The notes under the pieces were generated by a model, which was not told the DNA's origin, made no database searches, and saw only the letters and a program-made list of their open reading frames with translations. This document shows positions 1 to 64,000 of a stretch of 64,000 nt of DNA, piece by piece (the first letter of the stretch is position 1; each line of letters starts with the position of its first letter). The translations under genes were made by a program, and so were the position numbers. Origin of the DNA: Chloroflexota bacterium (GTDB taxonomy: Bacteria; Chloroflexota; UBA11872). The stretch spans positions 259 through 64,258 of the forward strand of contig CBDCOK010000001.1 in assembly GCA_965219705.1 (NCBI GenBank). The letters run 5' to 3'.

Positions 1-504
1 TCGGCGTAGGCCAAGTCGGTGGTGGTTGCGTCATTGTTCGTCATGCCGGTTTCAGCCCTCTATTTGTCGAAGCCCACGAGCCGGGCCACAGCGGTCGACG
101 CGCCAGCCCGCCGCCTCGATCCGCGCGTGCGCCTCACACGCGGCGTGAGACACCGCGACATCGTGTTGCCTATCCGCCATCTTTCGCATGTACCGCACCC
201 GGTTTCTTGGACACCCGGTTACGCTACGCGGCTTGACGCAGCTCGTGTTCCTCGCGCGCTTCGAGCGGCGTGCGGTACGCCAGCTTCTCGAGGCGCCAGC
301 ACCGATTGTACCGTTCGACGAACCCGGCGACGGCGGCGCGCACTTCGGCCAGGTCGGAAGACCCGGTCGGCCAGCAGCTACCTCGCCCCTACACCGCAGC
401 CGGCCACCGCCCGGCCCTCGGCCGCACCTGCAGATCGACCTCAGTTCTGAGCCGCTCGTCCGTGATCGGCCGCTGCTGCCGACGGCGCCGAACGGCTCCA
501 AACC

Positions 505-531
505 CACCCACACCAATTTGAGGAGAGCCAG
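505..531. repeat. Solo ISL3-type terminal inverted-repeat remnant (cccacccacaccaatttgaggagagcc)
   Basis: Matches the ends of the three full ISL3 copies (CCCACCCACACCTGTTTGAGGAGAGCC and CCCACACGAATTTGAGGAGA). No adjacent IS body. Confidence 0.4.
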
Positions 532-1058
532 AAAACTGGGGGTGCCCCGCCAACTCTTTCGCAAGAGCGTAGTCTGTAGGTGTCCAGCTTAAACGTGCCA
601 CATTACTCGTCGTGGTGTGTGGCGACAGCCTTCATCCTCGTTGAGTTAGCTCCGGCACAGCCCGATCCTGAATCGCGCGGACGAGCCCGATCAGGCCGTT
701 ATCGAGAACCTTGCCGGGCGAGGCCACTTCTTCGATGTCCGGGCACTTGGGCTCTTGTCATCGTATCCGTGCATTTTCACTTTTCTGGGGTATCCATGTA
801 ACAGGAGTTGCCCGACGCCGTGCTTGTCCACAGGCGGTTCGCCGGAGGCCGCGCCTACTTCAGCGGGTACCCACGTACCTGCGGCGGCGTTGGCGGGGCT
901 CTCCGAGGTCGACAGTTGGCGATGAGGTCCTGGTAGCGCGCCGCTTGCGTGGGCGACGGCGAGTTCACCCACCCGAAAGCCCCTCGCGCCAGCGGACAAC
1001 GGTTCGTGACCGACCACGTCGAACCGGACTCCGGTTAAGTGGATACCCCAGATTCACT

Positions 1059-1075
1059 TTAATTGTATATACTAT
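1059..1075. promoter_or_regulatory. Palindrome TGTATATACTATACA just upstream of brnT; candidate TA operator
   Basis: Perfect palindrome directly in front of the brnT start. Its role is inferred from position only. Confidence 0.3.
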
Positions 1076-1078
1076 ACA

Positions 1079-1360
1079 GTGGCGTTTATCGAATTTGACC
1101 CAGCGAAGAGTGCCAAGAACCGTCGCGAACGCGGGATCGGATTTGAGCGCTTCGCTGACATGGACCTCGAAACCGCCATCAGTGTCGAGGACGCGCGGAA
1201 GGATTATGGCGAACGGCGTTTACGGGTGCTGGGCCACATTGAGGGCCAGCTTCATGCGGCAGTGATCACGGCGCGGGGCGACGCCGTGCGCGTGATCAGC
1301 TTGCGGCGAGCGAACACGAGAGAGGAACGAGCGTATGCGAAAGAACGCCAGTCGCCCTGA
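1079..1360 (+). CDS. brnT: BrnT-family (DUF497) ribonuclease toxin
   Basis: 93 aa beginning MAFIEFDPAKSAKNRRERGIGFE, ending ...VISLRRANTREERAY. This matches the BrnT consensus (EWDxxKxxxNxxKHGV.F, RiISaRrA.rrE). It overlaps the next ORF. Confidence 0.7.
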   Translation: MAFIEFDPAKSAKNRRERGIGFERFADMDLETAISVEDARKDYGERRLRVLGHIEGQLHAAVITARGDAVRVISLRRANTREERAYAKERQSP

Positions 1361-1535
1361 CGTAGAGAATCCGGAATGGACCGCAGAAGAGATTCGCCAG
1401 GCACGGCCGTTGATAGACGTGTTGCCCAAGGAAACAGCGGAAGCCGTTCGGCGGTATCGAGGTCAGCGCGGTCCTCAGAAGAGCCCTACGAAGGAACTGG
1501 TCAGCCTGCGCGTCGACCGCGACGTCGTGGAATGA
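1335..1535 (+). CDS. brnA: BrnA-like antitoxin, probably C-terminally truncated (TGG to TGA at the usual ...DVLEW position)
   Basis: 66 aa ending ...SLRVDRDVVE, stopping exactly where BrnA homologues continue 'W-F-K..GYQTRIN'. The stop codon TGA is one change from TGG. It overlaps the brnT 3' end as expected for a BrnTA pair. Confidence 0.55.
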   Translation: MRKNASRPDVENPEWTAEEIRQARPLIDVLPKETAEAVRRYRGQRGPQKSPTKELVSLRVDRDVVE

Positions 1536-1639
1536 AACATCCCGCGTCGGGGAAACCATGGTGCCGGCGGGTGCTCAGCACCACTGGACGGCCTCTCGTC
1601 CGGCATCGCCAGCCAGCACGCCAGTCGGGCCGACATTGG

Positions 1640-3219
1640 GGCTCTCCTCAAACAGGTGTGGGTGGGTTGAGGTCGATGGGCGCGACCGGGAGTAGCTACG
1701 GGACGGTCGGTCTGTCAACGCGCTGCGCGCGTTCTCCGCTTCGCTGCGACCCTGTCGGGTGACAGGCCGACCGTCGCTCCGCTGAGGGTGCAGTTATGGG
1801 CCTTGCGGCCCGGGCTGGACGGAAGCGTCCGGGCGGTCGAGAGGTTGTGTCGCCGACAGCGGGCGTCTACGGCGGGATGGGCTGGCCGGCCTCCCGTCGG
1901 CCGACGGAAGTCATTGAAAACGCAGGGGCTTCCTGTTCTCATTGGCGTTGCAATAGGACAACCAATGAGGAGGAGGACAGCCCCATGCGTGTGACCACAC
2001 TACTACGCCGACTGCTGGGAGTCACGCAGTTGTACGTCGAGCAGGTGCGCATCGGGACGACGGGGATGTTGAGCGTGTCGGCGCGGCCGTCGTGGCGTCG
2101 GTCCCGGTGCGGGGCGTGCGGCCGCCGGGCGGTGCGCTACGACCGGCAGCCAGCTCGGTTGTGGCGCCATGTGCCGTGGGGTCGGGTCACGGTGTGGCTG
2201 CGGTATGCCCCGTGGCGGGTATCGTGCGGTCGCTGCGGGGTTCGGGTCGAGCAGGTGTCGTGGGCGGCGCACGGCAGCGCGTTCACGGCGCCGCTCGAGG
2301 AGTTGGCGGCCTATCTGGCGCAGGTGACGGACCGGACGACGGCGAGTCGCCTGGTGGGGATTTCGTGGCCGGCGGTCGGCGGCATCGTCGAGCGGGTGGT
2401 GGCTCGCCGGCTGGACTCGACGCGGCTGGCCGGGCTGCGGCGGATCGGCATTGACGAGTTCAGCTATCGGAAGCGGCACCACTATCTGACGGTGGTGGTC
2501 GACCATGACCGCCGGTGCGTGGTCTGGGCCGGGCCGGGGCGCAGCGCCGAAACGCTGGGGACATTCTTCGACCTGTTGGGAGCGGCCGGCTGTGCCCGGA
2601 TCGAACTGGTGACGGCCGACCTGGCGGCGAGCTACCGCAAGGCGGTGGCGGCGCGGGTGCCGCAGGCGCGGGTGGTCTACGACCGATTTCACGTCGAGCG
2701 GCTGGCCGCCGACGCGGTCGACGAGGTCCGCCGCACGGAGCAACACCGCCTGGGGAAGACGTCGGGCAAGGTGCTCAAGAGGACGCGCTATGCGCTGCTG
2801 AAGCACCCGGCGCGCCTGAAGCCGGGTGAAGCGCGACGCCTGGCACGATTGCGCCGGCAGAACCGGGTCCTGGACCGCGCCTACGAGTTGAAGGAGTACC
2901 TGGCGACGATCCTCGAGCAGGCCAAGCCCGACGAGGCCGACGAACTGCTCGACCAGTGGCTGGACTGGGCGGCGCGGTCACGTCTGGCGCCGTTCGTCAA
3001 GCTGGCGCGGACGGTCCGGAAGCACGCGGCGGGGATCCTCGCCTACCTCGACACGAAGATGACCAACGGGCGGGTCGAGGGGATCAACAACAAGCTGCGG
3101 GTCATCGCGCGGCGCGCCTACGGCTTCCACTCGCACGGACCGCTCATCTCCATGCTGTATCTCTGCTGTGGAGGCATCGAGCTGGCGCCACCGCTACCCA
3201 CACGAATTTGAGGAGATTC
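1640..3219 (+). mobile_element. ISL3-family IS, copy 1 (1580 bp), 8-bp target-site duplication GACATTGG
   Basis: Left inverted repeat GGCTCTCCTCAAACAGGTGTGGGTGGG and right end ...CCCACACGAATTTGAGGAGATTC. Identical 8-mers GACATTGG sit at 1632-1639 and 3220-3227. Confidence 0.85.
1985..3211 (+). CDS. ISL3-family transposase (409 aa from the ATG at 1985)
   Basis: N-terminal zinc-finger-like region (CGACGRRAV...CGRCG) and DDE body with ISL3 hallmarks (IGIDEFSYRKRHHY..., GRVEGINNKLRVIARRAYGF). Identical protein recurs at 6531-7757. Confidence 0.85.
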   Translation: MRVTTLLRRLLGVTQLYVEQVRIGTTGMLSVSARPSWRRSRCGACGRRAVRYDRQPARLWRHVPWGRVTVWLRYAPWRVSCGRCGVRVEQVSWAAHGSAFTAPLEELAAYLAQVTDRTTASRLVGISWPAVGGIVERVVARRLDSTRLAGLRRIGIDEFSYRKRHHYLTVVVDHDRRCVVWAGPGRSAETLGTFFDLLGAAGCARIELVTADLAASYRKAVAARVPQARVVYDRFHVERLAADAVDEVRRTEQHRLGKTSGKVLKRTRYALLKHPARLKPGEARRLARLRRQNRVLDRAYELKEYLATILEQAKPDEADELLDQWLDWAARSRLAPFVKLARTVRKHAAGILAYLDTKMTNGRVEGINNKLRVIARRAYGFHSHGPLISMLYLCCGGIELAPPLPTRI

Positions 3220-3316
3220 GACATTGGCCGGCCGCGCCATTCGCATTCGAGAGCGCCAGGATGGCTCCTTCGACTACACTACTACTCGTGGGGGGTGAGA
3301 GAGAAAGGAACTACAA

Positions 3317-3592
3317 ATGAAAAACATCATCGCGCTGCTGAATGATCAACGGTCTGAATTGCTGGACAGTGTCGCTCGAATCGATGCGGCGATCGCCGCC
3401 CTTGGTGTGAAGGCGCGCCCGTCCGCGCCTTCGAGGCAGCCTGCGAAGCGTACGCGCCGCGAGATGTCAGCCGAGGCAAAGCAAGCGGTCTCGGACCGGA
3501 TGAAGAACTATTGGGCGGAACGCAGGAAGCAGGCTGAGCCTACCAACAGCGGTGACGCGGAGAACACGGACGACACGCCGACTGGGGCGTAG
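3317..3592 (+). CDS. Hypothetical small basic protein (91 aa)
   Basis: Good RBS (gagaaaggaactacaaATG). N-terminal amphipathic helix followed by a K/R-rich tail. No family recognised. Confidence 0.4.
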   Translation: MKNIIALLNDQRSELLDSVARIDAAIAALGVKARPSAPSRQPAKRTRREMSAEAKQAVSDRMKNYWAERRKQAEPTNSGDAENTDDTPTGA

Positions 3593-3825
3593 GCACCTAC
3601 CGCAGTGAGCTATCTGGAGCCCTACCTGTTTCACGCCCGGCATACAGCCTCCTGACGTGATCCGGCAGGTTGACGGATCGGCCGTTATTGGACGCTGGAC
3701 CGTCCACGGGGGTGGCGGGCCCGTCTCCGCCCGACGGCCACAGCGCGCATCCGGGATCGACCGCCAACCGTGACTTCTCACCGCGCGCCGAGCACGCCAA
3801 CGAGCTGGCGCCAGGGCGCGACCGT

Positions 3826-5112
3826 CTAGCTGTTTGACACCGGCGACCACGTCGCCGATGGGCACGAACCCGCTGGAGCTTCGAGCGCGTCCGCGAGCAA
3901 ATAGAGGTCGCGCGGGTGCATGCCGAGCCTTCCAGCGTACCAGACCTTGCACTCGAGGCCGTCGATGACGGTCTCCCCGTCTTCGGGGTGATCCTTGTCG
4001 GCGCGATAGAACAGAAGTGTCTGTCCGCCGTACCTCCACTGCGTTGCGTACCTGGGCGGACGCGTCGCCTTGAATCTGCTGAACACCTCTCGGTCCGCGT
4101 AGTGTTCGTCCCACGCAACATGCTGAGCAACCCGAATCACGACAAGACCGACCGACGCCGGTACCAGTCCCCAGTCTCCGTGCTGGTCGTTCCCGGGATC
4201 TCGTGAACCATAACTGACGTCCGCCCCCAACCGTTTCAGCCGTTCAGCCCCGGAGAAGAAAGCGTAAACGTCGAGCATCGTCTGCACGACGACCGGGAGA
4301 AAGATGGGATACGGCGTGTCCTTCACCAGGTTTCCGCCCTTTAGCGACGACTTCCTGATCATCGTCGTCGGCTCAGCGAAGTACCTCGTGTCCATGTAGA
4401 CGGTGCTGCCGAAACTCTGTCCATACACACGCAGTACGCTCTTCACCGTAGGGCGGTCAGCCCCTAAAGCGTTGATGGGTGCATTCAGAGCGGCGTCAGC
4501 GAATCGCCGGTCTACCTCATCGCGGTGCTCATCCTCCAACTCACCGTAGAGGTCGTGCAGACCATGTCCGGCGATCGGTTTTTCCGAGCGAATCAAGTCT
4601 GCCTTCAACGCGAGCTCGGCGGCGTTCATTAGCAGCAGCAGAGGGGGCATCATCTCGACCATCGACTGTGGCAAGCGACCCTTCGGAACGATGGCTCGAT
4701 ACTGCTTCAGATACTCCGCGGAAAACGCCGCCATGAGATCCGGATCACCATGGCGATCGATGGAAAGACCGCCGCTCAACCTGCCTTCGTGGATCGGGAA
4801 CAGCACGTTGCCCCCTGGAGCGGAGACAGCAGGATAGTTCAGAGACATTCCGGCTCGCCCATCAATGCTCCAGATGTGGCCAGTGCGTCGCTCCGCTGCC
4901 GGTCTATTCTCTGGCGTTCCAGGTAGCTTGACGGGTATGTCGGTAGATACAAACCGCAAGGTGGCCCGGACCTCGCAACCGCAGTTAGCACAGGTCAACG
5001 GATCCACGATCTCGACCAGTGAGCGCAGTTCGGGAAGCGCATGCAGTAGCACACGCCGAGGTCGTGATAGGAGCTCCTGTTCACCACTGCATCTGGGACA
5101 TCGCCCCCTCAT
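3826..5112 (-). CDS. Hypothetical protein with N-terminal CxxC...CxxC zinc-ribbon; start uncertain
   Basis: 428-aa ORF with protein-like composition. N-terminus CPRCSGEQ...CANCGC. No confident family assignment. Confidence 0.35.
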   Translation of the reverse strand: MRGRCPRCSGEQELLSRPRRVLLHALPELRSLVEIVDPLTCANCGCEVRATLRFVSTDIPVKLPGTPENRPAAERRTGHIWSIDGRAGMSLNYPAVSAPGGNVLFPIHEGRLSGGLSIDRHGDPDLMAAFSAEYLKQYRAIVPKGRLPQSMVEMMPPLLLLMNAAELALKADLIRSEKPIAGHGLHDLYGELEDEHRDEVDRRFADAALNAPINALGADRPTVKSVLRVYGQSFGSTVYMDTRYFAEPTTMIRKSSLKGGNLVKDTPYPIFLPVVVQTMLDVYAFFSGAERLKRLGADVSYGSRDPGNDQHGDWGLVPASVGLVVIRVAQHVAWDEHYADREVFSRFKATRPPRYATQWRYGGQTLLFYRADKDHPEDGETVIDGLECKVWYAGRLGMHPRDLYLLADALEAPAGSCPSATWSPVSNS

Positions 5113-5216
5113 CCGTTTCAGTTCCCCCTCGACGCCTGTGCTTGGTTCACGCCCGGCCTTCGTTTGAGCAGCGGCAAGTCATTTTTTCTTGCTCTAAGGA
5201 GGGTGTGCTGAATTAG

Positions 5217-5661
5217 GTGGCCATCTTGTGGGGTTCCGGTCATACTCGCAGCATGAGGCGAGACGTGGAGTTGGAAGCCACCATCGTCGGAAAGTACAGC
5301 GCGGTAGCGCCGGTGTTGGACGAGCGTAGTCGCCGGCGGTGGGCAGCGGCCGAGTCGGCGGCGATTGGCTGCGGCGGCGACGCGCTGGTACACCGGCTCT
5401 TCTGCCACATCACGGCGAACTGGCGTGGCGCCCCGCTGACGACCTACGAGACCATCGTCGACCGCATCGGCGACACACGAACCGAGGCCGGGCTTCAGGT
5501 GCAAGCGGAACTCGACACCGGTCAGTACCCTACCGGCGTGACGGTGACTAAGTCGCAGATGGCCGCCATCGCGCTGGTTCCCGATGAGTTTCACGGCGAC
5601 TGGAACTACAAACTCGTCCCTCGATGAAGTTGGCAAATCTATATCGATCACTGTCCTAAGA
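5217..5661 (+). pseudogene. ISAzo13-family transposase C-terminal fragment plus right terminal inverted repeat
   Basis: C-terminus ...GLQVQAELDTGQYPTGVTVTKSQMAAIALVPDEFHGDWNYKLVPR matches the ISAzo13 C-terminal signature (FHGxWNYT). It is followed by the terminal sequence GGCAAATCTATATCGATCACTGTCCTAAG, which recurs at 48166 and 49125. Confidence 0.5.
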
Positions 5662-5885
5662 TCACGATGTGCTCGATCTCGTCGACGGTGATGGTATCCG
5701 CCGTCCGGTCGTAGAGCTTCGTCGTCTTCGGCGAGGCGTGCCCGGCGATCCGCTGCGCATGCTCGAGCGTTCGTCGTCGAGCGCCTCGCCCGCCCGATGG
5801 TGGGCCGGGACGTCGTGACGCTTGCCGCCCTTCTCGTGGAGCCTGAGCCACCCCCGGCTCTCCTGCTGGAAGTAGTCCGCCGCCT
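5648..5885 (-). pseudogene. Tyrosine recombinase fragment (middle to C-terminus), frameshifted
   Basis: ...LEHAQRIAGHASPKTTKLYDRTADTITVDEIEHIVI and, in another frame, DYFQQESRGWLRLHEKGGKRHDVPAHHRAGEALD. Both match the intact integrase at 41608-42594. Its 3' end abuts the ISAzo13-type inverted repeat. Confidence 0.6.
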
Positions 5886-6184
5886 CATCGCGACGACCGA
5901 CATGACGTTGCGACCCCGGCCGAGCGCCTCGACGACCAGTTCGCGGTAGGGCTCGCAGGTGCTCGCCTGCGGCTGGGCGCACAACCGGGACGGTCTCCGA
6001 CCATGGCGGTGGCGGTTCCCAGGGTCGGTGCCCGCCGCGGGCGCCGCCGCCGCGTCGGCTGGACACCTCCACCGAAATGGTCGGTTTTCAATTCCACTAA
6101 TGGCCCGGATTGGGTGTCCACCGAGGCCTGGAGTGCCAGCCCGACCCGCGCCCAGATCGCGTAGGTCGGCGCGCACCCACAGGA

Positions 6185-6522
6185 TCACTCGGGATCCCTC
6201 CTGCCAGCAAGAATCGCGACCACGTTGACCACTGCCGTTGTAGCCTCAGTGCACAGGGCCGCGTCGCGAAAGGTCGCCGTCCGGCGATGCTGCAACGCAT
6301 TCGAAAAGGCGAGTGCCGACTTAGCGTGTCTACGCGCCTCTTCGTTGGCATGACCTGCTAATTCGACCTCGAGATATGCCTCCAGCATTCGCTTGGCGTC
6401 CGTGTCACCAGGCTGAACGCCATCTGTCGGAGGATGCAGTTCTGGTGTATAGACCTCCTGGGCAAGCGAGATTAGTGTCTCTCGTCCCAGAAGCCCAACC
6501 GTCTGAAACCCTTCTTCGTTGC
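6185..6522 (-). pseudogene. C-terminal half of a gene split by ISL3 copy 2 (N-terminal half at 8103-8462)
   Basis: The ORF translation ...RNEEGFQTVGLLGRETLISLAQEVYTPELHPP... continues the N-terminal piece across the 8-bp duplication (RNEG|...). The first ~16 aa of the predicted ORF are IS-derived (PHEFEE = inverted-repeat sequence). Confidence 0.5.
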
Positions 6523-8102
6523 GAATCTCCTCAAATTCGTGTGGGTAGCGGTGGCGCCAGCTCGATGCCTCCACAGCAGAGATACAGCATGGAGATGAGC
6601 GGTCCGTGCGAGTGGAAGCCGTAGGCGCGCCGCGCGATGACCCGCAGCTTGTTGTTGATCCCCTCGACCCGCCCGTTGGTCATCTTCGTGTCGAGGTAGG
6701 CGAGGATCCCCGCCGCGTGCTTCCGGACCGTCCGCGCCAGCTTGACGAACGGCGCCAGACGTGACCGCGCCGCCCAGTCCAGCCACTGGTCGAGCAGTTC
6801 GTCGGCCTCGTCGGGCTTGGCCTGCTCGAGGATCGTCGCCAGGTACTCCTTCAACTCGTAGGCGCGGTCCAGGACCCGGTTCTGCCGGCGCAATCGTGCC
6901 AGGCGTCGCGCTTCACCCGGCTTCAGGCGCGCCGGGTGCTTCAGCAGCGCATAGCGCGTCCTCTTGAGCACCTTGCCCGACGTCTTCCCCAGGCGGTGTT
7001 GCTCCGTGCGGCGGACCTCGTCGACCGCGTCGGCGGCCAGCCGCTCGACGTGAAATCGGTCGTAGACCACCCGCGCCTGCGGCACCCGCGCCGCCACCGC
7101 CTTGCGGTAGCTCGCCGCCAGGTCGGCCGTCACCAGTTCGATCCGGGCACAGCCGGCCGCTCCCAACAGGTCGAAGAATGTCCCCAGCGTTTCGGCGCTG
7201 CGCCCCGGCCCGGCCCAGACCACGCACCGGCGGTCATGGTCGACCACCACCGTCAGATAGTGGTGCCGCTTCCGATAGCTGAACTCGTCAATGCCGATCC
7301 GCCGCAGCCCGGCCAGCCGCGTCGAGTCCAGCCGGCGAGCCACCACCCGCTCGACGATGCCGCCGACCGCCGGCCACGAAATCCCCACCAGGCGACTCGC
7401 CGTCGTCCGGTCCGTCACCTGCGCCAGATAGGCCGCCAACTCCTCGAGCGGCGCCGTGAACGCGCTGCCGTGCGCCGCCCACGACACCTGCTCGACCCGA
7501 ACCCCGCAGCGACCGCACGATACCCGCCACGGGGCATACCGCAGCCACACCGTGACCCGACCCCACGGCACATGGCGCCACAACCGAGCTGGCTGCCGGT
7601 CGTAGCGCACCGCCCGGCGGCCGCACGCCCCGCACCGGGACCGACGCCACGACGGCCGCGCCGACACGCTCAACATCCCCGTCGTCCCGATGCGCACCTG
7701 CTCGACGTACAACTGCGTGACTCCCAGCAGTCGGCGTAGTAGTGTGGTCACACGCATGGGGCTGTCCTCCTCCTCATTGGTTGTCCTATTGCAACGCCAA
7801 TGAGAACAGGAAGCCCCTGCGTTTTCAATGACTTCCGTCGGCCGACGGGAGGCCGGCCAGCCCATCCCGCCGTAGACGCCCGCTGTCGGCGACACAACCT
7901 CTCGACCGCCCGGACGCTTCCGTCCAGCCCGGGCCGCAAGGCCCATAACTGCACCCTCAGCGGAGCGACGGTCGGCCTGTCACCCGACAGGGTCGCAGCG
8001 AAGCGGAGAACGCGCGCAGCGCGTTGACAGGCCGACCGTCCCGTAGCTACTCCCGGTCGCGCCCATCGACCTCAACCCACCCACACCTGTTTGAGGAGAG
8101 CC
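6523..8102 (-). mobile_element. ISL3-family IS, copy 2 (1580 bp), 8-bp duplication TTCGTTGC; transposase 6531-7757 intact
   Basis: Same transposase as copy 1 (471-aa ORF identical) and the same terminal inverted repeats. TTCGTTGC is found at 6515-6522 and 8103-8110. Confidence 0.85.
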
Positions 8103-8462
8103 TTCGTTGCGAGACGCCGCAAGGCGATTTCGAAGCTCGTCGACCGTCCGGTCTACCCGCGCCCAGCCCGTTGGTTGCGCCTCCTCGGCGTAACCGGCAC
8201 GAATTCGCCCGATAAGCGGATTGACGAGCTCGCTCACAAACGTCCGCCGAGACTGATAGCTGGGAAGATCCCCGGTACTCCACCGACCATACCAATCCCA
8301 GAGATCTCTGTACCTGATGGGGTTGTCGATATCCCGTTCAGCGAGCTCAGTCTCTAGCGCCGCGAACGCCTGCTGGTAACGTTCGTTCACATCGGCTATA
8401 CGTGGACCACCAGTTGCCACCGCGATCATGGTGCCTCGCAACTCCTCCAGCACCCCGATCAA
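8103..8462 (-). pseudogene. N-terminal half of the IS-disrupted gene (see 6185-6522)
   Basis: MIGVLEELRGTMIAVATGG...VDELRNRLAASRNEG, then runs into the ISL3 inverted repeat. Its start abuts ISL3 copy 3. Confidence 0.5.
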
Positions 8463-8466
8463 TTCC

Positions 8467-10047
8467 GAATCTCCTCAAATTCGTGTGGGTAGCGGTGGCG
8501 CCAGCTCGATGCCTCCACAGCAGAGATACAGCATGGAGATGAGCGGTCCGTGCGAGTGGAAGCCGTAGGCGCGCCGCGCGATGACCCGCAGCTTGTTGTT
8601 GATCCCCTCGACCCGCCCGTTGGTCATCTTCGTGTCGAGGTAGGCGAGGATCCCCGCCGCGTGCTTCCGGACCGTCCGCGCCAGCTTGACGAACGGCGCC
8701 AGACGTGACCGCGCCGCCCAGTCCAGCCACTGGTCGAGCAGTTCGTCGGCCTCGTCGGGCTTGGCCTGCTCGAGGATCGTCGCCAGGTACTCCTTCAACT
8801 CGTAGGCGCGGTCCAGGACCCGGTTCTGCCGGCGCAATCGTGCCAGGCGTCGCGCTTCACCCGGCTTCAGGCGCGCCGGGTGCTTCAGCAGCGCATAGCG
8901 CGTCCTCTTGAGCACCTTGCCCGACGTCTTCCCCAGGCGGTGTTGCTCCGTGCGGCGGACCTCGTCGACCGCGTCGGCGGCCAGCCGCTCGACGTGAAAT
9001 CGGTCGTAGACCACCCGCGCCTGCGGCACCCGCGCCGCCACCGCCTTGCGGTAGCTCGCCGCCAGGTCGGCCGTCACCAGTTCGATCCGGGCACAGCCGG
9101 CCGCTCCCAACAGGTCGAAGAATGTCCCCAGCGTTTCGGCGCTGCGCCCCTGGCCCGGCCCAGACCACGCACCGGCGGTCATGGTCGACCACCACCGTCA
9201 GATAGTGGTGCCGCTTCCGATAGCTGAACTCGTCAATGCCGATCCGCCGCAGCCCGGCCAGCCGCGTCGAGTCCAGCCGGCGAGCCACCACCCGCTCGAC
9301 GATGCCGCCGACCGCCGGCCACGAAATCCCCACCAGGCGACTCGCCGTCGTCCGGTCCGTCACCTGCGCCAGATAGGCCGCCAACTCCTCGAGCGGCGCC
9401 GTGAACGCGCTGCCGTGCGCCGCCCACGACACCTGCTCGACCCGAACCCCGCAGCGACCGCACGATACCCGCCACGGGGCATACCGCAGCCACACCGTGA
9501 CCCGACCCCACGGCACATGGCGCCACAACCGAGCTGGCTGCCGGTCGTAGCGCACCGCCCGGCGGCCGCACGCCCCGCACCGGGACCGACGCCACGACGG
9601 CCGCGCCGACACGCTCAACATCCCCGTCGTCCCGATGCGCACCTGCTCGACGTACAACTGCGTGACTCCCAGCAGTCGGCGTAGTAGTGTGGTCACACGC
9701 ATGGGGCTGTCCTCCTCCTCATTGGTTGTCCTATTGCAACGCCAATGAGAACAGGAAGCCCCTGCGTTTTCAATGACTTCCGTCGGCCGACGGGAGGCCG
9801 GCCAGCCCATCCCGCCGTAGACGCCCGCTGTCGGCGACACAACCTCTCGACCGCCCGGACGCTTCCGTCCAGCCCGGGCCGCAAGGCCCATAACTGCACC
9901 CTCAGCGGAGCGACGGTCGGCCTGTCACCCGACAGGGTCGCAGCGAAGCGGAGAACGCGCGCAGCGCGTTGACAGGCCGACCGTCCCGTAGCTACTCCCG
10001 GTCGCGCCCATCGACCTCAACCCACCCACACCTGTTTGAGGAGAGCC
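8467..10047 (-). mobile_element. ISL3-family IS, copy 3 (1581 bp), duplication TCAATTCC; transposase frameshifted (pseudogene, 8475-9702)
   Basis: One extra nucleotide (cgcccc-t-ggcccgg near 9150) splits the transposase into 344-aa and 235-aa ORFs. TCAATTCC is found at 8459-8466 and 10048-10055. Confidence 0.8.
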
Positions 10048-10281
10048 TCAATTCCTCATCGGTCACTGCCACTCCCTCCGCCTTCGCCAGCAGGTCGCTG
10101 TCACGGGTGCCAGCCACGACGAGCGCGTGCGCCGCGACGAGGCAGCCGCGAATCGGTTCGGATCCGGCATTCTCGCTGACATCGTACACGAGTAGCAGCA
10201 TGCGGAAGGTGTGGTGGGTTTCGTCGCCTGGTCCCTCCTCAACTGGACGCAGGCCATGGCGATCCGGTGTGTGAGCCTGGG

Positions 10282-10725
10282 TCACGTGGGGTTGAGCGAC
10301 GGGCTTCCTCCCGGCCATCGTCCCGCCTTGATCACCGCCTCAATCTTTCTGGCTTCCTCGTCGGTCGCGGTCATGTGGACTCGGAAAGCCAGATGGTCGC
10401 GAACGTATGCCTTTACCTGCCCATCGAAGCTCAGAGTGCCGGCGCTGATGTCGGCGAGTTGCGACGGCTCGAGCAACGGGAGGACGAGCCGGTCAGCGAT
10501 GTAGACGTTGAACCGGTCGCCGGCCCGGTTGCCGTTCGCGTGCTCTGCGAGTCGGCCGCGTAACCCCCTATTCTTGGTTGCCATTCCGACGTAGATGAAT
10601 GACCCGTCCTGGTCCCAGATCGTGTAGACGCCCCCCTCCTTCGTCGGCACGGTGCGTCGTACCTGCAGCCAACCCCTGAATTGGTGTAGCTGGCCATGCT
10701 CCAAGTCACGCTTCCAGTTCGCCAT
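10282..10725 (-). CDS. GIY-YIG nuclease-domain protein (147 aa)
   Basis: GGVYTIWDQDGSFIYVGMATKNRGLRGRLAEH fits the GIY-YIG motif. Confidence 0.55.
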   Translation of the reverse strand: MANWKRDLEHGQLHQFRGWLQVRRTVPTKEGGVYTIWDQDGSFIYVGMATKNRGLRGRLAEHANGNRAGDRFNVYIADRLVLPLLEPSQLADISAGTLSFDGQVKAYVRDHLAFRVHMTATDEEARKIEAVIKAGRWPGGSPSLNPT

Positions 10726-10859
10726 TGCCCCCCCTGTCTGGGCGAGTCAAATCGGCCGCGGCGAGGCCTTGAGGCCGGCGCGATCGTTGCGCTCGCGTGC
10801 CTGCACGGGCCTGCGGCGCTGGCAGGGGTTGCCGGAGCGGACAAGCTGCGCGTCGGCAC

Positions 10860-11652
10860 CCCGCGTCATTGAATACGCCCGGTCTCTAAATCACGATGCG
10901 CTCGATCTCGTCGACGCTGATCGTGTCCGCCGTCCGGTCGTAGAGCTTGGTCGTCTTCGGCGACGCGTGCCCGGCGATCCGCTGCGCGTGCTCGAGCGTC
11001 CCACCGTTCGACAAGTACGCCGTGATCCCCGTCGCCCGGAACGTATGGCAGCAGGTCGACGCCGACAGTTCCGCCGCCGCCGCCCGACGCTTGATCATCG
11101 CCAGGGACGAGCAGCCGCGACAGCGCCCGCCCCGTCAGCCTCTGCCCCGTCGGGTCGACGCTCTGGAAGAGCGGCGCCTTCGCTTCGCCCGGCCCGGCCA
11201 CCTCGAGGTAGCGTCGAGGGCCTCGCCCGCCCGGTGGTGGGCCGGGACATCGTGCCGCTTGCCGCCCTTTTCGTGGAGCCTCAGCCACCCCCGACTCCCC
11301 TGCCGGAAGTAGTCCGCCCGCCGCATCGCGACGACCGCGCTCACCCGCGCGAAGCTGTAGAGCATGACCGACAGAAGCGCCCGGTCGCGAATGCCCGCGA
11401 GCGTCCTGGTGTCGATCGCCTCGAGCAGCCGGCGGGCCTCGGCCGGCGAGAGCACCGGCGTCGCGCCCTTCGTGACCACATGCTCGGCCCCCGGACTGCC
11501 GCCGCCGGGTTCACCGGGAGGAGCTGGCTGACGACGAGCCAGTCGCCGAGCATGCGGATGGCGGCCAGGTGCTGCTTGACCGTGGGCGCCGAGCCAGGGT
11601 GGCTCCGGATGTAGGCCGCCACGTGCAGCGGCGAGACCGTCTCGAGCGCTAG
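10860..11652 (-). pseudogene. Tyrosine recombinase, degenerate copy (frameshifted, N-terminal part cut off by the IS1634 insertion; remnant continues at 13744-13812)
   Basis: Fragments in three frames: C-terminus ...HTFRATGITAYLSNGGTLEHAQRIAGHASPKTTKLYDRTADTISVDEIERIVI; middle ...RDRALLSVMLYSFARVSAVVAMRRADYFRQGSRGWLRLHEKGG; N-terminal part ...LETVSPLHVAAYIRSHPGSAPTVKQHLAAIRMLGDWLVV. After the IS, ...RTRAAYGRAVGQFLAWCEARGL. Confidence 0.6.
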
Positions 11653-13743
11653 CCCATGTTTACCAAGTTGACCGGCGATTTTGCCCTTTTTGGCGGTATT
11701 TTGAGGCGTGCGCACCCGCAACTTGTTGATTTTAAATGATCGGGATTTGGCAGAACGCGATGTAGTGCCATAATCGTATCGGTGTCCTTGCCCCGCGGTA
11801 GTACACCCCGCTATCGTGGCAGCATGTTCATTCGGCGCACCCAGACCCGCCGGACCGCTGACGGCAAGCCCTATTTCTCGCACCGCCTGGTCCACACCGA
11901 ACGCCTCGGTCACACCGTGTGTCAGCGCACGCTGCTCAACCTCGGGCGCCACTTCGACATTGCCCAGGCTGACTGGCCGCTGCTGTGCACCCGCATCACC
12001 GACGTACTCAACGGCCAAGCACCGCTGATGGCCGACTGCCCGCCCGCCGTCGAGCAGGAAGCGCAGCGCATCGCCGCGCAGTTGCTCGCCCGCGGTGCCG
12101 AGGCGAGCATGCCGACCGGCGCAGCGGCCGACATCCAGCGGGTCGACGTCGACTCGTTGCGCCTGGTCCGCCCCCGCAGCATCGGCGTCGAGCAGTTGGG
12201 TCTGTGGGCGCTCGACCAGGTCGGCCTGCCGGACTTGTTGGCCCGCCTGGGTGTCAACGGCGCGCTGCGCACAGCGGCGGCCGGCGTCATCGTCGGGCGC
12301 ATGGCCCACCCGGCCTCCGAGCGCGAGACGCACCGCTGGCTGCAGCAGCGCAGCGGCCTCGGCGAGTTGCTCGGCGTCGACTTCGAGACCGTCGGCGCCA
12401 TGCAGCTCTACCGCGCCTCGGACCAGTTGGTGAAGCATCGCGACGCGATCGAGGCGCACCTGTTCGACCGCGCCCTCGGGCTCTTCGACCTGCAGCCGAC
12501 CGTCACCCTCTACGACCTGACCAACACGTATTTCGAAGGCGAGGCGAGCGAGCAGCCGCAGGCCAAGCGCGGGCACTCGAAAGAGAGGCGCGGCGATTGC
12601 CCCTTGCTGACCCTCGGTCTGATGCTCGATGCCAGCGGCTTCGTCCGCCGCTCGAAGGTCTTCGCCGGCAACGTCCGCGAACACCGCACCCTGGCCGGCA
12701 TGCTCGACGCGCTCGACGCGCCGGCCGGCGCCCTCGTGGTCGTCGACCGCGGCATCGCTACCGAGGCTGCCATCAGCTGGCTCCGCGAGAACCACTATCG
12801 CTACCTGGTCGTCAGCCGCGAGCGTCACCGGCAGTTCGACGCCGACGCCGCCGTGTCGATCCAGACGCAGTCCAAACAGATCGTGCATCTGCACAAGGTG
12901 GTCGCCACCGACCCCGATGAGGTGCGCCTGTACTGCTACTCCGAGGAGCGGGCCGAGAAGGAACGCGGCATCGTCGAGCGTTTCGCCACCCGCTTCGAGG
13001 CCGCCCTGACCAAGCTCAACGACGGGCTGTCACGGCCGCGCGCCCACAAGCGCGTCGAACAGGTCTGGCAGCGCATCGGGCGCCTCAAGGCCCGGCATAC
13101 CCGCGTCGCCGCCCACTACCAGATCAACGTCACCGCCGACGAGACCGGCAACACGGCCGTCGCCGTCACCTGGACCCGCCGCCCGCAGGACGGCTCGATG
13201 CTCACCCATCCCGGCGTCTACTGCCTGCGCAGCAGCGAGACCGACTGGGACGAAGATACGCTCTGGCGCACCTACACCACGCTCACCGACGTCGAAGCCG
13301 TCTTCCGTTCGCTCAAGTCCGAACTCGGCCTGCGACCCATCTACCACCGCAAGCCGCGACGCGCCGACGGCCACCTGTTCATCACCGTCATCGCCTACCA
13401 ACTCGGCCAGCTCATCCGAACCCGCCTGCGCGCCCACGGCAGCCACGCCTGTTGGACCACCCTCAGACGTCTCGTCGAAGGTCAGCAGCGCGTCACCGCC
13501 ACCTTCCGACGGCCCGACGGCCGCACCCTGCACGTGCGCACCGCCACGCAACCCGAACCCGAGCAGCGCGCCGTCTACGACGCCCTCGGCGTCGACCCGC
13601 ACCCAAGCGGCGTCCGCAAGACGATCGTCTGACCCACCGACCGCCGCCCGCTTGGCACACGGTTGTAGTGCCACTCGAGCCGTTTCATCAGCGTAAGTCG
13701 TTGATTCTAAAATGCCTTGGATCTACCGTTGGTAAACATGGGT
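11653..13743 (+). mobile_element. IS1634-family (IS4 superfamily) IS, ~2.09 kb
   Basis: Terminal inverted repeats CCCATGTTTACCAA (11653) and TTGGTAAACATGGG (13730-13743). It interrupts the integrase pseudogene. Confidence 0.75.
11824..13632 (+). CDS. IS1634-family transposase (602 aa from the ATG at 11824)
   Basis: Long DDE transposase: MFIRRTQTRRTADGKPYFSHRLV...YDLTNTYFEG...VVDRGIATE...RSLKSELGLRPIYHRKPRRADGHLFI. The architecture is typical of IS1634/ISMac5-like transposases. Confidence 0.75.
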   Translation: MFIRRTQTRRTADGKPYFSHRLVHTERLGHTVCQRTLLNLGRHFDIAQADWPLLCTRITDVLNGQAPLMADCPPAVEQEAQRIAAQLLARGAEASMPTGAAADIQRVDVDSLRLVRPRSIGVEQLGLWALDQVGLPDLLARLGVNGALRTAAAGVIVGRMAHPASERETHRWLQQRSGLGELLGVDFETVGAMQLYRASDQLVKHRDAIEAHLFDRALGLFDLQPTVTLYDLTNTYFEGEASEQPQAKRGHSKERRGDCPLLTLGLMLDASGFVRRSKVFAGNVREHRTLAGMLDALDAPAGALVVVDRGIATEAAISWLRENHYRYLVVSRERHRQFDADAAVSIQTQSKQIVHLHKVVATDPDEVRLYCYSEERAEKERGIVERFATRFEAALTKLNDGLSRPRAHKRVEQVWQRIGRLKARHTRVAAHYQINVTADETGNTAVAVTWTRRPQDGSMLTHPGVYCLRSSETDWDEDTLWRTYTTLTDVEAVFRSLKSELGLRPIYHRKPRRADGHLFITVIAYQLGQLIRTRLRAHGSHACWTTLRRLVEGQQRVTATFRRPDGRTLHVRTATQPEPEQRAVYDALGVDPHPSGVRKTIV

Positions 13744-13811
13744 TAGGCCCCGGGCCTCGCACCAGGCCAGGAACTGCCCGACGGCCCGCCCGTAGGCCGC
13801 CCGCGTCCGCC

Positions 13812-14365
13812 AGGCCGCCCACGACGCCGGTGAGGAGCCGCCGGCCGGGCCGCTCACCCGCCAGGCCATCGAGGAGCTCGAGCGGCTGCGGGCCGACTTC
13901 CTCGGTATGGTCAGCCACGAGCTGCGCGCGCCGCTGACCTCCATCAAGGGTTCGGCCGCCACGCTGCTGGAGACCTCGTCGGACCTGGACCCGGCGGAGA
14001 TGCGCGAGTTCTTCCGGATCATCGCCGACCAGGCCGACCACATGCGCGGCCTCATCAGCGACCTGCTCGATGCGGGACGCATCGACTCGGGCACGCTCTC
14101 GGTGGCCCCCGAACCCTCGGAGCTGGCGGCCCTGGTCGACCGCGCGAGGAACACGTTCCTGAGCGGCGGCGGGCGGCACACCGTGCTCATCGACCTCCCG
14201 CCGGCGCTGCCCCCGGTGATGGCCGACCGGCGGCGCATCGTGCAGGTCCTCAACAACCTCTGCTCCAACGCCGCCAGGCACGCTCCCGAGTCCTCCCCCA
14301 TCCGGATCGCCGCGCGGCGCGACGGGGTGCACGTCGCGGTCGCGGTCTCCGACCAAGGCAAGGGC
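13812..14365 (+). pseudogene. Sensor histidine kinase fragment (HisKA + HATPase_c), both ends missing
   Basis: ...AIEELERLRADFLGMVSHELRAPLTSIKGSA (H-box) ...RRRIVQVLNNLCSNAARHAPESSPIRIAARRDGVHVAVAVSDQGKG. Flanked on both sides by ~50-bp direct repeats of integrase sequence (13759-13810, 14367-14418). Confidence 0.55.
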
Positions 14366-14567
14366 AGGCCAGGAACTGCCCCACCGCCCGACCGTAGGCC
14401 GCCCGCGTCCGCCGGTTCGCGATCCGCGCCGCGAAGAACTCGAGGAACTTCCCCACCGCCGCCGGCCCCGCGTCGACGACGAGCCGCGGCAACGCGAGCC
14501 CGCCCCCCTCGACGGCCGCCGGGCGCGGAGCGGTCATCCGCTCGACCAGCGCCACCTCTTCGCTCAT
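14366..14567 (-). pseudogene. Tyrosine recombinase N-terminal fragment
   Basis: MSEEVALVER...LVVDAGPAAVGKFLEFFAARIANRRTRAAYGRAVGQFLA, then breaks into histidine-kinase antisense sequence. Confidence 0.55.
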
Positions 14568-15190
14568 CGCGTCACCCCTCCCCCGCCGCCGGCCGCCTCT
14601 TCCCCGCCGACGAGCGCCTCGAAGCTCTCGTAGTCGTTCGTCAGCGCCTGGGCCAGCGCGAAGAGCCGCCCGACGGCCTCCTGCGCCCCGCCGAAGCGGA
14701 CCTCGATCCGGTCGGGCTCGACCGACACGCCCGCGGGCAGCCCCGCCAGGCGCGCCTCGAGCGCCTCGACGGGAACCGCCACGCGGATCCCGGTGAGCCG
14801 GGCCCGGCGGATCTCGGTCACGACCTTTTCGCGCCGCGTCTCCTCGTGGCGGAAGGCCGCGCGCTTCCGCTGCCTTCGGAGCTGGCGGAGGAGCTCGGCG
14901 CGCGGGAGGGTCAGCAAGTGCCCGGTCCGGCCGGCCCCGAAGGCCGTCATCAGCTGCGCGGCGCGGACCTTCGAGACACCGAAGAGGCGTTCGAGGTCGC
15001 GGCGCGTGAGGAGGTCCTGGTCGAGGTCCTCGAGCTGCTTGATCGCGTCCGGGATGGCGAGCAGCCAGCGCGGGCGGGCGGGCACGCCTCTACCCTGCCA
15101 ACCCTCGGCGGGTCTTGCGGTTGGGAGGATCTGCGGCGGCCACGGTGTGCGCCATGTTAGTGAACGGTCGTTCACAAGGCAAGGCGGCAC
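14564..15190 (-). CDS. Integrase-associated helix-turn-helix protein, Xis-like accessory (start uncertain)
   Basis: ...IKQLEDLDQDLLTRRDLERLFGVSKVRAAQLMTAFGAGRTGHLLTLPRAELLRQL... The same protein precedes the intact integrase at 42595-42987. The stop overlaps the integrase start (ATGA). Confidence 0.45.
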   Translation of the reverse strand: MPPCLVNDRSLTWRTPWPPQILPTARPAEGWQGRGVPARPRWLLAIPDAIKQLEDLDQDLLTRRDLERLFGVSKVRAAQLMTAFGAGRTGHLLTLPRAELLRQLRRQRKRAAFRHEETRREKVVTEIRRARLTGIRVAVPVEALEARLAGLPAGVSVEPDRIEVRFGGAQEAVGRLFALAQALTNDYESFEALVGGEEAAGGGGGVTR

Positions 15191-15218
15191 TGGTACTCGG
15201 TACGTAGGGCATAAAGCG

Positions 15219-15240
15219 GGTTATGGGATGGGCGGCGAGG
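15219..15240 (+). repeat. Direct repeat GGTTATGGGATGGGCGGCGAGG (right flank of DGR cassette; partner at 19363-19384)
   Basis: 21 of 22 nt identical to 19363-19384, same orientation. The pair brackets TR, RT, avd, target A and its promoter. Confidence 0.5.
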
Positions 15241-15432
15241 ACAACACGCCGCCAAAGAAAAGGCTCGCCGCTACGAAACGGCGGCCGGAGCCCGTCGCCC
15301 CCCCGTAGGGACCAGGACGGGCCCCGGCCGTGACGCCGCCGCGCTCATCCGACGGCGCCGGCTCATCATGACCGGCCCTGGACGCTCCCACGCTCGCCCG
15401 GCGCGGCCGTGACCGCGCCGGCTCCGGCAGAG

Positions 15433-15562
15433 GAGCGTGCTCGAAACGCGAAAACCGTTGTTGTCGTTCCGGTTGGCGGCGCGGTTCCTGTTGCGCGCGC
15501 CAGGCTGGAGGTTCTCGGCGTTGTTGTTCCACGAGCCGCCGCGCAGCACGCGACGGCCGGGG
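15433..15562 (-). repeat. DGR template repeat (TR)
   Basis: Minus-strand sequence CGTGCTGCGCGGCGGCTCGTGG-AACAACAACGCCGAGAACCTCCAGCCTGGCGCGCGCAACAGGAACCGCGCCGCCAACCGGAACGACAACAAC-GGTTTTCGCGTTTCGAGCACGCTC. In the target reading frame it would encode RGGSWNNNAENLQPGARNRNRAANRNDNNGFRV. Differences from VR-A lie almost entirely at TR adenines. It starts ~8 nt after the RT stop. Confidence 0.8.
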
Positions 15563-15567
15563 GCCGG

Positions 15568-15948
15568 TCAGGCCCCCGGGACCGGTTGCCCGCGAGGCGC
15601 GAACCACCCGTCCCGGAAGATCGCGCGGCGCAGACGCCACGTGTCGGCGTGCGCCGCATGCGCCACCCAGGCGCGAACCCGCTGCTCCACCTCGCTTCGC
15701 GTCACCGTGCCCGCCCGCCAGCGGTCGCGCAGCCCGCGCAGCCGGTTGCGGAAGCGGCGCACGTTCGCCTCCGGCAGCCGCCGACGGCCGCCCGGCCGCA
15801 GCTCGAACCCGAGGAACGTCGCCGGCGACGACGTCGCCGCCACGTGCGTCTTCGCCGGGTGCAGCGACAGCCGCCGATGCGCCAGAAATGCAGCCACGCG
15901 GCCGCGCCACGCCTCGAGCCGCACCGGGTCGTCGGCGAACAACGCGAG
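15568..15948 (-). CDS. DGR reverse transcriptase, exon 2 (C-terminal thumb region)
   Basis: ...(F)ALFADDPVRLEAWRGRVAAFLAHRRLSLHPAKTHV...FLGFEL...NVRRFRNRLRGL...VEQRVRAWVAHAAHADTWRLRRAIF has the typical DGR RT C-terminal organisation. It continues the YVDD motif of exon 1 across the intron. Confidence 0.75.
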   Translation of the reverse strand, partial: LALFADDPVRLEAWRGRVAAFLAHRRLSLHPAKTHVAATSSPATFLGFELRPGGRRRLPEANVRRFRNRLRGLRDRWRAGTVTRSEVEQRVRAWVAHAAHADTWRLRRAIFRDGWFAPRGQPVPGA

Positions 15949-16598
15949 GTGAGTCGCCCGGGGGAATCTCACCCCCGGGCGCTCGCAGAACTGTACGTGA
16001 ACGTCTCCGCTCATACAGCTCCCATCATCCAGCCGCCGGCGTGAACGGCTTCGCGTGGCTCGACGGCTCCTCCCGCGCGCGCGGTTGACCGTCGGGACAC
16101 GCTGGATGACGCGACCCCTTTGCTCCATCGAGTTTCCCCGACTTCATCGCTCGTACGGGTGCCTCGCATCGGACCTCTCATCCTTGGGGGTCGGCCCCTT
16201 GGATTTCTCCCTTCGCATCGAGGCGACAGGTTCCCACGTTCCGCACAAGGGCCTGGTGCAGGGTCACGCCACCTTTATGCCGGGTGCCGCCCAGCCAAGC
16301 TGCAGGCTCCCGCTGGACTCGTCCCGGGTTAACGACTCGCCCCGGTTTCGACACCGTCCCTACGCTTTCGACACGTTGCCGGTGGTTCATCCTCTTCGTC
16401 TCCCTGCACCCTACCTGACGCGGTCAAGCCGCGCCGTTTCCGTGACGCTTACCACCTCGGCTCTTGACCGAGGCAGCGCACGGCGGTTTGAAGCCTCCCC
16501 CTGCCGGGCGGCTCCGAGGGGCCTGCCCTCATCCCTCGTGCAGCATGGCTGCAGCTAGGTGGCCATCTCGGCCTCCTTTCCGCGCCTTCGTGGCGCAC
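15949..16598 (-). mobile_element. ORF-less group II intron (~650 nt) inserted in the DGR RT gene
   Basis: 5' end GUGCGCC (Ll.LtrB-like GUGCGCCC). Domain V GAGCUGUAUGAGCGGAGACGUUCACGUACAGUUC (plus 15988-16021) has the AGC triad, a GAGA tetraloop and a CACGUAC bulge. Domain VI GAGCGCCCGGGGGUGAGAUUCCCCCGGGCGACUC has a bulged A at -6. 3' end ...ACUCAC. Domain V-to-3'-end spacing is 73 nt. No ORF is present. Confidence 0.75.
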
Positions 16599-17304
16599 AA
16601 TCGTCGACGTAGCGCACATACGGCGCGCCGAGGGCCTCGGTGACGAAGTGGTCGAAGCGGTCGAGGTAGACGTTGGCGAAGAACTGGCTCGTCAGGTTGC
16701 CGATCGGCAGACCGCGCCGCCGCTCGTACGGCGTGAACAGGTCGTCGCCCGGATAGTAGATGTGCACCGGCTCCTGCGGGTTCGAGCCGTCCACGATCCG
16801 GTCGAGCACCACCAGCGTCCGCCGGCACGCGATGCGACGCCGGAGGTCGGCCTTCAGCACCTCGTGGTCGATGGCCGGGAAGTAGCGGAAGACGTCGCCG
16901 CGCAGGACCCAGCGGTATCGGTCGCGCAGCCGCTCGTAGCGCGCCACCGCGCGGTGCGTCCCCTTGCCCGCGCGGTTGGCGTAGCTGTGCGCGATGAACC
17001 CCCGCTCGAACACCGGCGCGACCACCGAGTGCACCGCGTGGTGCACCACCCGGTCGCGGAACGGCGCGGCCGAGATCATTCGGCGCTTCGGGTCGCGGAT
17101 CTCGAACGAGACGAAGCCGCCCGGCCGCCATGTCCCCGCCCGCAGTTCGCGCTCCAGCCGCAGGACCTCCGGCTCCAGGTTCGCGAGAAACCCCGCCGGC
17201 ACCGGCACCCGGCGCTTACCCGCCGCCGCACGCTGGGCCGCCGCGCACAGCGCCTCGAACGTCGCGATTCGCTCGAACAGCCCGTCAGCCCTGCGCCGCC
17301 TCAT
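16599..17304 (-). CDS. DGR reverse transcriptase, exon 1 (ATG at 17304; fingers and palm through YVDD)
   Basis: MRRRRADGLFERIATFEALCAAAQRAA...FRDRVVHHAVHSVVAPVFERGFIAHSYANRAGKGTHRAVARYE...GLPIGNLTSQFFANVYLDRFDHFV...APYVRYVDD. The IGNLTSQ motif is DGR-specific. The ORF then reads into the intron (DDCAPRRRGKEAEMAT*). Confidence 0.8.
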
Positions 17305-17602
17305 CCGCCTTCCGCCAGCCCCCGACGAGCCGGCCGGTCTCGTCGAGGACGCGCGCCGCGTGCTCGTAACGGCGCTCGTCGAGGTGCCCGAGATCCTTCG
17401 CGAGCCGGCACAGCAACCGCAGCTTCTCGATGCCCAGGTTGGCCGCCTGCAGGTGCCGGCGACGGTCCCGCGAATACGTCGCCTCGACCAGCCGCTCCAG
17501 CACGTCGAGCGCCGTCGCCTGCAGCCGATCCCCCAGCAGAAACTTCTGGCGGCGGGGAAACTTCTCCACCGTCGGCACCAGCCACAGCACGAACCCGTAC
17601 AT
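17285..17602 (-). CDS. avd: Avd-like DGR accessory variability determinant (four-helix-bundle family), ~105 aa
   Basis: MYGFVLWLVPTVEKFPRRQKFLLGDRLQATALDVLERLVEATYSRDRRRHLQAANLGIEKLRLLCRLAKDLGHLDERRYEHAARVLDETGRLVGGWRK follows the Avd / 23S-rRNA-IVS four-helix-bundle pattern (..FPK.eRf.L..ri...a....). It overlaps the RT start by 20 nt. Confidence 0.65.
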   Translation of the reverse strand: MYGFVLWLVPTVEKFPRRQKFLLGDRLQATALDVLERLVEATYSRDRRRHLQAANLGIEKLRLLCRLAKDLGHLDERRYEHAARVLDETGRLVGGWRKADEAAQG

Positions 17603-17743
17603 CGACTCCAGCGCGGGACCCGTCCGACGCCCGCCCCGGCCACGTCCGTCCGACGACGACACCATCCCGAATCCTGGGGGGCAACGCCCGGGCAACGCCC
17701 CCCAGACCCCCCTGAAAGATGTAAAGAGCTGAAGGGTCAAGAG

Positions 17744-19279
17744 TTAATCCAGCGTCCTCGACACGCGAAAACCGACGTCGGCGAGCCGGTAGGCGGCGCG
17801 GAGCCAGTCGCGCGCGCCAGGCCGGAGGGAGCTGTCGTACCACGAGCCGCCGCGCAGCACGCGATGGCCGCAGTTCCCCTCCCAGTTCCCCTCCCAGCAG
17901 TCCGACGTCCACTCCCACACGTTCCCAACCATGTCCGACAGCCCCGCCGCGTTCGCGCCGTGGCCGCCCACAGGGCACGTTCCATCAGGACGCGACCCCA
18001 GACCCAACCGGTCGCACCCGGGCTGAGAACCGGTCGCCGCTCGCGCCCACTCCGACTCCGTCGGCAACCGATAAGTCGCGCCTGTCGTCCGGCTCAGCCA
18101 CGACACATACGCCTGAACGTCGTCCCAGCTCACGCACGTCACAGGATGACGGTCCGTCTGCGGAAAGCCCGGGTTGCGCCACGAATCGCCATCGCCGAGC
18201 GTGGTGCAATCGCCGACAGCCCCAGACCCCGTCGCCGAGGCGAACGCACGATACTCCCCCACCGTCACCTCGTAACGGCCCAGCGCCAGAGCGCCGCCGG
18301 GAAGCACCACCATCTCCGGACAATCGTCGCAGTCACGGAACGCGTCCCCAGGACGATACCCAGGGTCCGAGACGCCACCGAACCCGGGCGAGCTCGCGCC
18401 GGAGACCCGGGAACCGGCTGCCGGAGAACCCGTCGCGCCCGACGGCCGACCGGACGCGCCCGCCGGAACACCCGGCGACGAACGAAGGGCCGACAGCCGA
18501 TTCTCGGCCAGACGGCGAAACACCCCGTTCGGGAACTGCTCGAGATACGCCTCGAAGTCGGCTGCGTCGCTGCTGTTCACCACCGACTGCCAGAACACCG
18601 TCTCCTGCTCCGCGCTCGCCGCAGGCGACGGCGGAGACGACGGCTGCTCACGCGCACCCGCCGCGGGCCGTTGCCGGAACGTCGTCTGGCCAGGCCCGGA
18701 AGACCGCAGCGCCGCCACCGACGAGCCATCCAGATAGCCCGTCGCGCGTGAACCCCGCGACGATTGCCAGCCCCGGATCGCGGCACGCGTACGCGGGCCG
18801 AACATCCCGTCCGCGCCACCCGGGTCGAACCCCGCCGACTGAAGCCCCCGCTGAACCTCCTGACGAGCCGCACGGTCCAGGCCAAGCCCCTCCTCGACCA
18901 CCGGGCCATTGCAGCCCCACACCCGAACGACGCACCCAGAACCGCCGCCTCGAGAGCTGCACGCCGACAGCGCCGCCTGCTGAGCCGCGGACGCCGAGCC
19001 ATACGATTCCGCCCAGCCCACCGCCGTGCTGTCCGAGTCCTGGTCCGCCGCATATGCCGCGCAACGCGCGAACGTCAGAACCACAGAGCAGTTCGAGCCG
19101 CACTCCGACAGCGCCCGCCGCTGCGCCGCGCCCGCCGTCTCGTAGTCCACCGCCCAGCCCCACTGGTCGCCCTGCCGCTCGTCGACCGCCAACGCGCCCA
19201 CCGGCTGCGCAAACGCTGCACCCGCCGAACTCAGCATCACCCAAACCACGAGCGAAGACCAACGGTGTGCCTGCATCAA
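17744..19279 (-). CDS. DGR target protein A: signal peptide, DUF4189-like Cys domain, peptidoglycan-binding domain, FGE-sulfatase (C-type-lectin-fold) domain with C-terminal VR
   Basis: 511 aa; MMQAHRWSSLVVWVMLSSAGAAFAQP; VGALAVDERQGDQWGWAVDYETAGAAQRRALSECGSNCSVVLTF...; GFDPGGADGMFGPRTRAAIRGWQ; ...HPVTCVSWDDVQAYVSWLS..ATYRLPTESEW...GNVWEWTSDCW...RVLRGGSWYDSSLRPGARDWLRAAYRLADVGFRVSRTLD. Confidence 0.85.
   Translation of the reverse strand: MMQAHRWSSLVVWVMLSSAGAAFAQPVGALAVDERQGDQWGWAVDYETAGAAQRRALSECGSNCSVVLTFARCAAYAADQDSDSTAVGWAESYGSASAAQQAALSACSSRGGGSGCVVRVWGCNGPVVEEGLGLDRAARQEVQRGLQSAGFDPGGADGMFGPRTRAAIRGWQSSRGSRATGYLDGSSVAALRSSGPGQTTFRQRPAAGAREQPSSPPSPAASAEQETVFWQSVVNSSDAADFEAYLEQFPNGVFRRLAENRLSALRSSPGVPAGASGRPSGATGSPAAGSRVSGASSPGFGGVSDPGYRPGDAFRDCDDCPEMVVLPGGALALGRYEVTVGEYRAFASATGSGAVGDCTTLGDGDSWRNPGFPQTDRHPVTCVSWDDVQAYVSWLSRTTGATYRLPTESEWARAATGSQPGCDRLGLGSRPDGTCPVGGHGANAAGLSDMVGNVWEWTSDCWEGNWEGNCGHRVLRGGSWYDSSLRPGARDWLRAAYRLADVGFRVSRTLD
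17747..17869 (-). repeat. DGR variable repeat VR-A (cognate to TR 15433-15562)
   Basis: Aligns with TR over ~125 nt. The ~24 differences at TR-adenine positions give AAC to TAC/GAC/AGC/CTC/GTC/GCC codons. There is a 6-nt indel, four other non-A changes (gcc-tcc, gtt-gtg, agc-agg, ctc-ctg) and an identical 3' GGTTTTCGCGT segment (IMH-like). Confidence 0.8.
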
Positions 19280-19362
19280 CCTTCTCCTTGGATCTTTGCC
19301 CTCGAGCTCGGAGAGGAACGTATCACAGGGCTCGGAAATAACCTGCCCGCGTCACAACCGCA

Positions 19363-19384
19363 GGTTATGGGATGGGCGGCGGGG
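19363..19384 (+). repeat. Direct repeat GGTTATGGGATGGGCGGCGGGG (left flank of DGR cassette)
   Basis: See 15219-15240. Confidence 0.5.
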
Positions 19385-19519
19385 CGGAAACACGACGACG
19401 GCCCGGCGCGGGCAAACCAGGCTGGCCGATCGGCGAGCGTCGTGACGGCCCGCTTGGAGCGCTCGCGCAGGTCCGCGGGCAGCACCGGCGGTCTGTGCGG
19501 CCCTCAGAGACCAGGATCC

Positions 19520-19586
19520 GGTGACTGTATTGGCGCAAACGCGTATCGGTATATATACTCATGTACTCAGAGTAATTTATGAGTAA
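19520..19586. promoter_or_regulatory. AT-rich region with ATATACTCA(T/C)(G/A)TACTCA repeats upstream of parA (candidate par operator/centromere); related copy at 20455-20480
   Basis: tatatactcatgtactcagagta before parA and catatactcacatactcaaaag after parG. It is AT-rich in a 68% GC context. Confidence 0.3.
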
Positions 19587-20225
19587 GTGATGATCATTTC
19601 GTTTCTAAACCAGAAAGGTGGCGTGGGGAAAACGACGCTTGCCCTCCACGTGGCCGTGGCGCTGCAGCTCCAGGGCCGGGGGCGTGGCCTTGTGGTCGAT
19701 GCGGATCCGCAGGGCTCCGCTCTCGACTGGCAGGCGCAGCGGGCCGAGCCTTCCCCCGTGCCGGTGGTCGGGATGCCGACGCCGACGCTACATCGCGACG
19801 CACGCGCGATCGCGGATACGGACTATCTGGTGATCGACGGGCCGCCGCGGATGGACGTGATCGCGAAATCGGCCATTGCGGCGAGCGACCTAGTGTGCAT
19901 TCCGGTCCAGCCGTCGCCGCTCGACGTGTGGGCGGCGGGCGAGATCTTCGATCTGGTCGAGGAGTGCCGGGTGCTGAAGCCGAGCTTGGCCGTCCGGTTC
20001 GTAATCAACCGGGCGGTTCAGGGGACGGTGCTGGCCGCGGAGGTCGCGGCGGCGCTCGAGAAGTTCAAGACGCCGGTGCTGCCGGTTGTGCGGAACCGCA
20101 CGGAGTACGCGAAGGCGATCCGGGCAGGGAAGACGGCGATGGAAACGCAGCCGCGCGGGCGGGCGGCCAGGGATATCGAGGTGCTGACTGACGCGGTGTG
20201 GAACGCGGCACGGGGGGAGCCATGA
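19587..20225 (+). CDS. parA: ParA-family partition ATPase
   Basis: MMIISFLNQKGGVGKTTLALHVAVAL... is a deviant Walker A (KGGVGKTT) in a ParA/MinD-fold protein of 212 aa. Confidence 0.85.
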   Translation: MMIISFLNQKGGVGKTTLALHVAVALQLQGRGRGLVVDADPQGSALDWQAQRAEPSPVPVVGMPTPTLHRDARAIADTDYLVIDGPPRMDVIAKSAIAASDLVCIPVQPSPLDVWAAGEIFDLVEECRVLKPSLAVRFVINRAVQGTVLAAEVAAALEKFKTPVLPVVRNRTEYAKAIRAGKTAMETQPRGRAARDIEVLTDAVWNAARGEP

Positions 20226-20446
20226 CGGACTGGGGCGCGAAGCCGCGACCGCGGTCGACGACGCATCTGCTGGATACGTTCGTGGGCTCGGCGGGGAAGC
20301 CGAAGCGGGGCGGGGAACACAAGCGGCTGAACGCGATGATTCCCGCTGCCCTGCACCAGCGAATGAAGGTAGCTTGTGCGAAGGCCGGAACGGACATGAC
20401 GACGGTCCTGATCGAGCTGCTCGAGAAGCGGTTTCCCGACGAGTGA
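20222..20446 (+). CDS. ParG-like ribbon-helix-helix partner protein
   Basis: Start overlaps the parA stop (ATGA). KRLNAMIPAALHQRMKVACAKAGTDMTTVLIELLEKRF is an RHH fold, like ParG/CopG. Confidence 0.5.
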   Translation: MTDWGAKPRPRSTTHLLDTFVGSAGKPKRGGEHKRLNAMIPAALHQRMKVACAKAGTDMTTVLIELLEKRFPDE

Positions 20447-20877
20447 ACATCAGCGCATATACTCACATACTCAAAAGAGAGGATGCCGCTGAACAGCTCC
20501 GCCTAGTGCGCCGTGGTTCCCCCTGCCTCGCTACCCCTCGCAGCACGACCGCCGTGTTCGGGCTCGCAGGGTCCGGCCACCCCGCGACCGGTAGCCCCCT
20601 GATGCCGGCGAATCGTCGATGCCGATCGGCCGTCCTCCTGCAACCTCGCTACCTACGTAATTCGCCAGTTCGCCCGTGTCACGGCGGAGGTTCGAGAAAT
20701 CGCCAGCACAGGGCCGCTGAGCGCGCCTAGCGGTCAAGTCTGAGCAGCCGGGGAGCGGCGAGCAACGGCGTGATATCCTGTGAACGTAGAAAACGCGTCC
20801 GTACAGACGAACACCCGGTGCTGCGAACACCGGGCGTCGAAGGTCGGCGGGCGCGCGGGCGATGAGGGCGCCCACGC

Positions 20878-21726
20878 ATGAACAAGTTTACCCCTACACC
20901 CGAATCCGATTCAAGACCACCACCCGTCGAGACGGCAGGCGCGACCGCGCCGGCGCTGGCGTACACCAACCCGCAGCCGCGGCTGCCGCATTCCGAGGCC
21001 TCGCCGCCGGAGCAGCCAGAGACGTTCATGCGGCGGGCCCGGCGCGTGCGGCTTGGGTCGCACCGACTGAAGCTCTGGTACCTCGCGCTGTGCACGTTCG
21101 GCCGGGCGTGGGTGCGGGGTGACGACGTGCTTGAGATCGGTATCAAGCAACGGTCGCTCGCCGGCGAGCTTGAGACGGGCCTGAACCGGGTGTCGAAGGT
21201 GCTCGCGGAGTTGCGGGACACCGGCCTGGTGCACGTGTCGAGGAGCAAGTACCACAGCGTGATCCGGATCTTCCTGACGCCGCAAAACTGGGCAGATACC
21301 CCCGGAACGGGGGTATCTGTGGAAGCCATCCTGCCGCTAGATACCCTCGACACAGGGGTATCTGGAAATCGAGCTACCCCCGAAATAGGGGTAGCAAGTA
21401 CCCCCGAAACAGGGGTAACCAATGTTTCTAGATCTCTTTTGGACGTACAAGCTGCTGCTGCTGACGTACTTCGTACTCCGGAACGGCCGGCGGGTCAGAC
21501 TCGCCGCCAGCAGCAGCAGCGAAATCAAGAACGGCTCGACAAACGGTTCGAGGGTCTGTTTGCGGCGATCGCGGCGCGGGCGCGCGAGCTGGGCATGGAG
21601 TACGACGAGGCGGATGAACGGCGGCGGCTCAAGGCGGAGGAGATCGGCGTCGACGAGCTGCAGGCACTCGCGGATAGACTCGCAGACGAGATTCAGGAGC
21701 GGCGGCGTGGCCGCCGAAGGCGATGA
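20878..21726 (+). CDS. Putative replication/partition-associated winged-helix protein (Rep-like); true extent uncertain because iterons lie inside the ORF
   Basis: MRRARRVRLGSHRLKLWYLALCTFGRAWVRGDDVLEIGIKQRSLAGELETGLNRVSKVLAELRDTGLVHVSRSKYH is a winged-helix-like fold. The downstream ORF portion is built of DNA repeats (TPGTGVS/DTGVSGN/TPEIGVAS/TPETGVTN). Confidence 0.35.
   Translation: MNKFTPTPESDSRPPPVETAGATAPALAYTNPQPRLPHSEASPPEQPETFMRRARRVRLGSHRLKLWYLALCTFGRAWVRGDDVLEIGIKQRSLAGELETGLNRVSKVLAELRDTGLVHVSRSKYHSVIRIFLTPQNWADTPGTGVSVEAILPLDTLDTGVSGNRATPEIGVASTPETGVTNVSRSLLDVQAAAADVLRTPERPAGQTRRQQQQRNQERLDKRFEGLFAAIAARARELGMEYDEADERRRLKAEEIGVDELQALADRLADEIQERRRGRRRR
21296..21420. repeat. Four tandem ~19-bp palindromes TACCCCCGAAAYAGGGGTA (iteron/operator-like), ~30-bp spacing
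   Basis: tacccccggaacgggggta, taccctcgacacaggggta, tacccccgaaataggggta, tacccccgaaacaggggta. Confidence 0.5.
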
Positions 21727-22508
21727 GCCGACCATGTTCGGCGTCAACTACTTACTGGCCGTGAGGTTGCCTGCGACCACATCCCACCGTCGAGGGGATG
21801 CGGCGCAGCGAGGTTAGCGTCCTGCTCTGGGCCGACGTCGCCGAAGCGGGCGCACACCCGGACCTCGGGCCAGGTCGAGCTGGCGGCGGAGTTGACGAGG
21901 CGGGGAGCGCGTCGACAACCGCCAAAGCGACCAAGTCCGCCAACCACTTCGTCGAGAGATGACAGGGCCGCCCGCTTTGCCGGGGGTGGCAGGGGAGTCG
22001 GTCCGGCGTCCTCCGGCTCCGAACATCTCTTGCCGGCGCAGCGCCGCATCGATCTCGGCGGCAGTCGCGGGCCGGAACCCCTGGCCGTCGTCGACGTCGA
22101 TCCGGAACAGACCGCGGCCGCCTCCGGTGGCGACGCGCCATCGCCGCTCAGGCACCTCCCGCCCCGTCCGGCCGCTCGAACAACGTTCGACATCGAGGAA
22201 GGGCCGAACAAGGGGAAGTGGTTCCCTCATCCTCGAGTCCCGTCGCGCCTCCGCCGGACCCAGGCTGGTGTCTGCCTGCATGTGCCCAGGTGTGCCACGA
22301 GTAGCCAAGCAGAGCTACGAGTCCCACAGGGGACACGACCCGAGGGAAGCGGGGGAGCTTCGAGGGCTTGGTGAACGGGCCAGCGGAGAGCCGGCCATGG
22401 TACACTGCCCTCGGGGCCAGCAGTTTAACGGGGCGCAATACGCAAAGTGCTGGCGCACTTTGCCGGCCTGTGGCCGTTGCGTTCACGAGCCGCGGCAGGC
22501 GCGACGAG

Positions 22509-24575
22509 ATGGCATACGCCTTCATGCGCACGATGGTGCAGACGCGCAGCAAGGGCCACACGGCCACCGGCGCGACGTGCTACCGCATGGGCCTGGCCGC
22601 CGAGAGCACCATCTCTGGCGCCGACGGCGAGCCGCGCCGCTTCGACTACACCCGCCGGACCGGCATCGCCGCCACCGGCTGGGCCGCCCCGGCTGGGACC
22701 GACCGGAGCTGGCGCGACCCGGTCAAGTGGGCGCACCGCATCGAGGCGGTCGACAAGCGCAAGAACAGCCGGCAGTGCCGCGACGACGTGGTGGGGATCC
22801 CGGTCGAGCTGGTCGAGGCCGGCGTGGCCGAGCAGGTGGTCCAGGCCTACGCGGACCGGCTCGCGGCGGAGCACAAGACGGTCGTCCACTTCGCGCTGCA
22901 CAAGCCGGACCGGGGCGGCAGGAACCACCACGCGCACGTCCTCTATCCGGGGCGGCACGTGGCGGGGCTGACGTTCTCGCGCAAGCGCGACCGCGAACAG
23001 GACAACCCGAAGGACGGCGGCCCGGACCTGGTGGCGCGGCACAAGTCGATCTGGTCCGAGGTCTGCCGGGGCCGCGGCATCGAGCTCGACTGGACAAGCG
23101 ACGCCCCGGGGCACCACCTCGGACCGGCGCTGTGCGCGGTCAAGCGCGCCCGGCTGGTGGACGAGACCCGCGAGACGATCCGCGAGACGGTCGCGGTGTC
23201 GACGCCGGGCGAGGCGCTGCCGGACAGGCGCACGCTGCGGGCCGTCGCCGAGATCGCCACGCGGGTCAACGACGGGTTGACGGTGACGGAGATGCTCGAG
23301 CGGGAGCGGGAAGAGGCCCTCCGCGGCCGCCCCGCGCCTCGGCCGGTGCCGGCGCCGAAGCCGTTCCGGCCCGAGGTCCTGCCCGCGGCGGGCGCCCACG
23401 AGGTTCTGCCGCCCGTCAGGAGAGCGCCGGAGGTCCTGCCGCCGGCGAGAAAGGCTCCCGAGGTCCTGCCCCCGCGGCGGGAGACGCCGCGGGTTCCGCC
23501 GCCGGTGCGTCGGCCCGAGGTTGTGCCGCCGGCGCGCCGGCCGGCGGCCATCCTCCCGCCCCGGGATGTTGCGACGGCCATCATCGCCGCCCGTGCCGAG
23601 GAGGAGCATCCCCGCGAGACGGCCGCGACGTGGTCGGAGGTCGAGCGGCACATCGAGTTGCAGCGGCGGCAGACGCTGGCCCACGAGCAGGCGCGGGCGG
23701 CCGCCAGCAGGCGCGGCGAGGCCGCCAGGAAGCGCGAGCGCTCGAAGCCCGCACAGCCGCCCGCGCCCCCCGGCCGGATCCGCCGGATCGCGGACTGGCT
23801 CCTGGGTTGCGCGCGCCAGGTGCTCGAGCGCCTCGGCCTCAAGCCCGACGCCGCGCCCGAGCGCGGGGCCGGCCGCACCCCGGCCAGGGCCGAGGCCTCC
23901 ACGCCGCCGCCGCGGCAGCCGCGGCCGGAGCCCAGCTTGTGGGAGCGCTACCAGGCGCGCTGGCCCGACGCCGGCGGGGACCGGGCGATCCTCGAGGACC
24001 TCACGGAGAAACGGCTCCCGGCGGCGCTGGCGGGGAATGTCAGCATCTCCGGCATCGCCGTCTGGCGGCGGGTGCTCCGGGGGATGTTCGAGACAGACGA
24101 TTTCCGCAGGAGCCGGGAGGACCCGAAGCCGTTGCCGCGCTCGCTGGCCCCGGCGGGTCAGGTTGGCCCGCCCGCGGCGGTCCATGCGGCGGACTACGCC
24201 GGCAGCCTCCCGCGGCGGTACCGGGCGGCATTCGACGCGGAGCGGATCGCGGAGCGTTCCCTCGAGGCGGCGGCGCGGGTCCGGCAGACGCTGCGCTACT
24301 GTCGGTTCGCCGGCGAGAGGCGGCAGCGGGCCCTCGAGGACGACGCCGTCCGGCAGGCGTGCGGCGGGGATGCGCAGCGTCTCGACCGGGAGATGCGCGC
24401 GGAGCGTTGCCAGTGGCAACGCCACTGGGACGTGCTCGTGCGGCACGACACCCTGCTGCGCGACGAAGCGCGGGAGCGGGAAGACCAGCGTCAGCGGGAA
24501 CGGCTTGAGAAGCCTGTGGAGCGGTTCCGCACGACCGGGGACCGCGACCGGGTAGAGCCCGGCCGGACGATCTAG
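22509..24575 (+). CDS. mobA: MobA/MobL-family conjugative relaxase (688 aa from the ATG at 22509)
   Basis: MAYAFMRTMVQTRSKGHTATGATCYRMG...FDYTRR.GI...SWRDPVKWAHRIEAVDKRKNSRQCRDDVVGIPVEL...VVHFALHKPDRGGRNHHAHVLY (HxH motif) is a MobA_MobL N-terminal domain. It has a long Pro-rich repeat region (EVLPPxRxAP x6) and a coiled-coil C-terminus. Confidence 0.8.
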   Translation: MAYAFMRTMVQTRSKGHTATGATCYRMGLAAESTISGADGEPRRFDYTRRTGIAATGWAAPAGTDRSWRDPVKWAHRIEAVDKRKNSRQCRDDVVGIPVELVEAGVAEQVVQAYADRLAAEHKTVVHFALHKPDRGGRNHHAHVLYPGRHVAGLTFSRKRDREQDNPKDGGPDLVARHKSIWSEVCRGRGIELDWTSDAPGHHLGPALCAVKRARLVDETRETIRETVAVSTPGEALPDRRTLRAVAEIATRVNDGLTVTEMLEREREEALRGRPAPRPVPAPKPFRPEVLPAAGAHEVLPPVRRAPEVLPPARKAPEVLPPRRETPRVPPPVRRPEVVPPARRPAAILPPRDVATAIIAARAEEEHPRETAATWSEVERHIELQRRQTLAHEQARAAASRRGEAARKRERSKPAQPPAPPGRIRRIADWLLGCARQVLERLGLKPDAAPERGAGRTPARAEASTPPPRQPRPEPSLWERYQARWPDAGGDRAILEDLTEKRLPAALAGNVSISGIAVWRRVLRGMFETDDFRRSREDPKPLPRSLAPAGQVGPPAAVHAADYAGSLPRRYRAAFDAERIAERSLEAAARVRQTLRYCRFAGERRQRALEDDAVRQACGGDAQRLDREMRAERCQWQRHWDVLVRHDTLLRDEAREREDQRQRERLEKPVERFRTTGDRDRVEPGRTI

Positions 24576-24581
24576 CCCGAG

Positions 24582-25394
24582 ATGCACCCTGCGAGCCGCC
24601 GCCAGATCGCCCAGATGCTCGAGACGTTCAGCGTCGCGCCGGAGGTGTCGGCGTTCGACCTCGGCTGCCTGAACCACGAGACCGGGCGCATGTCGTTCCG
24701 CAAGACGTGGACGGCGCCGGAGGTCCGGAAGGCCTTCGGGTGGCTCGCGGCGCGGAACGCGACCGGCAGCTCCTGCTACATCCGGCCGGCGGAGGCCCTC
24801 GGCAGGACGAGCTGGGTGCTCGCCGGCCCGCTGGCCCGGGCCGGGCTCGGCCGCCTGGCGGCCGCCCCGGGCCTGGTCGTCGAGTCGTCGCCGGGCGTCT
24901 TCGAAGCGTGGTTGAGGCTCGCCGCGCCGGTCGACCCCGCCGCCCGCAGCGCCGCCGCCCGGCTGCTTACCCGGGAGGCCGGCGGCGACGCCGGGGCCGT
25001 TCCAGCCGCGCAGCTCGGCCATCTGCCCGGCACGACGAACCGGGCTCCCGGCAGCGCCGGAGACGGGCCGGCGTTTTTCGCGGCGCTGCGCTCGAGGTCG
25101 CCGTCGGCGGTCACGCCGATTCCCCGCGCGGTGGAACCGTTGATCGACCAGCACCGCGGCGGCGGGGGGGAGCTGGCCGCGGCCGGCGAGGAGGCCGCCG
25201 GCCGCCGGGACGATCCGGACCGGAGCCGCCGGGACTTCGCGATCGCGTGCCGGCTGCTCGAGGCCGGGGCCGGCGACCACGCGATCGCGGCCACGATCGC
25301 GGCCGCGCGAGGTTTCGACCCGCAATGCGTGGGCGCCTACATCCCGCGGACGATCCGGGCCGCGCGGCTGCACCTCCAGCACAAGGAAGGATGA
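24582..25394 (+). CDS. Primase-like protein with C-terminal PriCT_1-type motif (RepB'-like)
   Basis: C-terminal ...DPDRSRRDFAIACRLLEAGAGDHAIAATIAAARG resembles PriCT_1 (SRSERDFALA.RLA..GWS.EEI). Immediately downstream of the relaxase, as in MOBQ plasmids. Confidence 0.45.
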   Translation: MHPASRRQIAQMLETFSVAPEVSAFDLGCLNHETGRMSFRKTWTAPEVRKAFGWLAARNATGSSCYIRPAEALGRTSWVLAGPLARAGLGRLAAAPGLVVESSPGVFEAWLRLAAPVDPAARSAAARLLTREAGGDAGAVPAAQLGHLPGTTNRAPGSAGDGPAFFAALRSRSPSAVTPIPRAVEPLIDQHRGGGGELAAAGEEAAGRRDDPDRSRRDFAIACRLLEAGAGDHAIAATIAAARGFDPQCVGAYIPRTIRAARLHLQHKEG

Positions 25395-25395
25395 G

Positions 25396-25833
25396 ATGCC
25401 GACGATCGCCTCGTGGGGGACCGCCGAGGACAGGCCGGAGCGCGAGGCGATGCGCGCCTTGCTGATAGGCCGCAGCTTCATGGCCGCGTACCGCGAGGCC
25501 CGCGGCGGCGAGAAGCAGCACGCCCTCGGTTGGTCGTTCGACTGGATCAGGGAGAAGACCGCCCCCGAGCTGCGGTGGATGTGGTCGAGCGACCGGGCGT
25601 ACAAAGACGAGCACGCCGACGCCTACGCCCAGGTCGCGGGAGACCTGCTGCTCGAGGGCATCGCCGCCGCGGCCCTGTTCTCCAGTGGGTGGTTCAGGCC
25701 CGACATCAGCGAGCGGTTCGGCTGGCTGTTCGAGCCCGCCTGCCTCGAGTACGACGGCTGGCGGCTCGTCGAGCTGCAGGCCAAGGACAACAGGACATAC
25801 GAGAGCTGGACCAGGCCGGCCGGGTCGCCCTAG
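25396..25833 (+). CDS. Hypothetical protein
   Basis: 145-aa ORF starting 2 nt after the previous stop. Protein-like composition. Confidence 0.3.
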   Translation: MPTIASWGTAEDRPEREAMRALLIGRSFMAAYREARGGEKQHALGWSFDWIREKTAPELRWMWSSDRAYKDEHADAYAQVAGDLLLEGIAAAALFSSGWFRPDISERFGWLFEPACLEYDGWRLVELQAKDNRTYESWTRPAGSP

Positions 25834-26139
25834 ATCGCGACAGCAGCCCCGGCTGCCGAACTGCCGGCCAGGGTTGGGTCCGCGCCCCGACCCCCGGAAT
25901 ACGGCCCATATGGGTGCACAGTGGGGAGGCTGACGGGCAGGTACCATCGATCCATCATGTGACCCCGACCCCTTGCCCCCCGCCCCCGGTCCCCCCCTCC
26001 CGGCCGCCTCCGCCCAGGTGGCTGGATAGGGAAAAATCGCGCGCGCTATGCGCGCTCTTGATTTGCCGCGCTGTGCGCGGCAAGGGACGAACGGCACGAC
26101 CTGGCGGGAGGCCCCACGATTCCAGGAAGGAGCGGAACG

Positions 26140-26751
26140 ATGAGCGACGTGCGGCTGGACCCCCAGCAGGTCCCGGCCCGGGCGGAGCTGCTGCTCGCTG
26201 CCGAGCTCGGCGAAGACGCGCCGGGCCAACCGATCTACGCCAGGCTGGAGCCCGACGGCGACGGCGAACGGATGGTCCGCATCAAGGTGGGCGCGATGCT
26301 GACGCGCCGCCTCTACGCGGCCGAGGCGACGGAGGCGCCCTCCGGGGCGGCGTACGGCAACCCGCTGCGGGGCCGGCCCGTGCGGGCTCCGAGCGTGCCG
26401 ATCGGGTCCGCCCTCCTCGCCCGGACCGACGCGGCGGACGCGCACGGCTGGCGCGTCTACCGCGTGACCCCCACCGGGGCCGTGATGATCAACGACGAGT
26501 GGATCGACGACGACCCGGCGAACGGCGGGCTCGCGCTCACGCGGCTGCGGGCCGCGGCGAGGCGAAGCCCGGAGGCGGCGCTGCGCCGCGCGGCGCCGGT
26601 GGCGCCGGAGCATCGCGCGCCGGCGGAGCCGCGCCTGAGCGGGCGCAGCACGAACGCGCCGCGCGGATGGCCGGCGGCCTCCTCGACCGGACGGCCGCGA
26701 TGCAGCGCGCGGCTGCCATCGTGCCCTTCCACAACCACCCGTACAGGGTGA
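26140..26751 (+). CDS. Hypothetical protein
   Basis: RBS aggaaggagcggaacgATG. Two palindromes (GCGCGCGCTATGCGCGC and GCCGCGCTGTGCGCGGC) lie ~80 nt upstream. Confidence 0.35.
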   Translation: MSDVRLDPQQVPARAELLLAAELGEDAPGQPIYARLEPDGDGERMVRIKVGAMLTRRLYAAEATEAPSGAAYGNPLRGRPVRAPSVPIGSALLARTDAADAHGWRVYRVTPTGAVMINDEWIDDDPANGGLALTRLRAAARRSPEAALRRAAPVAPEHRAPAEPRLSGRSTNAPRGWPAASSTGRPRCSARLPSCPSTTTRTG

Positions 26752-26987
26752 CCCCACGCCGAGCGTCGACGACGTCGCCCTGACCGAGCGGCTGCGGCAG
26801 GCCGGCACCCTGACGGACATCGAGGTCGTCGACCACGTGATCTGGCCGACACCCCGCTACTGCAGCAGCTTCAAGGAGACGGGACGCCTGTAGGCAACGA
26901 TAGCGGCGACCGGCTCCGGGCGCTGCTTCCCAGGTAACGCAACCGCCGGAAGCCCCGGCACATCCGCCCAGAAGGGAGTATCGAACC

Positions 26988-27674
26988 ATGTTCGGACTGC
27001 ATCCGAGTGCGCCCACACGCCCCGAAGACTACGCGGCCGGCCGCGCCGGACGGCCGCTCAGGAACACCCGGGTCAGACCCCGCGGGCTCACGCCCAGGCG
27101 GCTCGCGCAGCTGGCCGGCGCCGACCCGCGCGCGGTAGGGCACGCGACGCCGGACCCGTGGGTGCCCGAGCCTGCCCTCGTGCTGAGCGACGTCGTCGCC
27201 GGCCGAGAGCCCTGGACGGGAACGCTCCTCGACCCGGCCAGCCCGCGGCCGGTGCCGATCGGGAGCCTGGTCCGCCGCAGCGCAGGGCCGGCGACGGCGC
27301 GCCACTGGCTGGTGTGGCCCGACGCGCGGCTGCGCCCGGCGAAGCGGCTCGCGGGGGCGGATCCGCGGTCCGTGGCCGCCTACCTCGACGAGCCCGCGAT
27401 GGCTCACTTCGCCCGCGAGCTCGACGAGGCGGCCGTGAGGACGGCCATGGCCGACCACGGCGACGGCCCGTTCGACGCTCACGTCATCGAATGCGCCGTC
27501 GCGGGAGGCTACGGCGGCGACGCCGCGGCGGCCGATGCCGTGACGGCGTGGATCGTCGAGACGCTCCGCCAGGAGATCCCGAAGGGCGGCCGCCACGCCA
27601 GCATCCCGCGCACGTTCGGCCGCCGAGCTCGGAGCCGGCACGCCCAACGCCAGCTGGTGTGCCGATGGCTCTGA
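26988..27674 (+). CDS. Hypothetical protein
   Basis: RBS gaagggagtatcgaaccATG. No family recognised. Confidence 0.3.
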   Translation: MFGLHPSAPTRPEDYAAGRAGRPLRNTRVRPRGLTPRRLAQLAGADPRAVGHATPDPWVPEPALVLSDVVAGREPWTGTLLDPASPRPVPIGSLVRRSAGPATARHWLVWPDARLRPAKRLAGADPRSVAAYLDEPAMAHFARELDEAAVRTAMADHGDGPFDAHVIECAVAGGYGGDAAAADAVTAWIVETLRQEIPKGGRHASIPRTFGRRARSRHAQRQLVCRWL

Positions 27675-28141
27675 CAGGGGCGGCCCGTGTGGCCGTGATC
27701 ACCCGCCGCGGCCACTCGGAGGATCGGGCTCGCCCGGTCGCGCGACGAGGCCGGGCGCTGCATGGAAGACGCGATCCGCTACCGCGCCGCGAGCGTTGGG
27801 CCGAGGCCCGCGAGACCGACCGGAAGGAGACCTTCGTGAAGGCCATGGCCGCGGCCTTCGGAACGAACCCGCCGCCGGCATGGCTCAAGCTCGCCGCCGA
27901 CGCCCGCCGACGGCCGCTCCGCTGAGCGCCGCCCGGCTTCGAGCCCGCCCGCGCCTCCGCCGCCGAGTCCGGCCCCGTCGACATCGCCCCCGCCGCCGAG
28001 CTCCCCGCCTGGATGAAACGGCTGACGCTCCCGCCGGCCGAAACGCAACCGCCCGCCCGGCCGCCGGCCCCGACGGCGGACCGGAACGGCATCGGTGCAT
28101 GCGCGCCGATAGCGCCGCGTTCACCGCCCGGAGGACGACCC

Positions 28142-28498
28142 ATGACACTCATCGACCTGCTCCCCCCGGAGCAACGGCGACAGCTGCGGCGACTGCGCAA
28201 ACGCATCGCCAAACGCCAGTACATGCACCGCGTCCGCGAGCAGCGCAAGCTGCTCTGCGTCGGCGTGGACCTGCCCATCGATGCCGGCACCTGCGGCCGC
28301 TTCGTGCACGCCGGCTATCAGCGCTGCGTCCACTGCACGAGGCGGCGCTGGTGGCTGCTCAAGCACGCGCTGAACGCCGCGGAGGTCGCCGTCACCGCAA
28401 TGCTCGACGAGCACGCGGCTGACAACGACGCTCTCGACGGTGTCCCGGTGGCCGTCCCGCTTCTCGAGGACGTCGGCGACCCCTGCCTGCGCTGGTGA
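28142..28498 (+). CDS. Hypothetical Cys-containing small protein
   Basis: MTLIDLLPPEQRRQLRRLRKRIAKRQYMHRV...CGRFVHAGYQRCVHCTRRRWW. Confidence 0.3.
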   Translation: MTLIDLLPPEQRRQLRRLRKRIAKRQYMHRVREQRKLLCVGVDLPIDAGTCGRFVHAGYQRCVHCTRRRWWLLKHALNAAEVAVTAMLDEHAADNDALDGVPVAVPLLEDVGDPCLRW

Positions 28499-28529
28499 GG
28501 TGCCGGGCAGGAGACGACCGGCAATGCTC

Positions 28530-28880
28530 GGACACTCCGCCAGCCCTCCGGCATCGCCGCTGGATCTCCGAGGTGCGCCAGCATTACCCCGGCTGGCAAC
28601 CTCACGCTCGCCAAGAATCGCTCCTTCCGGGCCGTCCGGACGCTGCGCGAACGGCGCGGCGACGTCGCCCCGACCGCCCGCGTCGTCGGGCTCTCCGCGC
28701 AGGCCGTCAGCGAGCGGTTCGCGGCGCCCGCCCGGGCCGCCGGCGACGAGTCGCGGCTGACCGCCCACTCGGGCCGCGTCGGGGGTCTCGACGCACGCCA
28801 TTCAGCTCGCCGGCGGCTGGAAGATCCCCTCGATGGTCCTCCGCTATGCCGCGACCGTCGCCACCCGCGACGGCGGCGTC
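28530..28880 (+). pseudogene. Tyrosine recombinase C-terminal remnant (frameshifted)
   Basis: ...RLTAHSGRVGG / (+1 frame) STHAIQLAGGWKIPSMVLRYAATVATRDGG corresponds to the H-x-x-R...G-G-W-K-S-x-x-M-V-x-R-Y catalytic region. Confidence 0.4.
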
Positions 28881-29645
28881 CAGCCGATACCTGCGTTGAA
28901 GAGGAGCCGTGCGGCTCGAGAACGTCCCGATCCGCCCACGGCGGGCGCCGCGGCCGAGAAGGAGAGCACGGAACCACACGGGGGGAGGAGAGGGGAGGCA
29001 CGATCAAAGCGCGACAAGGAGGTCGCCTGCCGCGACCCAGAGCAGCGGATCGCCTCGGGCCTGAGCGAGACCGAGGTGGAAACGATCGTCACGGCGCTGT
29101 GCGCGGTCGCCGAGTCCGTCGAGACCCGGTTCCTGCGGCGTCCCGCGTGCTGTGCTGCCGGCAGGCCCACGCCGGCCGCAGCCCCGATCCTGAGCCGGAC
29201 TGCGGCGACCTACACTTTGCAGCCACTGCCGGCAACCGCTGCGGCGCGTCAAGCGCCGCGACGAACCCGACGCAGCGGCGGGACTGTTCGTGTAGCGCCA
29301 GCAGCGCCGGGCCGGCGGGCGAGGTACTGAACGCCCACCGCGTCAGGCCGCGCTTGCGCCGTGAGGTAGTCGATCGCCGCCTGCATCTCGCCGGCGTCCC
29401 ATGTGTTCCAGTCGTCGCTGGCGGGCAGCCCTTCGACGTCGGTGCTCCGGCCCACGGCGACGATCTGGACTACCAGACGCTCGCACAACGCCAGAAAGCG
29501 CCGCGTCAAGGCGGGCGACGGAAGCTCGTTCACCGGTTGCGGTTCAGTTTGTCCCCCCCAGAGTCGGGGCGGGGTCAGGTAAGCAGGAGGCGCAATCCGG
29601 CGAGGATGGCGGCAGCGATGGCGATCCCGGTTCCCACGATCGGGT

Positions 29646-29891
29646 CAATGAATCCAGGCGGTTTCTGGCCGCGCGTGGCGGCGAAGCGGGGTTGACGTAG
29701 TGGGCGTTATGCGACGCCGGCCGGGGCGGCCAGGCAGGGCAGGCTGCGGAACAACTCGCGGCAATGCTCCTCGAGGCCGTATCGAACGACGTCCGCGGCG
29801 GGCTCGATGCGCCATACCAACCTGAGCCTGAGTCCCCGAATCGGCCTTCCCCGTGGTAGGTTGGCTCTTCTCAGCAAAGGAGCAGAACACC
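29646..29891 (+). promoter_or_regulatory. Conserved ~250-bp leader of DGR-target paralogues (copy B); begins CAATGAATCC, contains GGGCGTTATG(C/G)GACGCCGG
   Basis: Near-identical leaders at 44686-44934 and 55345-55576. RBS AAAGGAG 8 nt before the ATG. Confidence 0.5.
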
Positions 29892-31460
29892 ATGCGGACC
29901 GTTGCCGACTCGATGCTGGTTCTGTGCGCGTTGGTGTGCACGGCGTCGGTGGCCTCGGCGCAGCCGCCGGTGGGTGCGCTGGCGATCGACGAGCGGCAGG
30001 GCGACCAGTATGGCTGGGCGGTGGACTACGAGACGGCGGGCGCCGCGCAGGCGCGGGCGCTCGGCGAGTGCGGCGCTGGTTGCCGGGTGGTGTTGACGTT
30101 CAACCGTTGCGCCGCCTACGCGGTAGATCAGGACGCGGACAGCACGGCGGTGGGCTGGGCGGAATCGTTCACGTCGTCGTCGTCGGCCCAGCAGGCGGCG
30201 CTGTCGGAATGCAGCTCACGGGGCGGTTCCGGTTGCGTCGTTCGGGTGTGGGGCTGCAACGGCCCGGTGGTCGAGGAGGCTCTGGGGCTCGACCGCGGGG
30301 CGCGTCAGCAGATTCAGCGGGGCCTGCAGTCGGCGGGCTTCGACCCGGGCGGTGCGGACGGCTTGTTCGGTCCGCGCACGCGCGCAGCGATTCGGCGCTG
30401 GCAGACGTCCCGTGGTTCTCGCGCGACGGGCTATCTGGATGGCGCGTCGGTGGCGGCGCTGCGACCGTCGGCACCGGGTCAGCCGACGTTCCGCCAGCGG
30501 GAGGCGGTCGGTGCGGACACGGCTGCGGCACCTGCCGTCTCCGCGCCGCCGCCGCCAGCGGCCTCCGCCGAGCTCGAGGGGCTGTTCTGGCAGTCGGTCA
30601 TGAACAGCACGAACCCGTCGGAGTTCGAGGCGTATCTGCGGCGGTTCCCGAACGGGCTGTTCAGCGAGCTGGCCGAGGCCCGTCTGGCGGCGCTGCGCGC
30701 GCCGGCGGGCGGGCCGCCGGGTGCGGCAGGGGCGGCGGTCGGCGGCGCCAGGCCGACCTCGGGTTCGCGGGCCTCCGGGGCGACGGCGCCGGCATCCGGG
30801 TCGCGGGTCGGCGCCGGGCCCGGGCGGGGCTTCGGTGCGGCGGCCGGCGCGGACGCTCGTCCCCGGCCGGGCGCGGTGTTCCGGGACTGCGACGTGTGCC
30901 CGGAGATGGTGGTGATGCCGGACGGCCGCCTGGCACTGGGCCGCTACGAGGTGACGGTGGGCGAGTATGGGGCGTTCGCGGCGGCGACGGGGGGCGGCGC
31001 GGGCGCCGGATGCATCACCGTTGGCGATGGCGATTCGTGGCGGGACCCCGGCTTTCCGCAGACGGATCGTCATCCTGTGACGTGCGTGAGCTGGGACGAC
31101 GCGCAGGCGTACGTGTCGTGGCTGAGCGGGCAGGCGGGGGCGACGTATCGGTTGCCGACGGAGACGGAATGGGACCGGGCGGCCGCGGGGTCCCAGCGCG
31201 GGTGCGACTATGGGCGGACGGACATCTTTGGCACGTGCCCGGTGGGCTCCTATGGGGCGAACGGCGCGGGTCTGTTCGGCATGGTCGGGAACTTGTGGGA
31301 ATGGACGCAGGACTGCTGGGAGGACTGTGGCCGCCGCGTGCTGCGCGGCGGCTCCTGGGACTTCGGCGCGGAGTTCCAGCGGCCCGGCGCGCGCTACTGG
31401 GACACCGCCGGCGGCCGGAGCGGCAACGTCGGTTTCCGTGTCGCGAGGACGCCGGATTAG
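29892..31460 (+). CDS. DGR-target paralogue B (same architecture as A); C-terminal VR at ~31329-31454
   Basis: MRTVADSMLVLCALVCTASVASAQPPVGALAIDERQGDQYGWAVDYETAGAAQ... ; ends RVLRGGSWDFGAEFQRPGARYWDTAGGRSGNVGFRVARTPD. Confidence 0.85.
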   Translation: MRTVADSMLVLCALVCTASVASAQPPVGALAIDERQGDQYGWAVDYETAGAAQARALGECGAGCRVVLTFNRCAAYAVDQDADSTAVGWAESFTSSSSAQQAALSECSSRGGSGCVVRVWGCNGPVVEEALGLDRGARQQIQRGLQSAGFDPGGADGLFGPRTRAAIRRWQTSRGSRATGYLDGASVAALRPSAPGQPTFRQREAVGADTAAAPAVSAPPPPAASAELEGLFWQSVMNSTNPSEFEAYLRRFPNGLFSELAEARLAALRAPAGGPPGAAGAAVGGARPTSGSRASGATAPASGSRVGAGPGRGFGAAAGADARPRPGAVFRDCDVCPEMVVMPDGRLALGRYEVTVGEYGAFAAATGGGAGAGCITVGDGDSWRDPGFPQTDRHPVTCVSWDDAQAYVSWLSGQAGATYRLPTETEWDRAAAGSQRGCDYGRTDIFGTCPVGSYGANGAGLFGMVGNLWEWTQDCWEDCGRRVLRGGSWDFGAEFQRPGARYWDTAGGRSGNVGFRVARTPD

Positions 31461-31707
31461 GTCTTGATTCTTTTCTTCTTTTAGTTCTTGGGGGGTCTGG
31501 GGGGCTGCGCCCCATAAGCGCTAACTTGTGTGGATCACATGGTTCTCGGGCAGCTCAGTCCAGCCGAAGTACGCGGAGAGTTGCGGTTGTCGGCGACGTG
31601 GCGGCTCCGCCAGCTCGCGGGAGATCGTTCGCCAGTCACTGATCAGGCGCGCCAGCGGGAGCGACGGTTCGATGGTGCGCGCGACCTGGTTGAGTACGAA
31701 CTTGAAG

Positions 31708-32067
31708 TCACGCCACGGGCTGCGGGGGCGCCGGCGCCGGCACGTCGTAGCCCCAGGGGGAAATCGCGCGGGCGTGGTGGATCAGCTTCTCCACCAACAG
31801 CGCCACGAACAGTTTCCCGTAGAGCCACGCCTTGGCGCTGTCGTCGTCGTACTTCGGCACGTGCCCCAACTGGGCCAGCGACTTGAAGCGCTTGAACACC
31901 AATTCGACCTGCCAGCGCAGGCGATACCACTCCAGCACGTCCGCGGCGGAAAAGGGCGGCTCGGGAAAGGTTGTCAAGACGATCACGTACTCGGCAAACC
32001 GCAGGGTGGCCGGTTGCACCTGCTTGCCTTTGCGGCTAGCGGCGCGACGGATCTTCTTGTGCGCCAA
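31708..32067 (-). pseudogene. IS4/IS5-superfamily DDE transposase C-terminal fragment
   Basis: ...VLEWYRLRWQVELVFKRFKSLAQLGHVPKYDDDSAKAWLYGKLFVALL is a typical DDE_Tnp_1 C-terminus. Confidence 0.45.
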
Positions 32068-32211
32068 GCGGATGGCTTCGGCCGACTTGATCTCGCTGAA
32101 CAGGCGGTGTTCGATGGGGGTTCCACTTCGACGTGGCGGGCGGGTAGTGGGCCACCCTCACCCGCAAGCCGTGTCGGTTGCAGAGGCGATGTTGCAGGTT
32201 CGGGTACCGAC

Positions 32212-33660
32212 AACATTCGTGTTGTGATACACGCTAAGGGCTACGCCTCGTGAGCTTGGCGGGGTCGATCTTGATCTCGCCGTAGAGGATGACGTTCTTC
32301 CACTCGATCGGGCTGACATGCCGCAGTAGGTCGGGGTCGAACGGGAAGTCGGGCGCGGCGGCCAGCCGTGAGATCTCCCGGGCCTGCCAGTAGACGATGC
32401 AGGCGAGAATCAGGGTCAGGCACGAGCACGCGTTCATCTGGTCGTAGACCTCTCGGGCGCTGATGCGCCCTCGCTGCCCGTAGTAGACGGCCCGCGCCAG
32501 GGCGTGGAGCTGCTCGACCTTGAGCAGGCCCCGCCGCACCTTCGCCCGCAGTTGCGGCTCGGACATGTACTGCAGCACGAACTCGGTCTTCAGCGCGCGG
32601 CCGAGCTCGCGGTTGGCGGCGTAGAAGCGGTTCGAGGCCTGGAAGCGGTTGAGCCTCTGCAGGGCGGCCGATGCCGTGGCGTGCCCGGCGGGGAAAGCCG
32701 CGTAGAACTGGCCGATGCGGTCCCACTGCTCGGCGATGAGGCGGAAGTTCACCGCCCGCCGGCCACGCTGGGAGGACCGGCTCGAGGACGCCGTGGTCGC
32801 GGGCCGGGTCGGCGCAGTAGATCCGCTGGCGGTGCAGGCTGCGAATGCGGGGGCAGAACCGCATGCCGATCATCACGAAGGCGGCGAAGTTGATCTCGGT
32901 GTAGCCGTGGGTGTCGGTGTAGTGCTCTTCGAGGTCGAGGTCGCTCTCGTGGTAGAGCACGCCGTCGAGCACGAAGGGCGCGTCGCGGTCGGTGCACTCG
33001 ATCGGGCGGCTGTAGAACGGGGCGTAGTTGTCGGCGACGAACGAGTAGAACTCGAGCGCGAAGTCGTTGAAGCGGGTGCTGTAGGTCCGCTGCAGAACCT
33101 TGTGCGGCATGGCGAAGCGCTGCCCGTCGCTGGCCGACGTCGTGCCGTCGCCCCAATGGCCGGCGGCGTCGAGGCGGGAGATGCCATGGACGATGGTGGC
33201 GAGCGCGGCGCGCTGGTTCTCCTCGACGAGACGCCAATCGCTGACGTGCTTGAGCCGCCTGTAGGCGATGTCGGGCGCGACCTTCTCCATGGTGTAGAGG
33301 CCGAGGTTGCAGCCGTGGGCGAGGATCGCGGCGAGCAGCGCGCACACCTCCCCGGGGTCGACCCGCTTCTCGCCGGGCTGCTGGGAAGTGGACGCTGAAC
33401 CCGAGGTCGTTCTCGACCTCGATGAGTAGGTCGGCGAGCCGGATCGTGCGGCTGCGGGCGTCCAGCCAGCGGTGCAGCTCGGCGAGGCGGTCCGATTGCG
33501 CCGGGTCGGGCTGCTCGGCCGGGTCCGTCTTGAGCCGCCCCCGTCGTCGTCGAACGCGACCTGCCGGTTGTCAGCGACACCCTCCATTTCGGTGGAGGTG
33601 TCCACCGACTCGTCGGCGGCGCTCGCGGCCGGCACCGGCACGGGAACCGCCACTGACGTG
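32212..33660 (-). mobile_element. tnpA: Truncated copy of the Tn3-family transposon (inverted repeat + tnpA C-terminal ~470 codons, frameshifted near 32760); cut by the ISL3-derived remnant
   Basis: Inverted repeat GGGTACCGACAACATTCGTGTTGTGATACACGCTAAGGG at 32212-32250 matches 51412-51450. The protein is ~97% identical to residues ~590-971 of TnpA at 51444-54359. The reading frame switches between ORFs 32241-33653 and 32234-32752. Confidence 0.7.
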
Positions 33661-33669
33661 GCCAGAGAC

Positions 33670-34012
33670 CGTCCCGGTCGCGGGTGGGTCGAGGTCGATC
33701 GATGGGCTCCGCCACGGGTAGCTACGCGACGGGCGGCGTGTCAACGCGCTGCGCGCGTCCTCCGCGTGCGCTTCGGCCCTGGCGGGTGACACGCCGGCCG
33801 TCCCTCCGCTCAAAGCGGAATTATGGGCCTTGCGGCCCTGCCTGGACGGCGGCGTCCAGGCCGTCGACGTCTTCACGCCGGACGCGCGAGGAACAGGCGG
33901 GCGCGTGGGCTTGGTATGCGTAGTCGCGAGGGCGCAGCAGAGGCCGTGAACACGGGGGTTCTTGGGGGTCGCGAGCCGTCGACCTGCGGCCGTTCCCACC
34001 CACACGAATTTG
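33670..34012. mobile_element. ISL3-derived internally deleted remnant (MITE-like, ~340 bp)
   Basis: Left-end-like segment GGGTGGGTCGAGGTCGATCGATGGGCTCCGCCACGGGTAGCTACGCGACGGGCGGCGTGTCAACGCGCTGCGCGCG and right end CCCACCCACACGAATTTGAGGAGA. It lacks the transposase gene. Confidence 0.5.
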
Positions 34013-34270
34013 AGGAGACTCGAACTCAAAGATCAAGGGGACTAGGAGTCTGCGCCGTAGAAAACTTTCGCCCCCACATGATGTGTTTAACTCGACATAT
34101 ACCCACAACATGCAGGGGTCGATCTGGCCTAGAAGCGTTCCAAGGCGCAGACTCCTAGGGGTGCTCGCAATGCGGGCAGTCCCGGTCCGCCACCGCAGCC
34201 TGCTCGTGGAGCTGATCAAGGAACGCCGACCCGTGTGACGGTCGACGAGCGCCCCACCATACCCTGAAGC

Positions 34271-36427
34271 TCAAAAGGCTCCGCCGACCTTCGCGACTGC
34301 GCCGAACAGACTTGAGAAGATGTTCGAGTCCAGGCTCACGCCCACGAACCATGCGCACGCGTGCCCATGATGCGTGAACGCAGGGAACATCTCGTCTGAC
34401 TTCGCCTTCTTGAGCAGTGTATCGCCAAGCGTCATGTCCTCAAGTTCATACTTCGCCCAATGCCTCCCGGCCATGAGCTCCACGCCGCCATAGGGCCCCC
34501 ACGAAAAACCGAACAACGCACCGGGCACCTTGTTGACTGGAATGCCGACAAGAAACCCCGGCTGCCACCAATTGCTTGAGCCTGGGAACAGATCGCGCTC
34601 CCACGGATGGATCTTGACGCCGACCACGTACGACATCTGCGCGGTCGACGTTCCGACCTCCTTGGGAACGCCTGTGTGGTTGTCCCTGTCGCCGTGACGA
34701 AGTCGGAACCGGTACTCCGGCGTCTCCAGGAAGGTCCAGGTGAACGCACCGAACGCCGCAAGGCGATACGTGCGGTGAACTTCGAAGATCCCCTGGCCCA
34801 CGAAACGGAACCCTTCACCCGGCGCGTCCGCCGTTGTCGCCCCTGTTTCGTCAGCACGCACTCTCCCCCCTTGCGGAAAGCTGATGGTCTCCGGCACCGT
34901 CGCGGGCACGACCGCATAGGGTTCACGCGTAGTCTGTTGGAACACCCGGAAGGTCACAACCGAGTTGCGGTCGTAGACTCCCAGCGACAACTCGATCTCC
35001 TGACCTCGACTGTGAGCCAGAATCGTGTTGATCCCCTTGAATAATCTGGCCGCCCCCTCGTTCAGCAGCGACAGCTCCCGATCGATCGCCGAGCGGGCGA
35101 CCATGACCCGGGCAACCGCCGTGTGGACCGCGTGCCGCAAGTCCGGCGTGTCTCTCTCGCAGCAGCCCGACCTTGAGGCGAGGTCGATTTCCCTCTGAAG
35201 GCGTTCCCTCGCGTTCCGGAGAATCGTCACGGCCGTGCCGTCGCCGCATTCCCGGCAGACCTCCTGCCCCGTCGTTCCCACCGTAGCGGCGCTTCCCCGG
35301 AGCACTTCCCGGAGATCGCGGCCGAACATCTTGAGCCATTCGATGTGCGAGTCCTCCGTGGCGGCGAGCTCCCCCGTGAACCGCTCTGCGATAGCGCGCA
35401 GCTCCTCGGGCGTGCGGACGTCCGAGTACTCGTCGTCGAGCCGGTTCGCGAAGTCCAGTACCCAGCGATCCCGCAGGGTGGTCCGGGAGAGATGCGGTCC
35501 GCGGTTATCCTCGACCAGCTCGTCGAGCAGCTTCAGCGCCGCTCCGTGGGTCCGGAGGTTGTCGAGATGCTGGTTCATCCGGGTGTCGAGATCCTCGGTA
35601 TCTCTGACGACTCTGTCGAGGAGTCCATCGACGCCCACCGCCCGCCAGCGCTCGCCGATGTGCCGGTGGTTCACGACCAGTCGGTCAGTGCGTGCGATCC
35701 ACTCTCGAATCTCCCGGCGTTCATTGGCATGGACGAGTTGCTTCCTCTTTTCCGCGGGAGAAAGCCTGCAGAAGTCCCTCTCGGGCACCTTGAGCTTTCC
35801 GCGAAGGTCTGCGAGGGCGCGCGTCAGCGACGGTACCCGGTCATGAGGTGGACCGCCCAATCCCTCACCCAACACCGGCTCGACAGCTTCGTGGAGCTCC
35901 CTCAGGTCGGTCGCGACGGTTCGGACCCCGTCGACGATCTTCTGGCGATCGCTCTGAATCTGCAGGATCAGCTGCCTGGCCGACTCGCGCGTGAGGAAGC
36001 CACGAACGACCGACTCGATGGTAGCGGGTTCGATGACGATGTTCGCGATGTCCTGTGCGCCCTTCGTTTCCGGCAGGGCCTGCTCGCCCACGTCGATCGA
36101 AGAGAGCTGCCCCCCCTGGACGCGTGGAAGTGCGTCGGGAACCTCCAGCGCCTCTACGAGCATGCGATACGAGGTGAAGAGCTTCGGATACCGAATGGTC
36201 AAGGACACCGGGGTTCCCGCCTTGACCGCGTGCAGCTCTCTGTCGAAGGGCACCGTCGTCTTCTTGCCGAGAAACTCGACGTCGACGAGAGTCCGCTCGC
36301 TGCAGCCGTCGAAGACGAAGGAGTCGTGCCAGCGATCGGCGGATGCGGCCGTCGGGAAGAACACCGCGGCAGACAGGACCAGGGTCGCCGAAACACCGAT
36401 CGACCTCGACGGTAGCCGTAAGCACAT
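34271..36427 (-). CDS. Secreted protein, probable outer-membrane beta-barrel C-terminus (718 aa)
   Basis: Signal peptide MCLRLPSRSIGVSATLVLSAAVFFPTAASA. The C-terminal ~250 aa are Gly/aromatic-rich and end in ...AVAKVGGAF (terminal F). Confidence 0.45.
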   Translation of the reverse strand: MCLRLPSRSIGVSATLVLSAAVFFPTAASADRWHDSFVFDGCSERTLVDVEFLGKKTTVPFDRELHAVKAGTPVSLTIRYPKLFTSYRMLVEALEVPDALPRVQGGQLSSIDVGEQALPETKGAQDIANIVIEPATIESVVRGFLTRESARQLILQIQSDRQKIVDGVRTVATDLRELHEAVEPVLGEGLGGPPHDRVPSLTRALADLRGKLKVPERDFCRLSPAEKRKQLVHANERREIREWIARTDRLVVNHRHIGERWRAVGVDGLLDRVVRDTEDLDTRMNQHLDNLRTHGAALKLLDELVEDNRGPHLSRTTLRDRWVLDFANRLDDEYSDVRTPEELRAIAERFTGELAATEDSHIEWLKMFGRDLREVLRGSAATVGTTGQEVCRECGDGTAVTILRNARERLQREIDLASRSGCCERDTPDLRHAVHTAVARVMVARSAIDRELSLLNEGAARLFKGINTILAHSRGQEIELSLGVYDRNSVVTFRVFQQTTREPYAVVPATVPETISFPQGGRVRADETGATTADAPGEGFRFVGQGIFEVHRTYRLAAFGAFTWTFLETPEYRFRLRHGDRDNHTGVPKEVGTSTAQMSYVVGVKIHPWERDLFPGSSNWWQPGFLVGIPVNKVPGALFGFSWGPYGGVELMAGRHWAKYELEDMTLGDTLLKKAKSDEMFPAFTHHGHACAWFVGVSLDSNIFSSLFGAVAKVGGAF

Positions 36428-36439
36428 GTCACATCTCCT

Positions 36440-37558
36440 CTATGCGGTGGGGTCGCCGAGCAATTGGAACTGCAGCAACGTCTTAAGCTCGTAGTTGGTT
36501 CCGACACGGTCGGGGCGGCGCTCGATGCGTTCCAGAAACTGCTCCCGTGCTTCACGGAACGCCTCGCCGGACCCGAGAGAATCTCTCACCCCGTCGAAGA
36601 ACACGGACGCGAGAAAGTCGGCATTCTCGAGGTCGAGGGAGCCTCCGGATCGGCCCTTCGTCAGGTGGGCGCCGTAGGCGAGACCCGTGGCCGCCACGAC
36701 CGAACGCATACCCGAGCGAAACCCGGTGTCGATGCAGGTCTCGCCGCGCGGGCCTGACCGCGGCTTGAAGCCGTAGCAGTTCTCGCAGTACATGCTCGAC
36801 CCGGCCACCTCGGGAAAGCTGAAGCTCACGTGATCCATGACCCTCACGAAACCCGACCGCTCGTCGAACGCCTGCCATTCGTCGTGGTCCGGACGTCCGT
36901 GAAGGTTGACGTAGAGCCAGCGGCACGTCAGGTCGTCCCGATGTCTTTCGTCGAGCTCGTAGTGCGGCGCGATGCGAAAGAGGACCGGTCCGGGCATCCG
37001 CTCAGCGACGTGGGCTCCCGTGTGCCGCCATTCCTCGCTCACGATGGCGGTCGCGCCGGACTTCGCGGGCGCGGGGCTCCCCACGAGATCGATGAGGGCG
37101 AGAAAGTCCTCGAGCCGCTTGGAGCGAGGACTCGGAAGCCGGCTCACGATGCGGGGACACCTGACGTAGTCCCATAGCGTCTCGCCGTCGGCCCCGTACG
37201 GCAGGTCCGTCAGCACGACCGCGTCGGCGTCGAGAGCGCGATTGCGAACCGGGTTCACGACCTCGACCATGGGAAGCACGCCATGCCCTCCCACCAATAG
37301 CACCGCGTCGCAGTCCTGGCGCTGCGCGTACGCCCGGACGGTCGCGACAGTCCCCCTCGACGACCCGGAACCCAGGGCGGACAGTCCGGCCGCCGCCATT
37401 GCCACGGGGTCGTCGAGAACTGCAAGGTGACCCTCTATGGACTGCGCGGCGAGCCGGTCGACGAGGTGTTCGAGGCGCTTGCTCAAGGTGGGGTACGCCT
37501 CGGAGCCGAACTCCACCTCGATTCCGGCGGCCGCGGTGACAATCAGGAGGGCGTTCAT
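36440..37558 (-). CDS. Hypothetical protein (373 aa from the ATG at 37558); possible caspase-like HG...C motifs
   Basis: MNALLIVTAAAGIEVEFG...LLVGGHGVLPMVEV...WLYVNLHGRPDHDEW...SSMYCENCYG. Middle gene of a three-gene minus-strand operon. Confidence 0.4.
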   Translation of the reverse strand: MNALLIVTAAAGIEVEFGSEAYPTLSKRLEHLVDRLAAQSIEGHLAVLDDPVAMAAAGLSALGSGSSRGTVATVRAYAQRQDCDAVLLVGGHGVLPMVEVVNPVRNRALDADAVVLTDLPYGADGETLWDYVRCPRIVSRLPSPRSKRLEDFLALIDLVGSPAPAKSGATAIVSEEWRHTGAHVAERMPGPVLFRIAPHYELDERHRDDLTCRWLYVNLHGRPDHDEWQAFDERSGFVRVMDHVSFSFPEVAGSSMYCENCYGFKPRSGPRGETCIDTGFRSGMRSVVAATGLAYGAHLTKGRSGGSLDLENADFLASVFFDGVRDSLGSGEAFREAREQFLERIERRPDRVGTNYELKTLLQFQLLGDPTA

Positions 37559-37560
37559 GG

Positions 37561-39036
37561 CTAGTGATCCGTTGAGTCGGCCGCGCCGGCATCCGCCGGT
37601 TTCCCCGCATCCGCCGAAGCCGCCGCGTTCCGCGCATCTGCCGCATCCGGTGGGGGGGGGGATTTCGAACAGCAGCATGATTTGGCGAGCTTGAGCAGCC
37701 TTGACGCCTCGGTGTCGACCTCGTCCAGAGCGGCGTTGCAGCAATCCAACTTGGACTTGCACTCCGGACAGCCGCGCGACTGCGCGTCCTTGAGGCGACT
37801 CCGGGCCTTGTCGACGGCTTGAGAGAGAGCCTCGCCGCACGAGTCCAGCGCGGACTTACATTCTGACGTGAAGCACGATTGGGCGCGCTCGAGTAGCTTC
37901 TCGACCTCGGTAATGACGTCGCCCAAGGCGTTGCAGGAGTCTGGCTTGGGCTTGCATTTCGGGCAGCAGCATGATTTGGCGAGCTTGAGCAGCCTGGAAG
38001 CCTCGGTGATGGCCTTGGCCAAGGCGACGAGGTTGTTCTTTTGTTCTCTGCTCTCCGCCTCTTTCCTTTGCATTTCCATGAAACACAGACGACCGTTGAC
38101 GAACTCGGTCACACGATCACGGAACTCGCCATAGCGATGACGTGCGAGACACAACAGCGCTAGCGCGATGAGGATCGCGATGACTGGAGACCAACAGTAG
38201 CCATGGCTGGACTCCGACCACCTGTACAGCACGAAACCCAATGCGAGCACGGGAAGGACAAGACTGGCAGCGACTTGGGCGAACCGATGGTAGTTTCGGA
38301 CGAGGTAGTCGTAGTCTTCCTGTGTGATGACGTTCTTGCCAATCAGATAGAGCGGGTCCTTGTAAGGCTCTGGCGCGGTACGACGGAAGGGCGTCAGGAG
38401 CAACTTGTTAACAGGGTTCAAGACGATGCCGATCAGCCAGCCGAGCACGTAGATGGACAAGAGAGTCGAGAAGAGCCGGCCGAAGGCTATCGGTGCCAGT
38501 GCAAGGCGTTCGTCCTGCAGAGAGTCGATATCGGCGTTCAGGGATTCCACCCGGGCAAGGTGCATCGCTTCATCTGCCGTGGCTTGGGCGGCACGCCTCG
38601 TAGCCTCAGTGAGCTTGCCGTCGTTGCGATTGACCGCGCCCTGGTACTCGCCGAGCCTGCCCTTGGCTTCCTCACGCAAGCCATGTCGGCGCTGCCAGCG
38701 GTCAAGATAGACGCCACGGACGTGGTTGCGAAGTTCGATGGCGTTATCGAGGGCCGCTTGGGCGCTTTGTTGAGATCGAGCGGTGACTTGAACACGCTCC
38801 TGAGCGTGCCGCAGTCGACGGGCTGCAAGGCAGCGGTCTTGCTCAAGCTCAACGCGCTGGCGGTTGATCTCCGTGTAGGCCGAGAATCGATAAAGGAGTG
38901 TTCTGAGGGGCGACTCGGAGGTGGAGTCTGCGGTCCCGAGCAGGAGCGCGACTGCCATGAGGGCGCCGGCCGGGGTGATCGAGCCGGTGATGCCCAGGTT
39001 GATGAACTGCTTGGCGAGCGTGAGGATGTTGCTCAT
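37561..39036 (-). CDS. Membrane protein with coiled-coil region and C-terminal Cys-rich repeats
   Basis: N-terminal TM segment, coiled coil, two TM segments (LFSTLLSIYVLGWLIGIVL; VAASLVLPVLALGFVLY). C-terminal repeats AKSCCCPKCKPKPDSC...CFTSECKSALDSCGEAL...GCPECKSKLDCCNAAL...AKSCCCSKSPPPP. Confidence 0.5.
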   Translation of the reverse strand: MSNILTLAKQFINLGITGSITPAGALMAVALLLGTADSTSESPLRTLLYRFSAYTEINRQRVELEQDRCLAARRLRHAQERVQVTARSQQSAQAALDNAIELRNHVRGVYLDRWQRRHGLREEAKGRLGEYQGAVNRNDGKLTEATRRAAQATADEAMHLARVESLNADIDSLQDERLALAPIAFGRLFSTLLSIYVLGWLIGIVLNPVNKLLLTPFRRTAPEPYKDPLYLIGKNVITQEDYDYLVRNYHRFAQVAASLVLPVLALGFVLYRWSESSHGYCWSPVIAILIALALLCLARHRYGEFRDRVTEFVNGRLCFMEMQRKEAESREQKNNLVALAKAITEASRLLKLAKSCCCPKCKPKPDSCNALGDVITEVEKLLERAQSCFTSECKSALDSCGEALSQAVDKARSRLKDAQSRGCPECKSKLDCCNAALDEVDTEASRLLKLAKSCCCSKSPPPPDAADARNAAASADAGKPADAGAADSTDH

Positions 39037-39136
39037 GAACGTGGGGATGTCCCGTTGATTGTTGGATTTCGCGGGTGGCGGACTCCGTTCTTGATATAGA
39101 CGAGTCTACATTATGGTAGCGGCAAGATGAAAAGGG

Positions 39137-39210
39137 GCTCTCCTCAAACAGGTGTGGGTGGGTTGAGGTTGATGGGCGCGACGAGGAGTAGGCTCCGTTG
39201 GGCTACCGTT
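39137..39210 (+). repeat. ISL3 left-end fragment (~70 bp)
   Basis: GGCTCTCCTCAAACAGGTGTGGGTGGGTTGAGGTTGATGGGCGCGACGAGGAGTAG... matches the left inverted repeat and adjacent sequence, then diverges. Confidence 0.5.
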
Positions 39211-39351
39211 GCAGTCCTCCTCGTGGAAGCAGGCGGCTACCGCCAGGATCAGCAGGGCAAGTGTCGAGCGTTTCATGATCAGTGAAACGATCCGGCAGAC
39301 CCAAGTTAACGGAAGGGGTCTTATTGGACCCCCCAGCTCGATCGGCCCCGT

Positions 39352-41286
39352 TCACGGCCGGTAACCGGACGGGCACTGACAGGGCCGACCGCCGCGAGCC
39401 CCAAGCGCATCGAGCCCGTCGCACGCCGCGTTGATCTCCTGGTGGCGGGCGTTGATCTGCTCGGGCGTCGATGACGTGCCGGCGCCTAGCGCGCACCAGG
39501 CACCAGCGGCCTGCAGCGCGAAGGCCCGGCGCTGAAAGTCGACGCCTGACCCGCACCAGCTCAGCCCCAGACTCCGCACGTTGGCCGGACGCGGATAGCC
39601 AGGAATCTCGCACGCCCGCCGCTGGCGTTGCGGCTGCGGCGGTGGCTCCGCCGCTGCGGCTGGCTGTCGGCGGTCCGGCCGGGTCGGCGTCTGACGTCGT
39701 GATTCCTGTCTCGACTCGTTGAATCGCGGGTCGTAGCGCGCGTCGTTCATCCGCCAGTAGGGCTCGGAGTCCTTCAGGACTTCGTTCTCTTGCGCGTAAT
39801 CCCACGGCGTCCGCCCCGCATCATCTGGAGCCAACGGGTCGGCCCCGGCTGCCAGCAACGGCTCGATCACGGCCGGATTCTTCTCGTTGTACCGCGCGGC
39901 ATGGTGCAACGGCGTGGAGCCGGACCGGGTGCGCGCCACGGGGTTGGCCCCGGCGCCGAGCAGCGCCTCGAGCACGGCCGGATTCTCGTTGTTCTGAGCG
40001 GCGAGATGCAGGAGCGTCCGGCCGTCGCTCGCCCGCCACGCACGGTTCGCTCCTGCCGCTAGCAGGGCTTCAAGCACGGCGACATTCTCGTTGCCCCACG
40101 CTGCCAAACTCAGAGGAGTGTCGCCGCCCTCAATGCTGACCTCTATATTGGCGCCGGCCGCCAACAGAAACTCGATCACAGCCGGACTCTCGGTGTTGCG
40201 AGCGGCGACATGCAGGGGCGTCCAGCCGCGGTCGGACCGGGCGTCGATGTCCGCCCCGGCCGCCAGCAGAAACTCGAGGACGGCCGGATTCTCGTTGTTT
40301 CTAGCGGCGTAATGCAGGAGAGTCAGGCCGTCAGTCGTTTGCATGTCTAGATTGCCGCCGGCGTCCAGAAGCACCTCAAGAATGGCTAGGTTCGAGCTAT
40401 TGGTGGCTGCCTCATGCAGCGGCGTGTGACCGTCACCGTCAGTCCGTGCCAGCATGTCGGCCCCAGCGGCGAGCAGAGCTTCGAGCACGGCTGCGTTCTC
40501 GTTTCTCCAGGCCGCCATGTGCAAGGGTGTGTGGCCGATGTCGTCCTGCGCCTCGATGTTTGCCCCAGCCGCCAGCAACGCCTCGAGAACGGCCGGATTC
40601 TCGTTGTTCTGAGCGGCGTGGTGCAGGGCCGTACTCTCACTGCCGTTGCGTGCTTCCAGGTTCGCCCCGGCCACCAGCAGAGCCTCGATCACGGTTGGGG
40701 CCTTGCTGCTCCAAGCCGCCCAGTGCAGCGGCGTGGTGCGGTCATCGTCGCGCGCCGCCACGTCCGCGCCGCCAGCAAGGCAGGCCTTTGCGTCCTCCGC
40801 GGTCGCCATCTCGAAGAACTCCTGCGTGTTCCAATCCTCGCAACTCACCGCCTGGACCGGAGCAGGTGACTCGGTGGCGGCCGGCGGCGCAGCGGGTGAC
40901 TCCGCGACCGGCGGCACATCGGTTGCGGCGACCTCGGACTCCGCAGGCCGCGGTTCGCCGGCCACGCGGAGCAGTTCGGCCTGCAGGCCGTCCAGATACC
41001 CGGTCGTTGGCATTCCCCGCGCCGCCTGCCAGCGACGAATCGCCTCGCGACTCCGCGGGCCGAACAACCCGTCCGGCGCGCCCGCGTCGAAGCCCTCGCT
41101 GCGCAGCCCCTGCTGAATTAGTCGACGCGCGGGTCGATCGAGACCCAGCGACGCTTCGACAGCCGCCGGATCCTGCGCGGCCGTGGCCACCGTCATCCGG
41201 AACGCCGCTCCCGGAGGCGGTACCAGAACCGCTGCCGAGACGACGAACGCCAGCAACAGAACGACGGCGAGCCACTCATGGCGCAT
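39352..41286 (-). CDS. Ankyrin-repeat protein with N-terminal signal peptide and peptidoglycan-binding domain
   Basis: MRHEWLAVVLLLAFVVSAAVL; GFDAGAPDGLFGPRSREAIRRWQAARGMPTTGYLDG (PG_binding_1); then ~12 ankyrin repeats (TPLHxAAxxxxxxVVEALLAAGAN); Cys-rich C-terminus. Confidence 0.8.
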   Translation of the reverse strand: MRHEWLAVVLLLAFVVSAAVLVPPPGAAFRMTVATAAQDPAAVEASLGLDRPARRLIQQGLRSEGFDAGAPDGLFGPRSREAIRRWQAARGMPTTGYLDGLQAELLRVAGEPRPAESEVAATDVPPVAESPAAPPAATESPAPVQAVSCEDWNTQEFFEMATAEDAKACLAGGADVAARDDDRTTPLHWAAWSSKAPTVIEALLVAGANLEARNGSESTALHHAAQNNENPAVLEALLAAGANIEAQDDIGHTPLHMAAWRNENAAVLEALLAAGADMLARTDGDGHTPLHEAATNSSNLAILEVLLDAGGNLDMQTTDGLTLLHYAARNNENPAVLEFLLAAGADIDARSDRGWTPLHVAARNTESPAVIEFLLAAGANIEVSIEGGDTPLSLAAWGNENVAVLEALLAAGANRAWRASDGRTLLHLAAQNNENPAVLEALLGAGANPVARTRSGSTPLHHAARYNEKNPAVIEPLLAAGADPLAPDDAGRTPWDYAQENEVLKDSEPYWRMNDARYDPRFNESRQESRRQTPTRPDRRQPAAAAEPPPQPQRQRRACEIPGYPRPANVRSLGLSWCGSGVDFQRRAFALQAAGAWCALGAGTSSTPEQINARHQEINAACDGLDALGARGGRPCQCPSGYRP

Positions 41287-41607
41287 CGCTGCCTCCCAAG
41301 TGCAGGAGATCAGATTCCCTGCTTCATCGACAGGGGAGTTTAGATGGCAAGAAGCATATCGTGGATTGCATTACGCACATGACATAGCTCATCCCGCCTC
41401 GGCAGTGGGCTCCTGCTGGCCAGCACGGCGTGCGGATCATCGGGACCCTCCTCGGTTGTCCTTGCATCCAACCGTCGGCCGCGCGACGGGGCCCCGGCAC
41501 GACCGAACTGCTCGGATCGCATCTCTTCCATCTCCCTGCCGGCGAACCCTACCCGCGCCGCCCGACAGCTGCGCCGTCGGCACCGGCGCCAGTCAGTACG
41601 GCCAACT

Positions 41608-42594
41608 CTAGATCACGATGCGCTCGATCTCGTCGACGGTGATCGTGTCCGCCGTCCGGTCGTAGAGCTTCGTCGTCTTCGGCGAGGCGTGCCCGGCGAT
41701 CCGCTGCGCGTGATCGAGCGTCCCCCCGTTCGACAGATACGCCGTGATCCCCGTCGCCCGGAACGTGTGGCAGCAGGTCGACGGCGGCAGATCCGCCGCC
41801 GCCGCCCGCCGCTTGATCATCGCCAGGACGAGACGCCGCGACAGCGCCCGCCCCGTCAGATGCCACCCCGCGGGGTCGAGGCTCTGGAAGAGCGGCGCCT
41901 TCGCCTCGCCCGGCCCGGCCGCCGCGAGATAGTCGTCGAGCGCCTCGGCCGCCCGATGGTGCGCCGGGACGTCGTGGCGCTTGCCGCCCTTCTCGTGCAG
42001 CCTGAGCCAACCCCGGCTCTCCTGCCGGAAGTAGTCCTGCCGCCGCATCGCGATGACCGCACTCACCCGCGCGAAGCTGTAGAGCATCACCGAGACGAGC
42101 GCCCGGTCGCGCCGGCCCGCGAGGGTAGTCGTGTCGATCGCCTCGAGCAGCCGGCGGGCCTCGGCCGGCGACACCGCCGGCGTCGCGCCCTTGGTGACGA
42201 CGTGCTTCGGTCCCCGAACCGCCGCGGCCGGGTTCACCGGGAGGACCTGGCTGACGACGAGCCAGTCGCCGAGCATGCGGATCGCGGCCAGGTGCTGTTT
42301 GACCGTCGGCGCCGACCCGGGGTGCGTCCGGATGTAGGCCGCCACGTGCAGCGGCGAGACCGCCTCGAGGGCCAGCCCGCGCGCCTCGCACCACGCCAGA
42401 AACTGCCCCACCGCCCGCCCGTACGCCGCCCGCGTGCGCCGGTTGGCGATCCGCGCCGCGAAGAACTCGAGAAACTTCCCCACCGCCGCCGGCCCCGCGT
42501 CGACGACGAGCCGCGGCAGCAGGGGGCCGCCCCGCCCGGCGGCCGCCGGGCGCAGGGCGCCCGCCCGCTCGACCAGCGCCACGTCTTCGCTCAT
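41608..42594 (-). CDS. Tyrosine recombinase/integrase, intact copy (329 aa from the ATG at 42594)
   Basis: MSEDVALVER...core-binding domain...RDRALVSVMLYSFARVSAV (R)...GWLRLHEKGGKRHDVPAHH (H-x-x-R region)...HTFRATGITAYLSNGG...GHASPKTTKLYDRT (catalytic Y). Fragments of the same gene recur at 5648, 10860, 13744 and 14366. Confidence 0.8.
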   Translation of the reverse strand: MSEDVALVERAGALRPAAAGRGGPLLPRLVVDAGPAAVGKFLEFFAARIANRRTRAAYGRAVGQFLAWCEARGLALEAVSPLHVAAYIRTHPGSAPTVKQHLAAIRMLGDWLVVSQVLPVNPAAAVRGPKHVVTKGATPAVSPAEARRLLEAIDTTTLAGRRDRALVSVMLYSFARVSAVIAMRRQDYFRQESRGWLRLHEKGGKRHDVPAHHRAAEALDDYLAAAGPGEAKAPLFQSLDPAGWHLTGRALSRRLVLAMIKRRAAAADLPPSTCCHTFRATGITAYLSNGGTLDHAQRIAGHASPKTTKLYDRTADTITVDEIERIVI

Positions 42595-42987
42595 CCCGTC
42601 ACCTCTCCCCCGCCGCCGGCCGCCTCCTTCCCCGCCGGCGAGCGCCTCGAACCGTTCGTAGTCGCTGACGAGCGCCTGGGCCAGCGCGTAGAGTCGTCCG
42701 ACGGCGTCCTTCGCCCCGCTGAAGCGCACCTCGATCCGGTCCGCCTCGACCGTCACCCCGTCGGGCAGTCCCGACAGGCGCGCATCGAGCGCCTCGACCG
42801 GCACGGCCACGCGGATCCCGGTCAGCCGCGCCCGGCGGATCTCGGTGACCACCTTCTCGCGCCGCGTCTCCTCGCGGCGGAAGGCGGCGCGCTTGCGGTG
42901 CCTCCGAAGCTGCCGCAGGAGCTCGGCCCGCGGCAGCGTCAGCAGGTGCCCGGTCCGGTGGGCGCCGAAGGCCGTCATCAGCTGCAC
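42595..42987 (-). CDS. Integrase-associated HTH protein (N-terminus truncated by the Tn3 inverted repeat; in-frame with the integrase, no intervening stop)
   Basis: ...LFGVSKVRAVQLMTAFGAHRTGHLLTLPRAELLRQLRRHRKRAAF... is homologous to 14564-15190. Homology ends at 43016 where the Tn3-type inverted repeat begins. Confidence 0.4.
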
Positions 42988-43078
42988 GGCGCGGACCTTC
43001 GAGACGCCGAAGAGCGGGTCGTTTGCGGGAGGGGGCGAGATCCTACGCTAAGCCCACCCGGCGGCGCGGATCTCGGGT

Positions 43079-43690
43079 TCAGGCCCCGAGGACCTTCCGG
43101 CCCTGCTCCCGCAACTGGCCCTGTGGGCCGACGTACCGGTAGAGCGTCACCGGCCTGATGCCGAGTTCGCGGCACAGCTCCGACACCGACGTGTCGCGGT
43201 GCGCCATCGCGGACTGGGCCAGCCTCACCTGGGCTTTCGAGAGCGCGAACTTCCTGCCGCCCTTGCGTCCGCGAGCCCGCGACACCTTGAGCCCGGCCAC
43301 GGTGCGTTCGCGGATCAGCTCCCGCTCGAACTCGGCCAGCGCCGCGAAGATGCCGAACACGAGGCGGCCGGCCGCGGTCGTGGTGTCGACCGGCGCGCCC
43401 TGGCCGGCGAGCACCCGCAGGCCCACGCCGCGTGCCGACAGGTCCTGCACGGTGTTGACCAGGTGGGCGAGGTTGCGGCCGAGGCGGTCGAGCTTCCAGA
43501 CGACGAGCACGTCGCCCTTGCGCAGGGCGCGCAAGCAGCTGTCGAGTCCCGGCCGGTCGTCGCGGACGCCGGACGCGAAGCCGTGGTACAGGTTGACGGC
43601 GTCGACGCCCTCGGCCCGCAGGGCGTCGCGCTGCAGGTCGAGCGACTGGGAGCCGTCGGTCTTCGAGACGCGGGCGTAGCCGATCAGCAT
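43079..43690 (-). CDS. tnpR: Serine recombinase (resolvase, TnpR)
   Basis: MLIGYARVSKTDGSQSLDLQRDAL... gives the catalytic Ser in YARVS. Helix-turn-helix C-terminus. 203 aa from the ATG at 43690. Confidence 0.8.
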   Translation of the reverse strand: MLIGYARVSKTDGSQSLDLQRDALRAEGVDAVNLYHGFASGVRDDRPGLDSCLRALRKGDVLVVWKLDRLGRNLAHLVNTVQDLSARGVGLRVLAGQGAPVDTTTAAGRLVFGIFAALAEFERELIRERTVAGLKVSRARGRKGGRKFALSKAQVRLAQSAMAHRDTSVSELCRELGIRPVTLYRYVGPQGQLREQGRKVLGA

Positions 43691-43802
43691 GTATCGCAAA
43701 CGGTCGTTTGGGACACGAGGGCGCGGGCGGCTTCTGGCGAGCTCCTCCACGTATCGTAGGCCGTGTCCCAATCAACGTTTCGCATACGTCCAGTGAAAGA
43801 GC

Positions 43803-44685
43803 ATGGCACGGAGAACCGTCCTGACCGGCCGGCAGAGGTCGGCCCTGTTTTCCCTTCCGCAACGCGAGGCGGACCTGCTGCGCCACTACACCCTGAGCGA
43901 CGAGGACCTGCAGAACATCGAGGTCCGGCGGCGTCCCCGCAACAAGCTGGGCTTCGCGCTGCAGCTGTGCGTCCTCCGCTACCCGGGCCGTCTGCTGGCC
44001 CCGGGCGAGTTCGTTCCCCCGGTGGTCGTGGACTTCATCGGCCGCCAGCTCCACCTGGACGGGGAGGAGCTCGGCGACTACGCGGTGCGGGCCGAGACCC
44101 TGCACGAGCATCTGGCGGAGCTGCGCCGCCTGTATGGATTCCGGTCCTTCTCGGGCGGCGCGGCGCGTGAGCTCGTCGAGCGGCTCCGCGAAGAAGCGCC
44201 CCAGGCGCAGTCGAACGAGGACCTGGTCCGGAGGTTCGTCGAGGCCTGTCGGCGCACGCGGACCATCCTGCCGGCCACGACGACGATCGAGCGGCTCTGC
44301 GCCGACGCGCTGGTCGACGCGGAACGCCGGATCGAAGCCCGCATCGCCGAGCGGGTGCCGCCCGGGCTGCGGCGCGACCTCGAGCATCTGCTCGAAGAGA
44401 CGGTCGACGCCGGCGTGACGCGGTTCGTGTGGCTCAGGCAGTTCGAGCCGGGCAGCAATTCGGCCGACGCCAACCGGTTGCTGGACCGCCTCGAGCACCT
44501 CCGGCGCCTCGCGGTTCCGGAAGGCCTCTTCGGCGACATCCCTCCGCATCGGATCACGCGGCTGCGCCGGCAGGGGGAGCGCTACTTCGCCGACGGGCTC
44601 CGCGAGCTCCCGGACAACCGCCGCCTCGCGAGCATGCTGGGCCGGCGAAGCCGGGCCCGCGCCTGCAGGCGGAAGCCGATCCGAG
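43803..44685 (+). pseudogene. tnpA: Tn3-family transposase N-terminal fragment (DUF4158 region), 3'-truncated
   Basis: MARRTVLTGRQRSALFSLPQREADLLRHYTLSDEDLQNIEVRRRPRNKLGFALQLCVLRYPGR... is the Tn3 TnpA N-terminal domain. The ORF reads through into the paralogue-D leader. Confidence 0.65.
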
Positions 44686-44934
44686 CAATGAATCCGGGGG
44701 GGTTGTTCGCCTCAGGCGGGGGGCGAAGCGGGGTCAACGTAGTGGGCGTTATGGGACGCCGGCCTGGGGCGGCCAGGCCGGCCAGGCTGCGGAACAACTC
44801 GCGGCAATGCTCCTCGAGGCCGCATCGAACGACGTCCGCGGCGGGCTCGATGCGCCATGCCAACCTGAGCCTGAGTCCCCGAATCGGCCTTCCCCGTGGT
44901 AGGTTGGCTCTCCTCAGCAAAGGAGCGGAACACC
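44686..44934 (+). promoter_or_regulatory. Conserved leader of DGR-target paralogues (copy D)
   Basis: See 29646-29891. Confidence 0.5.
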
Positions 44935-46611
44935 ATGCGGACCGTTGCCGACTCGATGCTGGTTCTCTGCGCGTTGGTGTGCACGGCGTCGGTAGCCTCG
45001 GCGCAGACGCCGGTGGGGGCGCTGGCGACCGACGAAGGTGAGCAGTGGGGCTGGGCGGTGGACTACGAGACGGCGGGCGCCGCGCAGGCGCGGGCGCTCA
45101 GCGAGTGCGGCGGTGGTTGCCGGGTGGTGTTGACGTTCAACCGTTGCGCCGCCTACGCCGCGGACCAGGACGCGGCCAGCACGGCGGTGGGCTGGGCGGA
45201 ATCGTACGGCTCGGCGGCTGCGGCTCAGCAGGCGGCGCTGACTGAGTGCAGCTTGCGGGGCGGCTCTGGCTGCATCGTTCGGGTGTGGGGCTGCAACGGC
45301 CCGGTGGTCGAGGAGGGGTTGAGCCTCGACCGTGCGGCGCGTCGTCAGGTTCAGGAGGGCCTGCAGGCCGCCGGCTTCGACCCGGGCGGCGTGGACGGGA
45401 TGTTCGGTCCGCGGACGCGGGCGGCGATCCGGGGTTGGCAGTCGTCGCGGGGTGCGCGGCCGACGGGGTATCTGGACGGTCCGGGGGTCGAGGCGCTGCG
45501 GTCGGCCGGCGGTTCCGGTCCGGCGACGGGAGCCGCGTCCCCGGCGCCCGTGGCACGGCAGCCGGCGTCCACCGCTGCGCTGTCCGCGCCGCCCGCGGCC
45601 GGCGCGGAACTGGAGGGCCTGTTCTGGCAGTCCATCATGAACAGCGCGAACCCGGCGGAGTTCGAGGCGTATCTCGCGCAGTTCCCGAACGGGGTGTTCC
45701 GGGCCCTGGCCGAGGCCCGCCTGGCGGCGCTGCGCGCGCCGGCGGGTACTCCGTCCGGGGCGGCCGGGTCGCGAGTCGACGGCGCGGGGTCGCCGGCTGT
45801 CCGGTCACCGGTCCCGGGCGGGCGGGTCGCCGGAGCTCCCGCTCCAGCCGCCGGGATTGCCGCGGGCGACGCTGCGCGTCCGCGGCCGGGCGACGTGTTC
45901 CGGGACTGCGACGCCTGCCCGGAGCTGGTGGTGGTACCGGCGGGCCGGTTCCGGATGGGCTGCGTCTCCGGCACGGGCTGCCGGGACAGCGAGCTGCCGG
46001 TGCACGAGGTGGCGGTGGCGTCGTTCGCGCTGGGCGTGCACGAGGTGACGTTCGCGGAGTACGAACGCTTCGCCGCGGCGACGGGCCGTGACCGGCCGAA
46101 CGATCGAGGTTGGGGCGGGGGCGCCCGTCCGGTGATCAACGTGTCGTGGGAGGACGCGGCGGCCTACGCGGACTGGCTGTCCGGCGAGACGGGCGCGCGG
46201 TATCGGTTGCCGAGCGAGTCGGAGTGGGAGTATGCGGCGCGGGCCGGCGCCGAGACGGCGCACGCCTGGGGGAACGACATCGGCTTTCGCGAAGTCTGCA
46301 ACTGGGCGAACTACTATGGCTGCAGAGACGAGACGGAGCCGGTGGGCTCGTTAGCGGCGAACGGGTGGGGCCTGCACGACATGCACGGCAACGTGTTGGA
46401 GTGGGTGGCGGACTGCTGGCATCGCAGCTACGCGGGTGCACCGCGCGATGGCTCGGCGTGGACGAGCGGCGGTTGCGGTGCTCGTACATTGCGGGGCGGT
46501 TCCTGGAGGAACGGTAGTCTGGACAGTCTCCGCTCGGCCCACCGCGACACAGCCCCTGCCGGGCACCGGTTAGACACCTTCGGTTTTCGCGTGGCGAGGA
46601 CGCTGCGTTGA
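44935..46611 (+). CDS. DGR-target paralogue D (more canonical FGE-sulfatase/SUMF1-like domain); VR-like C-terminus ~46488-46608
   Basis: Same N-terminal architecture. C-terminus ...HGNVLEWVADCW...GARTLRGGSWRNGSLDSLRSAHRDTAPAGHRLDTFGFRVARTLR. The 3' end GGTTTTCGCGTGGCGAGGACGCTG resembles the VR-A 3' end. Confidence 0.8.
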   Translation: MRTVADSMLVLCALVCTASVASAQTPVGALATDEGEQWGWAVDYETAGAAQARALSECGGGCRVVLTFNRCAAYAADQDAASTAVGWAESYGSAAAAQQAALTECSLRGGSGCIVRVWGCNGPVVEEGLSLDRAARRQVQEGLQAAGFDPGGVDGMFGPRTRAAIRGWQSSRGARPTGYLDGPGVEALRSAGGSGPATGAASPAPVARQPASTAALSAPPAAGAELEGLFWQSIMNSANPAEFEAYLAQFPNGVFRALAEARLAALRAPAGTPSGAAGSRVDGAGSPAVRSPVPGGRVAGAPAPAAGIAAGDAARPRPGDVFRDCDACPELVVVPAGRFRMGCVSGTGCRDSELPVHEVAVASFALGVHEVTFAEYERFAAATGRDRPNDRGWGGGARPVINVSWEDAAAYADWLSGETGARYRLPSESEWEYAARAGAETAHAWGNDIGFREVCNWANYYGCRDETEPVGSLAANGWGLHDMHGNVLEWVADCWHRSYAGAPRDGSAWTSGGCGARTLRGGSWRNGSLDSLRSAHRDTAPAGHRLDTFGFRVARTLR

Positions 46612-46638
46612 GTCTTGATTCGTCCCCTCTTTACCTCC

Positions 46639-46676
46639 TAGGGTACCGACCAGATCCGTGTAGAAATACACCCTAA
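46639..46676 (+). repeat. Tn3-family-type terminal inverted repeat remnant (GGGTACCGACCAGATCCGTGTAGAAATACACCCTAAC)
   Basis: Resembles the 51412 inverted repeat (GGGTACCGAC...CGTGT...ATACAC..CTAA). Probably the outer end of the Tn3 relative whose tnpA C-terminus is at 48272-48954, now separated by the IS5 insertion. Confidence 0.35.
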
Positions 46677-48165
46677 CAGCCCGTGGCGAAAGTCAGGGGA
46701 TCCGCACTCGACCGGCTCGATCGAGTTCCGTACACTGGACGGCATGGCGATGGGCAAGAAACCGGCGGCTCGACAGCCGTCGCCGATGTGGGTGACCACG
46801 GCGGACCTTCCGACGAACGCCGGGCATCCCTTCTTCGAGCGTCTGAACCGGGTCCTGGAGGAGGCAGGCTTCGACGCCTTCGTCGAGGGACTGTGCGGGG
46901 CGTTCTACGCTGCGCGGATGGGCCGGCCGAGTCTACGGCCGGGCCGGTATTTCCGTCTGCTGTTCATCGGCTATTTCGAAGGGTTGTCCTCCGAGCGGGG
47001 GATCGCGTGGCGGGTGGCCGATTCGCTGAGTCTGCGGTCGTTTCTGGACCTGGACGTGACCGAGGCGGCACCGGACCACTCGACGTTGTCGCGCACGCGG
47101 CGGCTGATCGACGTGGAGACGCACGTGGCGGTTTTCACGTGGGTGTTGGAGCGGCTCTCCGCTGCAGGCCTGTTGCGGGGGAAGACGGTCGGCATCGATG
47201 CGACGACGCTGGAAGCGAACGCGGCGATGCGGAGCATCGAGCGTCGGGACACGGGCGAATCCTACGAGGCGTTCATTCGGCGGTTGGCGGAAGCGTCGGG
47301 GGTGGAGACACCGACACAGGCGGATCTGGCTCGGTTCGACCGGTCGCGGAAGAACAAGAAGACGTCGAACAAGGAGTGGAAATCGCCGCAGGACCCGGAC
47401 GCGAAGGTCGCGAAGATGAAGGACGGCCGGACGCACTTGGCTCACAAGGCCGAGCACGGGGTCGACATGGACACGGGGGCCATCGTGTCGGTGACGGTGC
47501 AGGATGCATCCGACGGCGATACGGCCACGCTGCCGGAGACGCTGATCACGGCGGCCGAGCAGGTGGAGTTGGTGGCGCCGGACGGTCCGGGGGTCGAAGA
47601 GGTGGTCGCCGACAAGGGGTACCACAGCGACGCGACGCTGGTGGCCCTCGGCGAGGTGGGGGTTCGGAGTCACGTATCGGAGCCGGAGCGCGGCCGGCGC
47701 TGCTGGCAGGACAAGAGGACGGGAGAGACGCCGCCGGAGAAGCGCGCTGCGCAGAAGGCGCTGTATGCGAACCGCCGGCGTGTGGGCGGGCGGCGGGGTC
47801 GTCGCCTGCAACGCTGCCGGGGCGAGGTGGTGGAGCGTTCTTTCGCACACATGTATGAGACAGGGGGAATGCGTCGGGTGTGGGTGCGCGGTCACGAGAA
47901 TGTCCGCAAGCGGGTGCTGATCCAGGCGGCCGCCTGCAACATCGGGCTGCTCCTGCGCCACCAGACCGGCATCGGTACGCCCCGGAGCCTGCAGGGGCGG
48001 GCTCTTTCGGCGATTTGCCGCCTGATCGACCGTCTGATCGACCGCTGGGGGCGTCTGACGCGCGCCTGGGGGTTCAAATGGACACCGACGGCCCTCGTCG
48101 GCTCAATTGCTCATCGCCAAGCTGCCTGAACAGCAGGGCTCAGCGATCAGACTTCTTCCACGGGC
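46667..48165 (+). mobile_element. IS5/IS1182-family IS (~1.5 kb); transposase 46744-48129 (461 aa)
   Basis: Transposase ...HPFFERLNRVLEEAGFDAFVEGLCGAFYAARMGRPSLRPGRYFRLLFIGYFEGLSSERGIAWRVADSLSL... (IS1182 group). Terminal inverted repeats CAGCCCGTGGCGAAAGTC and GACTTCTTCCACGGGCTGC. Confidence 0.75.
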
Positions 48166-48275
48166 TGCTAAGGACAGTGATCGATATAGATTTGCCGACT
48201 TCCGCAGGGCCCAGCCCCTTTTCGCTGCTCGGCACGCCCTGCACACGGCAAGGTAATTTCCGGCAGCATCCTAAG
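48166..48275 (+). repeat. 110-bp repeat starting with the ISAzo13-type terminal sequence CTAAGGACAGTGATCGATATAGATTTGCC; direct copy at 49125-49235
   Basis: ~95% identical to 49125-49235. The first ~35 nt match the IS end at 5631-5661. Confidence 0.55.
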
Positions 48276-48954
48276 CGTTTCGCGGTGCCCGACGGTCGCC
48301 GCCTGGCCAGCGGTATTCCCCGGTCAGGTTGATGTGCTCCCAGCCGAGCGGCGAGACGTGGGCCAGGAGTTCGCCCGGGATCTCGAGCCCGGCTTGCCTC
48401 CTCGCGAAGACGGCGTCGCCGAGCTTCAACGTGTTCCAGTAGATGATGATCGCGGCCAGCAGGTTGAGGCGACCCGGTAGTGCTGCCCTTCGCCGGTTCG
48501 GTCCTGCAGCTCGCCGCGTTGGTGAAAGTTGATCGCGCGCTTGAGGGCGTGGTGCGCCTCGCCCTTTGTTCAACCCGACCTGGACCCGACGTCGCATCCC
48601 GGGGTCGGTGGTCCAGTCGATCATGAACAGGGAGCATTCGACGCGACGCGGCCGACCTCCCGCGGCGAGCTTGCGTAGGCTCTGGCTGGGCCGCATGGTC
48701 CCGGCGGCCATGGTCGCCGCCACGCGCAGGATGTCCGCCCAGTTCCGGTCGATCAGGTCCACGTTCACCTTGCCGCCGACCAGCGGGCGCAGGAGCTTCG
48801 GGACGTCCGCGCGGTCGAACACGTAGAGGCGCTTCGACGGCAGGTCCCGGATGCGCGGGACGAAGGCGTAGCCGAGGATCGAGCACGCGGCGAAGACGTG
48901 GTCGGTATGCCCGCAGAACAGCAGCCCGCCAAAGACGCGTCCCACCGCGCGCAC
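48272..48954 (-). pseudogene. Tn3-family transposase C-terminal fragment (third Tn3 relative), degenerate
   Basis: ...ECSLFMIDWTTDPGMRRRVQVGLNKG... and ...LNLLAAIIIYWNTLKLGDAVFARRQAGLEIPGELLAHVSPLGWEHINLTGEYRW match the conserved Tn3 TnpA C-terminal region. Confidence 0.55.
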
Positions 48955-49124
48955 TCAGCACGATGGCAGTATCCCGAGTTGCTCGAGGAGGGATACGTCC
49001 CCGTTCCCGTTGGATTCCTCCGCCACTATGCGAGCCTGAAGCCGTACCCGCTCACCTCGGGGGAGGCACTCTTCGTCGTCCACCTGATGGCGTTCAAATG
49101 GGACAGCGACTCGCCGTTTCCGTC

Positions 49125-49235
49125 CTTAGGACAGTGATCGATATAAATTTGCCGACTTCCGCAGGGCCCAGCCCCTCTTTCGCTGCTCGGCACGCCCTGC
49201 ACACGGCAAGATAATTTCCGGCAACATCCTTACAA
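49125..49235 (+). repeat. Second copy of the 110-bp ISAzo13-end-like repeat
   Basis: See 48166-48275. Confidence 0.55.
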
Positions 49236-49481
49236 GAGGCTCGCCTCGAGAATGGGCGTTTCGGTCAAGATGGCACGGCGCCACGCGCAGAGCCTCGATC
49301 AGAAGGGCTACCTCCGTCGCCTGGTCCGCGTCGGCCAGACCAACCGCTTCAACCTCACGCCGTTGTTCGACGCCCTGCGGTCGGCCGTCATGACACGGCG
49401 CGCACCGTCGACACAGGCGCAAGAGTCCGCGCCAGAACGACTGGTTGACTTGCCGGCGTGAGCCTCCCCCGCGCGACCGAA

Positions 49482-49613
49482 CTCGACCAGCCGCTCCAGC
49501 ACGTCGAGCGCCGTCACCTGCAGCCGGTCGCCCAGCAGGAACTTCTGCCGCTGCGGGAACTTCTCCACCGTCGGCACCAGCCACCCCCAGGAGGAAGAGA
49601 ACAGAAGAATCAA
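49482..49613 (-). pseudogene. avd: Avd gene 5' fragment (remnant of a second DGR cassette next to target C)
   Basis: WLVPTVEKFPQRQKFLLGDRLQVTALDVLERLVE is ~90% identical to Avd at 17285-17602. Homology ends after ~44 codons. Confidence 0.55.
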
Positions 49614-49616
49614 GAC

Positions 49617-51173
49617 CTAATCAAGCGTCCTCGCGACACGGAAACCGAAGTCGGTGACCCGGCCGCGGACGTGGTCCCAGAAGCGCGCGCCGGGCCGCTC
49701 CGCGACGTCGTACCAGGAGCCGCCGCGCAGCACGCGATGGACGCAGTCGCCCTCCCAGCAGTCCTCCGTCCATTCCGACAGGTTCCCGACCATGTCGAAC
49801 AGGCCCGCGCCGTTCGCACCGTACGAGCCGACCGGGCACGTGCTAAGGTTCCCAGTCCGCTCACGGTCGCAGCCGCGCTGGGAACCCGCCGCCGCCCGGT
49901 CCCATTCCGCCTCGGTCGGCAAGCGATAAGTCGCCCCGGCCGTCCGGCTCAGCCACGACACATACGCCTGCGCGTCGTCCCAGCTCACGCACGTCACAGG
50001 ATGACGGTCCGTCTGCGGAAAGCCCGGGTCCCGCCGCGAATCGCCGCCAAAGGTGAGGCATCCGCCGCCCGCACCGCCGCCCGTCGCCGACGTGAACGCC
50101 CCATACTCGCCCACCGTCACCTCGTAGCGGCCCAGCGCGAGACGGCCGTCCGGCATCACCACCATCTCCGGGCACACCTCGCAGTCCCGGAACACCGCGC
50201 CCGGCTGCGGACGCGCGTCCGCGCCGGCCGCAGGCCCGCCGACCCGCGACCCGGACGCCGCCGCGGAGGCGCCGGAGACGCGCGAACCCGAAGCCGCGGT
50301 CCCGGCGCCGCCGCCGCGCGCCCCTGCCGCGCCGGACGCCCCGCCCGCCGGCGCGCCCAGCGCTGTCAGCCGGGCCTCGGCCAGCTCGCTGAACAGCCCG
50401 TTCGGGAACCGCCGCAGATACGCCTCGAACTCCGATGGGTTCGTGCTGTTCATGATTGACTGCCAGAACAGGCCCTCGAGCTCGGCAGAGGCGGCCGGCG
50501 CGGCCGCTGGCGGTGGCTGCGGCGGCGGCGCGGAGACGGCAGGCGGCGCAGCCGCGGCGGCGGCGGCCGGCTCCCGCTGGCGGAACGTCGGCTGACCCGG
50601 TGCCGACGGCCGCAGCGCCGCCGCCGACGGCCCATCCAGATAGCCCGTTGCGCGAGAACCCCGAGACGTCTGCCAGCGCCGAATCGCTGCGCGCGTGCGC
50701 GGACCGAACAAGCCGTCCGCACCGCCCGGGTCGAAGCCCGCCGACTGCAGGCCCCGCTGAATCTGCTGACGCGCCCCACGGTCGAGGCCCAGACCCTCCT
50801 CGACCACCGGGCCGTTGCAGCCCCACACCCGAACGAGGCATCCTGTGCCGCCACGCGAGCTGCACTCAGTCAGCGCACGCTGGCGGGCGCCGGCCGGCGA
50901 GGAGTACGACTCCCCCCAACCCACCGCCGTGCTGTCCGCGTCCTGGTCCGCCGCGTACGCGGCGCAGCGCTCGAACGTCAGCACCACCGAGCAGCCCGAG
51001 CCGCACTCCGACAGCACCCGCTGGCGAGCGGCCGCCGCCGTCTCGTAGTCGACTGCCCACCCCCACCGGTCGCCCTGGCGTTCGTCGACCGCCAGCGCAC
51101 CCACCGGCGGCTGCGCCGCGGGCGCCGACGCCATCCGCAGCAACACCCAGAAGACGAGCGCCAATCGGACCAT
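49617..51173 (-). CDS. DGR-target paralogue C (full length); VR at ~49623-49739
   Basis: MVRLALVFWVLLRMASAPAAQPPVGALAVDERQGDRWGWAVDYETAAAARQ... ; ends RVLRGGSWYDVAERPGARFWDHVRGRVTDFGFRVARTLD. Confidence 0.85.
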   Translation of the reverse strand: MVRLALVFWVLLRMASAPAAQPPVGALAVDERQGDRWGWAVDYETAAAARQRVLSECGSGCSVVLTFERCAAYAADQDADSTAVGWGESYSSPAGARQRALTECSSRGGTGCLVRVWGCNGPVVEEGLGLDRGARQQIQRGLQSAGFDPGGADGLFGPRTRAAIRRWQTSRGSRATGYLDGPSAAALRPSAPGQPTFRQREPAAAAAAAPPAVSAPPPQPPPAAAPAASAELEGLFWQSIMNSTNPSEFEAYLRRFPNGLFSELAEARLTALGAPAGGASGAAGARGGGAGTAASGSRVSGASAAASGSRVGGPAAGADARPQPGAVFRDCEVCPEMVVMPDGRLALGRYEVTVGEYGAFTSATGGGAGGGCLTFGGDSRRDPGFPQTDRHPVTCVSWDDAQAYVSWLSRTAGATYRLPTEAEWDRAAAGSQRGCDRERTGNLSTCPVGSYGANGAGLFDMVGNLSEWTEDCWEGDCVHRVLRGGSWYDVAERPGARFWDHVRGRVTDFGFRVARTLD

Positions 51174-51443
51174 CGGGAACCTCCTCGAAGTCGTTGCACC
51201 CCCGCCGGCCCGCGCGCCAGGCCCGCCACGACGGCTGCCGCGATCCTATCGCCGGTGTCCGTTGCAGCAAACCGCGAGTTGTCCTGCTCCGCCGGTCCTT
51301 GTTGGCAATCTTCTGAAACCGCGGTGTATGTTCCAGCTGGACATACAACGCGGTGGACTAAACCGCTACGGCGGTAGACGCTCAGTCGACCCGCCGGCAC
51401 TGCCGCGTCCAGGGTACCGACACCATTCGTGTTGTGATACACG

Positions 51444-54359
51444 CTAAGGGCGTCGCATCTTGAGCTTGGCGGGGTCGATCTTGATCTCGCCGTAGAGGAT
51501 GACGTTCTTCCACTCGATCGGGCTGACATGCCGCAGCAGATCGGGGTCGACCGGGAAGTCCGGCGCGGTGGCCAGCCGTGAGATCTCCCGGGCCTGCCAG
51601 TAGACGATGCAGGCGAGAATCAAGGTCAGGCACGAGCACGCGTTCATCTGGTCGTAGACATCGCGGGCGCTGATGCGCCCCCGCTGCCCGTAGTAGACGG
51701 CGCGCGCCAGGGCGTGGAGCTGCTCGACCTTGAGCAGGCCCCGCCGCACCTTCGCTCGCAGCTGCGGCTCGGACATGTACTGCAGCACGAATTCGGTCTT
51801 CAGCGCCCGGCCGAGCTCGCGGTTGGCGGCGTAGAAGCGGTTCGAGGCCTGGAAGCGGTTGAGCCTCTGCAGGGCGGCCGACGCCGTGGCGTGCCCTGCG
51901 GGGAACGCCGCGTAGAACTGGCCGATGCGGTCCCACTGCTCGGCGATGAGGCGGAAGTTCACCGCCCGCCGGCCGCGCTTGAGGACCGGCTCGAGGACGC
52001 CGTGGTCGCGGTCCGGGTCGGCGCAGTAGATCCGCTGGCGGTGCAGGCTGCGGATGCGCGGGCAGAACCGCATGCCGACCATCCCGAAGGCCGCGAAGTT
52101 GATCTCGGTGTAGCCGTGGGTGTCGGTGTAGTGCTCTTCGAGGTCGAGGTCGCTCTCGTGGTAGAGCACGCCGTCGAGCACGAAGGGCGCGTCGCGGTCG
52201 GTGCACTCGATCGGGCGGCTGTAGAACGGGGCGTAGTTGTCGGCGACGAAGGAGTAGAACTCAAGCGCGAAGTCGTTGAAGCGCGTGCTGTAGGTCCGCT
52301 GCAGCACCTTGTGCGGCATGGCGAAGCGCTGTCCGTCGCTGGCCGACGTCGTGCCGTCGCCCCAATAGCCGGCGGCGTCGAGGCGGGAGATGCCGTGGAC
52401 GATGGCGGCGAGCGCGGCCCGCTGGTTCTCCTCGACGAGACGCCAATCGCTGACGTACTTGAGCCGCCTGTAGGCGATGTCGGGGGCGACCTTCTCCATG
52501 GTGTACAGGCCGAGGTTGCAGCCGTGGGCGAGGATCGCGGCGAGCAGCGCGCACACCTCCCCGGGGTCGACCCGCTTCTCGCCGGGCTGCTGGAAGTGGA
52601 CGCTGAACCCGAGGTCGTTCTCGACCTCGATGAGCAGGTCGGCCAGCCGGATCGAGCGGCTGCGGGCGTCCAGCCAGCGGTGGAGTTCGGTGAGGCTGTC
52701 CGATTGCGCCGGGTCGGGCTGCTCGGCCGCGTCCGTCTTCAGTCGCCACCCGTCGTCGTCGAACGCGACCTGCCGGTTGTCAGCGACACCTTCCAGGAAC
52801 CGGTCGAACGCATCCGACAGACGCGCCTTCAGTTGCTCGACCGCCGCAGCGGGATCGACGGGGAACCCGGTTCGCACCCAGAACGCTTCGCGGACCTGCT
52901 CCCACCGCGCGGCGGGCAGGAAGAACGCCTCGAACCGGCCGAAGTTCTTCGCGCCGTCGATGGCGAGGTTGCCGGTCTGGATCTCGTCGCGCACCTTGAG
53001 GAACAACGCGCTCTCCCAGCGTCGGCGGTCCGTCACGCCGTCATGGCGGATGAGCGGCTGCAGCGCCGCCGGGGCGAAGTCGAGCGGCGCATGGGGCGGA
53101 GCGCCGCGGCGCCCCGCCGCGCGGTGTTCGCGGTAGGCCCGCAGCGCCGACAGCGTCGGCGACGTCCCCTCGCCCTGCTCGTCGACGAACTTCATCCTGC
53201 TCAGAAACGGCCCGGCGAACTGGCTCAGCCCGGCGTGCCGCTCGACCGTCTGCTCGAAGCGGGCCTTCCGGTCGCCCCGCGTCCAGTTCACCAGGTCGGA
53301 CTGGTCCTCGCGCAGCTGCGCCTCGGGCACGGTTGACAGCAGCCGGACCCGCAACTCGTCGTCGCCGACGTCGGGATCGAGCAGCACCGCGCCGAGCTGG
53401 CGGTAGCGGTGAACGATCCGGTCGACGGCCTGGCGTTGCGCCTTGAGCATGTCGTCGAGGCGGGTCTCGACCAGCTTGCGATTGCGGTCGAGGAGCTTGC
53501 CGTACATGTCGACGGCTTGGTCGAGCGTGTCGCGCCACGTCTGGTGCAGGAAGCACACCAGCGCGAGGTGACGGCGTGGGGCCGCCATCCTGCGCACCCG
53601 GTCGGCTGACGCGGTTCGCACGCTGTGGAACAGGATCCGCTGGTAGTTGCCGTTGACCCAGTCCACGTTGACTCCCAGTACGCCGGTCGCCTCGATCAGT
53701 TCCAGCCGCGCCAGCAGCCGCTTCATGCCCCCGACCGACGGGTTCGACGAACTCGCCTTGATCCGGTTCAAGGGCGAGTGCGGCTGGTCGTCGTCGACGG
53801 CGACCAGCGCGTCAAGACCTTCGCGCATCGGTGCCGACAGGCGCTCGGCCATGCGTTGCGTCAGCAACGTCCGGGCCTTGTGTCGGGCCGCCCCTATCGC
53901 GCGGCGCAACACCGGATCGGACGGTGCGAGAACGTGCTCGTCGCGGAGCCAGGCGCGCGCCCGAGCCAGCAGCGAGGCGGTCCGCTCGAGCCGCAACGCC
54001 TCGTCCTCGAGGAACCGCGCCAGCCGTTCTCCGGCGGCGGCCTCGAAAGCGCGCAGACGCAGGTACTCGCCGATGCGCTGCTGATGCTCCGAGACCGTCT
54101 GCTGCCGGCTGGCGTAGGCGTGGATCGTCTCGGCGTCGGCGCCTAGCTGCAGGGCCGCGAACCTCAGGATCTCCCCGTCGATCTCCAGGGGCGTCTGTTG
54201 GGGGAATCTGCCGAGCACACGCACGAAGGCGACCTGGTACGCGAAACCCAACCGGTTGTGGGAGCCCCGCCGCAGGGCGATCTCGCGGCGGTCGGCCTCG
54301 AGGAAGGTGGCATCGCGGACCAAGCGGGGGCGGGAGACGTCGGGGTCGGAGACCGGCAC
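51444..54359 (-). CDS. tnpA: Tn3-family transposase TnpA (971 aa)
   Basis: Full-length: N-terminal DUF4158-like region, central ...GEKRVDPGEVCALLAAILAHGCNLGLYTMEKV..., C-terminal DDE region ...DTHGYTEINFAAFGMVGMRFCPRIRSL...MNACSCLTLILACIVYW. Confidence 0.85.
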   Translation of the reverse strand: MPVSDPDVSRPRLVRDATFLEADRREIALRRGSHNRLGFAYQVAFVRVLGRFPQQTPLEIDGEILRFAALQLGADAETIHAYASRQQTVSEHQQRIGEYLRLRAFEAAAGERLARFLEDEALRLERTASLLARARAWLRDEHVLAPSDPVLRRAIGAARHKARTLLTQRMAERLSAPMREGLDALVAVDDDQPHSPLNRIKASSSNPSVGGMKRLLARLELIEATGVLGVNVDWVNGNYQRILFHSVRTASADRVRRMAAPRRHLALVCFLHQTWRDTLDQAVDMYGKLLDRNRKLVETRLDDMLKAQRQAVDRIVHRYRQLGAVLLDPDVGDDELRVRLLSTVPEAQLREDQSDLVNWTRGDRKARFEQTVERHAGLSQFAGPFLSRMKFVDEQGEGTSPTLSALRAYREHRAAGRRGAPPHAPLDFAPAALQPLIRHDGVTDRRRWESALFLKVRDEIQTGNLAIDGAKNFGRFEAFFLPAARWEQVREAFWVRTGFPVDPAAAVEQLKARLSDAFDRFLEGVADNRQVAFDDDGWRLKTDAAEQPDPAQSDSLTELHRWLDARSRSIRLADLLIEVENDLGFSVHFQQPGEKRVDPGEVCALLAAILAHGCNLGLYTMEKVAPDIAYRRLKYVSDWRLVEENQRAALAAIVHGISRLDAAGYWGDGTTSASDGQRFAMPHKVLQRTYSTRFNDFALEFYSFVADNYAPFYSRPIECTDRDAPFVLDGVLYHESDLDLEEHYTDTHGYTEINFAAFGMVGMRFCPRIRSLHRQRIYCADPDRDHGVLEPVLKRGRRAVNFRLIAEQWDRIGQFYAAFPAGHATASAALQRLNRFQASNRFYAANRELGRALKTEFVLQYMSEPQLRAKVRRGLLKVEQLHALARAVYYGQRGRISARDVYDQMNACSCLTLILACIVYWQAREISRLATAPDFPVDPDLLRHVSPIEWKNVILYGEIKIDPAKLKMRRP

Positions 54360-54478
54360 GGCTCTGTCCGAGATAAACGGGCGTTCTGACCGAACAGTTC
54401 AGCAGCAGGGAACATGACGCGTTCCATGTCCCGCATCTGTCAGATACAATACGCGCAGCTGCATTCCATGGACAGGCC

Positions 54479-55093
54479 GTGAAGACCGTCGCCTATCTGC
54501 GCGTCTCGACCCCGCAGCAGGACGTGAGCAGCCAGCGCCTCGCCATCCTGGAGTACGCGCGGGAGCACGACCTCCACATCGACGACTTCATCGAGGCGAC
54601 TGCCTCCGGACAGGCGTCCGAGAAGCGCCGCCGGCTCGACGAGCTGACGAACGCCCTGCAGCACGGCGACCGTCTGGTCGTCAGCGAACTCTCCCGGCTC
54701 GGCCGGTCGCTGGGTCAGGTCGTCGCCGTGCTCGACGCCCTCGCCAAGGCGGGCGTCGCCTTCGTGGCCCTGAAGGAGAACATCCGCGTCGAGGGCAAGC
54801 GCGACATCCAGACCAAGGTCATGACCACGCTCTTCGCGCTGTTCGCCGAGGTCGAGCGCGACCTGATCTCCGAGCGCACCCGCGAGGGCCTCGCCAAGGC
54901 CAGGGCCTCGGGCCGCAAGCTCGGGCGCCCGAAGGGATCGCTGGGCGTCTCACGGCTTGACGGCAAGGAGGACGAGATCCGGCGCTTCCTCGAGCTGGGC
55001 GTCTCGAAGACCGCCATCGCCAAGATCACCGGCGTGTCCCGGACCGCGCTCTACAGCTTCATGACCACCAGAGGGCTCAGGCCGAGCCGTTAG
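54479..55093 (+). CDS. tnpR: Serine recombinase/resolvase TnpR
   Basis: MKTVAYLRVSTPQQDVSSQ... gives the catalytic Ser in YLRVS. 204 aa with a C-terminal HTH (GVSKTAIAKITGVSRTALY). The stop lies inside the right inverted repeat. Confidence 0.85.
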   Translation: MKTVAYLRVSTPQQDVSSQRLAILEYAREHDLHIDDFIEATASGQASEKRRRLDELTNALQHGDRLVVSELSRLGRSLGQVVAVLDALAKAGVAFVALKENIRVEGKRDIQTKVMTTLFALFAEVERDLISERTREGLAKARASGRKLGRPKGSLGVSRLDGKEDEIRRFLELGVSKTAIAKITGVSRTALYSFMTTRGLRPSR

Positions 55094-55344
55094 CGTGTAT
55101 CAGAGCACGAATGGTGTCGGTACCCTTGAGGAGAACGAGGACCGCCGCGTCGAGCTCGAAACCCACCGGAGGCCGACGGCTCGAGGCACTCTCGACCACG
55201 TCGCCGACTGCACGAGGCGGACGCTGACGCACCCGCCATCCGGACGGGCCGGTCAGCGCCGTGCGATAGATGGCCCCCGACGCACCTGAGGCATGTCCGG
55301 GCGGCGCAACGCCGGATCGAGTCGGCCGCCTCGGCGGGTTCGGG

Positions 55345-55576
55345 CAATGAATCCTGGTGTTTTCGGCCGCTGGGGCGGGGCAACGCCAAGTTAACGTAGT
55401 GGGCGTTATCAGACGCCGGCCTGGGGCGGCTAGGCTGCGGAACAACTCGCGGCAATACTCCTCGAGGACGTATCGAACGATGTCCGCGGCGGGCTCGATG
55501 CGCCATGCCAACCTGAGTCCCCGCATCGGCCTTCCCCGTGGTAGGTTGGCTCTTCTCAGCAAAGGAGCAGAACACC
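55345..55576 (+). promoter_or_regulatory. Conserved leader of DGR-target paralogues (copy E)
   Basis: See 29646-29891. Confidence 0.5.
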
Positions 55577-55868
55577 ATGCGGACCGTTGCCGACTCGATG
55601 CTCGTTCTCTGCGCGCTGGTGTGCACGGCGTCGGTAGCCTCGGCGCAGCCGCCGGTGGGCGCGCTGGCGGTCGACGAGCGGCAGGGCGACCAGTATGGCT
55701 GGGCGGTGGACTACGAGACGGCGGGCGCGGCGCAGGCGCTCAGCGAGTGCGGCGCTGGTTGCCGGGTGGTGTTGACGTTCAACCGTTGCGCCGCGTATGC
55801 GGCGGACCAGGACGCGGACAGCACGGCGGTGGGCTGGGCGGAATCGTTCACGTCGTCGTCTGCAGGGC
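55577..55868 (+). pseudogene. DGR-target paralogue E, 5' fragment only (~97 codons)
   Basis: MRTVADSMLVLCALVCTASVASAQPPVGALAVDERQGDQYGWAVDYETAGAAQALSECGAGCRVVLTFNRCAAYAADQDADSTAVGWAESFTSSS, then unrelated sequence. The motif GGTTATGGGACGCC follows at 55974. Confidence 0.7.
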
Positions 55869-55994
55869 CAGTTGCGGGAGCAAAGGGCCAGAAGGTCCTC
55901 GCCTCCTGAACCGGCAGATCGTGACGCGGGTTGGGCTTAGCGTAGGGATTCCGCCCCCTCCCGCAAACAACCCGGTTATGGGACGCCAGGGCCG

Positions 55995-56615
55995 TCACCG
56001 GGCCACTCGACGGTCGCCGCAGACCGCTTCTAGATGTTCCTGCCAAGCAGCATCGTCGAGTCGCCCGCCGACCTGTCCGGCCGCGTCGCCGCAGTGATTG
56101 CACCCGGCGATGATGCTGCCGTCCCATTCACCGGGCTGCTCCCGGCGCCTAAAAATCGCCCCAGCTGAATCGGGTTCCAACTCTGAACCGGCGCTGAACC
56201 AAGCGCAATCGGTCCCGGCCCCGGTCAAGGGACATGGTCCATAGTAATTAGGGGGGCTCTCACCGGGGAAGGGGTCGTCCCTCCTGTAGTCCGCCCGCGC
56301 CTGTAGCGCCGCCTCGACTTCCGACCAGACCCTCACGCGGCCAGCCTTGGCGGCCGCCGCGTTGGCCCGTTGCGCCGCCTCGATTTTCTCCCAGTCCTTG
56401 ACCAGCCCGGCAGCTACAGCAGCATCCGTGGCGAGTGCGGTGAGCTCCACAACGCGTTCGGCCAAGGACCTCAAGTCCTCCCGGCCGTCGTGCAGCTGAC
56501 GGTTGAGGTTGTCGACGCTCTCCCGCAAGCTCTTCAGGTTCGCCGCAACCGACCAGACGCCAGCCGCGGCCACAGCCGACATGACCGCGAGCACGATGAT
56601 CTGAGGGTCCGTCAT
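55995..56615 (-). CDS. Hypothetical membrane-anchored protein (206 aa)
   Basis: MTDPQIIVLAVMSAVAAAGVWSVAANL is an N-terminal TM helix, followed by a coiled coil. It is preceded by a possible 44-aa membrane peptide ORF (56612-56746). Confidence 0.35.
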   Translation of the reverse strand: MTDPQIIVLAVMSAVAAAGVWSVAANLKSLRESVDNLNRQLHDGREDLRSLAERVVELTALATDAAVAAGLVKDWEKIEAAQRANAAAAKAGRVRVWSEVEAALQARADYRRDDPFPGESPPNYYGPCPLTGAGTDCAWFSAGSELEPDSAGAIFRRREQPGEWDGSIIAGCNHCGDAAGQVGGRLDDAAWQEHLEAVCGDRRVAR

Positions 56616-56959
56616 GACAGCAGCAGGCGCACCAGCACGCCGACGGCGGCGATGGTAGTGGCCTGCACGAAGGCGAGCCGCCAAGTGAGGGTGGCGACGG
56701 CTTGAGCGATCTCGCCGCGGACGTCGGCGCGCAGCGTGTCGAGCATCGGGTCGCTGGCGTTCGGCCGTTGCCGGCCGTGCGTCGAGAAAGGCGGCGAGGA
56801 CCGTACGAGCGTCACCCGGGGATCGAGCTCCTGAACCCGGGGCGTTCTCGGGCCGCGGGCGGCATGACGGTATTTGCCTTGGGTGTCACCGTGCACTCAT
56901 GCACTAATTTAGAAGGATACAGGGAAATGGCGAGGTGGCGGCCCTGCGCTGGGCCGACC

Positions 56960-57135
56960 CGATCATCGGCCTCAGCGGCGACCAGATCAACCGGCGCTTC
57001 GCGGCCCGCGCGGCGGGAAGTCGGTCGCATCGAACGATCCCTGTTCATGATCGAGTGGACCACGGACCCCGACGTGCGCCGGCGGCGCGCCCTGGTTGGC
57101 TTGAGCAAGGGCGAGTGGCGGAACGTTTACTCCGA
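56960..57135 (+). pseudogene. Short Tn3-family transposase fragment
   Basis: ...ERSLFMIEWTTDPDVRRRRALVGLSKGEWRNVYSEF is the conserved Tn3 TnpA C-terminal segment, related to the 48272-48954 fragment. Confidence 0.4.
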
Positions 57136-60100
57136 GTTCTCCGTTGACAATTCTGCCTGTCGCAAGACGAGCTGCGTCGCGTCTTCGGCCAGATCCGGAG
57201 GGTAGCCGTACTTTGCCAGCAGCCGGCGAACATTGCGCCGCAGGCTTGCCCGTACCGACTCGCGCTGGGTCCAGTCGAGCTTTGGCATCTTCTTGACCAT
57301 TTCGGTCAGTTCCCGGGCCATGAGACGTAGCGTGTCGCTCTGCATCGCTTCTCGGGCTGACCCGTTCTCCGCTAGGGCGTCGTAGAAGGCGGTTTCCTCG
57401 CCGCTTAGGCCGAGTTCTTCGCCGTGCCGCTGCGCGTCTCGCAAGCTCTTCGCCAAGTCGATCAGCTGCGAGATCATTTCGGCGGTGGTGATCGCCTTGT
57501 TCGTATAGCGCAGCATCGCGTCTTCGAGCGCCTCGCGAAACTTTCGGCTCTGGACAATGTTCGTGCGCTCGGTGATACGAATCTGGTCATTGAGCAGCTT
57601 GCGCAGCGTCTCCAAGGCCAGGTTCTTCTGCTCCAGCCCCGCCACCCGACCGAGGAACTCATCGCTAAGGATGTCGAGGCGGGCTTCCGACAGCCCCGCG
57701 ACGGCGAACAGGTCGATCACTTCGTCGGCATCGATCGCGCCGCCTATCACCTGGCGCACGGCGGCGTCGATGTCGCGTTGCCGAGCGTGACCGGCGCCAC
57801 CGCCGGTATCGTCGGTCAGTCGTTTGCGAATCATCGCCACCACGCGCTGGAAAAAGGCGAGGTGTGGCGTGATGGCCTCGGTCTCCGGGCGCGGAACCGC
57901 CAGCGCGAAGGCCGCCGACAGTTCCTTGACCAGCGTGCGCAGGCGCTTCCAGCCGTCGTTTTGGCCAAAAACGTGATCGATCGCGCGTAGATACACCAAC
58001 AGCACGGCTTGCGGTTTGGCGTCGAGCGCCTGCTCGTAGTCGCAACCGTGGAAGAAGCCACGCAGTTTCTCGAAGGCCGCCTGCATGGCAGGCACAGCCT
58101 CGTCTTGCACCTTCCTGACGGCCTCGCCCGTGCCGCCGGCCTGAGTGTAGGTCGCGAGCGCATCTGCCAACTGGTCGGCCAGGCCCAGCAGGTCCACGAT
58201 CAATCCGCCGGGCTTGTCGCCGTAGACGCGATTCACGCGCGCGATGGCCTGCATCAGGTTGTGCCCGGCCAGCGGCTTATCCAGATACATGGTGTGCGCC
58301 GGCGGGCAATCGAAGCCGGTCAGCCACATGTCACAGACGATCACCAGGCGAAGGTCGTCGTGGGGGGCCTTGAAGCGCTCCGCCAGACGCTTGCGGGCGG
58401 CCTTGGTGCGCACATGGTTTCTGAGCGGCTCGGGATCGTCGTTGGTGCCGGTCACGACCACCTTCATCGCCCCTCGTTCGTCGTCGATGTCGTGCCAGTC
58501 CGGGCGCAGCGTGCGGATCGCCTCGTAGAGCCGCGCGGCGATGTCGCGGCTCATGGTCAGGACCATCGCCTTGCCTTCCATCGCGGCGCGGCGCTTCTCC
58601 CAGTGCTCGACGATGAACGCCGCTAGGCGTTCGATGCGCTCCTGAGCGCCGACCAGGGACTCCAGCGGTACGCGAATACTGTCCTCCGCCCCTTCCCCGC
58701 CGCGGTCGGCGTTGGCGACGGACTCAACCTCTGCCTCGGCGACGCGCGCGCCCTCCTCGTCCACCTTCAGTTTGATGATGCGGGATTCGTAGTAGAGCGG
58801 CCGGGTGGCGCCGTCCTCGACGGCCTGGCGGATGTCGTAGACGTCCGCGTATTCGCCGAAGACGTGGATCGTGTTTCTGTCGTCGCGCTCCAGCGGCGTG
58901 CCGGTGAAGCCGACGAACGTGGCGTTCGGCAGCGCCTCGCGCATCCAGCGCGCGCCGCCCTCGACGAAGCCGTACTGGCTGCGGTGGGCCTCGTCGGCCA
59001 TGACGACCACGTTCGAGCGCTCCGAGACCACGCCGTGTGCCTCGGCGAACTTTTGGATCGTCGTGAACACCACCCCGCCCGCGGCCCGGTCGAGCAGCGC
59101 CTTGAGATCCTCACGGCTCACGGCCTGGACAGGGTCCTGCCGAAGCAGCACGCGCCCGGCGGTGAAGGTGTCGAAGAGCTGATCGTCGAGATCGTTGCGG
59201 TCGGTGATCATGACGACCGTTGGGTTGGTCATGCGTGGCTCGCAGATTAGCCCACCGGCCAGCATCAACATGGTCAGCGACTTGCCCGAGCCCTGGGTGT
59301 GCCAGATCACGCCCCCGCGACCGTCACCCGTGCCGGACGGCGGCTTGAGACGCGTAAGCACGCTGGTGCGCGCCTTGCGCACCGCGCGGAACTGGTGGTA
59401 ACCTGCGATCTTTTTGGCGATCTCGCCACGCTCGTCCTCCTCGAAGGTGACGCAGGTCCGCAGGTAGTCGACCAACGTCCGCGGATCGAACAGGCCTCGG
59501 ATCAGCGCCTCCAGGGTCGGCGCGCCGCCACCCTCACGGTCGTCGATCGGGCACCAGGGCATGAAGCGGCTGCGCCCGCTGGTGATCGAGCCGACGCGGG
59601 TCAGCATGCCGTCAGAGACCACCAGCGCCAGATTCGACACGAACAGGTCGGAGACCGTCTGCATGTAACGGTCGAGTTGGTCGATGGCCACGCCCAGGTC
59701 TGCCTGGGTGTCGGTCGGGGCCTTCAACTCGATCACCGCGACCGGTAGCCCGTTCAGAAACATCGTCAGGTCCGGCCGGATGATCTTGCCCGACGGCCCC
59801 GCGACGCTGAGCTGGCGCACCGCCAGAAGCTCATTCGCGTCCGGGTTATCGAAATCGACGAGCCGGGCGCGGCCGCCGCGGGTCTCTCCACTCTTCGAGT
59901 CGCGATACTCGATCTCGGCACCGCCGGTGAGCATCGCGTGGAACCAGCAGTTATTCTGGATCAGTGTCGGGTGCGGCGGGCGCGACAGGATGCGCACAAC
60001 CTCCTTGATGAGGTCGTGCGGCAGATCGGGGTTGAGGCGATGCAGCGCGGCCGCGAGACGGCCCTTCAACATGACCTGGGACACATCGCTGCGCTCGCCA

Positions 60101-60201
60101 GCGTCGTCGAGCTCAGCGCTGCATGTAACAGCCACGCCGGTCTCTCCGAAGTGCAGAGATGTTAAATCTTCGACGAACTGCTCGCTGACTCTCGCCATCA
60201 T
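57127..60201 (-). CDS. hsdR: Type I restriction enzyme R subunit (HsdR), 1024 aa
   Basis: N-terminal nuclease region, SF2 helicase motifs (GSGKSLTM, DEAHRSQ, TGTPL), C-terminal helical domain. The start overlaps the upstream gene's stop (ATGA). Confidence 0.9.
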   Translation of the reverse strand: MMARVSEQFVEDLTSLHFGETGVAVTCSAELDDAGERSDVSQVMLKGRLAAALHRLNPDLPHDLIKEVVRILSRPPHPTLIQNNCWFHAMLTGGAEIEYRDSKSGETRGGRARLVDFDNPDANELLAVRQLSVAGPSGKIIRPDLTMFLNGLPVAVIELKAPTDTQADLGVAIDQLDRYMQTVSDLFVSNLALVVSDGMLTRVGSITSGRSRFMPWCPIDDREGGGAPTLEALIRGLFDPRTLVDYLRTCVTFEEDERGEIAKKIAGYHQFRAVRKARTSVLTRLKPPSGTGDGRGGVIWHTQGSGKSLTMLMLAGGLICEPRMTNPTVVMITDRNDLDDQLFDTFTAGRVLLRQDPVQAVSREDLKALLDRAAGGVVFTTIQKFAEAHGVVSERSNVVVMADEAHRSQYGFVEGGARWMREALPNATFVGFTGTPLERDDRNTIHVFGEYADVYDIRQAVEDGATRPLYYESRIIKLKVDEEGARVAEAEVESVANADRGGEGAEDSIRVPLESLVGAQERIERLAAFIVEHWEKRRAAMEGKAMVLTMSRDIAARLYEAIRTLRPDWHDIDDERGAMKVVVTGTNDDPEPLRNHVRTKAARKRLAERFKAPHDDLRLVIVCDMWLTGFDCPPAHTMYLDKPLAGHNLMQAIARVNRVYGDKPGGLIVDLLGLADQLADALATYTQAGGTGEAVRKVQDEAVPAMQAAFEKLRGFFHGCDYEQALDAKPQAVLLVYLRAIDHVFGQNDGWKRLRTLVKELSAAFALAVPRPETEAITPHLAFFQRVVAMIRKRLTDDTGGGAGHARQRDIDAAVRQVIGGAIDADEVIDLFAVAGLSEARLDILSDEFLGRVAGLEQKNLALETLRKLLNDQIRITERTNIVQSRKFREALEDAMLRYTNKAITTAEMISQLIDLAKSLRDAQRHGEELGLSGEETAFYDALAENGSAREAMQSDTLRLMARELTEMVKKMPKLDWTQRESVRASLRRNVRRLLAKYGYPPDLAEDATQLVLRQAELSTENSE

Positions 60202-61403
60202 GCGTCCTCACCACCCCGTCCCAGAAGACTTTCGAAGCGCACAAGAAGGGCTTCATGTGGTACCGCTGGCGAAATCTTGGTAGTCGAATCAGCTACGCAC
60301 TCCATGTGCCATCTATTAGCCTTGTTGTATTTGAAATCCCACACGTTAGTCCGATGCCCGGTGTCGTTGTCGGCGGCATATGAGAACGGACTGAGATCCA
60401 AGGTTAGTCTGCCCACACGAGCGAACACCCTGGCCATTCCGTCGACCGCTGTTGCGGACATGACAAGCGCGGCTGCGTCGGCGTCAAGGGCGAGCTCACT
60501 AATGCGGCGACTCTGCGCGTGGCCTTTCAATTGCTCGACCTCTGCTTTGCCTCCAGCCTGGATACTGTGGATGCGTATCAGGTCAACACTCTGTATATCG
60601 CGCAGATCAAACAAGGCTTCGCGGAATACAGGATATGCCTCTTCGATGATTGTTTTCGCTTGCACGTCAGATTTGGTTGATGCATGTGAAAAGTAGTTGC
60701 GCACGACATTCAGCCGTCTAACTTCCCCAAGTACATCTATGGGAAGCAATGAGGCAACTTGCAGGTCGACCCCCAGCTCCTTTGCCCGATGCAGCACACC
60801 TTCAATGAGGCCGATACGCACCGTCAGCCTGTCAGAGAGCAGGTCTCCTCGTTTGCACTTTCGCCACCCCTGATCCCTCCCACCACGAAGAACTAGCGGT
60901 GCCAGGGATGTCGCACTTACCGCAGCTTCGGACAGTGCAAGCGCCGTCAGAAAGCGAATCAGAGATTCCCAAGTGTCCCGCAGACGGTACAAGCGCGTAA
61001 GTGACGAGCGGGATCCCTCTAGGAAGCCATGGAACGGCACCGCAATAGATGCTGGAAACTGCTCACACACAGCCTGCTCTAGGTCCTTGCGAACCATCTC
61101 TGACCAGTCGTCACGACCGCGCCGGGCGGCGGCGGGGGCCATTCTCTCCAACACGTTGGCAGGATGAAACTGCTCTTGCCCGATTTCGACCATTCCATAC
61201 GAGGACTCACACCAAAAGCGATAATCTGCCTCGTCTCTGCTTTTTCGCCGCTCGGTAAGGGACTGATCGGGATCGAGGCGTTCTGCTTCCAGTTGATCGC
61301 GGGAGGACGAGTCTGTCACGAACCGACCCTCACAGTTCCCGATAGAAGTTGCGGAAGGAGGTGATCGCGCACCTGCGCCAACTGCAGGCTTTCCTTGACG
61401 CAA
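60198..61403 (-). CDS. Hypothetical protein with HEPN-like Rx4H motif, embedded between hsdS and hsdR (start uncertain)
   Basis: ...GEVRRLNVVRNYFSHASTKSDVQ contains R-N-Y-F-S-H (Rx4H). The predicted N-terminus overlaps hsdS by ~90 nt, so the true start is probably an internal Met. Confidence 0.4.
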   Translation of the reverse strand: MRQGKPAVGAGARSPPSATSIGNCEGRFVTDSSSRDQLEAERLDPDQSLTERRKSRDEADYRFWCESSYGMVEIGQEQFHPANVLERMAPAAARRGRDDWSEMVRKDLEQAVCEQFPASIAVPFHGFLEGSRSSLTRLYRLRDTWESLIRFLTALALSEAAVSATSLAPLVLRGGRDQGWRKCKRGDLLSDRLTVRIGLIEGVLHRAKELGVDLQVASLLPIDVLGEVRRLNVVRNYFSHASTKSDVQAKTIIEEAYPVFREALFDLRDIQSVDLIRIHSIQAGGKAEVEQLKGHAQSRRISELALDADAAALVMSATAVDGMARVFARVGRLTLDLSPFSYAADNDTGHRTNVWDFKYNKANRWHMECVADSTTKISPAVPHEALLVRFESLLGRGGEDA

Positions 61404-62656
61404 GCCGTGAGCAGATCGAAAAGCGGATCAGACGTTTTCTGATAGGCGGCGATCACGTCGCCTATCGGCACGACCACCGGTAGCGGCCGGAAGTTCTTCT
61501 TGCTGATCTCGGGGAAGGTTGTTCCGCTCGCGTGAGCCTTGATCGCGTCCATCGAGGTCAGCGCCCAGCTGAGAACGTAGGTGGGCGGCAGCGGGCCGTC
61601 ACACACCATCGCGATGAACCCCTGGTTGATCGCAGTTGGCACTCTAGCGATTGCCAGGTAGCCGACTGGAGCGCGCGATGACATCAAGACTGTGCCAACG
61701 GGCAGCATGCCGGAGCTGATCGAGTTGACACCCGCCGCCGTGATGCGGCGGTCCGTGTCCAGTAACACCGGGTGGGAGAGTCTCGACATGTCCTTCGGGG
61801 TCGCCCAACAGTGCTCGCCGCCGTCCCAGTATTCAGGATTCTTCGTGCTCGGGGTGCCGCCACCCTTCGTCGTGACGACATCGCCAATGCCCTTCACCTC
61901 CCACCCTTCCGGCACTGGGCCGGTGTCGGAATCGACGAAGCGGGTGGGCAGGGCGTCGAAGACGGGCTGGGGCATGGAGGGGAAGGAGGTCGCTCCGGCG
62001 GCCTTCGCTTTCACCGGTTCGAAGTCAACGAACCACGCACGAAAGATCGCCCCCGCCAGCCGCTCCAGCGCCCGCGCTGCCCGCCGGTTCTGCTCGATCT
62101 TGTCATCCAGTGCCCCTAGAACACCGGCGATGGCGTGTTGTTCGGTAGTTGGGGGTAGTAGAAACGGAAGCGCACCCAAGATCGAACTATTCAGATTGGG
62201 CATCGTTGCGCCAACGGCATGACGCACAACCCATTCACGCGAAGCTGGATGGCTCAGAAAGTACGATGCGTAGGCCGGGTCAACGATTCCATTACCAAGG
62301 CGGACTCGGAGACAACCCGTTCCGCAGAGCCAGCCGCTCTCCCTTTCGGAAATCAGCGCCCTGCGTTCTACGTCACCACGCCGGCTGTAGACGATGTCAC
62401 CTGGCTTCACGAGATACCGAGAGAGTCTCTGGGCATCGCTCGGAGTGATACGAGCAATCCCTTCCACATCCACCCGGTCATGAGAGATGTCTTGCGGCAT
62501 GATCGAGGGCACGCCAACGGCTACGTAGTCGGAGGCGTGAAGCTGGCTCCCGAACGGGCCCGTCTGGATGTCACCACCGCCACGGCGGCACACCTCCCCC
62601 AGGGGTTCCCATTTCCAATCCTCGCGAGCGACTTGGAAGAGCGCGTCAGCCGCCAT
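61316..62656 (-). CDS. hsdS: Type I restriction-modification specificity subunit (HsdS)
   Basis: Two target-recognition domains separated by a conserved helical repeat (...[43 protein letters not shown]...). The C-terminal ...[12 protein letters not shown] is typical. The start overlaps the hsdM stop. Confidence 0.8.
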
Positions 62657-64000
62657 TGCACAAGCCTCCCAGCCGCGCCCGCACCACCCTCACCAACCGC
62701 TCCCCCTCCGCAAAGCACTCTTCTAGCTCGGCCAGCAGCTGCGGGTACTTCTCCGCGAACGGCTCGCCGTCGTCATGCTGCTCTTCGGCACCGACGAAAC
62801 GGCCGGGAGTGAGCACGAAGTCGTGTTTGGCGATCCCCGCGATCGTCTCAGCCTTGCAGAAGCCGGGGATGTCCCGGTAGACCCACACGCCGTGCTGCGC
62901 CTCCTCCCACCAGTCGGGCGCGGGCTCGCTGCGCCACTGGCGGAACGCGTAGACGATACGGCCGAGGTCGGAATCGACGTTCGGGTCGCCCATGCCATCG
63001 GCCAGCATGCTTTCGCCGTCGTCGCCGCCGGTAAGCACGCGCAGGGTGCGGGTCTGCATCGTGCCGAGCTTACGGGCGTCGATGAAGAGCGTCTCGCCCT
63101 TGCGGTCGCGCCCACCGTGCTTGAGGTTCTTGCCAATCTTGTTGCGAGCGAGGAACCAGAGGCAGGCAGGGATGCCCGTGGTGAGGAAGAGTTGGGCCGG
63201 TAGCGCGACGATGCAATCAACCAGGTCGGCCTCGACGATGCGCTGGCGGATCTCACCCTCACCGACGGAGCCGGTGGACAACGAGCCGTTGGCCATGACG
63301 AAGCCAGCAACCCCGCCGCCGCGGCCGTTAGGCGACGAGAGGTGGTGGATGAAGTGCTGGATCCAGGCGTAGTTGGCGTTGCCGACCGGCGGCGTACCAT
63401 AGCGCCAGCGCACGTCGTCGGCCAGCAGTTTGCCCGACCAGTCCGAGATGTTGAACGGCGGATTGGCGAGGATGTAGTCGGCCTTGAGGTCGGGGTGCAG
63501 GTTGCACAGGAAGCTGTCGGCGGGCTGAGAGCCAAGGTTGGCCTCGATGCCGCGGATGGCCAAGTTCATGTGCGCCAGCCGCCAGGTGGTGGGATTGGAC
63601 TCCTGGCCGAAAATCGAGATGTCGGTCTTCTGCCCGCCGTGGGCTTCCACGAAGCGCTCGGATTGCACGAACATGCCGGCCGAGCCGCAGCAAGGGTCGT
63701 AGACGCGGCCCTCGTAGGGTTCGAGCATTTCGACTAGCAGCCGCACGATGCAGCGCGGCGTAAAGAACTCGCCACCGAGCTTGCCCTCGGCCTGGGCGAA
63801 CTTGCCGAGGAAATACTCGTAGACGCGGCCGAGCGTGTCGCGAGCTTTGGCGCGATCGCCCCTGAAGCCGATGTCGGCGATCAGGTCGATCAGCCCCTTC
63901 ATCTTCTCCGGCGCGATGCTGCGACGGGCGTAGTCGCGCGGCAGCTTGCCCTTGAGGTTCGGGTTGTCGCGCTCGACAGCGAGGATGGCATCATCGATCA
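62646..64000 (-). CDS. hsdM: Type I restriction-modification N6-adenine methyltransferase (HsdM), 5' end beyond window
   Basis: [24 protein letters not shown] (SAM-binding motif I), ILANPPFN (motif IV). The reading frame stays open to the window edge (...[32 protein letters not shown] upstream of the first Met). Confidence 0.9.

Follow-up and report, generated by a model that had tools for sequence, protein, structure and literature searches.

A nearly complete diversity-generating retroelement with an intron-split reverse transcriptase, and its probably orphaned sibling targets, on a plasmid-like replicon

The diversity-generating retroelement (DGR) of Bordetella phage BPP-1 (mtd, avd, TR, brt) is the prototype of these systems, and it shares several traits with the cassette described here, cassette A. 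In both, differences between the template repeat (TR) and the variable region (VR) are specific to adenines, the VR lies at the 3' end of a gene for a C-type-lectin-like fold, a GC-rich hairpin follows shortly 3' of the VR, and an Avd accessory protein accompanies a reverse transcriptase (RT) with the IGxxxSQ motif. The TR follows the RT in cassette A and lies between avd and the RT in BPP-1, and the target is a phage tail fibre in BPP-1 and a plasmid-borne secreted protein with DUF4189 and peptidoglycan-binding domains here. Unlike BPP-1, cassette A has an RT with a group II intron and is accompanied by extra paralogues without a template. The DGR of Trichodesmium erythraeum IMS101 has 12 VRs, four of them degenerate, and some of its VRs carry non-adenine changes and are considered to have ceased to be targets (Pfreundt et al. 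2014, PMC4143802). Trichodesmium and the present plasmid each have a single RT/TR locus with many VR-bearing genes, and in both the RT is disrupted in the sequenced strain and intact in a close relative (PMC4143802). All Trichodesmium VRs come from one TR, however, and its RT is broken by a stop codon (PMC4143802), whereas here the RT is interrupted by an intron, stubs of cassettes are kept, and two VRs appear to come from a second TR lineage. Wu et al. 2018 (PMC5758913) surveyed DGRs whose targets are remote or not adjacent, among them that of Treponema denticola, and our locus resembles them in having several FGE-sulfatase-type VR genes kilobases from the RT. That survey accepts a gene as a remote target only if its differences from the TR are A-to-N changes, a relation that paralogues B, C and D do not have to the resident TR.

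The window, by which we mean the whole stretch of 64,000 nt that was analysed, is nearly all of a plasmid-like replicon of 64.3 kb, with about 298 nt of the contig lying outside it. The replicon has been strongly rearranged by ISL3, IS4-like and Tn3-family elements, and repeats abound on the contig (ISL3 copies 100% identical, Tn3 pieces 95-97% identical). Its five paralogues, A to E, lie where a first-pass annotation of the sequence had placed them (Table 1). That annotation also gave all five a common architecture, which by Pfam applies to A, B, C and D (DUF4189, PG_binding_1 and FGE-sulfatase) and not to E, which has DUF4189 only. The FGE-sulfatase domain is C-type-lectin-like, and the family proteins are secreted, with a signal peptide at the N-terminus. 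E terminates at the start of a repeat that is also present at 43015-43123, beside a resolvase gene, and is a truncated 5' fragment. B, C and D are still intact ORFs and therefore not simply decaying. A is the sole paralogue with a cassette; its protein (PF03781 match 2.5e-38, VR in the final ~40 codons) has an exact copy in a public protein collection (P0001), for which an exact look-up gave no contig that encodes it.

Table 1. Positions of the retroelement parts, target genes and remnants in the window
Feature	Position	Strand	Remarks
Template repeat TR1	15434..15552	-	body 15457-15528, encodes NNNAENLQPGARNRNRAANRNDNN
DGR RT exon 2	15568..15947	-	F-ALFADD... to stop
Group II intron, ORF-less, 651 nt	15948..16598	-	splits RT directly after YVDD codons
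DGR RT exon 1	16599..17304	-	ends ...RYVDD plus 1 nt
avd (accessory variability determinant), 126 aa	17285..17665	-	Pfam bAvd 7e-17
Hairpin after A, putative target-recognition element	17674..17705	-	DNA fold; 41 nt past A stop
Target gene A	17744..19276	-	signal peptide, DUF4189, PG_binding_1, FGE-sulfatase (translation and Pfam)
VR-A, TR-homologous stretch	17751..17863	-	variable body 17774-17839
Paralogue B	29892..31460	+	Pfam
VR-B	31335-31452	+	body 31359-31430
Hairpin remnant after B	31497..31513	+	3' arm cut; transposase fragments next
Paralogue D	44935..46611	+	N-terminal half B-like; FGE-sulfatase of second class
avd remnant directly after C	49482..49582	-	91% identical to avd at 17483-17585
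Paralogue C	49617..51173	-	Pfam
VR-C	49625-49736	-	body 49647-49712
Fragment E	55577..55863	+	signal peptide and most of DUF4189; first ~96 codons

Cassette A is a nearly complete DGR, arranged on the minus strand in the order A, hairpin, avd, RT and TR. TR1 is the sole AAC-rich stretch of the window, 90 nt of it containing 10 AAC codons, and two scans of the window, one for AAC-rich stretches and one for a GGSW...GFR motif, each returned this one TR. Between TR1 and VR-A, 17 of 23 adenines and 0 of 67 non-adenines are changed, and VR-A has one 6-nt deletion; the initial description of VR-A as matching the TR apart from adenine sites and one indel is thereby borne out, and the VR peptides and conserved flanks quoted with it are exact. 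The avd product scores 101.6 bits against NCBIfam DivGenRetAVD (cut-off 80). Joined, the two exons encode a 361-aa RT (RVT_1 4e-19) with PIGNLTSQ as the DGR-type [LIV]GxxxSQ motif. A database protein (P0241) is 99% identical to the joined RT over 100% of its length, and the RT has thousands of homologues, several of which adjoin Avd genes and TRs. NCBIfam is without a DGR-RT model, and its best match to the RT was group_II_RT_mat, below cut-off. The cassette thus combines what characterises a DGR: adenine-only TR/VR differences (bar the 6-nt deletion), an RT, an Avd and a VR in an FGE fold. In mutagenic homing, the RT would reverse-transcribe TR1 RNA inaccurately at adenines, and the mutagenised cDNA would overwrite VR-A. 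The damage consists of the split RT, the shortening of VR-A by 6 nt relative to the TR, and an 11-nt duplication that enlarges the hairpin loop to 14 nt.

An orthologous cassette, L125, is 96.8% identical to cassette A over 2156 nt. Within L125, 16 of 23 adenines and 0 of 73 non-adenines are changed between TR and VR, and its VR is wholly unlike VR-A, with changes at TR adenines only; gene A and its L125 counterpart show 58 differences, 42 of which fall in the last ~170 nt. Since the cassettes are 97% identical and their VRs completely different, the comparison shows that the A-type DGR was active recently, after the split from L125.

The hairpin, reportedly a requirement in the Bordetella phage DGR and putatively the target-recognition element here, has a GC-rich stem of 9-10 bp after A. 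In relatives (L125, L126, L001, L122, L123, L247 and L248) a GC stem of 7-10 bp closes a loop of 3-4 nt. DNA folding gave no hairpin downstream of C, where it is deleted, or of D, and only A among the paralogues keeps a hairpin with both arms. Orphan family members with an intact hairpin are common among relatives; because orphans such as L122 keep it, trans action is conceivable, and a DGR may act in trans within this lineage.

VR-B and VR-C stand in a different relation to TR1. In the body, VR-B differs from TR1 at 8 of 72 non-adenines and VR-C at 8 of 68, with an additional 6-nt gap in VR-C, and the 3' end of each adds a further 6-7 non-adenine differences in 22. VR-B is as long as TR1 and VR-C 6 nt shorter. 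The first-pass annotation had remarked on both the non-adenine differences and the 6-nt difference in length, and with 8 body differences each, resident TR1 did not, by this comparison, write VR-B and VR-C. The variation still bears the mark of a DGR. Differences in the VRs coincide with adenines of the TR (Fisher 6e-5 to 3e-3), and B and C differ from each other at 10 of 24 TR-adenine positions against 5 of 87 others (Fisher 6e-5). Their VR bodies show 8/7/0 differences at codon positions 1/2/3, compared with 51/39/98 in the rest of the gene (p = 4e-5), and the 37 aligned TR-homologous codons have 0 third-position differences, compared with 20% elsewhere (P ~2e-4). VR-B and VR-C thus depart from the resident TR by more than A-to-N changes and lack an intact hairpin, and their variation is confined to template-adenine codon positions, as expected of a DGR-diversified VR.

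A truncated TR on a related plasmid (L001) has the non-adenine states common to VR-B and VR-C. Compared with this TR, VR-B is changed at 12 of 17 adenines and 2 of 67 non-adenines, both of the latter in one codon, and VR-C at 10 of 14 adenines and 3 of 64 non-adenines; it is the only TR2-type sequence available, and these 2-3 non-adenine mismatches remain. The common non-adenine states, the restriction of B-C differences to codon positions 1 and 2, and this remnant fit a second TR lineage, TR2, as the one that wrote VR-B and VR-C. The original annotation had offered either additional TRs or older diversification followed by drift. The sequences favour another TR lineage as the source of the non-adenine differences, and we dismiss drift because third positions are untouched in the 37 TR-homologous codons of B and C.

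What surrounds B and C is consistent with loss of their own cassettes. Both border transposon debris, with IS and Tn3 fragments filling 31708-33653 downstream of B. Among relatives, L001, L123, L247 and L248 retain avd or RT stubs, and neither a DGR RT nor avd nor a TR occurs within 8 kb in L122 and L124. Deletions and transposon insertions would later have destroyed the cassettes of B and C, of which the avd stub after C and the half hairpin after B remain, and VR-B and VR-C would be frozen products of earlier diversification. We infer that diversification of B and C has ceased. Multi-target DGRs, degenerate VRs and this route of decay are known already.

Paralogue D is a different case. Its FGE-sulfatase domain covers the whole Pfam model (2-255/255) and is of a class different from that of A, B and C, and comparison of D with A, B or C shows no codon-position bias (p > 0.08), which places D outside the TR family of the other VRs. 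Its VR-like stretch, at 46507-46581, has 25 codons compared with 24 in TR1, and several of its variable codons do not end in C. The window holds no cognate TR for D. The claim that the paralogues' C-termini diverge at TR adenines thus stands for A, B and C, applies in another form to D and fails for E, which has no C-terminus. We considered D as an ordinary, non-DGR FGE-sulfatase and dropped this reading: the D-type domain is hypervariable at matching positions across its homologues, and in L058 a D-type VR occurs together with avd, a TR and a related RT. A contig scan with CGCGTGCTGCGCGGCGGCTCNTGG, among whose listed matches were L058 and L062, was too generic, as this pattern codes for RVLRGGSW in any high-GC genome. 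D would be a recombinant with another FGE/VR class. Taken as a whole, the account of a nearly complete cassette A, TR2-written B and C that lost their cassettes, a recombinant D and a truncated E is probably correct.

B, C or both might instead still be diversified, by a second intact DGR on another replicon of the same organism or by a second TR working with the resident RT. The homogenised TR-homologous stretches of B and C, without a third-position difference in 37 codons, would agree with this, TR2-type templates exist in nature (L001), and relatives commonly have orphans with intact hairpins. We nevertheless regard continued diversification as unlikely: B keeps half a hairpin and C none, the avd stub records the local loss of the C cassette, the 6-nt length difference means that at least one of the two has not been rewritten since the indel arose, and all examined close relatives of B and C are without an intact RT. 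Far less probable still is a single DGR with several remote targets, in which avd, RT and TR1 of cassette A would act in trans to diversify B, C and possibly D. Other DGRs with remote or multiple targets are on record (PMC5758913; PMC4143802) and VR-B equals TR1 in length, but homing copies every non-adenine base of TR1, and VR-B and VR-C mismatch it at 8 such bases each and at 6-7 more in the 3' end. Furthermore, VR-C is 6 nt too short, B is followed by a truncated hairpin and C and D by none, and D has 25 codons and another class of VR. The first-pass annotation had also thought trans-diversification by the single RT the lesser possibility, and the mismatches and hairpin loss lead us to agree.

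That B, C and D owe their C-terminal differences to ordinary divergence of paralogues or to positive selection, without any DGR, seems to us barely credible. The paralogues have diverged along their full length (~76% nucleotide identity for A-B, ~85% for B-C), yet variation is not spread evenly, an outcome named beforehand as one that would speak against the DGR reading; rather, it clusters at adenines of the TR (B vs C, Fisher 6e-5). Third codon positions are wholly spared between VR-B and VR-C, over 100 members of the family show variation at these same positions in the C-terminus, and cassette remnants lie beside B and C. Equally hard to credit is a chimeric contig assembled across the abundant repeats, since the paralogues are 15-25% diverged with distinct flanks and so are not collapsed or duplicated reads, and related contigs of other samples also have tandem paralogues.

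On the preferred account, of lost cassettes and frozen targets, the locus would illustrate both birth and death of DGR cassettes: whole cassettes are duplicated and TR lineages diverge, transposons and deletions remove RT and TR, and targets that were once diversified remain as frozen variants. Such loci would be over-called by scans that take VR-like paralogues as a measure of "remote targets". The target family, with DUF4189, a peptidoglycan-binding domain and a variable lectin-like tip, is undescribed. More than 1,400 metagenome members combine these three parts, often on plasmid-like or conjugative contigs. A PLSDB protein search gave no close relatives of the paralogue family, the 90% clusters of proteins A and B are singletons without natural VR variants, and taxonomic placement of related RT/target clusters yielded one member only, a Vicinamibacterales MAG. 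One DUF4189 protein is reported to block type IV secretion by binding VirB5 (bioRxiv 10.64898/2026.05.09.723464), which may offer a functional lead, though just a lead, for the target family.

The RT intron stands apart from the rest and is more unusual. It matches Rfam RF01999 (domains I-IV, 108 bits) and RF00029 (domains V-VI, 56 bits) above gathering cut-offs, begins with GTGCG (5' GUGCG), and pairs with its exon through EBS1/IBS1 and EBS2/IBS2; its excision restores the host ORF. The intron-less allele in L125, whose RT has 99% protein identity, is colinear up to 16599, and the break falls exactly at 16599/15947. The Rfam matches, exact boundaries and intron-less allele speak against an inactivating IS or a frameshift as the interruption, and the intron could splice out. 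Being ORF-less, it would need a maturase supplied in trans: there is no ORF for an intron-encoded RT/maturase in its 651 nt and no homologue within the window, and the copy in L126 carries the N-terminus of an intron-encoded protein. Most copies of this intron lineage in JGI metagenomes sit inside intron-encoded RTs, on account of which we rejected an intron specific to DGR RTs; the insertion sites are YxDD codons, and the host is a DGR RT in two cases. Perhaps the lineage specialises in YxDD-coding DNA of RT genes and has crossed into DGR RTs at least two times, a conjecture that we find doubtful. If it is true, a retroelement lives as a parasite in the catalytic box of RT genes that belong to other retroelements, the DGR on this plasmid works only when a maturase from elsewhere splices the intron, and one retroelement gates hypermutation by another. 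Our literature search found no paper describing a group II intron in the YxDD box of a DGR RT. As far as the cited accounts describe them, the nested group II introns of Methanosarcina acetivorans (Dai and Zimmerly 2003, as cited in PMC4424553) and the twintrons of Thermosynechococcus elongatus, which are group II introns homing into other retroelement genes (PMC2882425), resemble the present intron in homing into retroelement genes. Within the same accounts, they differ from it in site and host, which here are the YxDD catalytic box of RT genes and, in two cases, a DGR RT rather than an intron-encoded protein.

The variable genes of this replicon support a history in which VR-B and VR-C, the variable regions of target paralogues B and C, would have been written from a second template, its cassette now destroyed on this replicon, and would not be served by the resident template repeat, TR1. 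All five open reading frames that the first-pass annotation had assigned to the family are present (see the table), and each has a hydrophobic N-terminal leader with an AxA end on direct reading of the sequence. Their description as diversity-generating retroelement (DGR) targets with hypervariable ends holds for A, B, and C, holds in part for D, whose FGE-sulfatase domain is of a different, full-length type (Pfam), and fails for E, which stops at ~96 codons, where a repeat begins that has a second copy at 43015-43123. The same three-domain architecture occurs in >1,400 proteins of metagenome assemblies, and a Vicinamibacterales MAG holds one family member. The variable positions of the family consensus tip, RGGSWxxxAExLRPGARxxxxAGxRxxxxGFRVSRTLD, are the AAC codons of the TR.

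Features of the target-gene family and of the resident cassette in the window
Feature	Description	Coordinates	Strand	Basis
A	DUF4189 + PG_binding_1 + FGE-sulfatase	17744-19276	minus	Pfam
B	DUF4189 + PG_binding_1 + FGE-sulfatase	29892-31460	plus	Pfam
C	DUF4189 + PG_binding_1 + FGE-sulfatase	49617-51173	minus	Pfam
D	DUF4189 + PG_binding_1 + FGE-sulfatase	44935-46611	plus	Pfam
E	DUF4189 only	55577-55863	plus	Pfam
GC-rich hairpin	3' of gene A	17674-17705	minus	
avd		17285-17665	minus	score above NCBIfam cut-off for DGR Avd
RT	downstream of avd	17304-15568	minus	
Group II intron	651 nt, 5' end GTGCG	15948-16598	minus	Rfam and colinearity with L125
TR1	template repeat, encodes NNNAENLQPGARNRNRAANRNDNN	15434-15552	minus	

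Only one paralogue lies beside a template repeat, as had been proposed: scans of the window gave TR1 as the sole AAC-rich stretch and the sole extra GGSW...GFR module. On the minus strand, the cassette runs in the order A, hairpin, avd (accessory variability determinant), reverse transcriptase (RT), and TR1. VR-A was expected to match the TR apart from adenine sites and one indel, and it differs from TR1 at 17 of 23 adenines and at 0 of 67 other bases and lacks 6 nt. An orthologous cassette, 96.8% identical over 2156 nt, lies on another plasmid-like contig, L125 (RepA_C and ParA); its TR has 3 mismatches to TR1, and its VR aligns gap-free to its own TR with 16/23 adenines and 0/73 other bases changed. 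Gene A shows 58 differences from its orthologue, 42 of them within the last ~170 nt; with the TR/VR pattern of L125, this shows that the A-type DGR has overwritten its VR after the split of the two plasmids. Four features of the window copy are absent from L125: the intron, the loss of 6 nt from VR-A, a tandem duplication of 11 nt by which the hairpin loop has grown from 3 to 14 nt, and another of 12 nt (EGNW-EGNC) directly upstream of VR-A (17870-17895, minus). A tyrosine-recombinase gene (10844-11655 and 14365-14986), split by an IS4-like element (transposase 11782-13632), adjoins the TR end of cassette A, and an intact copy near D (41567-43014) is 88-89% identical to it. Since L125 has the same recombinase gene after its TR, the cassette travels with an integrase.

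The several non-adenine differences from the resident TR that had been noted in VR-B and VR-C amount to 8/72 and 8/68 in the VR body, with a further 6-7 of 22 in each at the 3' end, and VR-C is 6 nt shorter than TR1, with its gap placed differently from that of VR-A. Homing from TR1 would erase such differences, and TR1 is therefore not the writer of these regions. Between B and C, variation is concentrated at TR adenines, as the first-pass annotation had claimed (10 of 24 TR1-adenine positions differ, against 5 of 87 others; 6e-5). By codon position (1/2/3), the differences number 8/7/0 in the VR body and 51/39/98 in the rest of the genes (Fisher 4e-5), and third positions show none over 37 aligned TR-homologous codons, compared with 20% elsewhere (P about 2e-4). 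This identity at third positions in otherwise diverged genes indicates that one template, or two nearly identical ones, gave rise to VR-B and VR-C once the genes themselves had already diverged. The nearest relatives of B, two paralogues in tandem, lie on L001, a contig resembling a conjugative plasmid; after them come stubs of avd and of the RT C-terminus and a truncated TR. The non-adenine states that B and C have in common (TCC, GCG, CAG CGG, CCC, GGC) are precisely those of this TR; against it, VR-B has 12/17 adenines changed but only 2/67 other bases, the two lying in a single codon, and VR-C has 10/14 adenines and 3/64 other bases changed. The match supports, and refines, the earlier preference for other TRs or older diversification over trans-diversification by the resident system, and a template of this second lineage, TR2, would match TCCTGGAACAACAACGCGGAGAACCAGCGGCCCGGCGCGCGC... 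A conserved post-TR tail (GGATGAGCGCGGCGGCGTCAC...) follows both L001 paralogues (L001:16513-16596 and L001:12170-12230), which suggests that each once had a complete cassette and that different deletions took different parts.

Remains of lost cassettes lie 3' of the window paralogues as well. Downstream of C the hairpin is deleted, and 101 nt (49482-49582) that are 91% identical to mid-avd follow directly. After B, the conserved stretch 3' of the VR extends into the 5' arm and loop of the hairpin, breaks off in the 3' arm, and gives way to IS and Tn3 fragments. Past the stop of D, similarity lasts for only ~35 nt before a DDE transposase gene. An intact cassette is absent from most relatives examined. 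No DGR RT, avd, or TR was found within 8 kb in the related loci L122 and L124 (the sole RT of L124 is distant, 26% identical); avd survives as a stub in L123 and L248, and in frameshifted form in L247 together with an RT stub of 64 aa and an IS110; the RT of L126 is truncated inside its intron. These stubs and absences suggest that loss of the cassette while the target gene is kept has happened repeatedly in the lineage. DGRs with several targets, and with remote ones, are on record (PMC5758913). Of the 12 VRs of the Trichodesmium DGR, four carry non-adenine changes and were read as no longer targeted; the sequenced strain has a disrupted RT, and a wild relative an intact one (PMC4143802). Our case belongs to this kind, with two additions: TRs of a second lineage and stubs of lost cassettes that can still be seen.

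Paralogue D may have a different origin at its variable end. Its N-terminal half and upstream region resemble those of B (82-96% identity), and its VR-like stretch lacks the codon-position bias when compared with A, B, and C. Homologues of the D-type domain vary at the same positions (RGGSWxxxPxxLRSAxRxxxxAGxRxxxxGFRVARTL), and a genome contig, L058, combines a D-type VR, a hairpin, avd, an RT 67-70% identical to the window RT, and a TR encoding NNNPRNLRSANRNRNNPDNRNNND. Together, these homologues and the L058 cassette make D plausibly the product of a third template class, absent from the window.

The RT frame of cassette A is broken directly after RYVDD, and the gap holds group II intron domains I-IV and V-VI (Rfam). 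Excision of 16598-15948 leaves a 361-aa RT reading RYVDD-F-ALFADD, with IGNLTSQ, and the predicted spliced product across the exon junction 16599/15947 would encode RYVDDFALFADD. The public protein P0241, encoded on L125, matches all 361 aa at 99% identity without interruption, and L125 runs colinear with the window to 16599 and again from 15947, which fixes the intron boundaries. No ORF was found in the intron, and no maturase is encoded in the window. In L126 (6706-~7330), a copy about 97% identical over 600 nt occupies the same YVDD site of a different DGR, whose RT exon 1 is 84% identical and whose target is a kinase with PG_binding_1 and FGE-sulfatase; it keeps the N-terminus of an intron-encoded protein, and a maturase for this intron would have an N-terminus like VVWEAYTRVKANQGAAGVD... 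With the intron 5' end as query, JGI metagenomes yielded at least 121 copies, with 90 distinct upstream sequences among the 118 listed copies that had enough upstream sequence. Among the 121 listed copies, 44 follow RYADD and 27 follow RFADD (71/121 R[YF]ADD). Where the host ORF can be read, it codes for an RT of the kind encoded by group II introns, members of the intron's own protein family among them. The window copy shows pairing of EBS2 (GCGUAG) with CUACGU in the exon and of EBS1 (AGUCGU) with ACGAUU, the latter including two G-U wobbles. The insertion sites and RT host ORFs point to an intron lineage that homes to the catalytic-box YxDD codons of RT genes, with DGR RTs as an additional host. 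Homing of introns into ORFs of other introns is known (PMC4424553, PMC2882425); we found no report in the literature of an intron in a DGR RT. About 20 listed copies (L127, L130, L143, L145, L166, L207, L213, L217, L226, L236, and others) follow sequences like GGAATTGAACCGTCGACC, which resemble a tRNA T-arm in reverse complement and may constitute a second class of insertion site.

The contig that carries proteins A and B (64,298 nt, nearly all within the window) looks like a mobilisable plasmid from its gene content, encoding ParA, a MobA/MobL relaxase, and a RepB primase. Its mobile elements comprise three identical or near-identical ISL3-family copies, IS4-like elements, several Tn3 transposase pieces, a resolvase, and two integrases, one of them IS-split. 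The ISL3 copies (1635-3226, 6519-8103, and 8460-10052; two direct, one inverted) share 99.7-100% identity, which reflects either very recent transposition or a risk of assembly error. A 644-aa protein (39352-41286, minus) has a PG_binding_1 module followed by nine ankyrin repeats (102-105-nt DNA repeats); the DNA of this module is ~71% identical to that of the paralogues, and the peptidoglycan-binding module seems to have been shuffled among genes of the replicon. A DUF4189 protein was described in a 2026 preprint as binding VirB5 and blocking type IV secretion between kin (bioRxiv 10.64898/2026.05.09.723464), and an exclusion-like role of the variable proteins is offered as a lead only. The DUF4189 domain of A and its paralogues has six conserved cysteines, and genes for TrbL, VirB8, TraG, and VirB11 adjoin the closest relatives on L001 (L001:1-5855).

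Follow-up and report, generated by a model that had tools for sequence, protein, structure and literature searches.

The window analyzed here, a stretch of 64,000 nt, carries three paralogues (B, D and E) of a surface-protein gene on an Acidobacteria plasmid-like contig. Features are listed in Table 1. Alignment of B, D and E bore out the original prediction that they share some 250 bp of DNA before the ATG (a block of ~255 bp); homology runs from a common left edge into the coding sequence, and the DNA upstream of that edge is unrelated. The window contains CAATGAATCC at 29646, 44686 and 55345 and nowhere else, in each case on the + strand. The proposed leader end, AAAGGAGCAGAACACC followed by ATG, was found three times, as against 0.02 expected by chance. 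An internal 40-nt motif, said to be common to all three leaders, was matched only in B and D when as many as three mismatches were allowed.

The upstream block forms a unit with the codons for the signal peptide and the DUF4189 part, and this unit has been copied on at least four occasions; the fourth copy lies on another metagenome contig (L082). The right side of the unit is disrupted in all copies. B and D are 96% identical in the block and 5' segment, against 78-88% in later parts of the gene, a difference that suggests gene conversion in the recent past. Paralogues A and C, which had been placed in DGR cassettes with a different upstream region, do have different upstream DNA, and different signal peptides as well, but the cassette of C is incomplete; of its avd, only ~100 nt survive. 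Judged by the share of VR mismatches that fall at TR adenines, A shows the pattern of a DGR target (15/19), B (18/38) and C (17/35) are ambiguous, and D (13/51) does not show it. Exact-protein look-ups returned no exact match on record for the B, D and E proteins.

Table 1 Features of the window that bear on the upstream block of paralogues B, D and E.
Feature	Position	Strand	Remarks
Recombinase copy, fragment	5656-5899		
Recombinase copy, split by IS	10844-14986		
Outer motif, copy B	29637-29645	+	CGATCGGGT; semi-conserved; inter-copy homology begins here
Distal upstream block, copy B	29646-29842	+	~197 nt; begins CAATGAATCC
Hairpin motif in block, copy B	29672-29729	+	45-60 nt; GGGCGTTATnnGACGCC at 29702-29718; stem invariant, loop variable
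Putative core promoter/short 5' UTR, copy B	29843-29891	+	TGGTAGGTT (extended -10-like) 29854-29862; AAGGAG 29877-29882; ATG 29892
Paralogue B coding sequence	29892-31460	+	Signal peptide, DUF4189, PG_binding_1, FGE-sulfatase/CLec
XerC/D-like tyrosine recombinase	41608-42987	-	Candidate enzyme for the junctions
Tn3-family tnpA, N-terminal fragment (Tn3 #2)	43803-44631	+	Homology stops at 44631
Filler between tnpA break and block edge	44632-44676	+	45 nt; no match elsewhere
Outer motif and distal block, copy D	44677-44885	+	Motif 44677-44685
Putative core promoter/5' UTR, copy D	44886-44934	+	-10-like 44897-44905
Paralogue D coding sequence	44935-46611	+	3' flank abuts Tn3-type inverted repeat at 46640
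Right inverted repeat of Tn3 #1	55089-55125	-	210 nt left of copy E edge
Outer motif and distal block, copy E	55336-55527	+	Outer motif GGGTTCGGG
Putative core promoter/5' UTR, copy E	55528-55576	+	-10-like 55539-55547
Paralogue E, 5' fragment	55577-55862	+	Signal peptide and most of DUF4189; cut at 55862/3
End fragment of Tn3 #2-like element	55863-55977	-	Resolvase 3' end and 38-bp inverted repeat; joined to E

The left edge of the block lies at 29636/7 (B), 44676/7 (D) and 55335/6 (E), ~10 nt left of CAATGAATCC. In anchored similarity tests, the 10 nt immediately left of CAATGA are identical among copies at 6-8 of 10 positions, which is significant, and no similarity was detected from -30 to -11 or further out. 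Thus, the edge is discrete, as had been proposed, but it lies ~10 nt to the left of the coordinate originally assigned to it. The sequence at the edge reads (C)CGATCCGGT joined directly to CAATGAATCC; in copy E the outer motif plus the CA of CAATGA forms GGGTTCGGGCA (55336-55346). Searches for the outer motif CCGATCCGGTCA at other places gave nothing informative. The L082 copy has the same left edge beside unrelated DNA. The left ends of the four copies coincide within 2 nt, and no flank is common to any pair. The description of this boundary as mobile-looking is therefore upheld, with four copies on two replicons sharing one boundary next to four unrelated left flanks. We also checked for the opposite case, leaders without a shared discrete 5' boundary, and this is not what the copies show.

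At copy D, the leader had been thought to truncate the tnpA of Tn3 #2 at 44685/44686. This was off by 45-54 nt. The tnpA homology, both to an intact gene in L002 (93% identity) and to plasmid transposases of the Tn3 family, ends at 44631 (amino acid ~276-278), and the reading frame continues past this point by chance only. The block itself is not what cut tnpA. Copy E lies outside Tn3 #1, as the position of the right inverted repeat of that element indicates. Compared with each of the five Tn3 ends that the window contains, the block edge showed no similarity (z <= 2.5), and the ~38-bp Tn3 terminal inverted repeat (GGGG...ACGYTAAG) is absent from the boundary. Nor does the block classify as an IS or MITE: it has no significant repeats and is always attached to the gene.

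The shared DNA consists of two layers. The last ~45 nt before the ATG contain an extended -10-like motif, TG(G/A)TA(G/C)GTT, ~30-38 nt before the start codon, followed by an AAGGAG ribosome-binding site. This layer is common to paralogue A and to relatives in other Vicinamibacterales genomes; CCGTG(A/G)TA(G/C)GTT is invariant in 11 aligned relatives, A included, and everything upstream of it differs. The extended -10 pattern TGnTAnnnT is thus present at a fixed distance from the start and conserved across relatives. A generic sigma-70 scan found no promoter. Judged by their conservation, the last ~45 nt are probably an extended -10 promoter with a 5' UTR of ~25 nt. The suggestion that the leader is a promoter holds for this part only, which is conserved in distant relatives and has both the -10-like motif and the ribosome-binding site.

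The distal ~200 nt are non-coding DNA confined to the sub-lineage of B, D, E and L082, the only four strong copies in a profile nhmmer search of all DNA collected. Five relatives (L086, L087, L083, L085 and L002) have nothing in common with the block left of ~29843-29851; to the right of 29843, L086 matches B at 95% identity, and its DNA on the other side of that point is unrelated. We considered the L086 upstream DNA as a diverged version of the block and rejected this, the similarity being not significant. The block was not found upstream of 79 homologous loci, does not resemble what lies upstream in A, C, L002, L037, L083 or L087, and has no copies on plasmids (blastn). When GTDB genomes, JGI metagenomes and IMG/VR were scanned for exact patterns, no copy of the leader turned up; IMG/VR gave two chance matches to an 18-nt pattern (L080/L081). 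There is no protein homologue on either strand, tblastx gave compositional noise only, and neither terminal repeats nor a target duplication of the block were found. The distal block holds three conserved hairpins or palindromes. Weaker relatives of the hairpin motif occur in the window at 3667-3701 and in L084 at 859-919. The hairpin also matches, over 13 nt, the DNA flanking the inverted repeat of the Tn3 #2-like element at 55975; this was judged to be chance. Since one 45-nt motif of the block occurs elsewhere too, the distal part is probably captured fossil DNA, which may now hold binding sites.

We tentatively interpret the "leader" as two-layer upstream DNA and not as an RNA leader, and the reuse of one left end in every copy as implying an end-specific joining process, at a confidence somewhat short of even. 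The co-amplified unit would be a promoter-bearing 5' gene segment made up of the upstream block, the signal-peptide codons and DUF4189. The main competitor, which we consider unlikely, is that a segment was duplicated in the ordinary way within a replicon rich in transposons. The shared edge would mark where that one ancestral segment ended, later deletions and inversions driven by Tn3 or IS would have replaced the flanks, and gene conversion would have preserved similarity close to the gene. At least three Tn3-family elements and several IS, together with pieces that have been inverted or deleted, make the region a mosaic, identity among the copies falls towards the edge, and the D flank extends only 45 nt before the next breakpoint. 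However, four independent flanks end within ~2 nt of each other, and random breakpoints should not coincide three times.

It is improbable that the block is a decayed 5' or 3' fragment of a neighboring protein gene that was co-duplicated. The lengths of the inter-copy indels are not divisible by three, most substitutions would change the amino acid whichever frame is read, and the minus-strand peptide has no homologue in 5.8 billion proteins, in Pfam or on plasmids (tblastn), despite a coding-like minus-strand GC3 pattern over ~30 codons. The 45-nt motif does lie within reading frames in L084 and at 3667 of the window (LTDRPLWDA), where the block itself has an in-frame stop.

We give still less credence to a structured cis-regulatory RNA, either a long 5' UTR or a divergent small RNA, with a promoter at or left of the edge and the edge as transcription start. 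Its attraction is the pattern of variation in the conserved two-thirds of the block, where 7 of 85 predicted paired columns vary without breaking a pair, compared to 28 of 71 unpaired columns, with compensatory changes at five pairs. These are the very four sequences from which the structure had been derived, so this hairpin covariation test is circular. The distal block has no match in Rfam, either at the gathering score or at E <= 1, and does not fold better than shuffled sequence (minimum free energy z = +0.40 on the + strand, +0.66 on the - strand). Moreover, the conserved -10-like motif is downstream of the block and no promoter-like site was found upstream of it. The regulatory 5' UTR of the original prediction is thus not supported for the distal 200 nt, which lie upstream of the -10 motif.

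Least probable of all is a MITE-like non-autonomous insertion or invertible promoter segment of ~205 bp with short inverted repeats (GCCGATCCGG ... CCGAATCGGC): known invertible promoters are similar in size and position, both edges are sharp relative to L086, and a 9/10 inverted repeat is present at the two edges in D and L082 (~13/14 in D when aligned with one gap), but this repeat does not reach clear significance there (P ~0.05-0.14) and is absent in B and E (P 0.67-0.86), the four copies all point the same way, no target duplication accompanies them consistently, and no copy is found away from the gene.

Returning to end-specific joining, the most likely process would be site-specific recombination by the XerC/D-like recombinase that travels with these DGR cassettes. 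The best NCBIfam matches of this protein are XerD and XerC, far below the cut-offs, and there is a faint integron-integrase match. In four lineages, homology breaks off sharply at the 3' end of the recombinase. The outer 11-mer of copy E, GGGTTCGGGCA, is the same sequence that abuts the recombinase stop codon in L007 and L008, in the same register; L008 is a related element, in which the recombinase is DGR-linked. None of 20,000 random genomic samples reached the score of the E/L008 match (empirical P < 5e-5). The motif in E is inverted, not direct, with respect to the orientation of the L008 element. L086 carries GGTTCGGTC twice at its own junction. The other recombinase-end flanks resemble the outer motif of B, D and L082 at a level not above chance, a second att-like core in the window was found at chance level only, no second end of the unit was found, and no tRNA genes were found as integration targets. 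The 11-mer is one significant lead which favors the proposal that the leader may be the end of a cassette mobilized by site-specific recombination. On this recombinase reading, the semi-conserved ~10 nt outside the edge would represent target-derived core sequence. A more specific version is a long shot: the edge would be the conserved arm of an asymmetric site for the DGR-cassette recombinase, with promoter-bearing 5' modules, each comprising the upstream block, signal peptide and DUF4189, and whole DGR targets exchanged or recruited as cassettes.

If the recombinase-arm version is true, recombination would add a second layer of variation to that produced by DGR mutagenesis. A recombinase site at the edge would link DGR target genes to cassette-type exchange in Acidobacteria, provide a short testable DNA site, and explain the abundance of 5' fragments of this gene family in databases. 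If the edge is a duplication scar only, the outcome is housekeeping, a corrected map that confines the probable promoter to the last 45 bp, moves the tnpA break to 44631 and shows the C cassette as truncated.

Among known systems, DGR multi-target families with remote targets, such as those in cyanobacteria, have been described with respect to the 3' variable region (PMC7517822). As in those families, several paralogous CLec/FGE-type targets occur per replicon here, and only some lie beside RT/avd/TR. The DGR literature searched yielded no example of a shared 5' block whose edge is fixed. The copies also recall Tn3 passenger genes and modular exchange, being situated between Tn3-family ends with breakpoints in tnpA and tnpR; unlike Tn3 passengers, the edge has no 38-bp GGGG...ACGCTAAG repeat and E is outside Tn3 #1. 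Integron cassettes (attI/attC, IntI) similarly combine a discrete boundary beside varying neighbors with a tyrosine recombinase. However, the GTTRRRY core is absent at the edge, there is no attC-type imperfect palindrome at a 3' end, the unit has its own putative promoter, and the recombinase is not encoded next to it. Invertible promoter switches (fimS and the invertons of Bacteroides and Clostridioides) form a further class for comparison. Here too, a ~200-bp segment lies just upstream of a surface-protein gene with tyrosine recombinases nearby, and short inverted repeats, which do not reach clear significance, occur at both edges in two copies; unlike invertons, the four copies have a single orientation and the conserved -10 motif is outside the segment.

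Finally, the locus can be compared with the shufflon sfx sites recognized by Rci in R64 (PMC4176322, PMC11852207). It departs from the shufflon in that all three copies in the window are direct (+ strand) and none is inverted, in that the site is upstream of the gene and not within it, and perhaps in its recombinase, which scores as XerC/D-like and not as Rci, though far below the cut-offs. The edge sequence GCCGATCCGGT and the shufflon sfx sequence GCCAATCCGGT are alike at 10 of 11 positions, which may be chance. As in the shufflon, the junction is asymmetric, with one arm conserved and the other variable, and a tyrosine recombinase lies near paralogous surface-protein gene segments.

The ~250-nt block upstream of the surface-protein paralogues B, D and E is real, sharply bounded and co-amplified with the gene. 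In a pattern search, CAATGAATCC was restricted to 29646, 44686 and 55345 in the window, and the leader end, AAAGGAGCAGAACACC-ATG, occurred three times versus 0.02 expected. Alignment of the three leaders revealed unbroken homology into the coding sequences and unrelated DNA further upstream. A fourth full copy, with an identical left end, adjoins a truncated IS66 element in L082, a 263 kb metagenome contig. Local alignments of the 250 nt left of the edge revealed no significant flank-to-flank similarity in any pair. In anchored tests, the 10 nt left of CAATGA were still alike (6-8/10, consensus CGATCCGGT), and similarity at -30 to -11 and further out was at background level only, indicating a sharp edge. 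Thus, the discrete shared 5' boundary that had been proposed exists in all four copies, but its site lies ~10 nt to the left of 29646, 44686 and 55345. Separately, 115 nt within a small ORF ~900 nt before leader B (window 28627-28745) match, at 91% identity, two sites in the related DNA L083 (3871-3983 and 7579-7695) that lie close upstream of paralogues; no family match was found for this ORF.

Features of the leader edge, the paralogues and the DGR region (window positions unless stated)
Feature	Position	Strand	Remark
Left edge, four copies	29636/7, 44676/7, 55335/6, L082 5716/7		anchored tests
Paralogue A	17744-19279	-	
Paralogue B	29892-31460	+	
Paralogue C	49617-51173	-	
Paralogue D	44935-46611	+	
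Paralogue E	55577-55862	+	truncated
TR	15434-15559		
Group II intron RNA domain	16413-16530	-	RF01999
Group II intron RNA domain	15948-16023	-	RF00029

The leader is composite. Homology to B of the relatives fetched via their proteins (L083, with three copies, L084, L085, L086, L087 and L002) is confined to ~29843-29851 rightwards; right of this point L086 matches B at 95% identity, and to the left it is unrelated. The core motif CCGTG(A/G)TA(G/C)GTT is invariant, lies ~30-38 nt before the ATG, is followed by AAGGAG and is also present upstream of paralogue A. As it fits TGnTAnnnT, we read it as a putative extended -10 promoter with a short 5' UTR; a generic promoter scan found no canonical promoter. 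A profile search found the ~200 nt from the edge to the core in B, D, E and L082 alone, and they resemble none of the DNA upstream of A, C or other relatives. They have no Rfam match, even at E <= 1, and on both strands fold no better than shuffled sequence. Thus, the idea of a promoter plus regulatory 5' UTR holds for the proximal core, as a promoter predicted from the conserved motif, but is not supported for the distal ~200 nt. In functional terms, the leader probably combines a short conserved promoter with lineage-specific non-coding DNA.

A Tn3 end was rejected for the distal block, which is unlike any of the five Tn3 ends in the window. The minus strand has a coding-like GC3 pattern, but this did not lead to a protein gene: searches of Pfam, plasmids and 5.8 billion proteins with the peptide found nothing, and indels among the copies disrupt every reading frame. 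B and D are 96% identical over 29723-29972, versus 78-88% deeper in the gene, a profile that would fit recent gene conversion, and the first ~75 nt of the leader are the most diverged part between copies. The block contains three conserved hairpins. Within its conserved two-thirds, 7 of the 85 paired columns vary, with no pair broken, as do 28 of the 71 unpaired columns, for a structure derived from the same four sequences. The 45-nt motif around the first hairpin (GTTGACGGATCGGCCGTTATnGGACGC) has relatives in unrelated contexts at window 3667-3701 and L084 859-919, both translating in frame as LTDRPL(W/L)DA, which suggests that the block may be partly captured older DNA.

Domain matches assign to the five paralogues in the window a signal peptide, DUF4189, PG_binding_1 and an FGE-sulfatase/C-type-lectin-fold domain. 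Their common homology starts at the signal-peptide cleavage site; alignment bore out that A and C have upstream DNA differing from that of B, D and E, and their signal peptides differ also. By its relatives, the window belongs to Vicinamibacterales, Acidobacteriota. Many relatives are DUF4189-only 5' gene fragments, and the cut points of four examined copies (E, L082, L084, L086) all lie between B-equivalent positions 30093 and 30262. An ankyrin-repeat protein (39352-41286, -) has a PG_binding_1 domain too, and the DNA encoding this domain shows ~71% similarity to the paralogue sequence (40956-41160 vs 45307-45511).

Both A and C had been placed in DGR cassettes. Paralogue A is a true DGR target; 15 of the 19 mismatches between template (TR) and variable region (VR) fall at TR adenines, and a bAvd-like accessory gene (PF22296, E = 3.8e-17; ~17288-17602, -), which has no separate call in the ORF list, lies directly downstream. 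The cassette of C is truncated, since only ~100 nt of avd are kept (49482-49584, 91% identical to 17483-17585). The TR-VR comparison leaves B and C ambiguous and excludes D as a target of this TR. The group II intron RNA domains start where the reading frame of the RT (16555-17643, -) stops, and the TR is situated beyond them; a group II intron may lie inside or just after the RT gene.

The leader had also been thought to truncate the Tn3 #2 tnpA at 44685/44686. This proved incorrect, as tnpA homology already ends at 44631: alignment with the intact tnpA of L002 (93% identity) and with Tn3-family transposases of plasmids extends no further than aa 276-278, equivalent to this nucleotide. The reading frame runs past it by chance only, and 45 nt of unassigned sequence separate the break from the edge of copy D. 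The N-terminal (43803-44631, +) and C-terminal (48906-48271, -) parts are one contiguous tnpA in L002 (6198-9400); in the window their orientations are opposite and the middle part is absent, placing the D unit inside an inversion-plus-deletion. The 3' flank of D adjoins a Tn3-type inverted repeat at 46640, split by an IS. Tn3 #1 does not include copy E, whose edge is 210 nt beyond the right repeat of that transposon; at 55862/3, E is broken off by 115 nt from the end of a Tn3 #2-like element. The truncated reading frame of E (55538-55909) continues, in frame, into the last resolvase codons beside the Tn3 #2-like inverted repeat, and the resulting 110-aa product is on record in public databases. 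Tn3 #1 itself (51412-55125; IR, tnpA, res, tnpR, IR; 3.7 kb) lacks a 5-bp target duplication (GTCCA vs TTGAG), implying later recombination between Tn3 copies. Three ISL3-family copies, 99.7-100% identical, are present at 1635-3226, 6519-8103 and 8460-10052, the latter two forming a tandem pair in the opposite orientation to the first.

That four unrelated flanks end within ~2 nt argues against random duplication breakpoints, and one lead points to site-specific recombination as the possible source of the reused edge. In several lineages, homology stops sharply at the 3' end of the gene for the XerC/D-like tyrosine recombinase (41608..42987, -), and in the relatives L007/L008 this gene directly follows a DGR target gene. 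There, the 11 nt adjoining its stop codon (GGGTTCGGGCA) are identical, in register, to the 11 nt at the edge of E, a score equalled by 0 of 20,000 random genomic samples (empirical P < 5e-5); the similarity reaches ~17 nt. L086 carries GGTTCGGTC twice at its own junction. Three observations weigh against site-specific recombination: the other recombinase-end flanks do not resemble the B/D/L082 outer motif, the match at E is inverted, not direct, and the right-hand side is disrupted in all copies, so that a second end of the unit is not definable. Searches of the window for an inverted partner of the block terminus and for a second att-like core found none, and a short inverted repeat at the block's two edges was not significant. 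Immediately past the stop codon of the recombinase, L008 (7397-7490) has two direct copies of a 15-nt repeat (GAACCCCGGCGACAC), 72 nt apart, which look like putative tandem att-type cores. A second tyrosine recombinase gene copy (10844-14986) is split by a ~2.7-kb IS (DDE_Tnp_1, 11782-13632), and a third is present as fragments only (5656-5899). The reused edge is the point of interest, and site-specific recombination is a candidate mechanism for it. The three window copies are all in direct orientation, and the arrangement is therefore not a shufflon; the likeness is to shufflon sfx sites, with one side conserved and one side variable at the leader edge.

Follow-up and report, generated by a model that had tools for sequence, protein, structure and literature searches.

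The window analysed here, which is the whole 64-kb stretch of DNA, contains a degenerate DGR locus organized around target paralogue C. This gene is an intact 518-aa ORF on the minus strand (49617..51173), and its product comprises DUF4189 (Pfam E-value 4.4e-16), PG_binding_1 (4e-12), and a C-terminal FGE-sulfatase (C-type-lectin-like) domain (3.3e-38). The variable region (VR) of C (49624..49743, minus strand) lies at the C-terminus of the protein, in this C-type-lectin/FGE-type domain, and has a 6-nt in-frame gap relative to both paralogue B and the template repeat (TR) of the window. The gene is followed by a 32-nt post-target spacer (49585..49616, minus strand), which is homologous to the conserved pre-hairpin spacer of intact cassettes and approximately 72% identical to that of cassette A, and then by an avd stump (49482..49583, minus strand; WLVPTVEKFPQRQKFLLGDRLQVTALDVLERLVE) corresponding to codons 7–40 of the 105-codon avd. 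No record with exactly the protein of target C was found.

Cassette A, located at 15.4–19.3 kb of the same window, served as the reference. Its complete avd (17285..17602, minus strand) encodes 105 aa, with the start codon set by conservation among relatives, and matches NCBIfam DivGenRetAVD at 100.6 bits (cutoff 80) and Pfam bAvd at 7e-17. The RT is encoded in two exons, identified by tblastn at 17304-16594 and 15978-15571 and separated by a putative intron of 651 nt (16599/15947), and the template repeat (15434..15559, minus strand) equals VR_A (17751-17870) except at adenine sites and one 6-nt gap. The sister paralogue B, together with its spacer and a shortened hairpin (31497-31513), occupies 29853..31513 of the plus strand.

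Related loci, denoted by L numbers below, were obtained by scanning a genome collection with the spliced RT. The nearest belong to Vicinamibacterales genomes, with 88–91% RT identity, and every intact relative shows the same order: target, spacer, hairpin, avd, RT, TR. In gene order, spacer, hairpin, and avd, the cassettes of the Vicinamibacterales MAGs (L059, L001, L004, and L062) resemble cassette A.

Identity and extent of the avd stump

The segment at 49482-49583 is a relic of an avd gene, positioned next to a DGR-type target gene. A blastn comparison of the region with the 64-kb window aligned 49482-49584 (minus strand) with 17483-17585 over 103 nt at 91.26% identity (E 4e-36), and when the 64 kb were searched by tblastn with the Avd protein, the only match besides the complete gene was 49583-49482 (34 aa, 94% identity, E 1e-17), where 32 of the 34 residues are the same as in Avd A. 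Codon-by-codon comparison showed an exact register with avd A from W7 to E40, with similarity breaking off sharply at both ends. A sequence-only reading of this DNA had proposed a truncated avd on the minus strand adjoining target C, roughly 90% identical to the avd beside the RT; both points are confirmed, the identity being 91.3%, and the nucleotide alignment to 17470-17602, whose absence that reading had named as grounds for abandoning the idea, exists. The 44 surviving codons that it reported must be corrected to 34, which is also the length of the peptide it quoted.

The homology is confined to residues 7–40, so that the stump does not amount to a full-length four-helix-bundle Avd of about 105 aa (NF033474 DivGenRetAVD / PF22296 bAvd), and the 101-aa ORF containing it has no Pfam match. 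No start codon, ribosome-binding site, or hairpin accompanies it. Of the nine nucleotide differences between the stump and avd A, seven are at third codon positions (dS 0.28, dN 0.035, omega 0.13, Fisher p 0.005), and from this predominance of synonymous change it follows that the C-linked avd was functional during most of its past. The avd consensus codons are retained nearly throughout, R17Q being the sole change at a near-invariant residue (R in 35 of 36 relatives). Nucleotide identity is 93% to the avd of L059 and L001, compared with 91% to avd A.

Junctions and missing elements

Alignments with cassette A and with the relatives place an internal deletion junction at 49584..49585 (minus strand). 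The segment missing at this point, approximately 110–121 nt long and corresponding to 17586-17706 in cassette A (121 nt), comprises the GC hairpin (CTGGGGGGC-NNN-GCCCCCCAG), the intergenic sequence, the ribosome-binding site GGAG, and the start of avd from its ATG through codon 6. The stump is thus an internal fragment rather than a simple 3' truncation, since 5' parts present in cassette A and in all intact relatives are also absent. DNA folding recovered the 9-bp hairpin stem in A, L059, and L001 and none in C; the stem is also present in L004, L005, and L007. No GC-rich hairpin or cruciform follows the VR of C, and only a 5-bp remnant of the stem is left in B.

The second junction, at 49481..49482 after codon 40, marks the end of all similarity to any DGR cassette, in agreement with the earlier observation that homology stops past the stump and unrelated sequence follows. 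A helix-turn-helix gene convergent with the stump has its stop codon 20 nt from this point. The junction matches none of the Tn3, IS, or repeat ends; a Tn3 inverted repeat in particular was rejected for lack of similarity, and 49231-49481 found no match in 79 related loci. With no mobile-element end at the 3' junction and a plain internal deletion as the 5' lesion, the proposal that mobile elements mediated the loss is left unsupported.

Mobile elements and neighbouring genes

The DNA on the 3' side of the stump is crowded with mobile sequences. A plasmid-type helix-turn-helix ORF (48898..49461, plus strand), convergent with the stump, is split by a 100-bp element; the product of the re-joined ORF matches helix-turn-helix proteins encoded on Klebsiella plasmids of 3.4 kb, at 29% identity and 95% coverage (E 2e-8), and a megablast search of 48900-51400 against plasmids returned no match. 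Excision of the 100-bp element with one flanking repeat (104 nt) causes a frameshift, which implies either that the insertion model is incomplete or that the gene is a pseudogene; the latter is probable.

Copies of the small repeat element are found at 48172..48267 (plus strand, flanked on each side by CTAA, between the IS and the tnpA-fragment stop codon) and at 49129..49228 (plus strand, flanked on each side by CTTA), as two repeats of about 100–106 bp (48168-48272 and 49125-49230) that are 95% identical. A Tn3-family tnpA fragment encoding the C-terminal 227 aa occupies 48271..48954 of the minus strand; its DDE_Tnp_Tn3 match (Pfam E 4.2e-47, profile positions 179–389 of 389) bears out an assignment already suggested from sequence. 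The IS (46678..48167, plus strand), which has inverted repeats of 18 bp (CAGCCCGTGG...) and a target-site duplication, CTAA, belongs to the IS1182/IS5 type. Its transposase is of the DUF772/DDE_Tnp_1 kind and scores highest in NCBIfam against IS1182 and IS5, in both cases below cutoff. The insertion point is the inner end of an inverted repeat of Tn3 type (46641-46677), which itself directly abuts paralogue D. The repeats had previously been described as 110-bp, ISAzo13-end-like sequences. They are real, but nothing supports the ISAzo13 label: by the Pfam and NCBIfam matches the neighbouring IS is of IS1182/IS5 type, and the repeats lie outside its inverted repeats (46678, 48167).

Search for a second RT and template

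The C locus contains no DGR-type RT gene. A tblastn search with the RT, permitting E-values up to 50, found no RT homology beyond 49482 and, in the whole window, only the known RT of cassette A, which answers in the negative the earlier question whether low-stringency searching would reveal RT homology there. The best additional match, 63345-63731 (E 0.06), was taken as noise, as it falls within an ORF whose translation, read by eye, contains an NPPF methyltransferase motif. No second TR is present anywhere in the window, 15434-15559 being the only template repeat, and the TRs of nine related loci were excluded as the missing template, each showing 14–28 non-adenine mismatches. The metagenome matches to target C, of which the best has 62% amino-acid identity, included no intact version of the lost cassette.

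Variable regions of B and C and their common template

Of the target copies in the window, A alone agrees with the resident TR; D is a poor fit, and B and C do not match it. VR_C differs from the TR at 17 adenine sites and at 12 core non-adenine positions, so the TR is not its cognate template, which would differ at adenines alone. VR_B likewise has 12 core non-adenine mismatches, nine of them common to both, whereas VR_A has essentially none. The shared non-adenine states of the B/C consensus include ...GCGGAG...CGGCCCGGCGCGCGC...GGTTTCCGTGTCGCGAG.

Comparison between the two sisters reveals, indirectly, the signature of adenine-directed mutagenesis at the C locus. All 15 substitutions between VR_B and VR_C fall at positions 1–2 of NNC codons; ten are located where the TR of the window has adenine and five where it does not, and some of these five are adenine in TRs of related genomes. 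Third codon positions are 97% identical within the VR, against 81–83% identity in flanking sequence, and the VR shows dS 0.033 and dN 0.215 compared with a flanking dS of 0.27. Outside the VR, dN/dS between C and B is about 0.27–0.37. Because B and C share their mismatches to the TR and differ from each other at positions 1–2 only, they were evidently written by a single shared template, which does not occur in the window. By the same sequence evidence, a second DGR, distinct from that at 15.4–19.3 kb, must have served both.

Drift of a single TR after B and C became disconnected was considered as an alternative source of these mismatches and rejected, since at most 1–2 non-adenine sites separate B from C, against 12 that separate each of them from the TR, and since the states of the TR are common to the TRs of L059 and L062. 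The TR of the window is also 93% identical to that of L059, indicating that it has undergone no recent change.

The same data make it very improbable that C and its stump are a recent partial copy of target A and avd A, for which no second DGR would be needed. The 91% identity of the stump to avd A and the presence of both loci within one window would accord with such a copy. VR_C, however, carries 12 core non-adenine mismatches to TR_A where VR_A has essentially none, and the non-adenine states of TR_A, being common to the L059 and L062 TRs, leave no room for recent drift away from B and C. Targets C and A have diverged to a dS of ~0.55 (77% nucleotide identity), and the stump is at least as near to the avd of other genomes (93% for L059 and L001). 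Recent gene conversion, suggested by 91% identity in avd against 75% in the target, was also rejected: the gap in identity is mainly non-synonymous change, the dS values of 0.28 and ~0.55 differ at borderline significance only over 34 codons, and the same contrast between avd and target is seen between cassette A and L059.

The stump thus evidently stems from a DGR lineage other than that of cassette A. The sequence-only reading had further held that the whole cassette was duplicated within this genome, which is unsupported, the stump being 93% identical to the L059 and L001 avd versus 91% to avd A and target divergence being alike in all directions. Such equal closeness to other genomes suggests that the split between the cassettes is as old as that between the genomes, or that the second cassette arrived by transfer.

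Origin of the stump

We give about an even chance to the explanation that the stump is the remnant of the avd' of a second DGR, that C was its cassette-proximal target, and that RT' and TR' were lost by deletion. Under this model, target C was probably once followed by the spacer, the GC hairpin, avd', RT', and TR', in that order, and RT' and TR' would have lain directly downstream of the stump. One deletion, amid Tn3-type and IS reshuffling, would have taken out avd' from codon 41 onward together with RT' and TR' and brought the end of an unrelated plasmid-type gene up against the stump; another, internal and of ~110–121 nt, would have eliminated avd' codons 1–6 along with the hairpin and the ribosome-binding site. 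Target C itself persists as an intact gene under selection, while its VR would be frozen. The homology of the stump, its functional past, the distinct template, and the gene order of relatives all speak for this account, as do two features of the related group: several complete DGR loci in a single genome (for example, the pairs L003/L005 and L007/L009, each pair from one genome), and an internal avd-RT deletion in L062 that fuses avd codons 1–55 to RT residues 130–361. Two independent lesions at one locus also fit the progressive erosion of dead DNA.

Several observations weigh against it. The A–C target genes have a dS of ~0.55, compared with a somewhat smaller value of 0.28 in the stump, a borderline difference with 34 codons (binomial p 0.04), and the 3' junction coincides with no recognizable mobile-element end. 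Traces of RT' and TR' are absent from the window at low stringency, so that their adjacency to the stump is deduced rather than seen; of the proposal that a complete target-avd-RT cassette once stood here, the genuine avd relic and the need for a second DGR stand, while the adjacency of RT and TR to this avd copy does not emerge from the data. Finally, related loci show that an avd stump can be a duplication scar. In L059, 3031-4285 duplicates 8456-9728 at 91% identity, and the duplicate comprises the 3' part of the target, the spacer, the hairpin, and avd codons 1–17, with both VRs differing from the single TR of that locus at adenines only; in L004, a tandem duplication (7132-8128 / 8717-9720) ends near avd codon 6. 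The extra targets of these two loci, derived from partial segmental duplication, thus carry avd stumps.

Such scars lend some plausibility, though less than the deletion model has, to the possibility that C is itself an extra target copy whose duplicated segment ended in avd' codon 40, with RT' and TR' never adjoining it. The parent cassette would have served B and C in trans and would now be lost or lie outside the window, and the later deletion from hairpin to codon 6 would have disconnected C. L010, which has an extra target with a hairpin and without avd, offers a further parallel, and paralogues B, C, and D, which end at three different points within ~250 nt past their stop codons, resemble dispersed target copies rather than three former cassettes. 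The scars in L004 and L059 are nonetheless shorter (6 and 17 codons) and retain both the hairpin and the avd start, neither of which remains in the C stump, and the C stump is followed by the tail of an unrelated convergent gene rather than by the upstream region of a target. The two loci also differ in that the VR of the extra L059 target fits the TR of its own locus, whereas VR_C fits no TR compared. The synonymous-biased divergence of the stump fits both models and does not discriminate between them.

A third explanation, which we consider unlikely, is that B and C are still live targets of an intact second DGR outside the window, the stump being irrelevant debris. The low dS between VR_B and VR_C (0.03) implies that the last rewriting was recent relative to the B–C split, multiple DGRs per genome occur in the related group, and scattered targets have been described for other DGRs, such as that of Treponema denticola (PMC5758913). 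Yet C lacks the hairpin that all intact relatives keep and that is needed for efficient homing in Bordetella phage (PMC3240598), the stem in B is down to its 5-bp remnant, and VR_C has the 6-nt gap relative to B. We regard VR_C as now frozen. That a second DGR, unseen here, still diversifies B and C in trans, or, as a variant, that recurrent avd stumps mark a dedicated target-copying mechanism, appears more doubtful still. If true, the former would make C a naturally occurring example of retrohoming to a remote target without a hairpin; the more speculative variant would attribute the stumps at codon 6 (L004), 17 (L059), and 40 (here) to a dedicated mechanism instead of random segmental duplication.

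Comparison with characterized DGRs and implications

In the Bordetella phage BPP-1 cassette, the order is mtd-avd-TR-brt; the present group, in contrast, has the order target-avd-RT-TR, with the TR after the RT. The likeness to the BPP-1 DGR and to chromosomal DGRs with FGE/C-type-lectin targets, such as Treponema denticola TvpA, is otherwise considerable, including a target with a C-terminal FGE-sulfatase-type VR, an avd four-helix-bundle gene, and adenine differences between TR and VR. It extends to a GC-rich hairpin downstream of the VR, which in Bordetella phage, as a hairpin or cruciform, is the target recognition element for efficient homing (PMC3240598), and to multiple related targets, which in T. 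denticola are scattered (PMC5758913). The hairpin loop here is 3 nt, unlike the 4-nt GRNA loop of phage DGRs. Compared with canonical avd-containing DGRs, the C locus is reduced to its target, the spacer, and 34 codons of avd; an RT, a cognate TR, a hairpin, and an avd start are all absent.

Inactivated DGRs are frequent. In the survey of Wu et al. 2018, which reported a high level of them, more than half of the candidate DGRs were discarded for premature stops, truncations, or poor TR–VR matches (PMC5758913). The C locus is such a case, the ordinary decay of a DGR in DNA crowded with mobile elements, and because degenerate DGRs are so common the stump alone carries little weight. It differs from the surveyed cases in that the same 64 kb also contain a related, more complete cassette from a different lineage and three other target paralogues. 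Since two sister VRs are preserved in the same window, the lost template can be deduced from them even though the RT and TR are gone. For annotation, the locus cautions that a target paralogue near a DGR is not necessarily served by that DGR. Together with its relatives, it illustrates two processes in Vicinamibacterales-like genomes: the multiplication of targets by partial duplication, with avd stumps left behind, and the erosion of cassettes.

An internal avd fragment adjoins target C

Target C, one of the target-gene paralogues A to D, is an intact 518-aa open reading frame (ORF) on the minus strand (49617-51173) with DUF4189, PG_binding_1 and FGE-sulfatase domains. The avd remnant beside it, here called the stump, lies at 49482-49584 and aligns with 17483-17585 in the avd of cassette A, the window's diversity-generating retroelement (DGR), over 103 nt at 91.26% identity (blastn of 48000-52000 against the whole window, E 4e-36); the same match was recovered in a self-comparison of the window. 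The nucleotide-level homology proposed in the sequence-only reading is thereby borne out, and the 44 surviving codons counted there are in fact 34. When searched by tblastn across the 64 kb, the Avd protein of cassette A yielded two matches only, its own gene and 49583-49482 on the minus strand (query residues 28-61, 34 aa, 94% identity, E 1e-17). The two copies stay in exact codon register over the whole segment, which opens with TGG (W) and closes with GAG (E); beyond either end similarity is lost completely, and seven of the nine nucleotide differences fall at third codon positions. The stump is an internal avd fragment, codons 7-40 of 105, without means of expression as Avd. A 101-aa ORF with a TTG start at 49613 passes through it in frame and returned no family match.

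Cassette A comprises, on the minus strand, target A (17744-19279), avd (17285-17602; 105 aa), a reverse transcriptase (RT) gene starting at 17304 and the template repeat (TR; 15434-15559). Its Avd matches the NCBIfam equivalog DivGenRetAVD (100.6 bits, cutoff 80) and Pfam bAvd. Scanning the spliced RT against one genome per species identified 79 related loci, the nearest in RT belonging to Vicinamibacterales metagenome-assembled genomes (L059, 90%; L001, 88%; L062, 91% over a partial match). Behind the target stop codon, all intact relatives are built alike. A conserved spacer (about 35 nt) leads into a hairpin whose 9-bp GC stem carries a 3-nt loop (CTGGGGGGC-NNN-GCCCCCCAG); ~70 nt that vary in sequence separate this hairpin from a GGAG ribosome-binding site, after which come avd, beginning ATG-TAC..., RT and TR in that order. 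DGRs are known to recognise their targets through a GC-rich hairpin just 3' of the variable region (VR) (Guo et al. 2011, PMC3240598).

At C, 32 nt of the conserved spacer are all that separates the stop codon from avd codon 7. Missing at the 5' lesion (junction 49584/49585) are the hairpin, intergenic stretch, ribosome-binding site, ATG and codons 1-6, amounting to 121 nt by cassette A (17586-17706) or about 110 nt by the relatives, which lack an 11-nt duplication found in A. The 3' lesion ends the stump after codon 40 (junction 49481/49482). The locus does not qualify as a functional DGR, having no RT, cognate TR, hairpin or complete avd; it retains a DGR-type target and a VR bearing a mutagenesis signature.

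A second DGR lineage

Against the TR, VR_A shows 15 adenine-site differences, essentially no core non-adenine ones and one 6-nt gap, whereas VR_B and VR_C each show 17 adenine-site and 12 core non-adenine mismatches, nine of the latter in the same columns. Targets B and C are sisters (dS 0.27 to each other, about 0.55 to A). Their VRs differ at 15 positions, all at first or second positions of NNC codons; ten coincide with TR adenines and five with TR non-adenines, some of which are adenine in the TRs of related genomes. Third positions are 97% identical in these VRs (dS 0.033, dN 0.215) against 81-83% in the flanks. Both VRs were therefore overwritten, after the B-C split, by a single common template other than the window's TR. 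The stump belongs to a DGR lineage other than that of cassette A.

The alternative of a single TR that drifted after B and C became disconnected was rejected on two grounds: non-adenine differences between B and C are scarce, and L059 has a TR 93% identical to the window's, with states in common. Of nine related TRs considered as the missing template, not one fits B or C, and the 64-kb window yielded no second TR or RT and no further avd sequence. It is very improbable that B and C, the latter without a hairpin, are still live remote targets of a DGR outside the window. The second DGR existed whether the stump reflects decay or a duplication scar, and neither its RT nor its TR is present in these 64 kb.

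The divergence of the stump from avd A (dS 0.28, dN 0.035, omega 0.13; Fisher p 0.005) shows that the C-linked avd evolved as a functional gene over most of the period following the separation of the two lineages. Set against 36 intact relatives, the stump has the consensus codon nearly everywhere, R17Q being the sole change at a near-invariant residue, which suggests that inactivation was recent relative to that split. The avd copies of L059 and L001 are each 93% identical to the stump and avd A is 91% identical to it, and the targets of A, B/C, and L059 and L001 are roughly equidistant (75-77%); since these distances are similar in all directions, the separation of the two lineages dates back as far as that of these genomes. 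The second lineage could derive from either an ancient duplication or an independent acquisition, the data fitting both. Of the earlier proposal that the whole cassette was duplicated, the existence of a second DGR stands; duplication is not distinguished from independent acquisition. The contrast between 91% identity in avd and 75% in the target is mostly a non-synonymous rate difference and recurs between cassette A and L059.

Four full target paralogues lie within the 64 kb, with B at 29853-31460 and D at 44896-46611, together with a target N-terminal fragment (55340-55860); A alone among them fits the resident TR. Target D has a longer, canonical-looking FGE domain and many mismatches to the TR; it nevertheless retains the conserved VR end and spacer, with a Tn3-type inverted repeat (46641-46677) immediately adjoining the spacer.

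Mobile-element debris around the stump

The stump's neighbourhood is mobile-element debris. A plus-strand ORF (48898-49137 and 49252-49461) has its stop codon 20 nt past the avd break; re-joined, it matches helix-turn-helix proteins of 3.4-kb Klebsiella plasmids (29% identity over 95% of length, E 2e-8). A 100-bp element (49129-49228, CTTA-flanked) interrupts this ORF and has a 95% identical, CTAA-flanked copy at 48172-48267. This element has 4-bp flanking direct repeats (CTAA, CTTA) and no obvious terminal inverted repeats; its first 35 nt recur inverted at 5626-5660, right past the stop of a tyrosine-recombinase-like ORF near 5660. The Tn3 tnpA fragment reported previously was confirmed as a C-terminal portion at 48271-48954 (Pfam E 4e-47). 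Also on this side lies an insertion sequence (IS; 46678-48167) that is bounded by 18-bp inverted repeats (CAGCCCGTGG...), shows a duplicated CTAA and encodes a transposase of the DUF772/DDE_Tnp_1 type. The ISAzo13 label formerly attached to the 100-bp repeats finds no support: they lie outside the inverted repeats of this IS, whose transposase best matches IS1182 and IS5 in NCBIfam.

The avd junction at 49481/49482 matches none of the neighbouring Tn3, IS and repeat ends. Unlike the C break, the B break has a mobile element: in the 31497-32250 region the B hairpin is cut 5 nt into its 3' arm, followed by an IS4/IS5-like transposase fragment (31708-32067, minus strand) and a Tn3-family end (32202-33586; 96% identity with 51412-52795). 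Within 19587-21726, a ParA partition ATPase (NCBIfam ParA_partition, 229.6 bits, cutoff 180) and a possible Rep-like ORF are arranged head-to-head with cassette A. These genes, a type I restriction-modification system near 61-64 kb and the numerous Tn3, IS and recombinase fragments suggest that the window is a plasmid or integrated element.

Decay in place or partial duplication

Related loci illustrate both routes to a truncated avd. In L062, avd codons 1-55 are joined to RT residues 130-361, an internal deletion in place. In L059, 3031-4285 copies 8456-9728 at 91% and holds the target 3' part, spacer, hairpin and avd codons 1-17, and both VRs differ from its single TR at adenines only; L004 carries a tandem duplication ending at about avd codon 6. 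Because these extra copies end within avd, partial duplication can leave such a stump 3' of a target as its scar; at C, it would have made an extra target served in trans. That origin is possible but somewhat doubtful: the known scars are shorter than the C stump, there are two independent lesions at the locus, and the DNA 3' of the stump is unrelated sequence and not a further target unit. On these grounds decay in place is favoured, with roughly even chances of being correct: an avd, RT and TR of the second DGR would once have stood at the C locus and eroded there to the stump. In L059, the closest relative, short pieces duplicating its RT and post-TR sequence are also scattered upstream of the cassette (1785-1883, 6342-6374, 2623-2787 and 5417-5713; 94-100% identical), so duplicated-DGR debris is not peculiar to the window.

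Condition of cassette A

The post-VR hairpin of cassette A (17674-17705, minus strand) contains an 11-nt tandem duplication, GGGCGTTGCCC, giving a loop of 14 nt against 3 nt in relatives. In the Bordetella phage system, a loop 2 nt larger abolished homing (PMC3240598); by analogy, cassette A may be impaired too. VR_A (17751-17870) lacks 6 nt (GCCGAG) found in the TR and in the relatives' TRs, and all other differences are at adenines; either an in-frame deletion occurred during the last homing event or there has been no later rewriting of VR_A. The 6-nt gap of VR_C is a different one but falls in the same loop.

A 651-nt group II intron that contains no ORF interrupts the RT gene (15948-16598, minus strand; Rfam group-II-D1D4-2, 108 bits; Intron_gpII, 55.7 bits). 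It begins GTGCG directly after ...TACGTCGACGATT, and its removal restores YVDDFALFADD exactly as in uninterrupted relatives, so that one retroelement is inserted in the RT of another, within its catalytic YxDD box. No maturase encoded by this intron was seen in the window. A related intron, with an insert of roughly 1.3 kb, lies at 5374-7194 of L033.

Relation to known DGR relics

Inactivation is common among DGRs: in their survey, Wu et al. (2018) dropped more than half of their candidates on account of truncations, stop codons or poor TR-VR matches (PMC5758913), and DGRs with several targets, some scattered, are already known (PMC5758913). The C locus is a further example of this already known kind of relic.
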